Below are positions 1 to 64,000 of a stretch of DNA of 64,000 nucleotides, one piece after another. Position 1 is the first letter of the stretch. Every line of letters starts with the position of its first letter. The notes beneath the pieces are model-generated. The model did no database searches. It was not told the origin of the DNA and saw nothing but the letters and a program-made list of their open reading frames with translations. This DNA is from Perna viridis. Lineage: Eukaryota. The translations under genes and the position numbers were made by a program. The DNA lies in contig CM074523.1 of the NCBI GenBank assembly GCA_037379345.1, positions 11,786,551 to 11,850,550 of the forward strand. Direction: 5' to 3'.

Positions 1-904
1 TTGTTTGATCCGTTGTCAAATTTTGAACACGTTCAAAATTTGTCACGGATAACCAAGTATTTCTACGTATTATCACGAATCATTACGGATATAAGCTACG
101 GGGCGATACAGATCGCTACGAGTTATGACGAATCGTATCCGTATATATTCCGGCAAGGCGATCCTTCAATGTGTGACCTAGAAATAAAACATCAATCTCA
201 ATTGTATCCATCAGTTCTGTCCGTACATCTGCTGGTATTTTTTTAGGTTTAGGTTTTGGTCCTCTCTTATTTTGCATTTGCTATTTTCTTTCCAGTGTCT
301 TTAAAATTCAACAATCATCGCTAGTGGCTATGTTGATATGTAGAGACACATATTGTCGTAAACAAATAGTAAGTTTTAAGTTTGTTTTCCTACAAATATC
401 AAAAATGATTTGCTTATTTGACACCAGAAAATCCAAGAGCAACTTTTAAAAACCAATAAGTGTCCAAAACGCAACACAATTTTCAGGCGTATAATGTATT
501 TATACAAATATACAAACATTTTGTTGTCAGAAATGACGACAATAGCTGTGTCTAACAAGTGAATTGACCAAAAAAGGCATGGTTTAATTACCATCAAAAC
601 TCCTGACACGAAGATTTGTGAAAATGTGTAATACAACGTATAGTTCACGGTATGTGATTTTGCAATTGGTGTCATTTATTATGATAAAAACTTCTAACCT
701 ACCCTTACGCTTTATTTTTAGTAACGGTGGCCAAATGTTTCAAAGGATAAAAAATCTCTACATTCCTTCCATGCATTATGTCATACGAATTCATAGCCAG
801 TTTGGTTCTAACTTGTTCAAATGTTTCAGAGGTGAAGAGTTTTAAAGATATAACATTAAAAATAGAGAAACAAAACGTGAAAAAGGGCAATAATTCAAAC
901 ATGG

Positions 905-1610
905 CGCATGACCTAGTTTCGGGGATTTAATAAATCGCATCTTCCCCAAAGAATTTCAGATAAAAGATACTACAGACACTGTGAAGTCAGCCTCATATCT
1001 TGAAATACACTTATAGATCGATGGTAAAGGAAAGCTTCTGACCAAACTATACGACAACTTTTACGATTACTTTGCATTCTATATTGTCAATTTTCCTTTC
1101 ATCTGTGACAACAGCCCTTCAGCATCTGCATATGGAGTTTTCATACCACTATTTATACGTTATCCCAAAGCTGACCGTAACTACGAAGACTTTTTACACC
1201 ACACTAGACTTCTTACATTAGGTTTCTGGAACATGGTAATGTTGCTACAAGATTTAATTCATTACTACGGAAATTTTATGGTCGTTATAATGAACTCATA
1301 GATCCTTACAGTGCACCCATCTACTCCAGGAGAACCAATTTGTTCAACGTGTCAAAATTTACCTTTCCTCTTTCGTCTATCCTGTCCTTGATCTGCTAAA
1401 AGCGACTCGGGTGTTTTCTAGAGAAGCATCGGAAATTTACCCTACCGGTGCACTTGTTTATTGCCCCCAGTTTATATTGGAGTCCGAGTTGCTCATTTAC
1501 ATCTGTTGCTCTGTACCTTTTTATTTGGTTATTTTATGTATTTTGTTGCGTGTGTCTGTTTTCCCCGTCTGGTCTTTGTCCCCGGGTTACAGTCTATTGT
1601 TTTTATGCAA
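905..1610 (+). mobile_element. Penelope-like element 3' fragment (RT C-terminus and 3' UTR)
   Basis: Colinear with the reverse complement of about 32930-33590 (aaagatactacagacactgtgaag ... ggagtccgagttgctcat). Confidence 0.85.
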
Positions 1611-3198
1611 TTTAAGTGCAACAAAAATGTAACAATGCCGATAACATATCCGTTTTACGGTACTGTTATACATTTGTCAGTATGTGAATATTTTAAATAT
1701 AAGCACATCAAATTATAAAAAAATGTGGGTTACAAATAACCTATAGAATTACAAATGTACATTCTTTTCAGTTTGAAAGCATATATTGCTGATGAAAAGG
1801 CGAAGTTTCATCAGGTAAATATTCATATTAAATAATTGTCAAGTTTCTATATAATAGTAGAGGATAATAATCCAATCTTTATTATTTTTATTATGTAATT
1901 ATAGGTATACAAATAAATTATAGCAGAAGGCTACTAGTGTAACATTTCTGATCGTAATTTCCTTGTACAAAGTAAAAAATTGCCAAGATAACACTATTTT
2001 TTTTAAAGTTACAAGAAATCAATAATTGTACATACTTGAACATTGACGATTTGTTTTTCAGCAATAAGGCTTGATAAAACACAATCTAAAACCTTGATAC
2101 AAAGAACATTTCAACAACAAAAAATACATCACAACTTCGAGTTTTAAGTTACAATAAAAACACACTCTGTTGTTTCTGCGAAGAATAAACAATATATTAC
2201 TCCATATAACAACAGTATATTCTTTATACATATATACAAATTATGCAAAAGTGCAAAGTTTGAATAATAATGTTTCTTTACTGGTTTAGTTATAGCAGAG
2301 GCACAGTAAAAGATCACTAAGGGTAAAGGATGAATGGAGTCCTGTTTTGGCATTGATGGCACTGGAAAAATATAAACAAATATGAACCTACATATCAACA
2401 GCTATTAAGTTGTATAAAAATTCGTCCTTTTAAGCTGCAATATGGACTTTAATTTAAGAAAAAAAGATTTTGGAAAAGATATCTGCCAACAACTTCTTTT
2501 TTTTTATCTATGCCGAAATTTCATTCAAAATCTAATCCCTACCAAATTCGTCTTTTAAAAAAACTTGTAAAAAGGTACTTTATAAATACGGAGCATTTGA
2601 TTTTGTTTTACTTTTTTACTGTCTGCTTTTAAAATACAGTATGCAGGTCGTTTCAATATTGATTTTTTTTCAAATGTACAGTACAAAACATGTAAAGTCA
2701 ATTCAGATAAATCAAAACATTAAAAGAAGAGGTAGTCGAAAAAAATGCATACATGTGTTCTCCATCAAATTGTTGAATGTCGTAAAGATTCATCTGTAAA
2801 TTTATTCTCGAACTCAGAATTATTTTTGTCATGTCTATGACAAGACACTTATACCTATGATGCCTGTCTATATTGAAGAAGTAAAGTTGGATAAAAAGAT
2901 TCTATTTTTCGTTTTGTAGCGCATGATGGATGGTGTTACAAAGACTAGACAACAGTTTTACGTTGCTGCAATGAAAACAAGATTATTATATTGTATAAGA
3001 TGCTCTGTAAAATTCGACATCGTGGAAAGCATTAGAGTTGGAATGGTTAAGCGGATAATAGGAATCGATAAATTAAAAATGATGTACGAAGGAAAAAAAC
3101 GGGCGAAATCATAAAAGAACGGACAGACATTCTGATCACTGGTTTTTCGATGTTTACTACACTGCTTTTGGCTGACGAATAAGTGATTTATAACGAAA

Positions 3199-3929
3199 TT
3201 ATGAATATGTCACTCCAAATGCGTCAAGAATTTTTGTAATTGGTGTGGCAATGCACCCTTTTTTGTCTGGAAAAGTAGCTATGAGCATTCCGACACAACC
3301 TCTAGGATGGTTTGGGTCTATTGCATAGATGCAGGATCCCGAATCTCTCATCTTTGCTGAAATATTAGTGATATACAATTGACCATACATTCTTCTGTTT
3401 GTCCGTACAAGTATCTGTCTTTTGTGACATTTTTGAAGAAACGCTGTTTGCGTATGGACATCTCTTACAAAGGCGGAATAGTTTGTGTTAACTTCACGAT
3501 ATATTGCGGTTTCAAGAATCTCATTAAACTCTTGTGTTAACTCTCTATACTGCATCTGTACATCTGTATAATATCGAAGAACAATGTCACAAACAGCTTC
3601 TTTGATGTTATTTTCCAGTTTATCCTCATTAGCTAATATATCTTTAATATCATTTCGCGAAGGAATGTCACGCGGTTTTTTATTATTGATATTTTGAAAA
3701 ACTGACCCAGCTATGACTTTAACATCATCTTTAATGGTATTCCAGTAAATATCAGTTATTTGTTCAAGAGTGAATGGTTCTCCGTCGTCACATATTTTAA
3801 CAGGGGAGTTAATTGACGACAGTCCAGAAACTGCCCAGGCACTAACAGCCTTTACTGTAGGTTTAGTTATTAAATGACTCAGATCTATGTGAAGAATACA
3901 GTTCTGGTTCAAGTATGTGGACTGCATCC
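3199..3929 (-). pseudogene. Copy A last exon, protease C-terminal half (RDSG)
   Basis: Open frame homologous to 28842-29833: MRDSGSCIYA, CVGMLIA, CIATPITKIL. Confidence 0.85.
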
Positions 3930-5120
3930 CTGAAAAATAATATCTAGCATCAGAGATTTGAAAATATGAGGTTCTGACAGTTGTTTAACTTTTTAATTGG
4001 ATAATATACCCATAAGACCATTTTTACGTTTTTAAATTACGTTATTTCTACTCAAACTCGACTTCAGCATGAAAACAAAGCACACGACTTCCATTGATAA
4101 TTTCTCTTATAAGCTTTCAATCTTGTTTAATGTGTCTAATTGAAAACAGCGACGAAAATATTTGTTTTTGAAAATTACTGCTTATATCTGATATAATTGG
4201 AAATATTATGTTTCTGTTAATTCATATATTAGCGTTATAATCAATGATCTATACAACTAGAAAAAAGGTGATAAAGACAAACAAGATGACACCCGTAGTA
4301 ATAGAGTGTCGTTGGAAAATATGTGTGTAATGTTTGAGGAATTTTAGACTGCTTCGTAGTGGAACTTTCCTATAAACTTAAGTTGTAAAAAGTTTCAAAA
4401 ATGGATAAATGCATGTTCCAAAACGGTTTCTTTTTCGTCTGAAAGTAAATGCCTTCCTCACACACACACAAAAAAAAGAATAACAAATAATAACAAAGAA
4501 CACGATAAAACTGAACTTGCCATTCCTGATCTGGTCAAATGAGTGGAATGTTTAACAAAATACGTATGACTGCTTCATTATCACAAAACCTATGACTGTA
4601 GTACTTATGCATGAATTAATCGTATAACTAAATAGTCATTCATTATTATACAAGAGTGTGATAGAGCAATTTGTTACCCCGCGAAAATCATTGTCATCAC
4701 AAGGCGTTGCCGAGGGTGACAATGTATTCTCAAGGCGTAACAAACTGTATCACCCTCTAAGATATATGTTATTTATTTTATTATACTGAATGTTCCACTT
4801 TCAAAGTAAGTCCCAACAATCAGTTTTGTATGTTTGCCTTTTGTCTTTATTTTCTTCACTAGAATTGTTTTATTTCTTTCAAGTCATATATTAAAGGTCA
4901 ACTATGGATCACGTCCCTTTTTGTCACCTTCATTGAATGAATCGGTGATTTCCGTGCTCACTAACACAGATGTGTATAAGATGACTTTTTAAACTTGTGT
5001 TTCTGTTTAAGTTTTTTTTGTGTATCGGTATTGTAATCAACTGTTACAAAGGTCTCTTACGAGACGGATTTTTAACAACAATGACATATATTTTCATTTA
5101 ACCACTTTCTTTACCAGTTC

Positions 5121-5365
5121 CAAAGAGTAATCAAGGGAACCAAGGCTATAGCGGTAATCAAAAGAATGTAATACAGGGATAAAGACCAGACATGGAAAAC
5201 AGACATACACAACAAATAACATAAAGTAACTAAAATCATACATACAAAGAAAAAAAAGCAAATGAGCAAGTCGGACTCCACTAAAAACTAGGACCATGGA
5301 CCATGTGCACCGGTAGGTAAGCGTCCTCTGTTTTTGTAGAAACACCCGCCGAGTTGCTCATAAAA
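5121..5365 (-). mobile_element. Penelope-like element 3' UTR fragment in a copy A intron
   Basis: Near-identical to 32888-33130. Confidence 0.85.
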
Positions 5366-5687
5366 GGTCAAACCTCAGTTATTTGTATTTCAACAATAAA
5401 ATTAGAAATGTTTGGGTACAGATTCGTAGTAAGAAAAAATATTAAGAAGTATTTTAATCGATGTTGTATCATTTATTGACTCCTCCTTCAAACGCAAAAC
5501 TGACTAAGATTGAACTGGTACTTAGTTTTTATCAGGGCCAGTTTAGCTTTTCACGAGAGGATAATAGACAACAAACTATCACCAATCTGAGCCATGTGAT
5601 AGAGCAGATTATTCCCCTCTTATTGAACCAATCGAAATTTAGCAAATTGAAATGAAGTGTAATAAAATAAATGTCATTTCCACTTAC

Positions 5688-6869
5688 CAATATCATGCAT
5701 ACTGTGTTTTTCATCACACGAATTAGCATCCAAAACATTGTCATTTTGATCAATATGCATTGCATCTGCTACTCTCACAAGTGCAGCATCAATGCTGACC
5801 TCTTTGTCATTGTCCATCCTAAAAATTGGATCGTAATGTTCCACTCAAAACCGTCGTTGACGCTTCACCACATTTTGCTGGTTCGTATATGTAAACATAT
5901 AGTTTCTCTTCATCATTTATACCACAATTTTTAGTTGCGAGTTGGTCTGGAGTAAAAAGCACATGTGCACACGTGATATATGTTGAATCTCCCCTTATTT
6001 TTACGAACCCGCCTAGAATACCGCTACGGTTTGGTGTCACCCCACTTGACTTCCTACTTTGATATTGCTACATAGTTGAGAACTGCCCTCGATGACATCA
6101 GTAGGAAGCCCATTGCAGTGAACTGGAAAGTGATCTTCTCCAACAGGAATGAAACCCTTCACTCGACAGTACAAGTGCAGACATTTCATCTCCTTGATTT
6201 TCCATTGTTCTAGATCTCTTTGCCTGAATCCTACAGACTTAAAAGGTGACGACAAGACTATAGTTAGTTTTGTATGTTTGTCAAAAATCTCCCTAGCGGT
6301 CTTCGCATCCACGCAAGTCTTTGATGGAAAATGAAGTACACCTTCAGCAGCCTGAATCTTGTCGTGAATTGAACTGCTCTCTTCACTGCCATAGTATGAG
6401 ATTTGCATAATTTGAACACCATGAAAGTTTTCTATCAAATCAGGATTTTTTGTCTCATTCTCAACTATTATTCGAACATCAGGTGAACATATAGTTTTCT
6501 TAGTCACACTTACTTTTGTGCAAATACATTTGAATCCTGGCCAAATATCAACGATATTTCCAAGAACAATTTCATTCGCTCTGTAAAAATGCTTTGTTAT
6601 GAACCATGAAATTGCTTTACAACAATCGTATTGATCTTTCTCAATACTTTGTTTCATAAGTTGATGTAATAAGGTAAAATTTGTGTCACACTCCGAATGA
6701 GATAGAATAAATCTGCACAACATTACTTGATTCTTTTGAACAGCATATTGTAGTAGTTGATGAAAGTTACAGCATTTAGACTTCATATATTCCGTCTTAT
6801 TTGCCATAAATAGTATTGATTCAAATTCATTTCCTCCAAAATCCTGTAATGATGATAGAACATCGATAT
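5688..6869 (-). pseudogene. Copy A protease exon (His, Asp) with two frameshifts
   Basis: 1182 nt, the same length as in copy B. Reads DIDVLSSLQDF... KGFIPVGEDHFP... GILGGFVK... YITCAHV... SIDAALV across three frame segments. Donor ATTG|GTAAGT. Confidence 0.85.
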
Positions 6870-7407
6870 CTACAAAGAAATAGGTTCTTTAAAAAGTGGC
6901 AAAATAAAATTAACTACAAATTAAAAGTTTTGACAAATGATACTGATGAGAATTTAACGTGTCCAAGTATTAAAATCCCCCAAAAAGGCCATCAAACTGT
7001 TTTTAATAGTTTGCCGTTTTAATTTATTGAGCTAAATTTAGTTAAAACGCACCTTACTAAAACGGCAGAAAAATATGTCCCGCACTTTTCTGCTATATAA
7101 GCAGATAGACAAATCAACGTCACAGATGCTTCGTGTTTAATTCAAATAGCTTCTTTTGGTTGTTGTATTGAATATATTTGATGTAATACGTCAAGACAAA
7201 ATTGAGAATCATGATGTGCCATCCGCTGTCTAATTCTCACACAGAACGGTACATTTATTAAGCATAATTAGTCAAACTATAATTATAACGGTTGCATAAG
7301 TCAATTTATTCATTTATTTTTTTCATAAAAATGATTTAAACAGTTTATTAGAGTATGTTTTTCTGTTGGCAATATTAAACAAAACACAGATGTTATTTTT
7401 AGTTTTG

Positions 7408-7438
<31 letters not shown>

Positions 7439-9566
7439 TGTTTTGTTTTTTGTTTTTTGTTTTTCTTTTAAGAAAAACGCGATGTAATTAGGGAACAAAA
7501 AAAGGAATGTTTCATTATTAAAAAAAGGGTCACAAAAAGTGTTATTATAGGGCATGTTCGTCAAAGCACTCATCTTAATTCAATACAAATATCACTTTAA
7601 AGTCAGTAGCGAACGGAAATCAAAACAAAACAAAAACACTTGAGCTGGTCAGGCAGCATTGTCGATGAAGATCTATGTTTTAGAGAAATCAGGAACTTGA
7701 AATATTCAACCATTGAATTTTAAATAAATCTAATTGCAATAAAAGGTATGGGCAACCTTTCATTCAAATGTAAGTATTGCATGTCGTCAATGTTTATAGC
7801 AACATAGTGTTAAGGGAGATCCTGACTAAGCTGGGGCGATAGGTCTCTGGGTCGTCCCAGAGGCAGCTTTGAATTAGAGATTTAAAATAGTATAATTAGG
7901 AGACACGTTCGACAGACATTAAGATCGTTGGCATTTATTAAAAAAACAAAACAAAACAAAAAAGAAAAAAAAAACGGAATGCCCTTTAAATATTAAGTTT
8001 CTAGCGGCTACCAGTTATCTGTGTTTAATGTTTTGAGGAATGATTTTATATTTGATCATTATCTGTTGGTTCATTTCATTATTTTTTGTTGTTTTTGCTA
8101 AAATAGCATGCATTTCAGATCTATTGAGATTTCAGAATTTGATTAGCCTCGCTTAAAATATAATGTTAGAAGATCTTTTTCATCAGCATATGCATATGCT
8201 CAAAAAAGAATTAAAACTATAATTTTTTTTCATTGTTTTAAACATTGTTATAACTGGCATCAATACCATCCAGTCACGCAACGTTTTGCTTCGTTATACA
8301 AAGTGTAACTGACCCTTAATGTTTACTGAGACTATTATTGTTTTTTCACATATTTAATTTATATTTTGAGTTGTCTTAAACCTTCTTAATTTTCCAGGTT
8401 TCATTCTGTTCATATGAATTTTTATCTTGTTTTCAAAGGAAGTATTGATATTTTGCAAATAGAGCCCTGCATACATCACCACATAAATCAACTTATATCA
8501 GGTCACTTTCAGAAAATGAGTAACGTAAACAATCTGATTTAGCTGCTTTTTGGCTTACTATTAAGGGAACGTTTTTTATTGTTCTATTCGGTGTATCAAT
8601 GATACATCACAACAACCAATTTTAATTTTATGACGGGGCCAAATACTTATTTTCAACGTGAAATTCGAAAAGCCCAAGTGGTTTGAAAAATGTTGCTTCA
8701 TTAGTGTATTTTGAATTTTCTCTTTGTATGACGGGCGTTGCTAGGAGGCGAGCTATGTTATTTTTTATTTTTTATTTGATTTTTAAATGCTGGTTTAGGA
8801 CTTGACAAAATTTCTGATTATATGAAGATTTATCTGATCTGACAGACAGGTATAGTCACTTTGTTCTCTGATTAAGGGGTATGCAAACTCTAGACAAACA
8901 GAGAAGGATTAAAACAGAACAGGAGAGCTTAGTAATAATTAGTCCACCATTTCACTAATATTTTCTCTATTTGAAAGACTATGACTGGGTTTGCGTGATT
9001 TTTCTTTAAATATAGTCTTAGAAAAAAGTAGTCTTTGACAGGGTTATCTGCCCTTGAAATGTTCGTTTTCAGTGCAGTTCAATGAAACTTAATTTACCAA
9101 AGTGATATGGCAAATCTTGTCCATTTCCTTGATTTTGATGGTGCAAATAGTCAAATTAAACTTTCAGAATGGTAGGCTTTTTTATACCACTCCCTGTTTC
9201 TTACAGAGACTGACACTTATTTATCATTGAAATGTTTCAGACTCAATGCATTAAAAATAAATGTCACACATTTTTTTTCTTTGGGGGGGGGGGGAGATAT
9301 AAATCGAAGTTTACGAACGATTAATGTTATTAAGACCTATCATTTTGTTGTTTTTAAATACTTGTTTGCCATTTTAATCAATCATTTTGAGTTAGACCTC
9401 TTACCGTGTCTCAAAAGTAAGAATACTGCTTACATTGGGCTTCTACCTTTTAAGCCTTGTGTTCTTGTAGTATTTGACCAGAAGTCGTTCAGGGATATAC
9501 TGTACTATGTATTACTAATTAAAAGAAATTAAATTATTGAGAAGAACTTCTGCATAATGTAATCAC

Positions 9567-9674
9567 CTTTAATCATTGTTTTGTCTTTGTGTACTTTGTA
9601 TCGCTCTTGTTTCTCGCTAACGATACAGTTTACAGCATAGCCGTTCAGCCAGAGTAGATTTGTCATTAGTGTAT
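9567..9674 (-). pseudogene. Copy A linker exon (DTLMTNLLWLNGYAVNCIVSEKQERYKVHKDKTMIK)
   Basis: 108 nt and open, with a ttttcag acceptor and AAAG|GTGATT donor, phase 1-1. Homologous to 37891-37999. Confidence 0.8.
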
Positions 9675-10221
9675 CTGAAAATAGAACCTTAACAATGACG
9701 TCTTATGTACTTCTATGCTTGAGAATCAGGCAAGATATGTATAAGGTGGGGCATATGAAGGAAAAAACGCAGAAATTTTGATGCATTAACCAAGTATTTA
9801 TACCTGAAAACTTCCAGAAATATCCATCAAAGTGTTTGTATTACATGTGTACTTGCCTTTTAAGACACTAATGGCTCAACGTAAAATGAAATGGCTCAAA
9901 TTAAGTTGAAATGCATAATGGAAAAAGGCGGGAAAATTTTTCTGCACTTTTTCCTTATGTAATGAGTCAAAATAAAATTTACAGTTTAGATACTTCGGGA
10001 CAAATTAAATGACTTTTTATTTGTTTTCCAGATGAATTGAAAATATTTGAGACACAAAAAACCTAATTCAGAAATATGAAGTGCCAACCATTTCCTGATT
10101 CTTACACATAATGAGACTTAAAATTGATGTTAAGATTTTAACGAAACCTTAATATATACAATAAATTAAATAAACCTGTAAATATGTTTAACATCACCAG
10201 AATATATATATAAAAGAATAT

Positions 10222-10404
10222 ATAGCCTAGCTGGTCGAGTGGTCTAGGGCGCTAGACTTAGTGCAGGCGGTGTTGCCATAGATGTCACAGCGGTACGAGT
10301 TCGAGTCCCGCGGAGGGAACGACCGACCGTAAATTTGCATCGCAAATAATTTGACAGATCTAATATTGTTGGGAATTTTTCAGACCCTTATATATATATA
10401 TATA
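10222..10404 (+). mobile_element. tRNA-derived SINE with (TA)n tail
   Basis: A-box TGGTCGAGTGG and B-box GAGTTCGAGTCC with long spacing (Leu/Ser-like), then a non-tRNA body and TA repeats. Multiple copies in the window. Absent at the paralogous copy B intron site (about 39665). Confidence 0.8.
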
Positions 10405-11345
10405 ATTAAATTAAATGAACCATATGATCCAACAATGCGATTTTAAAGGCATGGCATGCATTTTTGAAGTTCTTTCAAATCGTAAATAACTTTAACTTAT
10501 CATTTACCTAAAGGGTAGATATACTGGCTTTCTTTTGTTGCCATTTGTATATACGAGAGCCTTAGTTTAACACGTTTGGAAGCTTCCAGAATTTCGAGAA
10601 GAAGTTCCAATATCTAATATCCCAAAACTACCTAGTGACCTACTTGTCTAACATTTTTTCCCAATATTACCTGAAACTGCACCTAAAAGTTCAATGCTTT
10701 AGTTATACCATACTTTAAACCCATGCAATTCAATTCTACTTTTACATCTATAAGGACATGGAGATTGTGTTTTTTAGATTTTCTGAATGGTTTCATAATC
10801 GGTAAGGGGTAATGCAATATCGCCAGCAATGTCTGTATCCATCATTTGTGTTCCTGTACAATTATATTGTTAGAGGTAGTATGCGTTTTTCTTAGATATT
10901 TGATTAATACATAAAACTGTCTTATACCAAATCTAAATGGCTGCTAAAACTTAATGAAGTGGTAATGTTTGAACAATTATATGGAATACGTACAATTAAT
11001 AGAATGATCATGTAAAAGTTTTGTATTCTAAATGAGGAACAATATGTAATTCCACGTTGACGTATAATATGCATTCTTGTTAAAAGCACATTGATAAAAA
11101 TAACACCAAAACAAGTGCCCGTATTGCAGTGGAGATTTATTACACCACGACTTACACATGTTACAGATTGAATTAGCGATTATCAAATTTTTCAAAGCAA
11201 AAACAGAGTTACAGAATAAAGTAACAATATAAAAATAAGATCATGCACTAAAAAACGCACTCTTCAATTAAATATACTGATTTGTATATGTTTTCCCAGT
11301 TGATAAGCCTGTCTTGATTTTAGTAAATTGACAATTTATTCTTAC

Positions 11346-13060
11346 CATGTACTGCATTTACTGTTGGATTCATGTTTTTCCCATCATTTCTGACAGACGT
11401 TTTTTTTTCTATATACATCATCGTTGATTGGGATTATTTTGTTGTTATTCGAAAGTAAATACATCGCTATATCGTACTTTTCCTGTGCAAAGGCAGCATA
11501 AAAAGATGATTGTTCATTCCCACGACAAAAATGCCGTTCATCCGCCTCAAATAAAAATTTCACTAAATCTAGATTACCCCCTTTGCAAGCAGCATGCAGC
11601 AATGATGGTTCCTTCCTATCAAACAGTGTAACGTCAGAATTTATTAAAATTTTAACTAACGAGTTGTTACCTTCCTCCAATGCAATATATAACGGTGTTT
11701 TTCCATTTTTGTCACGCAATGAGGTATCAGAAATCTTTGTCTAGTAAAAGTTTTACAATTTCATCGTTCCCTGTCTGGCAAGCATGATGTAACGGCGTTT
11801 GTCCGTTGTTATCCCACAACGGAATATCAGCAACTTTGTTCAGTAAAAGTTTAACAGTGTTTTCGTTCCCAATATATTTCTGGCATGCAACATGTAACGG
11901 CGTTTGTCCTTTTTGATCACGCGAGGAGATATCAGCATCTTTGTCTAGTAAACCTTTTACAATTTTATCGTTTCCTCTCTGGCAAGCATGATGTAACGGC
12001 GTTTGTCCGTTGTTATTACGCAACGAGGTATCAGCTTTTTTGTCCAGTAAATGTTTTACAATTTCATCGTTCCCTTTCTGGCAAGCACAATGTAACGGCG
12101 TTTGTCCGTTGTTAGCACACAACGAAATATCACCAACTTTCTCCAGTAAATGCTTAACAGTTTGTTTGTTCATAATCCATTCCTGGCATGTGACATGTAA
12201 CGGCGTTTGTACGTTTTATCACGCAACGAGGTATCAGCATCTTTTTCTAGTAAAAGTTTTACAATTTCATTGTTCCCTTTTTTGCAAGCATGATGTAACG
12301 GCGTTTGTCTGTTGTGATCACACATCGAAATATCACCAACTTTCTCCAGTAAAAGTTTAACAGTTTGTTCGTTCATATTCTTGCATGCAACATGTAACGG
12401 CGTTTGTCCTTTTTTATCACGCAACAAGGTATCAGCATCTTTGTCTAGTAAAAGTTTTACAATTTCATCGTTCCCTTTCTGGCAAGCATGATGTAACGGC
12501 GTTTGTCCGTTGTTATCACACAACGAAATATCAGGAACTTTGTTCAGTAAAAGTTTAACAGTGTTTTCGTTCCCTTTTTACCATGCAACATGAAACGGCG
12601 TTTGTCTGTTGTTATCACGCAACGAGATATCAGCACTTTTGTCTAGTAAAAGTTTTACAATTTTATAATTCAAAATTCCTTTCTGGCAAGCATGATGTAA
12701 CGGCGTTTGTCCGTTGTTATCACACAACGAAATATCACCAACTTTCTCTAGTAAAAGTTTAGCAGTTTGATCGTTCAAAATACATTTCAGGCATGCGACA
12801 TGTAACGGCGTTTGTCCGTTTTTATCACGCAACGAGGTATCAGCATCTTTGTCCAGTAAAAGTTTTACAATTTCATCGTTCCCTTTCTGGCAAGCATAAT
12901 GTAACGGCGTTTGTCTGTTGTTATCACGCAACGATGTATCAGCATCTTTGTCTAGTAAAGGTTTTATAATTTTATAGTTCTATGTCTGGCAAGCATCATG
13001 TAATAGCGTTTGTCCGTTGTTATCACACAACGAAATATCAGCAACTTTGTCCAGTAAAAG
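11346..13060 (-). pseudogene. Copy A ankyrin exon, about 16 repeats, disrupted
   Basis: Five ORF fragments with GQTPLHHAC repeats. The terminal repeats (TPLYIA, PSLLHAACKGG, SSFYAAF) match copy B. Donor CATG|GTAAGA at 11346. Confidence 0.9.
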
Positions 13061-13257
13061 TAAAATTTTATATTTTCCAAAGTTCTTCAACATTTTAGCC
13101 AAATTTAAATATATATTGTTATCAATAATTTGTTTGAAAAGGTTTTCAATCCTACTCATTGAAAATCCCCATTCCCCGACACCATATCTATCTCCCGTCC
13201 ACATTATTCATCCCCCATTCTATTTCCCAAAAATACAATTGAATACCTCTTACAGAT

Positions 13258-14090
13258 ACTGTAACATCCCTTCAGCACCTACGTATTACATCAAACTCAT
13301 ACGTTTCGTCTAAACCAGATTTGACTTTATTAACACCTCGACAGTTTTGTTCTAGTAAAGCAGAGGACACTAACCCTACCGGTGCACCTAATGCTCATAA
13401 ACAGTAATGGTCTGGGTAAACAAAAGGGGAAAGGTGCAGATGGATATACCGTATCAATCCATGAGTACACTTTGACGACCATAACATGTCAGTAGTGATG
13501 ACTTCAATCTTATAGCAATAAAACTCTGTTCCAGAGGTCTATTATTAAGAAATCTACCGCGACACAAAAATTCTGCGTAGTTACGGCAAGTTCTAGCATA
13601 ACGTATGAGTATTGATATGAAAACACCATACGCAGGTGCTGAAGGGATGTTGCCACAGATGAAAGGAAAGTTGACAATACGGAATGAAAAGTCATCGTGT
13701 TTGTCGAATAGTTTGTTCAATAGTTTTCCTTTACCATCGGTCTCTAAGTGTAGGCCAAGATATGAGGCTGACTTCACAGTGCATGTAGTATTCGCTACTT
13801 CAATTTCGTTCGGGTAGATGCGATTAAAAAAACGAAACTAGGATTTTTTATATATATAATACGTCATCTATATAGCAGATATCAAGCTAAACGACGTTCC
13901 TTCTTTTTGATTAGACATTAGCAATAAAGTCAGCCTCATTAGAGTGAAGGTATTGGGCCGCAAATAGAGCATAATTTGTTCCCAGTAGAATGTCGACTGA
14001 TTAATATATATAAAAAAAAAAAGAAAAAAAAAGCGCTTTCACCACACTGGACAAACATGTTGTCGATCACAAATATCCAGCATTTTGGAA
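13258..14090. mobile_element. Penelope-like remnants: short + fragment (about 13258-13400) then inverted - fragment (about 13420-14090)
   Basis: ORF 13454-13777 reads KLFDKHDDFSFRIVNFPFICGNIPSAPAYGVFIS. Same arrangement as 45628-46165. Confidence 0.82.
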
Positions 14091-14880
14091 ACATCTGCGG
14101 TATAGGCCTTATTAATGCCATTATTTTCTACGTCTACCGCTGTTAATAAACATTTGATGTAACATGTTTTGCACACTAAAACTATGTTGTTTTGTTTTTT
14201 TCTGCTGGTACAACATATTTGTCATGTATAGTAGATAATGTTTTTGCTACATTTGGGCCTTTGAAAACTAATGTTGCATTGACACTCATTGATCTACTTA
14301 GAAAAACTGGCGTACGTTTCAAAATTATGCAAATATTGTATTATTCAAACCTTTCTGTTCAATTGATATATTGAAGGAACACCAGCACAAATATTTGTGC
14401 TTTCGTTATATTATACTTTTCGTACAAGAATCTGAAGTTTTGATTGGTTCAAGAGACATTTGGTATTTGGTCTATTTCCCACTGTGCCTCTCCCGTTGTA
14501 TAGTTTGCTGTCATGGTATATCACCATGATTTACAATAGATCATTTCGATAGATCACTTTCGATATAACACCCGCTCCAACCGGAAGTTGCGTTCCTAAC
14601 CCGTATGCGCATTCCGGCTACACAAATAAATTTGCACTTCCGCCAAAACAAACATATCAGACGACAGTGTACTGATAAATACAATGGCAGCATTTGCGGA
14701 CGTTGACATAGAAGAAATTCAAAAGTTTTTGTCCGAAAAATACAAAAACAAACTGTTGGAGTATGACATCATAAATTCAACGCAGTTAGTCAAATGTACT
14801 AAAAGCAACTAACATAATATTTTTTTCTACCACCAGAGAATGTCACGACGAGGTCTTACAGCGGTATATACCCGACTTAA

Positions 14881-15681
14881 AGGGGTTGTCTTTGTTCAGC
14901 AGTCAGGTTTAAGTATCTTTATTGGTCAGAGAACCTCGAATTAACGGTCTCTGAGGTAACACAATTTCGGTACCCACATTCAAAATTCTGTGAGCTAAAC
15001 ATTGACAATAATTCGACCTACTATTTGTCGTCTTCAATGACAAGTTGAGTTATGTTTTTGCCCCTTCTTCTTAAATCCAACAATTTGTTCCGCCATTTCA
15101 AATCCCGGAATTTGCTCGTTTGCATTAATTTGTATTATTTCTAGCAAGAAGTGACCAAAACATAACAGAAGTATAGATTCATAATATGTATAAACACCCA
15201 AAATTTAGTGATTTTAGCCAATTTTAAGGCACTTGTTTGCCATCTTCAAATTTACCGGAAGTATTAGGTATTTCTTATCCCTGTTTCATACAATAAAGTA
15301 TGAAAAGTACGTTTGTGCCAAATTTCAAGCTTCTTACAAAATGTGCACCAGGTCAACAAAGTATTACAATTTTGGTACATGTTTTTTTTCTTCAAATGGA
15401 AACACGCTTAACTTGTCATACTAAACAGATGTGTATACAGTTTTACACTACTGATTTTGAAAAATTCAAAAATACATATTAAGTTTACTATTATATTTGT
15501 TTATTTATCATCGGTGTCTACATGTTTTGTCATACGAAGTTGAATATAACGATTTCATAAAGCAGTCCAAACTTGTCCTTGGATCATTTCATGTTGTGTA
15601 TGTCTTTTTCATATATTAACCTGACTCTATGAACATGCATATTTTAGTTGATGGGTTCAAGTATTTGAATTTGTCTCCCCT
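14881..15681. mobile_element. Non-autonomous DNA transposon with TTAA flanks (Kolobok-like)
   Basis: TTAA|AGGGG ... CCCCT|TTAA. The TIR is short and there is no coding capacity. Confidence 0.45.
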
Positions 15682-18600
15682 TTAAATAACTTTAAATAAT
15701 GTAAAGTATATTTTGTCATGTTTTTGTATCAATTGTGTGATTTCCCACCTCAAGCAATATCAAAATGATTACATTTTTTAACTTATTGATTTCTGTGTTA
15801 TTTATATATTTTTGTTTTTTGTTTAGAAATTTTTTCACGAAAGAAAATTAGTTTGCATGCTGCCTTACGAAAATGTTTATTACTTTTTCCTTTTTCTTTT
15901 CGAATATTTACGAGAGACCTTCGTTTCATACATTAGATGACACAAAAATGCGACGATGTTATGTATGCATCTAACAATAAGTAGACCACTACGAATCTAT
16001 AAGGGCAAACATACCATCATGGTATACATGAAGTATGTGTAATTTGTATAACCTATTTGGTCTAGTTATTAGATAAAAAGTACAGCATTCGTTCTTTTAG
16101 TTGTAACACAGTTAATAACCATGTAATGAGAACTACTTTTTATAACCGTATGTCAGTTTGCAGATGTCCAGGAGCAAAGGAAGGAAAACAAATGACTTGC
16201 TTTCAATGAAAGACAACTTGACATCTACATCGTATTTCAGATCATTTCAAATTTGTCAGAACGGCATTTGTTGGATAGATAGGGTACAAATCAACCTGTT
16301 ACTATATAAAAGGACCATCTGCCACACTCGATGACGTTAGATATTTATTTTGTAATTCATTGTCTAAAATTATAGCATCAGAAGCCGACTCCACTAACAT
16401 TCTAAAAATATGCATTACAGCACATTGAATTGAGGCCTCAAATGTGAACTTGTATATGCCATTATGATGTCATTTGTATAGAAAAATGATCAAACCAACT
16501 GCGGTAAAAATGACATCAAATAATGTTTTAGTCTATCATCTACCATATACTGTTATGATCTACGTGGCATGTAAAATTAAAAGAGTGGGAGTAGGACTGG
16601 CATTTTGCGGTACAAAGAGGAAAAAGAGGAAGTACATTAACATTGAAAGTTGAAGAGATGCTTTTTCAGTATATTCATCAGTGTTGAAAAATCCAATCAT
16701 TCTAATCTCAGTCTAACAAAAGATTTAGCCATATTTTAATTTAATAAAAAAAATTACAAAAATAGGAATAAAAAAATCCTTATATGTTACCTTGTGTACA
16801 TGTAAATTTCTTGTTTACTGCAGTAACGATCATGACGGTCATTTGTAAGCCTCGAACCAGTTACAACATTTAGGACATATACGTGAAATCGGTCAATCAC
16901 TACGGTTTGTATTCTTACTCGGGGTGTATCTACAAAGTCTGTTGATAAGGTCGTACTGAAAATTAAACGATTGAAAGTTATCCAAAAGTGGGATGTTTAA
17001 ACAAAAATTGTGTTAAAACTCAGAAGGTCTGAGCAAATATTTGAAATCTGAGAAAGGGGGGTTGATAATTTGAAGAAACAGGCACGATTTTTTTTCTCAT
17101 CTGTTTGTACGATTTGTAGTGATCTAAAATCGAAAGTAAATAAAGAAATACTAGAATAACATTGTCATAGATAACTCTAAAACGTTACTCAAATCTCTTA
17201 GCTTTCGTAATGCGTTAGTTTTATTCGTAAAGTGGTCGTTTTCAATGCTCGTTTTCCAAAACATGTACAGAGTGTCTGTGTTTGTTTTGTGTTCATTGCT
17301 CGTTCTCCGTTCGATAAAAAAAACTCCTCTATCCTTTTACGCGTTGCTTGCATGTTCGTTTTTATTTTATTCGCAACATAAAGTTTTTATCTGATAGATG
17401 ATTCTTCTATTTTTAATTTGTTCAATGTTTGTTCGCTCAATTTGTCATAGATTCGGCGGCCCTTAAGCGATTGGTTTAACTAGTATCTCTCAAAATCAGA
17501 AATGCCACCCTTTCAAATAACTTGGTTGAGATCGTGATAGAGATCAAGGCAGGCTCAAGTTAAGCAAGACATATACGCCCTTTATATCGAGTAAATAATT
17601 ACAAGTTCTAATATTAAAAGTCATTATTATCAATCTTGGCTCCTTTTAAAAGTAGCAGTGTGTGATTTGGTATGTCGCACAAACAATTTAACATCTTACT
17701 CTAAGCTTATAGAGAAAACTACTTCTATCAATTTTAATTTGCTGTGTTTTAATAACTGGTATTAAAATTGATGTAAAAATGTACCATAAACCGATATACT
17801 AAATTGCTCATATTGAGTATTGTATATTTTCAGTGACCTTAAACAGACCTTTTCCCGCAAACGCAGTATATTATATTAATTTTTCATGTAAAGTTTGAGC
17901 ATTCATTTTCATTTTAAATAGGGAAATCGCTGGAAGTATATTTCGATCGGTAGTCTATAGAATACTTTAAGGATAACGACAGGAAAATAGACACACACGA
18001 TATACAACATGAGATAACTAAAAAAACTAGTAGAAATTGCACATGAGGAATCTGGAATCAACTACCATACTGAGAGCATTGAATAGATTCACCGATAGGG
18101 TAAGCATCTTCTGCCTTTTCAGGAACACCCTGCTAGTTGCGCAAATTTAGACCAACAGATAGATTAAATGTATTTTAACATTCCAATGAAACTAAAGTTA
18201 AAGAAAAAAATCTCATTTTTACGATTATTTTTAGCTTTAAACTGGTAATAAATATGACTAGAGAAAGGTAATTAATGAAATAATAGAGAGATGATAGGTT
18301 GTCGATTGGTCGGTATATTACTGTAACTGAACCGATCCGTGCAACAAAAATTGCAATCGGTCATCGATCCGTCAAACCGATCGGTTGAACCGGTGATCGC
18401 ATTACGTGACCACAGAGCGATCAATATATTTTACGGTTTCCGTTGTCTTCTTTGTCAATTTTACACATATTTACATAATGCAATAGATTTAAATATAATT
18501 GTGTACTTTTACTTTACATAAGTTCTATTTTTAACAGATTATTCGTCATTTTACATAACAAAACTGCAATCAGATCGGTCACCGGTCATCGGTTATCGAT

Positions 18601-18959
18601 CCGTCAGCGATCAATCAGTCAGTGGTCATTTATCCGACAAACCGTTGCGCGGATCGGTTCAAGGACTGTATTTGTCTCAATTCGTCGCTTTTGTTGTCGG
18701 AAATGATGATGGTATCTTTGATCTGTGTTGAAAGTCCTATTGGTTTTATATATTGTTGGTTGGAATCTAAATTTGTTTTTTCAACACTCTCCATGACAAA
18801 ACAAAACAAGACACGCATACAAACAGAAACTTGATACCCTACAAATATTCCGCAATACAGGTCAACACTTTTTAAATAAAAGGTGAGACCTACAAGAATG
18901 CAATATGGAGAAAGTTTTTGAAAAGTTTTTTTATTAAGAAATATTTAAATAGATAATAG

Positions 18960-19260
18960 ACATAACATTCGAACGGTCAACCATAAATTGTCAATAGAAT
19001 CTGAAAAATGGCAAACTGTGGCACGGGAAGACAGCAAATGCATATTATGCAAAGGCGATATTGATAACGAACTCCACTATCTCTTTTTATGCTCATATTT
19101 TGATAATGAGAGAAACTCATTTATAAAGGAGAAATTAAGAGACAGACCAAACATTATCAGGTTTAATTAATTAATTAATAATAGAAACATTTCCGATTTA
19201 AACAATCTCTGCAAATTTATGCGTATTTTTTTAATTCAAACATGTAATCTCCTTGGACAG
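18960..19260 (+). mobile_element. Non-LTR retrotransposon ORF2 3' remnant (CCHC motif)
   Basis: RTVNHKLSIESEKW..RED..CILC..DNELHYLFLC matches the common LINE C-terminal pattern H.L.IE.GR..R..R.C..C..EDE.H....C. Confidence 0.7.
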
Positions 19261-20021
19261 TTGTTAACTTAACTGTTTTATACTTATATGTTAAATGCAG
19301 GTACCTCTGTTTTACCTTCGTATTTGTTTTTTTTTATATTTTCATAAATTTCTATGTTTATATTCTCTGTACCATTTTATTTTGGTAAAAAAGAGTAAAC
19401 TCTGGTATTTTTATTGAACACACAATGGGTGTTTATAAAAAAATATGATGGAGAAGTTCTCAAATAACGATGTTTAAGGTTGTATATCTGGGGTAAGGTA
19501 GATTATCCAAAATGTCGCGTTTTCGTTGTTCATTTTGCCATGGAAACCGATGCCACATCATCGTGCCAGATTACGAACTTTACAATGTTGATGTTTATGA
19601 TTTCATCAAAACCGCTTACAGATCAGTACAGAAATATAATATGCAATCTTTATTAGAAATGTAAGTATGCCATCTGTCCATAAACCTCAGTTACTCTTAT
19701 TCCTTCTATAAAGTAGTAAACCGAATAGGTGAAATATGTTTGGAAGCGGCAGCAGACGACCACATCGATTGTAAAGTCAGACACCGAAACTGGCCAAATT
19801 TGCTATGCATTTAAGTATGTTTTAATTCATATAAAATGAAAAATACATACATTTAAATTCCGGATTATTCAATATTTGACCTGAATATTTTTCTCAGAAT
19901 AGTAAGAACAAGTACCAAATTTATACTTTCTTCGGACATCGTAACAAATTACCTTTTAAATTTCACTATACAAACCGGCTTAGTGACGTCATGGCTCAAT
20001 CGATCTTGTTTAAACCTGACT

Positions 20022-22150
20022 AATACTGTCTATTTACAATTAAGTTTTCGAATTTAAGGTTATGGATGTATTTAAAAAAAAAAGCTTTTATTTCCTGTAT
20101 TGCACTTGAAAGAATTTCTCAGTGGTCATTATTTTCAACTTATATTTTCCTACACCTATGGTTCTAATACTAGTCAACTCTTACAGCACGTGAACAGAAT
20201 AAAAGAACTTACAATATTACTGTAAGTAGTATTTATATATTCATTTTGACGAAAAATATTTCTTTTAGTATCAGATTTGAATGACGAAATGGCAAAGTCA
20301 AAAGAAAAAAGGCAATTTTCTCACAAGCCACCATCCAAGCTTGTGAAAGAGAAAGACTGTCCGTAAGCGATGGGGTTATTTAAAATATATTGAACGGGTA
20401 TTTCGTATCAGTCATTCAGGTCAGGTCAGAGTGACAAGTTTTTGAAGTGACGAAAGGCTCTGCACTAAGTAAAAACTGTAAGATGACATCAATCAGCTGT
20501 TTTGGTGATTTTTATAAATTGGATCATTTGGCTGATAACAGTTGATTAATGACAATTTTTAGTGTTACTAAATTGTATTTAATTATGAATATAAACTTAC
20601 CTTAGTTTTTCATTGTGTAATTGTGAGTGAAATTCCAATTCAACATCTTTTATACAGTATAATATTCACACATATTCAATACTCAATCTCAAATTCCATA
20701 TCAAAATAATCACATCGTAACATCCTGTAATTTGACAATATTGTTTATATATAAGCACAGAATATAGGTATCTTAAATCACATGAAGATTACCAGTGTAC
20801 ATGGGTGAATTACAGTTGAATGCTGTTAATAAAGGAACATTATTGCTGAAAAGTTGAATAAACCAAAAATATAATATTTAAGTTGATAATGCTTAATTTT
20901 TAATCCCTTAAAATACAGTTGGAAAATGCTACTTTTTTGTCACTCGTAGTTATATGTATACTATCTTAATTTGTTAATTTATAATATAATCAAGTGAGTG
21001 CAGATAAATGCGTGAAAGAATCTTTTAGAATAAAAGACACCAGACAAAGTTTTATCTGTTTTCTCTAAGCAGTACATTTCGGCAAAACATTGATTGTACA
21101 GGTAAATCCACACATTTTTTGTACACATTTCGGACCGATAACAAGCCAACCGGGAATGTCCTATGGTGACTCCTCGTTGTATAATTCACGTTATAATAAT
21201 GATTATATTGATTTTAAAAAGTCTGGAAATTGAGATTCACAAACAGTCACGTTACACTACCGCTAATGAAGGTGCAGTTTGGGTCATTGGCAATTCTTAA
21301 CCGCTCAATCCTCTAAAACTCGCATTACAATATTCTAATGTTATAGTCTTGCAACTTTTAATGAATAATAACACATTTGCCTAATGTAAGGTCTCCATAT
21401 CTTTTATAAAATCGTATCCAAAAATTATTAATTAAACGTGCAAAAAAAAAAAAGAAAAAAGAAATGGAACGATATCTTCAATACTCGATAAAGTCAGGAC
21501 ATTGGAAAACTGATAATCGATAAAAGCAAAAGGAGTGTTCTTCCCTTCAGACACTATACTAAAAAATAAAACCAAAACAAAGTGTGTTTATTTTCGTGTG
21601 TTTATTGGCGGACGAACTGCCAAACAGAGGAATTAACTTGTGCCTCGATCAGGAGTCATGCACATATAACATGAGAAGTTACAGATTTTACATTGTGTAA
21701 TGGTATGTTTTAAGAATAAACGTGTCCATATTCCTATCCCAGATAAACCGTTATGTTAGATTACGATTCATGTTGTAAACTTATTTGTATATCGTGCGTA
21801 TTCGACCATCTTTAGTCCCAAAATAACGTATTGCAGACATTTTCCCACATGCCAGGCAACCATATTGGCATAAGGGGTAATTGATCCAAAAGTACACTGG
21901 GATAATAGTGACGAACGTCTTAATGAACCACCCGTACAGATAGAATAGTTTACGGAAATTGAAAACCACTGACTTTTTACGGCTCTACCATACATCCGGA
22001 AAACGGATTCATCATATATGTAATACAAATGCAGAACTTCAGCATAATTGAAATATAATTACATACATATGTATATCATTTTCTATGCGATTTCTAATTA
22101 CTTGTGATAACTCAGTGGTCTACTTGAATTATCTCTTTTTTCATTTTGTT
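20022..22150. repeat. Upstream non-coding segmental duplication, partner of 51451-54222
   Basis: 20022-20445 matches 51451-51993, 20920-22150 matches 52678-53880, and about 20500-20625 matches about 54130-54222. High nucleotide identity by eye. Confidence 0.9.
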
Positions 22151-22304
22151 TTATATAGAAAAATAAAAACATTACGATTTAGTACCTTCATATTTTTGTT
22201 GACACCATAGATATTCGACTTATAGGTAATTCTTTCAAGGTTCAATATACTCACAGGTCACATCTCCCTTGTGATTCTGTTGGTGTGGAAAATAACTTGG
22301 ACTC

Positions 22305-22640
22305 GGAGTGTTCATATCACAATTCATACGTTATGCCAAAGCTTGCCGAACCTACGCAGATTTTTTGTATCGGGCTAGAATTCTAACACATTGTTACTGG
22401 AACAAGATTATGTTACTACAAGATTGAAGTCAATACTACAGAAGTTTTATGGTCGTCATCATGATCTCGTGGATCGTTATGTTGTATCTATCCATGCCAT
22501 TTGTTTTTGTTACCTTGCATGTATGATTTTAGTTGCTTTACGTTCTTTATTCCGTATGTCCGTTTTCCATGTCTGGTTTTTGTCCATGTATTACATTATT
22601 TTGATTACTGATATAAGTTTGGTTCCCTTGATTATTCTTT
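22305..22640 (+). mobile_element. Penelope-like 3' fragment with internal deletion
   Basis: LLEQDYVTTRLKSILQKFYGRHHDLVDRY followed by the 3' UTR tail. Confidence 0.8.
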
Positions 22641-25600
22641 CCAACTAAGGACTGCTGAATGGGACATTTTCACTATAAATCCTATCATTCAATATTTGCA
22701 TGTTACTTATAAAGACAGGTAAAATAAGAATGATATATAAATGGTGATTTGAATTTAAGTTTTCAAAATAAATTTAAACACTATCTTATTTGCGCTATTC
22801 ATTTAACTGACACCCTAGTTTACGATCAATATTTCATTGTACAGTGAAAACTCTGGTATCTGATCTGCATTTCTGACGACACCATTTCAGATATTCTACA
22901 TGTTAACATTATTTACAGGCTGATTTAAAATAAAAACATGAATTTCATTTGTAAAGGAGATATCATTATTTGTGAATGCTATACACAACGTTTGAGTAAA
23001 GACAATACATTTATAATATTAAAGGGTATCCGCAAATTCTTAAAAAAAACACATGTATCTTCAAATGACATTTAAAGACTTGAACATACATTCAAATCAC
23101 ATTTCGGTACAACAGTATGATAAGAAAAGCATGTGATAAGTTTCTCGCTTACTTGTGACGGAAGATCCAGCCTCATCTTTATGACCAATCAATGTATTAG
23201 GTCACGATAAACTTTAAGGTGATATATTTGAAATGTGTTCTACCGGGTACTGTGAAACAAAAAGGTGAATGTTACAACAACGAAATTAAAGCTGTTGGTT
23301 TTTTTTTATTATTTAAAACTAATGCGAACATGTACTAAAGCTAAACCAAGACATCAAAATGAAAGCAAGACATGGTCTAGATATCGAAATAGTTGAGGAC
23401 TCATCCTAAATGATAGGAGTTTTTCAAAATTAAATTTTACAAATTAAAATTAAATGTTAAGTGGAACACAACTCCAAAAAAACGAGTTCTTGCTTAGGAA
23501 CACACGTTTTTAATAAGAAAAAACCTCTTGTTTCGGAAATGAGAAATTTCGGAACCTCTTTAGGTCTGACCAGATACAAACACAAACGACAAATGAAAAC
23601 AGGCTAAAACCTCAACTTCATATACATGTATGTACCTACTACTCAAAACCAACATTATTTCTTAAGACAGATTAATTGAATCTATGTGCGTAGAAATGGT
23701 TTAAGTGAATCTTGAATGTAATTTTGTAACTTCTCATCTCAAGTCGACTTACGCCCGACATGTATTCAAATGAGGATATGACTTTTAATTCCCCATTCTC
23801 TCCTTACTATAATGAAAACTTATTAAAACACATAATCTCTGTTTCAAAATTTAATCTACGGAGTATATAGAAGTAAATAAGAACTATTCGTTCTACATCG
23901 TGAATGTTTTACATGGTGTATGTATAAATAAATGTATTATAATCACGGACGTAAAATAACAGGACATCAAAATAGCTTTATTATACAGACGTATAGAACA
24001 GAAGCGACGCGAGTGTACTAAGCTATGACTAAGCGGCGATGCCGGTGAAATATATATTCTCAAACCATAAACAGAACATGACGGATTTAGTTGATCCAAT
24101 ATGGCAAACAATTAATGTCAAAATCACCTATTAATAATATTTGCTATTTGCAGTACTAGAATATACTTTTCGAACATTTGATATTCCTTCCAAAATATAG
24201 TTGTCACATTTCAAACCCTTAAATATACTATAACGCAATTGGTATAGAGAAAAAAAAAACATGTGGAGGTAAACTATGAATGTACGCGCCAATTTTGAGT
24301 ATAATATAAATCATGCAGATCAATGGTGAGGTCAAAACCTCAATTGAAAATATATAAATGCCAACATTTTTCTGTTGTATTGTGTTTGGCCTGATTTAAA
24401 CATTCATTGGTAAAGAGATAAATGTTAATTGCATTTATTTAGTGTATTAATTTTGTTCTTTTTTTTTAATTTTTAATTTCTTTAATTTTTGCCAATCTCT
24501 ATTGTGTCCTCTAATATTTAAAGGTCTGATCTGATATATTAAATTTTAATTAGCATTTAGTTACTTTGTCGAACTAAGAAGCTATATCATATTGCTTTAG
24601 ACACGAACATATATATCTAGTTCGGTTTAAAAGTCGTGTATTGTGTAGATCAAGACAATGTTATCGAAATAGGTTAAATAATGGATAAGGTACTGAACAT
24701 TCGGGTTATTACGCAGATATAAAGCATAAAAATTATGTTATGGGAAAACGTTTTGTAGAATGGGTTTGTAAGGGAACGTTAAAAAATATCTAGTTACCAA
24801 ATATTGTTTTTTGATAAATCTTTGGTAAAAATTAAGAGTGCATTCGAGAGTTTACTCATTGATGATGATAAGACAACAACTAATCGTACAGAACAGGTAA
24901 CAATAATTTAGCACTAAAAAATAATGCAATGCAATGAGGAGGAAAAGTCAGAAATGAATTATATTCAAGTGACATTGTAACAATCATGTGGGTAACTGCG
25001 ACACATATATTTCAATATAAATTCTAAAAATTGACATTTTGGTAACTACTGGTAAGTAGGACACATATATTTCAGACAAAATTCTTTAGATATTACATAT
25101 TCTTGCAAAGTATGTGAGTGCAAGAAATTCAATTTCCATAACGGTCTAAAATTATAGAATAAAATGATATTTTCTTTTAATATGAATTTCATGTCGGTAA
25201 CTACGACACGTGTATATCTCAATCAAAAATCAAAGTCATGAAAAAATGATATATTTTTGCTAAATCTTTTAATTCGTTTAATTTCCATGAGAGTCTTAAG
25301 TTATTGTATAAAATGTTACAATGATGAATATCAGTTCATTGTATCATAACGGTCACTTAGACACATATATTTTCTTGTATGATTGCTGCACTTTTGATTT
25401 TCATAGAGGTATTAAAATATTCAGTAAAAATGTAAAAATATATCATTATTCATGTCATGCGTAGCGCATAAATTTCGGTCAAAATTCTTAAAAGTGACCT
25501 ATTATTTAATTACGTGCAAGTATTCAAGGAAAAGTATTTCCTATCTAATGACTGTCAAAATCTGTCAGGAACTATTCTAATCCAGGTTATTCAGAAGTGA

Positions 25601-26342
25601 ATTCAATTTCTGTGATTGGCTAGAAAAAGCTATCCAGAATGACGTCAAACAGAATAGTTTTATTAGTATCTAGAACATTCCTGGCAAAGAGTGTCACGAT
25701 CCATGCAAGATTATTACAGATGACAGATTATTAAATATCCCGACAAGGTTTGTCGCGGGTCAGGACAGTTTCTGACAGTTTAGAACTGATCTATGACAAC
25801 AATTCCTGAAATATTCGAAGAGTGGTTATACATGATCGCAACTGTATTATCAGAGTGGGTTTCGAATACACCCAACTATTTTCTCTTCAGTAAAGGTGAT
25901 GTATTTCAGTTTGGTCGCTACTTACAAATACTTTCAGGGAACGGTCAAAACCCCGACAAATTTCTTTTTTACACACTGATCCGTGACCATAGAGGACAAC
26001 CATTCAAACAGCCACCCTTCCTTTTTTAAGAGTGCCCATAGAGGGATCAACACTAGATCCTTTTCATATACCAAGTATAAAAAAGTATTAAAAATTCAGT
26101 TATTTACAGAACACTTTATATATTTGTAGAATTGAACTCTGAATTAAAAGACAGGTTTTTTTTATATTTTCTTCACAATTCTGTTGTCGATGAAACAGCA
26201 AAGATTAACAGGAGTAAAGAAGTTTCGGATTCATTTCTTTTTTAGGTGTTGGATGTATTGCTTAGTAATAAAGGCTACAGCTTAGTGTTGCAAATTACCT
26301 TCATGTTCATCTATTTAAATCACTAATTTATTTTTTATTTTC

Positions 26343-26520
26343 ATGCTCCCAGTTTTTAGTGGAGTCCGAGTTACTCATTTACTTTTGTTACTTTGTATGT
26401 ATGATTTTAGTTACTTCATGTTCTTTGTTGTGTATGTCTGTTTTCCATGTCTGGTCTTTGTCCCTGGATTACATTCTGTTGATTACCGCTATAACCTTGG
26501 TTCCCTTGATTACTCTTTTA
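26343..26520 (+). mobile_element. Penelope-like 3' UTR fragment
   Basis: atgctcccagtttttagtggagtccgag... matches the reverse complement of 32888-33062. Confidence 0.85.
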
Positions 26521-28099
26521 AATCATTTTAGTATACTGAATTACAATATGATACATTTTTTATTATTATATCACAATGTCTGACGCTTCACATTAACACT
26601 ATACATCATGCAGATTATTTAAATTGAAACAAAAGATGATACTCCCTCCTCCCCCACAAAAAACAAAAACAAAAACAAAATACAAAAAAAAAACCCCAAA
26701 AAGCAAGGGGTTATACATAACAACATTTAAACAAATATTTGTTCGTATTTTGTACATAAAAGTGTTTTGGAATCTAAAGGGGTTAAGTGCTCACATTTAC
26801 TATCATCGTTCTATATTCATCGAGCCACAGTCGAAGCTAGTGTAAAGTACAAAACGTCAATATTAGAATAGTTTTATCTGTTTTAATAAAGTTCTGTGTT
26901 TCCCTTACAAATCTGTGATTGTGAGGCTACATATCGAAACCTTTCATATGTTTTCTTCCTTTAATTGCAAAATTTAAGCAAGTTAGTGATGAAAGTATGA
27001 TAATGTCTAATTAAATATGCATATCTGTGACACATGTCAAAATCGTCCCTATCTAAGGTTACCATTACCTTGCTCATTTTCAATACACATTCCCTCTGAT
27101 TACCCAATGTGTATCTAGAAAAAAAAACATTGATGGTAGCAACGCAGCAGATCGCTTTTTGATACAAGAATTTTTTCTAGATACATTTATGTACACAGGT
27201 GTGTTTGTAGTCATAATAGTCACTTAGTATAATAGTATAATTATTCCTCCACAACAAGTTTTTCCCACGATTCCTCTTCTTCTAAAAGAAATGACAAATT
27301 AAAGTATATAAATATATAATAACATCGAGGAAACGTTTATCTTTATATGGTCAGTAGATATAATGGTTATAATGTAGGGTACATTTATAAATACTGCAAA
27401 AATATATTTGTACCCATTTTGCAATAATTTTGCTAAGCAATATAGCATGACATGAATAACAAAAAGACATAATTGTACGCATTATGATACAAAAATAAAC
27501 ATCACCAAAAACAAAAACATAAATCAAACAAACAAACAAATAAATAAAAACAACTTTGGGGAATAACGTTCCTCTGTTTGTCGTATATATACATGTATAT
27601 ATGTCATATGTTCCTATATGTTACAAGTGCAATAAGTCATAGTATGAATTACTGTCCAGAAATAGAACCTAGTAAAATATGAATGTGCAATTATTCTAAA
27701 TTTGCATTCAGTTGGATTATGGCGTTTTATTAATTGCATATGAAAATGAAATATACGCTTACTGCTCGGTATTGCTGCAACAGAAAAATCAAGATAAAAC
27801 TACTTTAACTGCATGCAAACATATATATATATATATATGTTTATTTCATCATACAACTGTATTTCAGCTGTGTTATTGATATCATAACATTTTAGATATT
27901 GTAAGAGCATCGGCCGTCTACATTTTCTAAGGAATAAAGGAAATGTTGAAATAATAATTTGACGTAAAGTTTACGTTTCATATTCAAACGTATCATAAAA
28001 AATAAAAATTCCACAATTAAATATTGAATTTTTGCTTTTTAGCCACTATAGTCATACACAGTTAGATTAAAGTTAACTGCCCAAATATATTTGTATTTG

Positions 28100-28246
28100 C
28101 ATATTGTACATACGACCCTAATATTATCATATTGTACATACGACCCTAATACTATCATATTGTACATACAACAATAATACTATCATATTGTACATACGAC
28201 CCTAATACTATCATATTGTACATACGACACAAATACTATCATATTG
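28100..28246 (+). repeat. 28-bp minisatellite, about 5 copies
   Basis: Unit catattgtacatacgaccctaatactat. Confidence 0.9.
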
Positions 28247-28841
28247 ATATAAGTTATATTCACAAAAGTCGTTCAAATTCCCACTACCGTTGCTTTTCTA
28301 TGTTTTTGAGCACTTGTCTTATTGGCAGAACGATAAAACTGGCTTAAACATAAGTCAGCATATGATATTTCCACACAACAGAAATAAAAACAAGGATTTG
28401 CGTTCTGATTTCCATAAAAAATCGAAACGAGGGAGTCAGAAACTTACTTCTTTCAATGAGTGGAATGAATAAAACTTGAAGAAGACAATATCCATAATAA
28501 CGAAATACAATAATTATTTAAGTTCTATCGACATATGATAAAATGACATAATAATATCAAAATACCAATATATTAAACACAGATACTTCGGAACATCTTC
28601 TTTCATATTTCTACATTGTACGAAGTAAAAAAACAAATTACATGTGTATCTTTTCTTTGCATGTGTTTGTAAAATCTCCATCTTTTGCTCGTCCTACTCA
28701 ATGATTTATGACGCAGGAATGTCATGTACATAAAAAAGGTATTTTAATAAGAATGAAAAATGATCAATCTTTTACAGCATACTTGTCTTTGTCTTACTAT
28801 ACTATTTTACGTTTTTCAACAGACGAATATATGATCAATGT

Positions 28842-41800: not shown

Positions 41801-44800
41801 GGTCTCTTCCTATCACACGGTGTAGCGCCAGAATTTATTAAAATTTCAACTAATGATATGTCACCTTTCTCACATGCAATATATAACGGTGTTTTTTCCA
41901 TTTTTGTCACGCGGTGAGGTGTTCGCAGTTTTTTTCAGCAAAACTTTGACCACTTCTCTAGCACTGCTTCCACATGCAACCTGTAACGGCGTTTGTCCGT
42001 TGTTATCACACAAGGAAATATCAGCATCTTTGTCCAGTAAAAGTTTTACAATTTCATCGTTCAATGTCTGGCAAGCATGATGTAACGGCGTTTGTCCGTA
42101 TTTATCACACAACGAAATATCAGCATCTTTGTCCAGTAAAAGGGTTACAATTTTTTTGCTACCCTTCTGACTTGCAACGTGTAACGGCGTTTGTCCGTTG
42201 TTATCACACAACGAAATATCAGCATCTTTGTCCAGTAAAAGGGTTACAATTTTATCGTTCCATGTCCGGCAAGCATGATGTAACGGCGTTTGTCCGTATT
42301 TATCACACAACGAAATATCAGCATCTTTGTCCAGTAAAAGGGTTACAATTTTATCGTTCCATGTCCGGCAAGCATGATGTAACGGCGTTTGTCCGTTGTT
42401 ATCACACAACGAAATATCAGCATCTTTGTCCAGTAAAAGTTTAACAGTGCGTTCGTTCCCAAAATATTCCTGGCATGCAACATGTAACGGCGTTTGTCCT
42501 TTTTGATCACGCGATAAGATATCAGCATCTTTGTCTAGTAAAAGTTTTACAATTTCACCGTTCCCTGTCATGCAAGCATGATGTAACGGCGTTTGTCCGT
42601 TGTTATCACACAACGAAATATCAGCATCTTTGTCCAGTAAAAGGGTTACAATTTTATCGTTCCATGTCCGGCAAGCAAGATGTAACGGCGTTTGTCCTTT
42701 TTGATCACACAACGAAATATCAGCATCTTTGTCCAGTAAAAGTTTTACAATTTCATCCTTCCATGTCCGGCAAGCATGATGTAACGGCGTTTGTCCTTTT
42801 TGATCACGCGATGAGATATCAACATCTTTGTCTAGTAAAAGTTTTACAAGTACATCGTTCCCTGTCATGCAAGCATGATGTAACGGCGTTTGTCCGTATT
42901 TATCACACAACGAAATATCAGCATCTTTGTCCAGTAAAAGGGTTACAATTTTATCGTTCCCTGTCATGCAAGCATGATGTAACGGCGTTTGTCCGTTGTT
43001 ATCACACAACGAAATATCAGCATCTTTGTCCAGTAAAAGGGTTACAATTTCATCCTTCCCTGTCATGCAAGCATGATGTAACGGCGTTTGTCCGTTGTTA
43101 TCACACAACGAAATATCAGCATCTTTGTCCAGTAAAAGGGTTACAATTTCATCCTTCCCTGTCATGCAAGCATGATGTAACGGCGTTTGTCCGTTGTTAT
43201 CACACAACGAAATATCAGCATCTTTGTCCAGTAAAAGGGTTACAATTATATCGTTCCTTGTCCGGCAAGCATAATGTAACGGCGTTTGTCCTTTTTGATC
43301 ACGCGATGAGATATCAACATCTTTGTCTAGTAAAAGTTCTACAATTACATCCTTCCCTGTCATGCAAGCATGATGTAACGGCGTTTGTCCGTTGTTATCA
43401 CACAACGAAATATCAGCATCTTTGTCCAGTAAAAGGGTAACAATTTTATCGTTCCATGTCCGGCAAGCATGATGTAACGGCGTTTGTCCGTATTTATAAC
43501 ACAACGAAATATCAGCATCTTTGTCCAGTAAAAGAGTAAATTTTATCGTTCGATGTCATGCAAGCATGATGTAACGGCGTTTGTCCGTATTTATCACACA
43601 ACGAAATATCAGCATCTTTGTCCAGTAAAAGGGTTACAATTATATCGTTCCTTGTCCGGCAAGCATAATGTAACGGCGTTTGTCCGTTGTTATCACACAA
43701 CGAAATATCAGCATCTTTGTCCAGTAAAAGGGTTACAATTTTATCGTTCCATGTCCGGCAAGCATGATGTAACGGCGTTTGTCCGTTGTTATCACACAAC
43801 GAAATATCAGCATCTTTGTCCAGTAAAAGAGTTACAATTTTTTCGCTACTCTTCTGACTTGCAACATGATGTAACGGCGTTTGTCCTTTTTGATCACACA
43901 ACGAAATATCAGCATCTTTGTCCAGTAAAAGGGTTACAATTTTATCGTTCCGTTTCTGGCAAGCAAGATGTAACGGCGTTTGTCCTTTTTGATCACGCGA
44001 TGAGATATCAGCATCTTTGTCTAGTAAAAGTTCTACAATTACATCCTTCCCTGTCATGCAAGCATGATGTAACGGCGTTTGTCCGTTGTTATCACACAAC
44101 GAAATATCAGCATCTTTGTCCAGTAAAAGTTTTACAATTTCATCCTTCCCTGTCATGCAAGCATGATGTAACGGCGTTTGTCCGTTGTTATCACACAACG
44201 AAATATCAGCATCTTTGTCCGGTAAAAGGGTTACAATTTTATCGTTCCATGTCCGGCAAGCATGATGTAACGGCGTTTGTCCTTTTTGATCACGCGATGA
44301 GATATCAACATCTTTGTCTAGTAAAAGTTTTACAATTACATCCTTCCCTGTCATGCAAGCATGATGTAACGGCGTTTGTCCTTTTTGATCACGCGATGAG
44401 ATATCAACATCTTTGTCTAGTAAAAGTTCTACAATTACATCCTTCCCTGTCATGCAAGCATGATGTAACGGCGTTTTTCCGTTGTTATCACACAACGAAA
44501 TATCAGCATCTTTGTCCAGTAAAAGGGTTACAATTTTATCGTTCCGTGTTTGGCAAGCACGATGTAACGGCGTTTGTCCGTATATATCACACAACGAAAT
44601 ATCAGCATCTTTGTCCAGTAAAAGGGTTACAATTTTATCGTTCCCTGTCATGCAAGCATGATGTAACGGCGTTTGTCCGTATTTATCACACAACGAAATA
44701 TCAGCATCTTTGTCCAGTAAAAGGGTTACAATTTTATCGTTCCGTGTTTGGCAAGCACGATGTAACGGCGTTTGTCCGTATTTATCACACAACGAAATAT

Positions 44801-44975
44801 CAGCATCTTTGTCCAGTAAAAGGGTTACAATTTTATCGTTCGCGTTCCATGCCTGGCAAGCAACATGTAATGGCGTTTGTCCAATATTATTACTCAATGA
44901 TGTATCCGCATTTTTGTCCAGTAAATATTTTACTTTGTTTATCTGTCCTTTACGACAGGCAATATGTAAAGGCAT
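28842..44975 (-). CDS. Copy B: spliced ankyrin-repeat / NAL1-like trypsin-fold serine protease gene (exons 41544-44975, 37891-37999, 31575-32756, 28842-29833); 3 frameshifts, either assembly errors or recent pseudogenisation; true 5' end uncertain
   Basis: Donors CATG|GTAAGA (41544), GAAG|GTAATT (37891) and CTTG|GTAAGT (31575). Acceptors ttttcag (37999), tttgtag (32756) and ttttacag (29833). Phases match (phase 1) if one A is removed from the A6 run in the small exon. Copy A has the same exon layout. Confidence 0.8.
31575..32756 (-). CDS. Copy B exon: helical region, NAL1-like pro-region and N-terminal half of the protease (catalytic His and Asp)
   Basis: Open 1182-nt exon containing LHLYSRLKGFVPVGESHFP..GLPVDVIEG, GSTVG..GTLGGFV, YLTCAH (His codon 31855-31857) and SVDAAVV (Asp codon 31678-31680). 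Confidence 0.88.
32888..35520 (-). mobile_element. Degenerate near-full-length Penelope-like retroelement with N-terminal GIY-YIG endonuclease followed by RT (Naiad-type domain order), inside a copy B intron
   Basis: Minus-strand order: KCSIKNCKTC, NLIYGLECNLC, REEYWIR..GTAIPYGCND (GIY-YIG), then SKGPKYREP, MGINCAPLLADLFL, FRYIDDVL, SYLDL and TKLYDKRD..F..VNFP..SAPAYGVFISQLIRYARAC, then a 3' UTR. Many stops and frameshifts. Confidence 0.88.
36320..36830 (+). mobile_element. CR1/L2-group LINE 3' end remnant
   Basis: VPRVRTTTHGAHPFRYGGAKLWNELSN..W.GSSC then stop, followed by a T-rich 3' UTR with an aaagctct..agagcttt hairpin. Confidence 0.65.
37891..37999 (-). CDS. Copy B linker exon (DTLMTNPLVLHRYAIDCIVNAKQGRYTLHKEK...), not in the ORF track
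   Basis: AG/GT boundaries and clear homology to copy A exon 9567-9674. It is 109 nt versus 108 nt, with the extra base in a homopolymer. Confidence 0.8.
39830..40235 (-). mobile_element. Penelope-like 3' fragment in a copy B intron
   Basis: Similar to about 32900-33385 with deletions. Absent at the paralogous site in copy A (about 10510). Confidence 0.82.
41544..44975 (-). CDS. Copy B ankyrin exon, about 34 repeats of 33 aa (99 nt)
   Basis: ORFs 43512-44975, 41870-43504 and 41491-41910 give repeated DxxGQTPLHHACxxxNDKIVTLLLDKDADISLC. Frameshifts at about 43537 (2-nt loss) and about 41895 (extra A in a run). The exon ends ...NAVH-G at a GTAAGA donor. Confidence 0.93.
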
Positions 44976-45627
44976 GTCTCCATTATCTATAATTAATTAT
45001 TTTGTTTGTATTAAATTGGATTTGTCTTTAAGTAAAAGTTAGTTTTTAGACGTTGAAGTATGCAGATGTGTTGTACTTATACCTTATTCTACAGATCTTA
45101 AAACGTACAGGATTCCCATTTACACCATATACTATCCCTTATTCCCCGTTTTCACCAAAATTACCCATTCCTCATAGAAAAACCACCATCCCAAAATAGA
45201 AGTCCCATTGCCTTTTTTTTTAAATATTCACATTATCAAATTCCTTTCATATATGGTATAGCTCTTTAATGGCATATGATGGAATGGAACTTCCCACCTA
45301 TAGGATATACCACCACCACCCCATTCCCCATTTCGCTTTCCCCATTACCCTTTAAAAAATTTTCATTGCCCATTAAATTCCCCACTGCATATTTTTTTAT
45401 CGAAGACTTTCATTATCAAACTAAATTTATTTTTTTTCTAAATTCTAAATATTTTAAGCTAAATTTAAATATATATTATTATAAATAAATTGTTAAAAAA
45501 AGTTTTCCAATCCTACTATTTGAAAATCTCCATTCCCCGACACCATCTTTGTCTCCATTCTACATTATCCATCTCCCATTCCCCTTTCCCCAAATACAAT
45601 TTAATGGGAAACTTTTCTTATACAAGT

Positions 45628-46165
45628 GCTGTAACACCCCTTCAGCACCTGCGTATCACATCAAACTCATACGTTTCGCCTACCCCAGACTTGACTTTTT
45701 ATATGCACCCCCACTATAATTTCTAGAAAAGCAGAGGACGCTAACCCTACCGGTGCACATGATGCTCATGAAAATGCATGTTTGGGGTCCACAAAAGGGA
45801 AAAGGAAAACGATGAAACAAACCGGTTCTCATGGTGCAGATGAATACACCGTATCAATCCATGAGTTCATTTTGACGACTATTAAACTTCTGTAGTGATG
45901 ACGTCAATCTTCTATCAATATTACCCTAGGCCTGTTCTAGGGATGTTGCTACAGATGGAAGGAATGTTGACAATACAGAATGAAAAGATATCGTGTTCAT
46001 CGAATAGTTTGTTTAATAGTTTCTTTTACCATCAATCTCTAAGTGTAGGCCAATATATGAGGCTGACTTCACAGTGCCTGTAGTATTCTCTATCTCAAGT
46101 TCTTTTGGGTAGTTGCGATGTAAAAAAATACCCGAAACTAGGATTTTTTAACGGTAATACGTCAC
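45628..46165. mobile_element. Penelope-like remnants paralogous to 13258-13870
   Basis: Same + fragment then - fragment junction (gaggacgctaaccctaccggtgcac..atgctcat). Confidence 0.8.
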
Positions 46166-46193
46166 ACACACACACACACACTCACACTCACAT

Positions 46194-46740
46194 ATATATA
46201 TATATAAGGGTCTGAAAAATTTCCAACGATGTTAAAATTGTCAAATTTGCGAAGCAAATTTTTGGTCGTTCCCTCCGCGAGACTCGAACTCGTACCGCTG
46301 TGACATCTATGGCAACACCTCCTGCACAAAGTCCAGCGCCCTAGACCACTCAGCCAGAAAGGCTATATAAAAATATAGCTTTCGCTGGCAGGGTCATTCC
46401 TCCTCGTAGGATTAATCTATGGCTGTAACTTAATACACGATGTATGGTAGTACGGGACAGTTCATCTAGGTGTCATTTTGTTGGAAAGTTGATCAAATTA
46501 ATAATGCATGTCACAACAAATCAATATTATACAACGTCTCAAAATGTTACGACTCTATTCGCTACACTGCTCCGTCGGATCAAATTGATACAGGGAAGAT
46601 TGACTTTGTGCAGGCATAGATATTGCCATAGATGTCACAACAGTACGAGTTCGAGTCCCGCGGAGGGAACGACCAAAAATTTGCATCGCAAATATGACAG
46701 TTCTAACATCGTTAAGAATTTTTCAGACCTTCCTATATAT
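46194..46740. mobile_element. SINE-containing composite: minus-strand unit plus inverted partial copy, TA-flanked
   Basis: Reverse SINE at 46207-46370, unit flank to about 46600, then forward SINE 3' half at 46612-46732. Confidence 0.78.
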
Positions 46741-48664
46741 ATTGGTGTTTCAACGTTGGCCCAACGTAGTATCGCAGTTTAGATCCCACACAATAGTTGG
46801 TTTCATACAACCGGATTTCCTTTCTAGTTTTACTTTCTTGAGACCGACATACATTTTTGCATCAAGAATAATATTTAGTCTTTTTTAACATTTTTGTTAC
46901 CCAAGTCGTTTCGACGTTGGTTCAATGTTGGTTCAGTGTTGGCTCACTGTTTCTGGGTTGAACAGATGTAGAATAATGCAAATCATGTAATCATGGTTTT
47001 GATTTAAAAATCAGAATTTAACAATACTCTCACGCAGAATTCGCTTCTAAAACAAATTTTTAAAGAGAAATATAAAATGAAATGGTTGTTCAAATATAGT
47101 AGGACCAACGTTTGACCAACGTTGGGCCAACGTAGTATCGCAGTTTAGATCCAACACAATATTTGGTTTCATACATCTAGATTTGCTTTCTAGTTTTACT
47201 TTCTTGAGACCGACAAACAGTGTTGGCTCACTGTTTCTGGGTTGAACAGATGTAGAATAATGCAAATCATGTAATCATGGTTTTGATCTAAAAATCAAAA
47301 TTTAACAATACTTTCACGCAGAATTCGCTTCTAAAACAAATTTTTAAGGAGAAATATAAAATGAAATGGTTGTTCAAATATAGTAGGGCCAACGTTTGAC
47401 TAACGTTGGGCCAACATAGAACCTGTATATGATATAAAAGTATTTAAATATTTTTACTATACGATTTTCATGAACATTTGACAAACTGGTTGGACTATTT
47501 ATAACTTTCACAATGGTATAGTCTTATATTTTACTAAATGTTATAATATTTGAACTAATTATTAAACAGAATCGCTAAAACATTGTGATCTCACCATTAT
47601 CATATTCAAGGTATGAAATGTCAAACAAGTTCTCCGTATCTAAATTTACTTTGTGAAACATCGATGTCTTCATTCTTTTCTCCCTCGATGATGACTCATC
47701 TTCCGAAAATCCTAACGTCGTTCCCAGGATATGGTCAGTGTCGAAACCTAAGGTAAAAACATTTTCTAAACGACATAGTTAACCCTTATAATTAAAGGCT
47801 CTAGAGAGCTTGAATCGCTTACAAGGTCCAAAATAATTGATAAGCCTTCTAAGGGAACTTAGAATTGGACTCTCGACCGACCCTTCCTATACTATTGTCA
47901 TAAAAATCATTTAATTACTAGAGATAAAAGATATATCTGTCATAGAAATGCTCTGACCAGGTGAACTATTAACGTAAAGAAATATATGAAACATGTTAAA
48001 TAAGGCAAGAGAATCAAACATAACGCCAACAGTTGTAGACGGATCTGTCTTACAATTTCAGCAAAGGTCCGTCTCAACTAGCTGATCAAATTTGCTTGCC
48101 GCCAAATTTTAACTTCATCCAAACATTTTGGATTTATTTGCAAAGAATCTTACTTGGCCCGTTTAGAAACATCAACAATGTTATCCATCAGAAAAGGAGT
48201 TTGGAATGTAAAAAATTGCAAAAATTCCATTTAAAAGTCAATAATTCCAATATCGGTCAACATATCTTTATGTAAATGTCGGCAGAGGTCCATCCCACCG
48301 TACTGATTAACATACTCACGTCACAGTTAAACTAAACCCCTTTAATTTCGAGTAATTTAGAATTATGTAGGAAATTTGGGGAAAAAATCTATCTAAAGGT
48401 CCATATTGCAAACATTCGTCAACGGATCTTTTTAAAAATTGCGGCATAGGTTGAAAATCTCTATTCCCTGTCAAATATTAGCTACACCATCTTTTGAGTT
48501 ATTCGCAAATTTCTGAAATTTGGCCACTATGGCCTATTCTTAGTAACGGCGGTCACGTTTTTCGCGAAACACGGATTGTCAGATCCAGATAGTAGTGTAT
48601 CATTTAGAAAGTACTTGTAGTATAGGGTATTATACTTATTTACCACCTTAACAAATCAGGAGAC

Positions 48665-48667
<3 letters not shown>

Positions 48668-48710
<43 letters not shown>
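48668..48710. repeat. (TA)n microsatellite
   Basis: Read directly from the sequence. Confidence 0.95.
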
Positions 48711-48713
<3 letters not shown>

Positions 48714-49645
48714 ACGTCTCAGAATGTGACGACTCTATTTACTACACTGCTCCATCGGATCAAATTGATACAGGGAAGATATATTAGCGTATAGAGAGGT
48801 CTGAAAAATTCCCAACGATGTTAGAACTGTCATATTTGCGATGCAAATTTTTGGTCGTTCCCTCCGCGGGACTCGAACTCGTACTGCTGTGACATCTGTC
48901 CCGTACCACCATACATCGTGTACTAAGTTACAGCCATAGATTAATCCTACGAGTAGAAATGACCCGGCCAGCGAAAGCTATATTTTTATATAGCCTAGCT
49001 GGCCGAGTGGTCTAGGGCGCTGGACTAAGTGCAGGCGGTGTTGCCATAGTTGTCACAGCGTTACGAGTTCGAGTCCCGCGGAGGGAACGACCAAAAATTT
49101 GCTTCGCACATTTGACAGTTCTAACATCGTTGGGAATTTTTCAGACCCTTCTATAAGTTTACGTTATCTTCTCTGTATCAATTTGATCCGATTGAGCAGT
49201 GTAACGAATAGAGTCGTCACATTCTGAGACGTTGTATAATATTGATTTGTTGTGGCATGCATCATTAATTTGATCCTCTATCCTACATAATAACACCTAG
49301 ATGAACTGTCCCGTACTACCATACAATGTGTACTAAGTTACAGCCCTAGATTAATCCTACGAGGAGAAATGATCCGGCCAGCGAAAGCTATATTTTAATA
49401 TAGCCTAGCTGGCCGAGTGGTCTAGGACGCTGGACTTAGTGCAGGCGGTGTTGCCATAGATGTCACAGCGGTACGAGTTCGAGTCCCGCGGAGGGAACGA
49501 CCAAAAATTTGCTTCGCAAATTTGACAGTTCTAACATCGTTGGGAATTTTTCAGACCCTTCTATAAGTTTACGTTATCTTCCCTGTATCAATTTGATCCG
49601 ATTGAGCAGTGTAACGAATAGAGTCGTCACATTCTGAGACGTTGT
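48711..49645. mobile_element. SINE-containing array: inverted partial unit plus two tandem 410-bp units, within (TA)n
   Basis: Starts acaacgtctcagaatgtgacgactctatt and ends with its reverse complement. gagggaacga at 49081 and 49491 gives a period of 410. Confidence 0.82.
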
Positions 49646-51450
49646 ATATATATATATATATAGATATATTGGTGTTTCAACGTTGGCCCAACGTAGTATC
49701 GCAGTTTAGATCCAACACAATATTTGGTTTCATACAACCGGCTTCGCTTTCTAGTTTTACTTTCTTGAGACCGACATACAGTGTTGGCTCACTGTGTCTG
49801 GGTTGACCAGATGTAGAATAGAATAATGCAAATCATGTAATCATGATTTTGATTTAAAAAATCAAAATTTAACAATACTCTCACGCAGAATTCGCTTCTA
49901 AAACAAATTTTTAAGGAGAAATATAAAATGAAATGGTTGTTCAAATATAGTAGGGCTAACGTTTGACCAACGTTGGGCCAACATAGAACCTGTATATGAT
50001 ATGAAAGTATTTAATTTTTTTTACTATACGATTCTCATGAACATTTGACAAACTGGTTGGACTATTTATAACTTTCACAATGGTATAGTCTTATATTGTT
50101 ATAATATTTGAACTAATTATTAAGCAGAATCGCTAAAACATTGTGATCTCACCTTTATCACATTCTTGGTGTGAAATGTCAAACAAGTCCTCCGTATCTA
50201 AATTTACATTGTGAAACATCGATGTCTTCATACTTTTCTCCCTCGATGATGACTCATCTTCCGAAAATCTTAACGTCGTTCCCAGGATATGGTCAGTGTC
50301 GAAAACTAAGGTAAAAACATTTTCTAAACGACATAGTTAACCCTTATAATTAAAGGCTCTAGAGAGCTTGAATCGCTTACAAGGTCCAAAATAATTGATA
50401 AGCCTTCTAAGGGAACTTAGAATTGGACTCTCGACCGACCCTTCCTATACTATTGTCATAAAAATCATTTAATTACTAGAGATAAAAGATATATCTGTCA
50501 TAAAAATGCTCTGACCAGGTGAACTATTAACGTAAAGAAATATATGAAACATGTTAAATAAGGCAAGAGAATCAAACGTAACGCCAACAGTTGTAGACGG
50601 ATCTGTCTTACAATTTCAGCAAAGGTCCGTCTCAACTAGCTGATCAAATTTGCTTGCCGCCAAATTTTAACTTCATCCAAACATTTTGGATTTATATGCA
50701 AAGAATCTTACTTGGCCCGTTTAGAAACAACAACAAAGTTATCCAGCAGAAAAGGAGTTTGGAATGTAAAAAATTGCAAAAATTCCATTTAAAAGTCAAT
50801 AATTCCAATATCGGTCAACAGATGTTTATGAAAATGTCGGATCCGTCCCACCGTACTGATTAATTTACTCACGTCACAGTTAAACTAAACCCCTTTAATT
50901 TCGAGTTGTTTAGGATTATGTAGGAAAATTGGGAAAAATGTATCTAAAGGTCCATATTGCAAACATTCGTCAACGGATCTTTTTGAAATTTGCGGCATAA
51001 GTTGAACAACTCTATTCCCTGTCAAATTTTAGCTACACCATCTTTTGAGTTATTTGCAAATTTCTGCAATTTGGCCACTATGGCCTATTCTTAGTAACGC
51101 GGTCATGTTTTTCGCGAAACACGGATTGTCAGATCCAGATAGTAGTGTATCATGTAGAAAGTACTTGTAGTATAGGGTATTATACTTATTTTCCACCTTA
51201 ACAAATCTGGGAGACCTATCTGCAATATAGAAGGTCATATACAGCAGATATATTGCGATATGTTCTCAGGAGAGTAAGATGATAGACATATCTATCTATC
51301 TGAATCATCATTGGACCAATCACTTTGTGGAGGAAATAAACAGTAAATCAAAAATAACACTTGCAATTTAGATTTCACAAAAGGCAGGGTCGATGACTTT
51401 CATTTCAGACTGTTGACAATAACTGTTTAATTGTTATTTAAACCTGGCAA

Positions 51451-54222
51451 ATACTGTCTATTTACAATTAAGTTTTCGAATTTAAGGTGATGGATGTATT
51501 TTAAAAAAAAAATAGAAAAATACTTGTTTATGAGTTGCTGTGTGTTAGCGGTTGGAAGGGAACAAAAAATCAACAGTTATTTGTCATTTGAAAGCCTTTA
51601 TTTCCTGTATTGCACTTGAAAGAATTTCTCAGTGCTCATTATTTTCAACATATATTTTCCTATACCTATGGTTCTAATACTAGTCAACTCTTACAGCACG
51701 TGAACAGAATAAAAGAACTTACAATATTACTATAAATATATAAGTAGTATTTATATCATTTTGACGAAAAATATTTCTTTTAGTATCAGAAACAAAACAA
51801 CCAACGAGATTTGGCTAAACTTTTTTGTATGACGAAATGTCAAAGTCAAATGAAAAAAGGCAATGTTTCTCACAAGCCACCATCCAAGCTTGTGAAAGAG
51901 AAAGACTGTCCGTGAGCGATGGGATTATTTAAAATATATTGAACGGGTATTTCGTATCAGTCATTCAGGTCAGGTCAGGGTGACAAGTTTTTGAATTTGG
52001 TCCGCCGTAATATAGTGCGTGAAATTGTCGAAAAGTAACTTGGTGGGACGTTTATTCATTCTTTGCAGTTTGCTTCACTTTTAGAAAAAAATGTTTTAAT
52101 GGGTAGAATGGCTATTCTTATAGGATTCATGTATTTTGGCTATAGCATTTTGAGAGGCTCGTTATAAACTCGCCGTTTCCCTTGGTACTGCCTGAATACC
52201 CTGCCATAGTCTCCTTATTCATCGTTAATTATGTCATCTTTTTCCGTATTCCTTCTCCCAATGGTAATGATTCCTGTCCTTTTCTAAAAGTTCTTCTACC
52301 GGACATTCTATTGGTTTGGCGAATGTACAAAAAACCTGAAGTGAAATCGGTTAACAAATATGGTTATTATTATTGTTACTTTTTTAAAAAGTCATTTTAT
52401 ACGAAGATGAATTGAACATTATGAAGGGCAGTGTAACTTAAGTATTAATTTACAGAGTACAATATTTTTCTGCTGCGACTTTCTTTTAACTTTAAATTGA
52501 ATTTCATCTAAGTAACTATACAAAATGCTAACTTGCACTACTTCAGATATTTAATATTGTAACAAAAACACCCCGATAAGACCGCTGTCCTGTAGCCGTG
52601 TCTTACAGGAAAAGGATATTTTTTGTTAGAAAACTTTCGTTTTCAAAATTCGATTTAATGGTTTTGTATTTAATGTATGGAAAATGCTACTTTTTTGACA
52701 CTTGTAGTTATATGTATACTATCTTAATTTGCTAATCTATAATTTAATCAAGTCAGTGCAGGTAAATGTGTGAAAGAATCGTTTAGAATAAAACACCAGA
52801 CAAAGTTTTATCTGTTTTCTCTAAGCAGTACATTTCCGCAAAACATTTGATTGTACAGGTAAATCCACACATTTTTGTACACATTTCGGACCGATAATAA
52901 GCCAACCGAAAATGTTCTATGGTGACTCCCCGTTGTATAGTTCACGTTATAATAATGATTATATTGATTTTAAAAAGTCTGGAAATTGAGATTCACAAAC
53001 AGTCACGTTACACTATGGCTAATGAAGGTGATGCAGTTTGGGTCATTGGCAATTCTTAACCGCTCAAGCCTCTAAAACTCGCATAACAATATTCTAATGT
53101 TATAGTCTTGCAACTTTCAATGAATAATAACACATTTGCCTAATGTGAGGTCTCCATATTTTTTTTATAAAATCGTATCAAAAATTATTAATTAAACGTG
53201 CAAAAAAAAAAAGAAATGGAACGATATCTTCAATACTCGATAAAGTCAGGACATTGGAAAACTGATAATCGATAAAAGCAGACACTATTCTAAAAAATAA
53301 AACCAAAACAAAGTGTGTTTATTTTCGTGTGTTTATTGGCGGACGAACTGCCAAACAGAGGAATTAACTTATGCCTCGATCAGGAGTCATGCACATATAA
53401 CATGAGTAGTTACAGATTTTACTTTGTGTATTGGTATGTTTTAAGAATAAACGTGTCCATATTCCTATCCCAGATAAACCGTTATGTTAGATTACGATTC
53501 ATGTTGTAAACTTATTATGTATATCGTGCGTATTCGACCATCTTTAGTCCTAAAACAACGTATTGCAGACATTTTCCCACATGCCAGGCAACCATATTGG
53601 CATAGGGGGTAATTGATCCAAAAGTATACTGGGATGATAGTGACGGACGTCTTAATAAACCACCCGTACAGATAGAATAGTTTACGGAAATTGAAGACCA
53701 CTGACGTTTTACGGCTCTACCATACATCCGGAAAACGGATCCATCATATATGTAATACAAATGCAGAAATTCAGCATAATTGAAATATAATTACATACAT
53801 ATGTATATCATTTTCTATACGATTTCTAATTACTTGTGATTACTCAGTGGTCTATTTGAATTATCTCTTTTTCGTTTTGTCACATTGATAAATATGTTTA
53901 AACTAAACTAATTTTCCAATAAAAATTACCTTAACAGATACTTCCTGCTTAATAATGGGGTACAGTGGGGGGTGTCCAACGATATGACAAAAGGCAATAA
54001 ATAATCTTAACCTATTTGTTTGTTAATATTAAAGTAAAGGGGTAATTTATAAGTAATTAAATGCACAAGGTAAAATTGCAAGATAACTTTCTATAACTCT
54101 TTTCAAAACTGAAAATGGAATGGATGGTTTGGCTGATAATAGCTGGTTATTAATTGACATATTTTAGAGTTACTAGATTGTATTTGTTTATGAACTTACC
54201 TTAGTTTTTCGTTGTGTAATTC
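51451..54222. repeat. Upstream non-coding segmental duplication, partner of 20022-22150
   Basis: As for 20022-22150, with block order partly permuted and insertions. Confidence 0.9.
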
Positions 54223-55094
54223 TAAGTCTATTGTTACTAAAATTTTGAATAGAAATGCATGGTAGTATTCATATATATTCAATAATTCCCAGTGAGGAAA
54301 ATACACCAATCGACAATCTATGACGTAGACTTCTGTGTATGTAGGACTGAAGATCGTCCTTTTCTATTACGCATTATTTAAATGAATACTTACTTGGATT
54401 TCAGCCAGGTAACTTTCTAATTGAGTGCATAGTAGATATTATTTATATACAATAGAAAGCAAATCTGTTTAAACAATTTCAACATGGATTTGCGGTAAAA
54501 AAAAAAAGTTATTTCTCACAAGCCATTTATTTATCACTGTTCAAGATTGATGCGCTAAATCTCGTGTTTTTATATAGGACAAGCTATGATGTCCAACGGT
54601 TGCAGATTGTCTGGCAATTCAGCCATTGAACGTCAGAGTAATCTCTGACTACCCCTTCAAATAGTCGTCCCGTCGTCTTAATTCATTCATCTGTAGGTAG
54701 GTCACTGACGATCGTGATAGGTTTTTCTTAATTAACTGGATGAATATCCAGGCTGCACGTATAAAACTAGAAATTGTAAAAGCAGTTGTTCTGAATTTTT
54801 GACGAAGGCTTTTATAGCAATTTAAATATTTTGACGACCGGATAACCCAGTATTTAGTCCAGTATATTATTCTTGGATACAAACAACTGCCAACTGAGTG
54901 TTTATTGAATTTAATTCACTGTAATTATTAAAAATGTTAAGCTTGTAATGGGCCTTGATTGGAAATTAAGAGCATCTATTTTTTTCTAATCTATTGCACG
55001 CTGGCAAATAATATTCGAATTTCCCGCTATAAAATATTATTGTAAAAATTAACTAATCAAATTTGACATACTATTTACTTCACAACTGCTGTCT

Positions 55095-55125
55095 TGATCA
55101 CTTCCGGCATTTCCGTCATTGTGAT
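55095..55125 (+). promoter_or_regulatory. Candidate ETS-type site (ACTTCCGG) in the cyclin Y promoter region
   Basis: cacttccggc about 290 nt upstream of the ATG. Motif match only. Confidence 0.3.
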
Positions 55126-55392
55126 AAATGGATGAAGAAAGTGTTAAATTTTATGAAAAACAAGAACAACACAGTTTACTAAGCTTATAAATTATTCTGG
55201 AAATGTTCCATTTAACTTAAACCTTTTTTTTTCTGTACCATGCATTTCAAATATCCGATGATTCACACCCTAAACATACCCGGCTCCTCGTAAGGGGCAC
55301 TGAGTCTGTATCACCGATCAGCTGATTTCAGTCTGCTTTAAATGACCAACTATTATTGCATGGAAATGTTTTCGGTAATAAGTGAATAAACA

Positions 55393-55588
55393 ATGGGAAA
55401 CAAACATTCATGTTGTTCTTTTGGTGGATCTAAACCAAAGAGACCAGAGGATGCCTACCGTCCATCTTCGGCACCCCAGACTAACCATAAAAATGATGAT
55501 ATTCATGTTACATTAAAACATAGCAATCGTAGTACACCTTCTCTGTCAGCTGTTCCACACATCAGTGATAGAGAAGTTCTTCCTGAAG
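55393..55588 (+). CDS. CCNY: Cyclin Y coding exon 1
   Basis: MGNKHSCC (N-myristoylation/palmitoylation-type start as in cyclin Y MGNTTSCC) and HISDRE motif. Donor AAG|GTTAGT, phase 1. Confidence 0.93.
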
Positions 55589-56847
55589 GTTAGTTGAAAG
55601 TAGAGTTCAGGGTATGATGTTAAAGGTTGTCATTTACCTATTGCCTTAATCCCAGAAGGGATTACTATTGCCTGTGACAAGTATAAGTTGAATTACTTAT
55701 TTTATTCATTTTTCAACATTCATTTGCTAAATGACAAGCTAGATTTTAATTTGGGCTAGTAGAATTTTCAACAACTTGCCTGATAGGTTAAGGTTAATAA
55801 AATGTTAGCGTCATACCCTACAGTTTATACAAGTGACCCTACAATTATTTACAAGTGTAACACAGTACAATGCACAAAATTAAATTGGACACATGTATTT
55901 AAGCCATCGCTGCACTTCTACTCCAAAGGTCAATAATTTCATACCTGTTAACAAGTCTAACCTAATTGTGGGAGATCTGCAATCCATCATAAAATTGCAG
56001 GAGATTTTGTGTGAAGACATTTTTGACATATTTTGTTGTGCAACTAAAAGGAACGGTAACTTGTGTTCATCCTCGAAGTTTGATCATTTCTTGACATAAC
56101 TAGCCATTTGAAATTGTTAATCATGCTATGTATCGATAGGAACCAAGATAATTCTTGAGAGACTTGTATGTCGATCAGCTGTTCCAAGTGTTTTGAGGAT
56201 AAAGCACTTTCATGTCCTATGCGGTTGTTGACATAAAAATGTTAAATTCAGTTACGGGAGGTTTTTTACAGGAGGATTCTTGAAACTGGGAGATTGATGC
56301 CTCCCCAATGGGACATTTTTTGGGGGGGTCAAAAGGTAAAGTTACGGGTGACTTCTGCAAAAAAATGGAGGGGTAACACCAACATGTATTATAATGTAGC
56401 ACATTGATTATATTTAACATGATTGGATCAATTCAAATCCTATTGCTAAACTCTATACCTCGTCCTATTTTTTCGTGCCTTTAGTTTGTTTCCTTTTTGA
56501 CATATTCACCATTTCCATTCTCATTTTGTCTTTGTCATGAGTTTCTCAGGTGTCAAATGTAATAGTAAAGCATGATGCAAAGAACAAAATTTACAAGTAA
56601 CCCATTATTGGCACTGGCTAGACTTAAAAAATATTATTAATGGTCACATCCAGGTTTCCCAACTCTAGGTCAAATTCAGTTCTGTTCTCAATGAGAGATA
56701 TGCTCTAAAATTCCCAATTGTCACTAGAGTTGTCTGGAGTTCAAGTCACTTTTTCATATTATATTTTTTTTTATAAATATTTCATTTAAACCAGCAATTT
56801 TGCTCAATAATAGTCATTACTAATTTCTGTTATCCATGTTATTACAG

Positions 56848-56928
56848 ATAATGAAGCAGATCCTTCTATTCATCCAACAGCCAGCACATTATTTTCAAGA
56901 AGTTACTCTCAAACACAGATAGCTAAAA
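56848..56928 (+). CDS. CCNY: Cyclin Y exon 2 (DNEADPSIHPTASTLFSRSYSQTQIAK)
   Basis: ttacag acceptor and GTAAGT donor. Matches the cyclin Y PSxHPxAxTIF motif. Phase 1-1. Confidence 0.9.
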
Positions 56929-58973
56929 GTAAGTAACGGAAACTTCTCCAAACCGTCCCGGGACAAGAGGAAATGGCTGGTTTATAGGAGTGGCCGGTCT
57001 TGTGAGAAATAGCAATTCATTCTAAGAGTTGTTTCCATTAATGTGTTCTATAACCCTACACCTTGTCAGTTTGTTGGTGCAGACATGTTTAATTCCAATT
57101 CAAAACTTATGGCCTTTTATAACATTTCAAAGCTTGCATTATTTGTGAATGATTTTATTTTACAAACAGTACTGCCGACAAAATAATGTTCACAGGTTTT
57201 AAAGAGAGTGTATTAAAGATCAGAAGGCTATTAATGGTAATTATCATTTGTATTGTTTTTCTAATTACCTATCAACAAAGTCTAATAATTTCACCCTTTA
57301 TTGTTTTGGCTTGGGTACAGGTCACATTAATTGACAGTTTAAAGATCATACTGTTAAATGATCGTGATTGCCTGATGTGTGTACACACCAATTAATAGCC
57401 AACCAGTGACAAAATGTGATGTCTGGATTTAATTTGCTGTTAAAACTACTGTCCCCTTCAATTATCATCTGTCCACTGTTGAAATGCAAACCAGTCAGTG
57501 AATGAATTATTAATTACGTAATATTACATAATCATTTACAGTTTTGTTGACACATTTATAACAGGTGAACAATATCCGGTGGCCAGAATTGAGAGGTTGT
57601 TTTTACTTGGAATATATAACTAAAACTGAAAAACTGGCCAATGTACGGTTTTAGGGGTTGGCTGGTCTATTGAAGACAAAACATACAGGTTTTAAGGTGT
57701 ATCGTCCGGGACTTTTGAAAATGTCAGGTTTGAAGGGAAGACTGGTTTTCTGAGGGTCTGGTTTTGAGAAGTTTCACTATTAGTTTGCTAATACACTGTA
57801 GTATTTGTATGGCAAAATACGGATGGACTTGTGGTCCCCAAAAAAATTATGTGGACTGAAGTGTTACTGAGGACCATTGGATTTTTTGGGCGACCAACCG
57901 GTTATATATTGCAATTTGACCCAAAGTAACATGAAGTGATTTCAATATTATACTTTTTGTACATTGTAAACTCTAAATGACTCGTGTGGAAAGAAAGAGA
58001 AAACATGCACAAAAAAAGTACACTTCTGTCAACAAAATTAAATTTCTCCATTCTATGCGGTGGAAATACTTTTTGTATTATGAGTGGAGTCATCATTTAA
58101 AAAAAATGTTTGTAGTTTTCTACACCTTTTTTTATACCAAGTACATTTGGTTGTAGAAGTTCAATAACATTTCTCAATTATGGGCAGATAAAATATTGAA
58201 AGTATATAATTAAATGGAACAATTTTATTCCAATTTCTTACTTTGATGGAGTCACTATGGAGGACATAAGTGACTCCACTATGAATAGTGGAGAAATTAA
58301 AATTTTGGTTGATGGCAGTGTACACAGAATCTTAAACTCTTAAGCAAGCCGGTCCATATAACATATCAGGTTTTATAGACCGAAAAATATACATGTATCT
58401 ACATGTAAGAAGATGAACAAATAAAAATATTAAAAATATGATTTTACAATTATTTAATATTGTATTTTAAGATTTTTTTTTTTTAACTTCTTAAGAATGT
58501 TGGTATATAAACCACTATGAAACTAATTGGACATTCTTTCTTTCGAATTAAAAATGTAGCATCATGATTTGATATGTGATGAAAGATTTTCTCTTTTCTT
58601 CCCAAGAATACTCCTGAGTAAGCTACGTTTGAAACAAATATAACAAATAGTTCATGATAATTTGAGTCAAATTGAAAAATATGGACCGGTTAGTTGCCCA
58701 TTAATTGATAATGTAATGTAATTATGAAATACAAGTACATGTACTTTTTGTATTTCATTTGGATGTTACATGTGGTTTTATAATGTACATGTACAGATGT
58801 CACTTAACATTTTTAAATGTGTTTTCCAAGATTTATGCCTTCTTGGTCTTAGGGTCGGTGAAAAGGAATATACATGTATATTTGTATCTGGACAAGAAAA
58901 AGCAAAATTGCAAAGACTGCTTACCTAAATATAATGTATTACAAAATTTACAATGTGAAAGTTGATATTACAG

Positions 58974-59038
58974 ATAATAAGAACAGAAGAAATACATACT
59001 ATGAGTGTAGAGACAGAAATACTGATCAGGTATCGCAG
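58974..59038 (+). CDS. CCNY: Cyclin Y exon 3 (NNKNRRNTYYECRDRNTDQVSQ), probable
   Basis: attacag acceptor and CAG|GTTAGT donor. It supplies the phase 1 to 0 change needed between exons 2 and 4. The region is poorly conserved. Confidence 0.7.
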
Positions 59039-60231
59039 GTTAGTATGTTAAAGAGTTACACGGGCAGATCCACAATTCGAGTTTAAGAGGGGTTAAATTA
59101 ATTAAATGCCATGCAAAGCAAGGTAAAAAATATTATTGGGTGAAAATTGTGATGAAAATTTTTTTCTTACCGATATGGGGGGGGGGGTGTATGCCAGTCC
59201 TTGGATCCGTGCCTGGGTTATGAAGTCAAGGCTGGAAATATCATAATGAGCTGGACAGGGTGATATGTACATGTAAACGTTTAGTTGAGACATTTAAAAC
59301 TGACATTACTCTGTTTATTGGCAATGTTACGTTCTAGTGTACTGGAAATTTCCAACATGTTTGAGTATCATGGCAGTAGCCTAATAGTATAACATATCAT
59401 GCAGTAAGGACAATGGAAAATTGATTAAGTTACTTTTAAATACATGTATAGTTAAGGGATACATTTGTATACATGTATGTGTAAAGATAGTACATTTACA
59501 AAACCATTTAGCTTCATAAAATTTATGTTTGCTTACATAGTGGATAAGTCATTTACTTTCAACTAAATTAAAATTACAGTAATGGGAATGCACATTTGTG
59601 ATGTTTTTGATTTGTTGAGGTCCAAAATGTGTGTGGCTCAAAATCATTTTGTCAGAAAATATGTATGTAATTCTGGTTTTAAAATGCAGGCTTTTGGAAG
59701 CCTCACATATTCCCATTGGTTTATACATCACCCAATACAAACCGGTAGTGGTCATCAACAATGTCTTGATTTTAGTAGAAATACATGTAATTCTGTCCCT
59801 TATAGACAAAGTCATTAACACATTTTGTAACATTGAAAGAATCTTTCTTCTTATCCAGTTACAATGTATACCAACACATCATTATTGTGTATCTGTTTAA
59901 ATTTTTTGTGCAAAGATAACTCTTTGAAGAATTTTTGTTGAAAAAAGGCATATGATATCACTGTGTATCTTGGCCATACTCTCCACAACTATTCAGGGTT
60001 AACCTCCAAGGTGGTATCCAGCTGCCCAGAAGCAGACATGTTAAAATTATGTCTACATGAAAGTCCTGTCTACCCTGTACATTTCCGGTATTTCTGTTGC
60101 GCAACTTTTGACAATGTTTTAAAGGAGTCATGATTTTCTTTTAATTTTATTGATTTTTGCTGTAATGTGTGTTGTTTACCTAAATAATGTTTACCAAATC
60201 GTACTCAACCATTAATACCATATTTTTTCAG

Positions 60232-60408
60232 AATGCTTTAAGAAAGTACAGTTCTTGCTCGACAATATTTATTGATGACTCCACAGTCAGTCAACCCAAT
60301 CTGAAGAATACCATACGAGCTGTAGCATTTGCTGTTTACTTTCATATAAAGAACCGAGAGAGTGATAGGACATTGGAAATATTTGATGAGAAACTTCATC
60401 CTTTGTCG
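60232..60408 (+). CDS. CCNY: Cyclin Y exon 4
   Basis: [22 protein letters not shown]...YFHIKNR...[10 protein letters not shown], a hallmark cyclin Y sequence. ttttttcag acceptor and GT donor. Confidence 0.96.
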
Positions 60409-60904
60409 GTTTGTATAATTATTTATAGTACATGTACACTGTTAAGGAAAGAATCACAGAAACTCCATTTTATCATTTTTTACCATGGGCTGGCCATTTA
60501 TTTCATATTGTTTTACCCTGAGGGGTAGAGAAGGTTTAAGTAACAACAAAAATGGCCAGACCATAGTAAAACAATGATAAAATGGAGTTTCTGTTATTTA
60601 TTTTGATTCTATTAATAGGACCAGTCTCTTCATATTGTTGAACAGATACAGCCTACATGTATGTTGCATGAAAAGTTGGTTATGTGTTTATCACTTTTTT
60701 ACTGTGGCTGTGGTCTTAAGAGCCATGAAGCGTGGAATATAAGAATTATGATTTGTAGTCACGATCCTGAATAAAAATCTAGTCACTCCGATGTGATGTA
60801 ATGAGATTGAGTAAACATTTTTTTAATTTGAATTGTACAATGTATAAGTGTTTTGGTTTAATGACTGTTATATATTGATGAGCATCATTTACATTCTGTA
60901 ATTT

Positions 60905-61521
60905 GGGTCTAGGACATAAGCCCCCAGTCAAAAGCCCCCTTAGACAAAAGCCCCCCAGACAAAAGCCCCCCATCTTATAATAAGCATAATGTTAATGTAA
61001 AAATATTTATTTATTGTTGTTTTTTTTATGTTTGTTTTTTTTTGGGTATTTTTTTATTTTTCTTTTGTTGTGACTGTTCCTTGGTATATTGGTATTGCAT
61101 TTTATTTGTGTAAAATTTTTAATTCTGTTAAGTGTATTTAGGAAGTTTTTGTTTGTATTAAAATGGTTCAATTTCTGTGTATTTTTTTTCAAGGATTTAC
61201 TCATTTTATATTTGATGTTATATTTCTTATTACCAGAATCATTTGAAATTTCATCAGTGAAATAAGAAAAGCTGCCAGTAATACAGTTTTTTAAAAAAAA
61301 AACAAAATGACTGTTTTTAAACATATTTCCTTTATAAAGAGTGTATATTTGACAACTGTTATCATTTTATTGATAAAATATTGTCTTAAAAAAGAAACAA
61401 GAAGTTAGAATTATAACAATTTAGAAATCAAATTTCAAATTTTACTCTTTCAGTACTAATAGAAATATTATTCATAATTGATTAAATAATTTCTCATGGG
61501 GGGCTTTTGTCCTTATCCCCT
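60905..61521. mobile_element. MITE with subterminal ACAAAAGCCCCC repeats
   Basis: Left end ggg..aggacataagccccc with 4 repeats. Right end gggggcttttgtcct..ccc is the inverted copy. Confidence 0.55.
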
Positions 61522-62042
61522 GTAATTTGATAAAAAAAATATATATATATACTATTTAGGAGTCTTAAATTATAAAATCCTTTATGTGATTCAGAATCTT
61601 AATTTATTACTGGTATGCTTGGGCAACTTTGAACATTTGCATGCATTAACATACACTTGTCGAAAGAAAATTAATTGAACAGTTATGCATGTTATGATAA
61701 ACATGTCTAAGTCATTTTTTTATCATTCCAAAACACAATTTAGATTTGGTTTACACAAAATATCAAATAGTATATCGTATGAACACTTTTTCACCAACTC
61801 CAACCCCCAACAAAGACCTACCCAATTTTAACTGCTGTAAAAGTGCTTTAATTCATGGATACCAATTTTCGTTGGTAATGGAAGAAACCCAAGTTGGTGG
61901 ATTCTGAAATTCATGGTTTTGAGGTTTTTCGGATAGATGTCAATTAAATCTCCTTTTTGTTGGGAACCAAATTTTGTGGTTTAGTGTACCCATGAAAACC
62001 ACAAAAATTGGTACATCAAGAACAATAGTACTTTCAGTGTAT

Positions 62043-62190
62043 TCCAGGGACAAAGAACAAAGATTTTAAACTGACAAACACAACAAAGAACATAAAATAC
62101 CAAAAATAATACATGCAAAGTAACAAAAGTAAATAAGCGACTCAGACTCCACTAAAAACTGGGAGAATGGACCAGATGTACTGGTGCATA
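62043..62190 (-). mobile_element. Penelope-like 3' UTR fragment in a cyclin Y intron
   Basis: ccagggacaaag...gactccactaaaaactgggag matches 32938-33075. Confidence 0.75.
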
Positions 62191-62220
62191 AAACATTGTA
62201 TGTGTTTTTCATTTTGACAG

Positions 62221-62340
62221 AAGGAACCTGTACCAGATGATTATGATAAAAGGGACCCACCACACAAACATATATACAAGTTTATAAGGACCCTGTTTAG
62301 TGCTGCTCAGTTGACAGCTGAATGTGCTATAGTTACTTTG
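62221..62340 (+). CDS. CCNY: Cyclin Y exon 5 (start of the cyclin box); the gene continues beyond the window
   Basis: [40 protein letters not shown]. tttgacag acceptor and GTATGT donor. Not in the ORF track. Confidence 0.96.
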
Positions 62341-64000
62341 GTATGTATATTAAACTGTGAAACACAGGCTTTTGTGTCAATACAATAGGGTTTGTAAGTC
62401 TCGTTCTAGCTTCAGTTTCCCTTCTGGAATTTCCATTGCAGAATACATTGAAATCTGAGGACCGATCTGCATTCTATTGTTTATCACCTGGAAATCAAAG
62501 CACTGCATTACAATGCAAAATCTTTTCTTAACATATTTATTCTATAGAACTAAGATATTATCATTTTTATCAGTATTTTACGCAGACAGATATTTCGCTT
62601 TTTATATTAAGCTCAATGCAGTGTTAATGATGAATCTACATGCATTTGAATGGTAGAGGAGCACCTATTCTCATGACTTACAAACCCTATTTTAAAATCA
62701 GGGGTTCAAGTTTGCTTGATGTCATTAATTACAACAAATTTTACACGTATGACTTTTTGTTAAATTGACACCTGGGCTTTTGTAGATATAAATTCACAAA
62801 TCCAGCTGATGAAAACAGAAGGTCCTCAATAAAGAATTGTTTTTTAGCATGTTAAAAGTCCTGCGTAAGTAATGGAGGACGCCTTATAGAATTATGGAAA
62901 CAAGTTTAATTCTTAAAACCAAATAATGTGATCTGAATAATTGGTGAACAAAACTGTAAATTCAGAAAAAAATTATTTTTAACTTGTACCTTTGTGGAAT
63001 AATTTGATTCTAAAGGAAATCCTGCTTCTATAACTTAAAAAAAATCAATTATTTATGTAAAACTAATTCTATTCAGGCCCAATAAAAGAAGGATGTGTAT
63101 TTCCTAATACCCTACTGACCCCATGACAACAAAAACATGTATAAATTGTACCCTAGAGGTTTTTTTTGCCATTTTTCAATAAGTACTGTGAAATTCAGAT
63201 TGTTTATCTCATAGGCTGAATATAAAAGTAATAGTAATAAAAACCAAGTAATATCTTTAAAAAAAAGGTAGCCGACGCATTTAATGGCTTTGTTAAGTCT
63301 GATTAATGTTTTATTTTTTTAACTGTGTAATGACTGTACCATATTTTATATTTCAATTATTTTATTGGTTCAACAAGTTAACTATTTCCACTTATTAAAT
63401 ATATGCAAGATAAGTGATTGAAAATATTCTGAACACCTATGCCCCCAGTTGAGGCTTGAATTTCATGGTTGTTTTCACATATTTGTCCAAAAATCCCTAC
63501 CGACCTACACTATATTTTCAAAGATGCACTTAAAAAATCTTACCTGGAACACCATTGATTTATGACACTTCCAATGTTGATATGCGATTTATGGAAAAAG
63601 GGAGGTAACTCAAATTACAAACGAATTAAGATCAGGGCTTCTTTCCTTCCAAAGCAGAAACTTTAAAAAATTGTACCTGTAGATAAAAGGTTGATATTTT
63701 ACCTTGTTTTTCCTTGTATTTTCAGTAAGTAGTTAAATATGCACAAGAATTTTAATTGACAGGAAATAAATTTCAAGAGAAAGGTTTCCAATCTTTTTTC
63801 ATATTTAGTAAGTTTTCTATTGTAAACCAGGATCTCCTTTGGTAAAATCTTGCCTTGTTATACTTTTGCACTCTTTATACACTTCCAAAGGGAGTGTAAA
63901 TGGTTGTATCATTAACTGGGTTTAGTATACTTATGGCGAGAAAAAGCATCAATATCCAGTTTGTGCTTGTAAAATTGGGAGCTTAAAAATAGCACTACAG

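Follow-up and report, generated by a model that had tools for sequence, protein, structure and literature searches.

The window, a 64,000-nucleotide stretch of a Perna viridis contig, contains two tandem copies, A and B, of one ankyrin-repeat/protease gene, and the 5' halves of these copies are far younger relatives of each other than their protease exons are. The front halves of A and B are 3-27% diverged and the protease exons about ten times more, and neutral divergence changes sharply along the paralog alignment, from a dS of 0.13 at the ankyrin end to 1.53 in the protease. Non-allelic recombination probably copied 5' sequence between A and B at least twice, in the order set out below. A cyclin-Y-like gene lies next to the locus.

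Structure of the two gene copies

According to the RNA evidence B is a single spliced gene whose start lies near 54.36 kb; of the four RNA-type runs used, three are RNA by presumption only. The features of B, with the two young blocks in its introns, are:

54200..54359, minus strand: exon 1 (5' untranslated), GT donor, transcript start near 54340-54360
52678..53880, no strand assigned: distal young block in intron 1, 3.6% from 20920-22149
52174..52335, minus strand: short exon 2, GC donor, likely start codon at 52222
51434..51995, no strand assigned: proximal young block in intron 2, 3% from 20081-20446 and 6% from 20006-20083
50153..50305, minus strand: a copy of exon 3, within a local duplication (47117-48666 / 49678-51217, 4.2% diverged)
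47595..47747, minus strand: exon 3 (153 nt, phase 1-1), RNA joints 47745-50151 and 44986-47595
41544..44986, minus strand: ankyrin exon, 29 tandem units counted, mostly of 99 bp, plus terminal repeats
41093..41200, minus strand: linker exon L1 (108 nt), AG/GT ends, inside what an earlier sequence-only reading had called an intron
37891..37999, minus strand: linker exon L2 (109 nt here, the one extra base being a frameshift), the last homogenised exon
31575..32756, minus strand: protease exon P1, with a helical region, a predicted Nal1-like alpha/beta domain and the first barrel with TCAH (His) and DAA (Asp)
28842..29833, minus strand: last exon P2, which has GDSG (Ser) and, compared with A, an internal insertion

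RNA joints connect exons 1, 2, 3 and the ankyrin exon of B. The joint 52333-54198 (CT..AC) is present in nine reads of run X22 and in contigs of all three contig runs. Three X22 reads support the short exon 2 by joining 52176 to 47748, and most RNA pieces read on from exon 2 to 50153 as one exon of 2183 nt, contigs of runs X7 and X5 spanning about 50.3-52.3 kb. L1 is covered in RNA to a depth of 20 at 41122 and 41138, and one X7 contig has 216 nt between its ankyrin and P1 pieces. One B contig includes the ankyrin end and P1, and another P1 and P2. All internal coding introns are in phase 1. The assembled B carries three frameshifts, two in the ankyrin exon (near 43540 and at 41892) and one in L2. 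Two of the three do not occur in about half of the reads of a single RNA run, X22: 8 of 15 reads are without the extra base at 41892, and 5 of 10 are without the L2 base at 37904. As predicted from its sequence, the product of an intact B allele would be an intracellular, Nal1-like serine protease that follows a long ankyrin array, with binding of a ligand or substrate as the likely, putative role of the array.

Copy A is a pseudogene in this assembly. Its features, and the stretch that is duplicated elsewhere in the genome, are:

20920..22149, no strand assigned: distal young block, 7.2% from C7, like the adjoining native DNA
20599..20684, minus strand: exon 1 remnant, donor conserved, 5' part deleted relative to C7
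20006..20446, no strand assigned: proximal young block, its flanking exons 2 and 3 deleted in A and kept in C7
11346..13060, minus strand: remnant of the ankyrin exon without its acceptor and 5' part, containing stops and frameshifts
10746..10853, minus strand: linker exon L1
9567..9674, minus strand: linker exon L2 (108 nt), A-B similarity ending near 9522
5688..6869, minus strand: protease exon P1, frameshifted, stop at 6037-6039
3199..3929, minus strand: last exon P2, open frame, RDSG at the serine motif
14298..38101, plus strand: stretch duplicated to G000:C7:44977211-45000986, comprising the upstream half of A and L2, P1 and P2 of B

A protein from a public contig, P0002, is nearly identical to A P1 and has the same end point.

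Divergence along the A-B alignment

For P1 and P2 together the A-B dS has a 95% interval of 1.18-2.23 (621 codons); the P2 estimate comes from an alignment with large gaps and has an infinite upper bound. Fourfold sites, 55 of 100 of which differ, give a protease distance of about 1.1 under an assumed saturation level, lower than dS. The protease dN/dS of 0.28 means that the divergence is mostly synonymous, and suggests that both proteases were under purifying selection after the duplication. The sequence-only reading had put the shared protease residues at about half, which agrees with the 17 of 36 that are identical at the start of the last exon and with 49% and 42% over the two protease exons. 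It had also described the introns around these exons as lacking colinear similarity, and a blastn search with word size 7 likewise found none, with a single 24-bp match in the linker-P1 intron and zero in the P1-P2 intron. The switch lies near the linker exon, where it had been placed: A-B similarity stops about 40 bp beyond the donor of L2.

Upstream of this break, the ankyrin end and L1 have an A-B dS interval of 0.06-0.22 (146 codons). L2, with a dS of 0.46 (interval 0.18-1.21), is intermediate, so that the break after L2 could be a staircase. An apparent positive-selection signal at the ankyrin end (dN/dS 2.0) was rejected as noise, the dS interval of 0.02-0.16 overlapping the value of the adjoining intron (0.156). 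Introns of A and B are 0.03-0.27 diverged, repeat remnants included, and the alignable 5' DNA is 0.12-0.27 diverged, apart from two blocks at 0.03-0.04. These two blocks are as nearly identical as the sequence-only reading had stated: 20920-22149 and 52678-53880 differ at 43 of 1183 aligned sites (93.2% in blastn with gaps), and 20081-20446 and 51591-51995 at 11 of 363. The intron that it described as matching almost base for base (10720-11150 and 41067-41490) is less alike than that; 10714-11159 and 41061-41509 are only 84.9% identical and include the 108-nt coding exon. The ankyrin/linker tract is about four times as old as the near-identical blocks (43/305 vs 43/1183 differences, Fisher p=3e-10). 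The single recent duplication or conversion that had been proposed, of a promoter-plus-sensor module onto an older protease paralog, does not fit.

Nor are the young blocks the promoter of B, since RNA places them in introns 1 and 2. The first-exon region of B differs from A at 15 of 103 sites and from C7 at 75 of 290 (15-26% diverged), and the first exon has not been recently homogenised. In place of a simple gradient there is a non-monotonic patchwork. The proximal block and the ankyrin/L1 tract are colinear, and the 1.2-kb distal block is not: in B it is out of order, while A and C7 have it upstream of their exon-1 homologue. The 5' half is therefore a mosaic of at least two ages. Six older segments of the 5' half show heterogeneity (chi-square 20.2, df 5, p=0.001, with counts derived from proportions), which hints at most faintly at two ages within the older tract, because segments of one age also vary (0.07-0.11 between window and C7, and 4.5-19% in 200-bp windows of B against C7).

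A third copy and the history of the locus

C7 is a broken third copy on another contig and serves as an internal clock. The window and C7 align in colinear blastn pieces of 84-94% identity, with 7-11% substitutions. The trees of the two halves are not congruent when built separately. The protease tree is ((B,C7),A), with B and C7 joined at 100/99 and a B-C7 dS of 0.10. The upstream blocks give ((A,B),C7), with 85 sites uniting A and B, 29 uniting B and C7 and 20 uniting A and C7; this three-copy pattern is unrooted. In a 22-row tree the proteases of A and B group together at 98/99, and every named Mytilus row falls outside this clade. Chimerism is supported because protease dS lies far above the non-coding divergence and because the trees of the two halves conflict.

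From the distances, the conflicting trees, the exon chain of B and the lesions of A we infer a mechanism, a direction of copying and an order of events within the 5' half. The protease gene would first have duplicated in the lineage (dS about 1.5). A whole 5' module would then have been copied across or homogenised, in either direction, with a break in the intron after L2 (0.12-0.3). Next, a 24-kb piece across the A/B junction may have been copied to contig C7, where it decayed (0.07-0.11). Two short tracts would have been exchanged later, probably from A to B (0.03-0.04), one in place and one out of order in B intron 1; 20920-22149 is the likely donor of 52678-53880. Finally, A would have lost its start exon, exon 3 and the ankyrin acceptor and gained frameshifts. 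For exons 2-3, one long young tract into B followed by deletions in A is an alternative.

A true module swap, in which a single duplication put the 5' module of one gene on an older protease paralog with another sensor or none, would have created a new architecture and left the young blocks as later noise; for example, B may have been duplicated and a deletion then have fused the new 5' half to the A protease. In its favour, all intron similarity is lost sharply after L2, and the exons are phase-1 symmetrical. The closest named Mytilus relatives lack an ankyrin array, one of them (P0003, an intact relative) has no Pfam match, and P0152, a longer member of the P0003 cluster, has an N-terminus that looks low in complexity by eye. 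Relatives also carry fn3, nSTAND3, HEPN_DZIP3, DED, Roc-COR or ankyrin N-termini. However, the named Mytilus relatives without ankyrins fall outside the A+B clade, frames of at least 70 aa in the window show no remnant of another N-terminal domain, and no close donor of the ankyrin end was found among the 150 of 306 candidates that were scored, the next best match being 41%. Conversion between two ankyrin-bearing genes fits equally well, and the swap overlaps the second step of the history above. We consider a swap unlikely.

It is far less probable that the blocks of near identity represent a dispersed mobile element, or an artefact in which the assembly has placed two haplotypes in tandem. 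The 3-4% seen in the blocks lies within the range of allelic divergence in bivalves, and an insertion would land out of order, as the distal block does. A genome search found at least three full-length copies of the distal block, and those found all lie at the A, B and C7 loci, which speaks against a dispersed element, although such search counts are lower bounds; a high-copy transposon was rejected on the same three copies. Moreover, the A-side order is kept independently in C7, the deletions of A and B relative to C7 differ, and the joint at 52609-52647 in one X5 contig points to a crossing of the B junction at 52673/52678, although the second piece of that contig is not listed. An element or artefact would also leave the 14% ankyrin/L1 tract unexplained. 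An origin of the upstream block as a protease 3' flank was likewise rejected: the 40 kb left of the window hold no copy, and RNA places the block within the B transcript.

Selection conserving the 5' DNA beside fast-evolving protease exons, with no chimerism at all, has next to no credibility: constraint can act on short exons and on DNA near splice sites, and L1 and L2 have a dN/dS of 0.5, but protease divergence is mostly synonymous and its dS greatly exceeds the non-coding divergence of 0.03-0.27, the similar DNA takes in introns and repeat remnants, the young blocks of A and B differ by 3.6%, half of what separates either from C7 (7%) and the reverse of the protease order, and the conflicting trees contradict it.

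A probable Nal1-like protease with variable partners

Motifs and a structural model point to a Nal1-like protease. B has the His, Asp and Ser motifs in trypsin order, as in the triad H234/D291/S385 of rice NAL1 (PMC12012508). In a 40-row alignment K236 and G271 are invariant, and T297, C298, H300 and D359 nearly so. Single exons of the window gave no match to Pfam Nal1_C or Peptidase_S64; five of 55 relatives match, two of them above the curated cut-off. For a model of P1 with the serine half left out, rice NAL1 (PDB 8pn1, 8pn2, 7y77) was the best structural match both in Foldseek (E 1.5e-5, TM 0.18) and in VIA-align (Z 7.3, rmsd 8.5 over 160 residues); the global scores are low, and identity is 13-17%. 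A sequence search of P0003 against solved structures returned nothing below E 0.2. Like rice NAL1, the bivalve protein would have an alpha/beta domain before the protease barrel (PMC12012508); unlike it, the bivalve protein has the ankyrin array, an additional helical region and, ahead of the serine, a long insertion that is helical. Rice NAL1 is proteolytic, forms a hexameric cage and binds ATP (PMC12012508); the comparison made here covers sequence and the P1 model.

A word-based homologue search gave one match among 1106 candidates. Contig C15 has three matches to the serine half (55-63%), with no P1 match in the surrounding 100 kb. As a donor of the ankyrin module, the best non-self match among the 150 of 306 candidates that were scored, an nSTAND3-ankyrin gene 0.77 Mb away (41%), was rejected as generic likeness. 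Lineage-specific expansions of bivalve conflict proteins combine ankyrin, STAND, HEPN and Death-like domains variably (PMC8195603), and these partner domains also occur on relatives of the window's protease. That article deals with TRADD-N proteins and mentions trypsin-like effectors for prokaryotes; the window's protease family was not found in passages of it. In literature outside subscription journals we found no description of a bivalve Nal1-like family or of this locus.

5'-limited exchange between tandem paralogs, the likely cause of the pattern here, is an ordinary process that is already known; in this case one copy ended up dead. In SIGLEC11 and SIGLEC16 repeated gene conversion homogenises the ligand-binding 5' part of adjoining paralogs, the converted exons are under relaxed constraint and non-functional alleles are common (PMC5701461). 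The window is similar in that neighbouring paralogs share a homogenised 5' part; it differs in that both tails are homologous proteases and one copy is dead, whereas the SIGLEC pair consists of membrane receptors whose signalling tails are opposite and whose ligands have been tested (PMC5701461). The sensor and effector roles that the sequence-only reading assigned are putative.

The locus is of value as a case that the C7 copy, its internal clock, dates well, and as a lead on a bivalve family of modular Nal1-like proteases. We offer only tentatively the wider idea of an undescribed family of such serine proteases, intracellular in bivalves, which would serve as immune effectors and be rewired as phase-1 exon modules (ankyrin, nSTAND3, HEPN, DED, Roc-COR, fn3) are shuffled. 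The locus would then be one such rewiring, in which an ankyrin sensor module was grafted on a second, older protease, one product was then lost and null alleles of the other became common. If these proteases do act in immunity as effectors whose sensors can be exchanged, B alleles, intact and null, could be tested directly for association with infection outcome.

Layout and exon structure of the tandem copies

The window (G000:C13:11786551-11850550 within the 723-Mb assembly) contains one ankyrin-plus-protease gene twice, in tandem, with both copies on the minus strand.

~20.7 kb to 3.2 kb, minus strand: copy A, in tandem with copy B
54.36 kb to 28.84 kb, minus strand: copy B, in tandem with copy A

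Copy B is transcribed, and its exons (5' to 3': exons 1-3, the ankyrin exon, linker exons L1 and L2, protease exons P1 and P2) were defined with raw stranded reads (run X22) and contigs (runs X5, X7 and X11, assumed to be RNA). RNA joints were found at 54198-52333, 50151-47745 and 47595-44986, each GT-AG on the minus strand. A further joint, 52176-47748, in three X22 reads reveals a short exon 2 whose start codon is in frame with exon 3. In a single X7 contig, 216 bases separate the end of the ankyrin exon from P1, a length equal to L1 plus L2, and P1 and P2 are found together in one X5 contig. The L1 and L2 borders derive from coverage, the 216-base arithmetic and canonical ends, as their joints were not among the rows listed. 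Each of the internal coding introns has phase 1. Consequently, what the sequence-only reading took for the intron next to the ankyrin exon contains exon L1, and the upstream blocks that it regarded as a promoter fall in introns 1 and 2 of copy B.

Exon 3 is doubled by a local duplication (47117-48666 and 49678-51217; 4.2%), and both copies occur in RNA joints. Short interspersed repeats in both orientations cluster at 46196-49653, between the ankyrin exon and the exons 3 of B, and at 10219-10403. Head to head with copy B lies a cyclin-Y-like gene (55100-64000, plus strand; exon 60232-60408; E 3e-21). Its plus-strand RNA begins at ~55.1 kb, ~0.8 kb from the start of copy B, and the two genes possibly share a promoter. 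Compared with A, the last exon of B holds ~90 inserted residues at 29150-29560, in which an FKNxVCDVV motif recurs; the insertion is likely an internal duplication.

Divergence along the gene and a third copy

The exon-1 region of B differs from A at 15 of 103 sites and from C7, a third, broken copy on another contig, at 75 of 290. A-B divergence is 0.037-0.039 in the distal young block (20920-22149 in A, 52678-53880 in B), 0.031 in the proximal one (20081-20446 and 51591-51995), 0.24 and 0.12 in the intron preceding the ankyrin exon, 0.156 in the ankyrin-L1 intron, and 0.27 and 0.14 in pieces of the L1-L2 intron (1 of 32 sites beside the L1 donor). The ankyrin ends are 86% identical (dS 0.08, 0.02-0.16), and dS then rises through L1 (0.30) and L2 (0.46, 0.18-1.21) to P1 (1.41, 1.00-2.19) and P2 (1.76, upper bound infinite). 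The identity gradient originally noticed is thus largely confirmed, with a dS of 1.53 for P1 and P2 jointly against 0.03-0.27 in the aligned non-coding 5' DNA. Selection does not explain it, since the protease divergence is mostly silent (dN/dS 0.28). No internal gradient was found across the first 300 codons of P1 (dS 1.10, 1.02, 1.22), and A and B do not align in the introns around P1 and P2; the alignments therefore place the similarity break in the L2-P1 intron, ~40 bp beyond the L2 donor, close to the linker as first proposed. The ankyrin units have turned over inside each array as well: their mean distances are 0.12 within B, 0.18 within A and 0.18 between them (29 B and 12 A units), and nearest neighbours within B are 0.03 apart.

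Window 14298-38101 has a colinear counterpart, 7-11% diverged, in the C7 copy (C7:44977211-45000986). This copy combines the upstream half of A, including exons 2 and 3 since lost by A, with L2, P1 and P2 of B. It has frameshifts and a protease dN/dS of 0.92. In a protease tree of 22 rows, hand-picked from 150 matches and restricted to the stretch preceding the stop of A, B joins C7 (100/99) and A joins the public protein P0002 (100/99); these four form a clade (98/99) without the named Mytilus rows. The two young blocks instead join A with B (3.0-3.6%, against 6.9-9.5% for A-C7 and B-C7), with 85 A+B, 29 B+C7 and 20 A+C7 site patterns. As judged from these comparisons, the two trees conflict, and the chimerism initially suspected is real. 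Both block copies are as distant from C7 as is native A-side DNA, which suggests, on unrooted data, that the blocks passed from A to B later than the C7 duplication.

A decayed retroelement (32885-35500; weak RVT_1 match, E 0.0018) in the L2-P1 intron of B is missing from the C7 copy and is thus likely younger than it; pieces of the element abound both in the window and in every region examined. A further open frame with TCAH and GDSG, missed by the P1 and P2 searches, lies ~43 kb from the C7 protease exons (G000:C7:44950109-44951101, minus strand; L103:109-1101).

Probable order of events and present state of the copies

In A and C7 the distal block precedes the exon-1 homologue on its upstream side, whereas in B it is downstream of exon 1. 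In B it is therefore inserted out of order and does not replace a promoter, so the promoter claim of the sequence-only reading is wrong. Compared with the ankyrin-L1 intron, the block is ~4 times younger (p=3e-10), which firmly establishes two ages in the 5' half. A single duplication or conversion is too simple. Heterogeneity also shows among the six older 5' segments (p=0.001), but segments of the same age vary too, so a third age is only weakly indicated. We consider the following order probable: an old tandem duplication would have come first; non-allelic recombination would then have homogenised the 5' modules as far as the L2-P1 intron, followed in turn by the C7 duplication, two short transfers and the decay of copy A. 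The proposed sensor/effector swapping, in which the protease receiving the 5' module had formerly carried a different sensor, seems unlikely.

Exons 2 and 3 are gone from copy A, as are the ankyrin acceptor and the 5' portion of exon 1; stops and frameshifts interrupt what remains of the ankyrin exon and P1. P0002 matches the P1 frame of A and terminates at the identical stop, which is therefore probably not an assembly error. In the assembly, copy B is frameshifted at three places (near 43540, at 41892 and within L2), and translation from the start codon ends after 558 residues. At 41892 the extra base is missing in 8 of 15 X22 reads, and at 37904 a base is missing in 5 of 10, the latter reads mapped at 90% likeness and possibly of C7-like source. 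This split suggests intact and null alleles of B. Neither deletion was seen in contigs of the other runs, which drop rare variants. At 32040, 6 of 10 reads carry many further differences, as reads of C7-like source would. Six X22 reads jump back 99 bases at 42080/41982, suggesting that ankyrin unit number differs among alleles.

The nearest known case is SIGLEC11/16, in which, as described in PMC5701461, the ligand-binding part is homogenised by repeated conversion and null alleles are common. The kind of event is already known, and the A/B pair is a further example.

The protease family and its partner domains

Copy B retains TCAH, DAA and GDSG. An AlphaFold model of P1 (pLDDT 79.7; 40 rows) best matched rice NAL1 with both Foldseek (E 1.5e-5, TM 0.18) and VIA-align (Z 7.3, rmsd 8.5, 160 residues), the global scores being weak. 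NAL1 is described in PMC12012508 as a serine protease that relies on an H/D/S triad and is hexameric when working. Named protease relatives come from Mytilus, Tegillarca and Saccostrea, which marks the source of the window as a bivalve, likely a mussel. A Pfam scan of 55 mostly longer relatives among the 150 listed gave no match in 34; Nal1_C or Peptidase_S64 was found in five, ankyrin in five, nSTAND3 in four, HEPN_DZIP3 and NHL in two each, and fn3, DED, DUF4559 and a weak apolipoprotein match in one each, one protein having two of these domains. The relative P0001 has Roc-COR.

Five distant paralogs (27-35% identity) are encoded elsewhere in the genome, on C8, C9, C1, C15 (12.04 Mb) and C7 (22.40 Mb) (L006-L009, L012). 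HEPN_DZIP3 or ankyrin frames lie near the protease, upstream, in two of the five, their splicing to it being putative. Two upstream frames on C8, without Pfam match, look TIR-like by eye. Three serine-half-only matches (55-63%; L065, L067, L068) at G000:C15:13269824-13388986 are close to nSTAND3-ankyrin genes, and no P1 match was found within the 100 kb examined near them. The partner domains of the protease recur in bivalve conflict-protein expansions, as PMC8195603 describes, and because of this company the protease family may have an immune role.

What the first reader, a model, noticed from the sequence alone, without database searches (positions are those of the whole stretch)
41950..44900. 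Ankyrin repeats behave like a natural DARPin library: fixed scaffold, variable binding positions
Seen: about 30 internal repeats are near-identical at the DNA level, including silent sites (tgtaacggcgtttgtcc). Variation clusters at the beta-turn (D-NN/KY/QK/IY-G), at the residues after TPLHxAC (RTWN, MTGK, MTGN, RTRN, QTRN, QKRN, QTLN, QEYFGN) and at the preceding LC/SR pair. These variants recur in different combinations. Known: these positions correspond to the concave binding surface randomised in DARPins, and fungal NLRs diversify high-identity WD/ANK/TPR arrays by repeat shuffling. Inference: unequal crossover or gene conversion generates recognition diversity.
Basis: partly seen in the sequence, partly recalled or inferred. 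Interest (0 to 1): 0.85.

Follow-up and report, generated by a model that had tools for sequence, protein, structure and literature searches.

The report
Near-identical ankyrin repeat array, broken gene
A mollusc-like genome carries a 3-kb run of 30 almost identical ankyrin repeats that differ mainly at about ten surface positions and have been reshuffled by recombination. This pattern is already known from fungal immune receptors, and this copy is frame-broken and probably decaying.

Summary
On the minus strand, 41909-44891 holds 30 tandem 99-nt ankyrin units (nucleotide similarity to consensus 0.93, protein 0.86). Amino-acid variation sits in 10 of 33 codons: 2, 3, 10, 13, 15, 16, 18, 21, 32, 33. 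The other 23 codons have pN/pS of about 0.2.

Variants recur as mosaics: 39% of informative site pairs fail the four-gamete test, and a PHI-like test gives p=0.0006. There are two linkage blocks separated by invariant stretches. This fits exchange between units by unequal crossover or gene conversion.

The DARPin analogy holds only in part. Four of the six DARPin library positions vary. Positions 5 and 14 are fixed, and positions 15, 16, 18, 21 and 32 vary although they lie outside that surface. Part of the variety also predates an old segmental duplication.

The locus is probably not a working receptor:
- It has two frame breaks, one confirmed in an independent short-read assembly.
- No N-terminal domain was found within 19 kb upstream.
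- Private mutations look neutral, and one puts a proline in a helix.

It is a new, probably decaying, member of the known class of highly internally conserved repeats (fungal NLRs; recently surveyed in animals). Polymorphism among individuals and any function are untested.

The parts
42008..44891 (-). Core of the array: units u1-u29 of 99 nt (33 codons). Units u1 and u25 are 105 nt, u11 is 102 nt, u14 is 97 nt.
   Evidence: Pfam Ank_2 E=9e-183 and 3e-137 on the two ORF pieces
41909..42007 (-). Unit u30, a divergent last repeat (mean identity 0.65 to the others).
44892..44986 (-). Divergent first repeat (cap-like). It is preceded by an in-frame stop and a possible but weak splice acceptor at about 44987-44988. 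An ATG lies at 44975.
   Evidence: read directly; splicing not tested
43534..43539 (-). Frame break 1. Unit u14 is 2 nt short inside the outer-helix codons, and the frame shifts here.
   Evidence: not checked in an independent assembly
41892..41897 (-). Frame break 2. A run of six A puts the C-terminal tail out of frame, and the array frame stops at 41870.
   Evidence: the same run is present in the independent short-read contig L001
41491..41910 (-). Former C-terminal tail: 2-3 degenerate ankyrin repeats plus about 50 non-repeat residues, now out of frame with the array.
   Evidence: (P0125, 99% identical)
43512..44975 (-). Open reading frame piece 1 (487 aa; units 0-14).
41870..43504 (-). 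Open reading frame piece 2 (544 aa; units 15-30).
11384..13070 (-). Paralogous, decayed ankyrin array A: 13-14 units, within-array identity 0.77, stops and frameshifts, plus its tail. It is part of an old segmental duplication.

Best explanation
This is the repeat-coding exon of an ankyrin-repeat gene in a eukaryotic genome, probably that of a bivalve mollusc. The array belongs to the 'high internal conservation' type.

How it arose. One 33-codon unit was amplified to about 30 copies. The copies are kept alike by exchange between misaligned units, through unequal crossover or gene conversion. Exchange joints fall in the invariant stretches: codons 4-9 and the region around codons 22-23. As a result two modules are reassorted. 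One is the hairpin module, codons 24-33 plus the next unit's codons 1-3. The other is the helix-turn-helix module, codons 10-21.

What varies. Amino-acid variety is retained at about ten solvent-exposed positions. About half of them lie on the canonical concave binding face. The structural positions are held constant. Some of the variety comes from unit types that existed before the locus was duplicated. The rest arose or spread after the recent amplification.

State of this copy. It is probably no longer a working gene. It has two frame breaks and lacks any recognisable N-terminal domain nearby, and its newest mutations look unselected.

What is shown and what is inferred. Shown: the anatomy, the site pattern, the mosaic signature, the breaks and the paralogy. 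Inferred: the exchange mechanism, past selection for diversity, the binding role and the loss of function.
For: - Thirty in-register units match the ankyrin models strongly. They align without gaps to ankyrin-R/B and DARPin chains.
- Protein similarity to consensus is 0.858.
- The site pattern and pN/pS contrast are given. Within the recently amplified LC-type units pS is 0.037 and pN 0.077. Within SR-type units pS is 0 and pN 0.063.
- Mosaic signature: 99 of 253 informative site pairs are incompatible, PHI-like p=0.0006, and at least 6 exchange events are needed.
- After re-phasing, codons 24-33 plus the next 1-3 form one compatible block. SR at 32-33 is always followed by DQK, 6 of 6 times.
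- There is no multi-unit periodicity, and the longest exact repeat is 192 nt.
- Terminal units are the most divergent, as expected when array edges escape homogenisation.
- Mean identity within the array is 0.86, against 0.785 to paralog array A. The flanks of the two loci are 75-87% identical.
- Unit u25 is closest to unit A12 of the paralog (0.92), and SR-type units are closest to A13.
- The frame breaks are seen. The second is confirmed in L001, which is 99.4% identical and comes from an independent assembly.
- Private mutations number 8 nonsynonymous to 2 synonymous, against a neutral expectation of 3.5:1. They include Leu24 to Pro and Asp1 to Tyr.
- tblastn with 277 ankyrin-protein relatives finds no N-terminal domain elsewhere in the window.
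Against: - The excess of nonsynonymous change rests on few synonymous sites. It was computed on units that recombine, so it does not prove positive selection.
- The variable positions correlate with positions that vary in ankyrin repeats generally (Spearman 0.47-0.60). Relaxed constraint alone explains part of the pattern.
- Frame break 1 is not verified independently and could be an assembly error. Frame break 2 could simply be this gene's natural stop.
- Upstream exons could lie beyond the window.
- No data from other individuals cover the array, so ongoing exchange is inferred from a single haplotype.
Confidence: 0.6

Rival explanations
1. The gene is intact and expressed, either as an ankyrin-only protein or with distant upstream exons. 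Its array serves now as a diversified binding surface. On this view the unit-14 break is an assembly error and the A-run merely sets the natural stop codon.
For: Long ORF pieces of 487 and 544 aa. Scaffold codons are strongly constrained among shared variants. Nonsynonymous change is in excess at surface positions. The array has cap-like divergent end repeats.
Against: ORF length is uninformative here: the antisense strand also carries ORFs of 479 and 321 aa simply because the unit lacks stops. The out-of-frame tail still encodes ankyrin repeats that are in frame in the ancestral arrangement, and the shift is real in a second assembly. Private mutations look neutral and include a helix-breaking proline. 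Paralog A is clearly dead.
Confidence: 0.2
2. There is no selection for diversity. The pattern is what any recently amplified ankyrin array shows. A few old unit types were copied and mixed. Differences survive only at positions where the fold tolerates change, and everything else is identical by recent descent.
For: Variable positions are a subset of generically variable ankyrin positions. SR-type, LC-type and 35-residue unit types pre-date the A/B duplication. Overall pN/pS is 1.03. Among shared variants the nonsynonymous to synonymous count of 23:4 is close to the neutral site ratio.
Against: Generically variable positions 1, 5, 14, 17, 25 and 26 are fixed, while the usually conserved turn glycine (15) varies among G, W, R and L. 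Within the recently amplified types nonsynonymous differences exceed synonymous ones at least twofold. At the positions chosen beforehand, pN is 0.155-0.221 against an array-wide pS of 0.068-0.142.
Confidence: 0.3
3. The array is an assembly artefact: a collapsed, over-expanded or chimeric repeat.
For: A tandem array of 99-nt units at about 90% identity is hard to assemble. The short-read contig L001 ends inside the array.
Against: 23 of the 25 clean units are distinct. The longest exact repeat is 192 nt, and no multi-unit block is duplicated. The array is therefore resolvable by reads of a few kb. The unique 3' flank joins the last units identically in an independent assembly.
Confidence: 0.04

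Closest known systems
[quoted passage not shown] 2014, PMC4986451; Ament-Velasquez & Saupe 2026, PMC13449251)
   Same: Repeats are 80-100% alike, with a handful of hypervariable positions mostly on the binding face. There are signs of repeat shuffling, an association with repeat-rich or TE-rich surroundings, non-canonical 34-36-residue units interspersed, and pseudogenised copies. The Psim of 0.858 passes both published thresholds.
   Different: No NACHT, NB-ARC or nSTAND domain was found with this array. The host is an animal (bivalve-like), not a fungus. Repeat-number polymorphism is untested. About half of the variable positions (15, 16, 18, 21, 32) lie off the concave face. This copy is frame-broken.
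Designed ankyrin repeat protein libraries (DARPins, Binz et al. 2003: positions 2, 3, 5, 13, 14, 33, cited from general knowledge; ANK-N5C library: positions 2, 3, 5, 10, 13, 33, PMC4308713)
   Same: An identical 33-residue framework is stacked many times, with variety at hairpin positions 2 and 3, inner-helix positions 10 and 13, and position 33.
   Different: Positions 5 and 14 are fixed here. Each position carries 2-5 alternatives rather than full randomisation. There is extra variation in the inter-helix turn and on the outer helix. The array has 30 repeats rather than 2-5. This is an analogy, not a family relationship.
Bivalve lineage-specific STAND/ROCO-ankyrin proteins (for example Mytilus and Saccostrea HEPN_DZIP3-nSTAND3-ANK, and Ostrea edulis Roc-COR-ANK)
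   Same: These are the best named database matches. Some also have internally conserved ankyrin arrays, with amino-acid identity of 0.70-0.73 between units.
   Different: The similarity is limited to generic ankyrin repeats at 40-47% identity, and the tail aligns equally to many repeats. No HEPN, Ig, nSTAND3 or Roc-COR coding sequence is present in the window.

Membership tests
Ankyrin repeat (Pfam PF00023 / PF12796) | 33-residue period with the G-x-TPLH-x-A motif and a significant HMM match | tested here: met
   Ank_2 E=9e-183 and 3e-137, with 14-16 Ank stretches per ORF piece. Gapless in-register alignment to ankyrin-R/B and DARPin chains.
HIC superstructure-forming repeats | Repeat similarity Psim >= 0.70 (2026 criterion) or >= 85% over >= 100 aa (2014 criterion) | tested here: met
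   Protein Psim is 0.858 over 25 units (825 aa). Nucleotide Psim is 0.927.
HIC superstructure-forming repeats | A few hypervariable positions mapping to the ligand-binding face | tested here: inconclusive
   Ten variable codons. Positions 2, 3, 10, 13 and 33 coincide with positions randomised in designed libraries (5 of 7, p=0.016). Positions 15, 16, 18, 21 and 32 do not.
HIC superstructure-forming repeats | Positive diversifying selection at the hypervariable codons | tested here: inconclusive
   pN/pS is 2.14 at 14 positions chosen beforehand and 0.30 elsewhere. It is at least 2 within recently amplified unit types. There are few synonymous sites, the units recombine, and no site-model test was run.
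HIC superstructure-forming repeats | Repeat-number or repeat-order polymorphism among individuals | not testable with these tools
   Only the 3' edge of the array is covered by an independent contig (L001). No other copies were found.
NLR-like / STAND receptor | A STAND NTPase (NACHT, NB-ARC, nSTAND) and an effector domain N-terminal to the repeats | tested here: not met
   tblastn with 10 and then 277 ankyrin-protein relatives finds nothing outside the two arrays. Other ORFs in the window have no Pfam hits. Exons beyond the window cannot be excluded.
Pseudogene / decaying gene copy | Disrupted reading frame relative to the ancestral arrangement | tested here: met
   A 2-nt defect in unit 14 and an extra base in an A-run before the tail. 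The latter was reproduced in L001.
Pseudogene / decaying gene copy | Recent mutations free of purifying selection | tested here: inconclusive
   Private changes number 8 nonsynonymous to 2 synonymous, against a neutral expectation of 3.5:1. They include L24P, D1Y and D17G. The sample is small.

The most novel reading that the evidence does not exclude
Bivalves, like filamentous fungi, may keep a germline repertoire of ankyrin arrays that are continually reshuffled by exchange between near-identical units. Individuals and haplotypes would then carry different unit numbers and orders, giving different binding specificities in immune-type receptors. On this reading the locus is a recently inactivated member, or a donor of units, within such a repertoire.
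Probability: 0.15. Interest if true: 0.65.

Novelty: new member of a known kind. Interest (0 to 1): 0.35.

Why it matters
If intact relatives of this array exist and vary among individuals, a diversity-generating mechanism known from fungal NLRs would extend to a marine invertebrate. Bivalves already have very large and variable immune gene families. Such relatives would also offer natural, evolution-tested variants of the ankyrin binding scaffold. This includes tolerated substitutions at the turn glycine (position 15) that designed libraries avoid. As it stands, this locus is a well-preserved fossil of the process, not a working example.

Tried and rejected
- N-terminal exons. I searched the window by tblastn with 10 and then 277 relatives, including HEPN_DZIP3, Ig, nSTAND3 and Roc-COR bearers. 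Nothing was found outside the two arrays.
- A specific link to oyster and mussel STAND-ankyrin proteins through the C-terminal tail. I rejected this because the tail aligns equally well to many of their repeats.
- Fusion of the array with the downstream serine-protease-like ORFs. I rejected this because their few homologs are stand-alone proteins of about 260-450 aa.
- Higher-order (multi-unit) periodicity or recent block duplication. None was found.
- Other alleles or copies. An exact 27-mer scan of metagenome contigs found nothing. A five-unit protein query found no near-identical fragments; the best hits were 41-58% identical. The ENA sample accession does not appear in the literature library.
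- Pfam on TE-like ORFs next to the arrays gave no hits.
- Rfam and tRNA scans of the window found nothing.
The concave/convex assignment therefore rests on published ankyrin and DARPin descriptions, not on a model.
The three ORF pieces were searched separately by reference.
- Nothing in the window looked human.
Full report
**What is there**

The window has about 32% G+C, no tRNA or Rfam match, and many interspersed repeats. This looks like a eukaryotic, invertebrate-type genome. The array is coding on the minus strand.

Tandem Repeats Finder gives 41982-44925, period 99, 29.6 copies, 87% matches. Anchoring on the conserved core finds 30 units between 44891 and 41909. Twenty-six are exactly 99 nt. 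Units u1 and u25 are 105 nt, u11 is 102 nt and u14 is 97 nt.

The two long ORF pieces match the Pfam ankyrin models at E=9e-183 and 3e-137. They align without gaps, in register, to ankyrin-R/B and to DARPin chains in the PDB.

**How alike the units are, and where they differ**

I used the 25 clean 99-nt units, leaving out the four of odd length and the degenerate last unit.
- Mean pairwise nucleotide identity is 0.89.
- Similarity to the consensus is 0.927 for DNA and 0.858 for protein.

With D of the D-x-x-G hairpin numbered as position 1, as in DARPins, amino-acid entropy exceeds 0.75 bit only at positions 2, 3, 10, 13, 15, 16, 18, 21, 32 and 33. Position 28 varies slightly.

Nei-Gojobori proportions:

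| Codon set | pN/pS |
|---|---|
| Whole unit | 1.03 |
| The ten variable codons | 2.8 |
| The other 23 codons | 0.21 |
| 14 positions chosen beforehand as generically variable | 2.14 |
| The remaining 19 positions | 0.30 |

The ten variable codons were picked after seeing the data, which inflates their ratio. I therefore also defined 14 generically variable positions from 394 unrelated ankyrin units. In that set pN is 0.199 (bootstrap 0.155-0.221) and pS is 0.093.

**Fit to the DARPin picture**

The fit is partial.
- Of the six classical DARPin positions (2, 3, 5, 13, 14, 33; Binz et al. 2003, from general knowledge), four vary here. Positions 5 (Gln) and 14 (Thr) are almost fixed. Fisher p=0.053.
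- Position 10 is randomised in another designed library, where positions 2, 3, 5, 10, 13 and 33 form a continuous binding surface on the hairpin and inner helix (PMC4308713). Against the union of both libraries the overlap is 5 of 7, p=0.016.
- The remaining variable positions are 15/16 (turn between the helices, including G/W/R/L at the usually conserved glycine), 18/21 (outer helix) and 32. None of these belongs to that surface.
- The variability profile correlates with that of ankyrin repeats in general (Spearman 0.47-0.60). Part of the pattern is therefore ordinary tolerance of the fold.

**Evidence for exchange between units**

- Of 253 pairs of informative sites, 99 fail the four-gamete or compatibility test.
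- Incompatibility rises with distance. A PHI-like permutation test gives p=0.0006, and at least six exchange events are needed.
- I re-phased the units so that the hairpin is not split. Codons 24-33 plus the next unit's codons 1-3 then form one fully compatible block; for example, SR at 32-33 is followed by DQK in 6 of 6 cases. Codons 10-21 form a second block.
- The blocks are separated by the invariant stretches at codons 4-9 and around codons 22-23. Homologous exchange would be expected to resolve there.
- There is no multi-unit periodicity. The longest exact repeat is 192 nt.
- The end units are the most divergent, as expected when array edges escape homogenisation.

These features fit unequal crossover or gene conversion between units. 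That mechanism is inferred, not observed.

**History**

A second, decayed array lies at about 11.4-13.1 kb on the same strand. It has 13-14 units, within-array identity of 0.77, and several stops and frameshifts. It is part of an old segmental duplication. The flanks of the two arrays are collinear at 75-87% identity, and a serine-protease-like ORF pair downstream is also duplicated.
- Units of the main array are closer to each other (0.86) than to the paralog (0.785). The main array was therefore expanded or homogenised after the duplication.
- Unit u25 is closest to paralog unit A12 (0.92), and the SR-type units are closest to A13 (0.89-0.91).
- The SR/LC split, with its linked silent differences at codons 24, 30 and 31, and the 35-residue unit type are therefore inherited, not new.
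- Within the recently amplified types, nonsynonymous differences still exceed synonymous ones. LC-type units have pS 0.037 and pN 0.077. SR-type units have pS 0 and pN 0.063.

**State of the gene**

The reading frame is broken twice.
- Unit 14 is 2 nt short at about 43534-43539.
- A run of six A at 41892-41897 throws the former C-terminal tail out of frame, so the array frame stops at 41870. The tail contains two to three degenerate ankyrin repeats.

The second break is real. An independent short-read contig from an ENA assembly (L001, 99.4% identical over 878 nt) carries the same run. The first break could not be checked.

Upstream of the first, cap-like repeat there is an in-frame stop and only a weak candidate splice acceptor. 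The next 19 kb contain repeats, and tblastn with 277 ankyrin-protein relatives finds no coding match there.

Long ORFs are not evidence of function here. The antisense strand also has ORFs of 479 and 321 aa simply because the unit lacks stops.

Private mutations, leaving out the divergent unit 28, number 8 nonsynonymous to 2 synonymous. The neutral site ratio is 3.5:1. They include Leu24 to Pro in the outer helix and Asp1 to Tyr. Older, shared variation is therefore strongly patterned, while the newest changes look unselected. That is the signature of a recently inactivated copy, although the counts are small.

**Relatives and organism**

The closest named matches are bivalve proteins at only 40-47% identity. 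They include Mytilus and Saccostrea HEPN_DZIP3-nSTAND3-ankyrin proteins and an Ostrea edulis Roc-COR-ankyrin protein. The similarity is generic to ankyrin repeats, so membership of those receptor families is not established.

Two public datasets hold 99% identical fragments of the window (ENA ERZ13706909 and Logan SRR26215656). The species has therefore been sequenced elsewhere, but it is not named in the data available to me.

Several retrieved animal proteins also have internally conserved ankyrin arrays with variable positions 1-3, 5, 10, 13 and 14.

**Comparison with the literature**

[quoted passage not shown] They show repeat-number polymorphism and positively selected sites mostly on the concave face (PMC4986451). 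A 2026 survey reports such arrays in animals, plants and bacteria too. They are enriched, but not exclusive, in proteins with STAND NTPases: 22% against 5.6% (PMC13449251).

The present array meets the similarity criterion and shows the site pattern and mosaic signature. It lacks the NTPase context and is broken. I found no paper in the held library describing such arrays in bivalves.

**Verdict**

This is a new, probably decaying, member of a known kind. The three ORF pieces were searched separately.

Noticed in passing
window 28842-29831 and 31552-32850 (minus); paralog at 3199-3927 and 6037-6807 (minus): A duplicated two-ORF gene whose sequence shows, by eye, His/Asp/Ser motifs like those of a chymotrypsin-fold serine protease (LTCAHA, DAAVV, GDSGACIY). 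It has no Pfam hit and only seven database homologs, one of them labelled 'Serine protease' in Mytilus edulis. It lies downstream of each ankyrin array within the same old segmental duplication.
   Followed up: partly
window 11615-13024 versus 41909-44891: The 17-nt core coding G-Q-T-P-L-H is exact in 8 of 14 units of the decayed paralog array, although the flanks of the two loci are only 75-87% identical. Third codon positions of codons 4-9 are 97% conserved there, against 85% elsewhere. This could reflect conversion tracts centred on the core or exchange between the two loci. It is unexplained.
   Followed up: partly
window 46200-51100: Repeat-rich block just upstream of the array: a 2.56-kb direct repeat at 94-96% identity (about 47290-48548 versus 49857-51099) and 400-nt inverted repeats at 92% (46201-46600 versus 49166-49565).
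   Followed up: no
window 13454-13777, 33486-35191, 45549-46083: Fragments of an interspersed element occur next to both ankyrin arrays and between the protease-like gene and array B. By eye they include a reverse-transcriptase-like Y-I-D-D motif at 33486-33743. There is no Pfam hit.
   Followed up: partly
window 41974-44992 (+ strand): Antisense ORFs of 156, 321 and 479 aa run across the array. They are by-products of repeating a unit that has no stop codon in that frame and are not evidence of a gene.
   Followed up: yes
window 28100-28246: A 28-nt tandem repeat, 5.2 copies, 92% matches, in non-coding sequence.
   Followed up: no
proteins P0186, P0197, P0209, P0157 (retrieved relatives): Other animal ankyrin proteins with highly similar internal repeats (amino-acid identity 0.71-0.82 between units). 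P0186 (4340 aa) shows a repeating pattern of several units. Their variable positions are 1-3, 5, 10, 13 and 14.
   Followed up: partly
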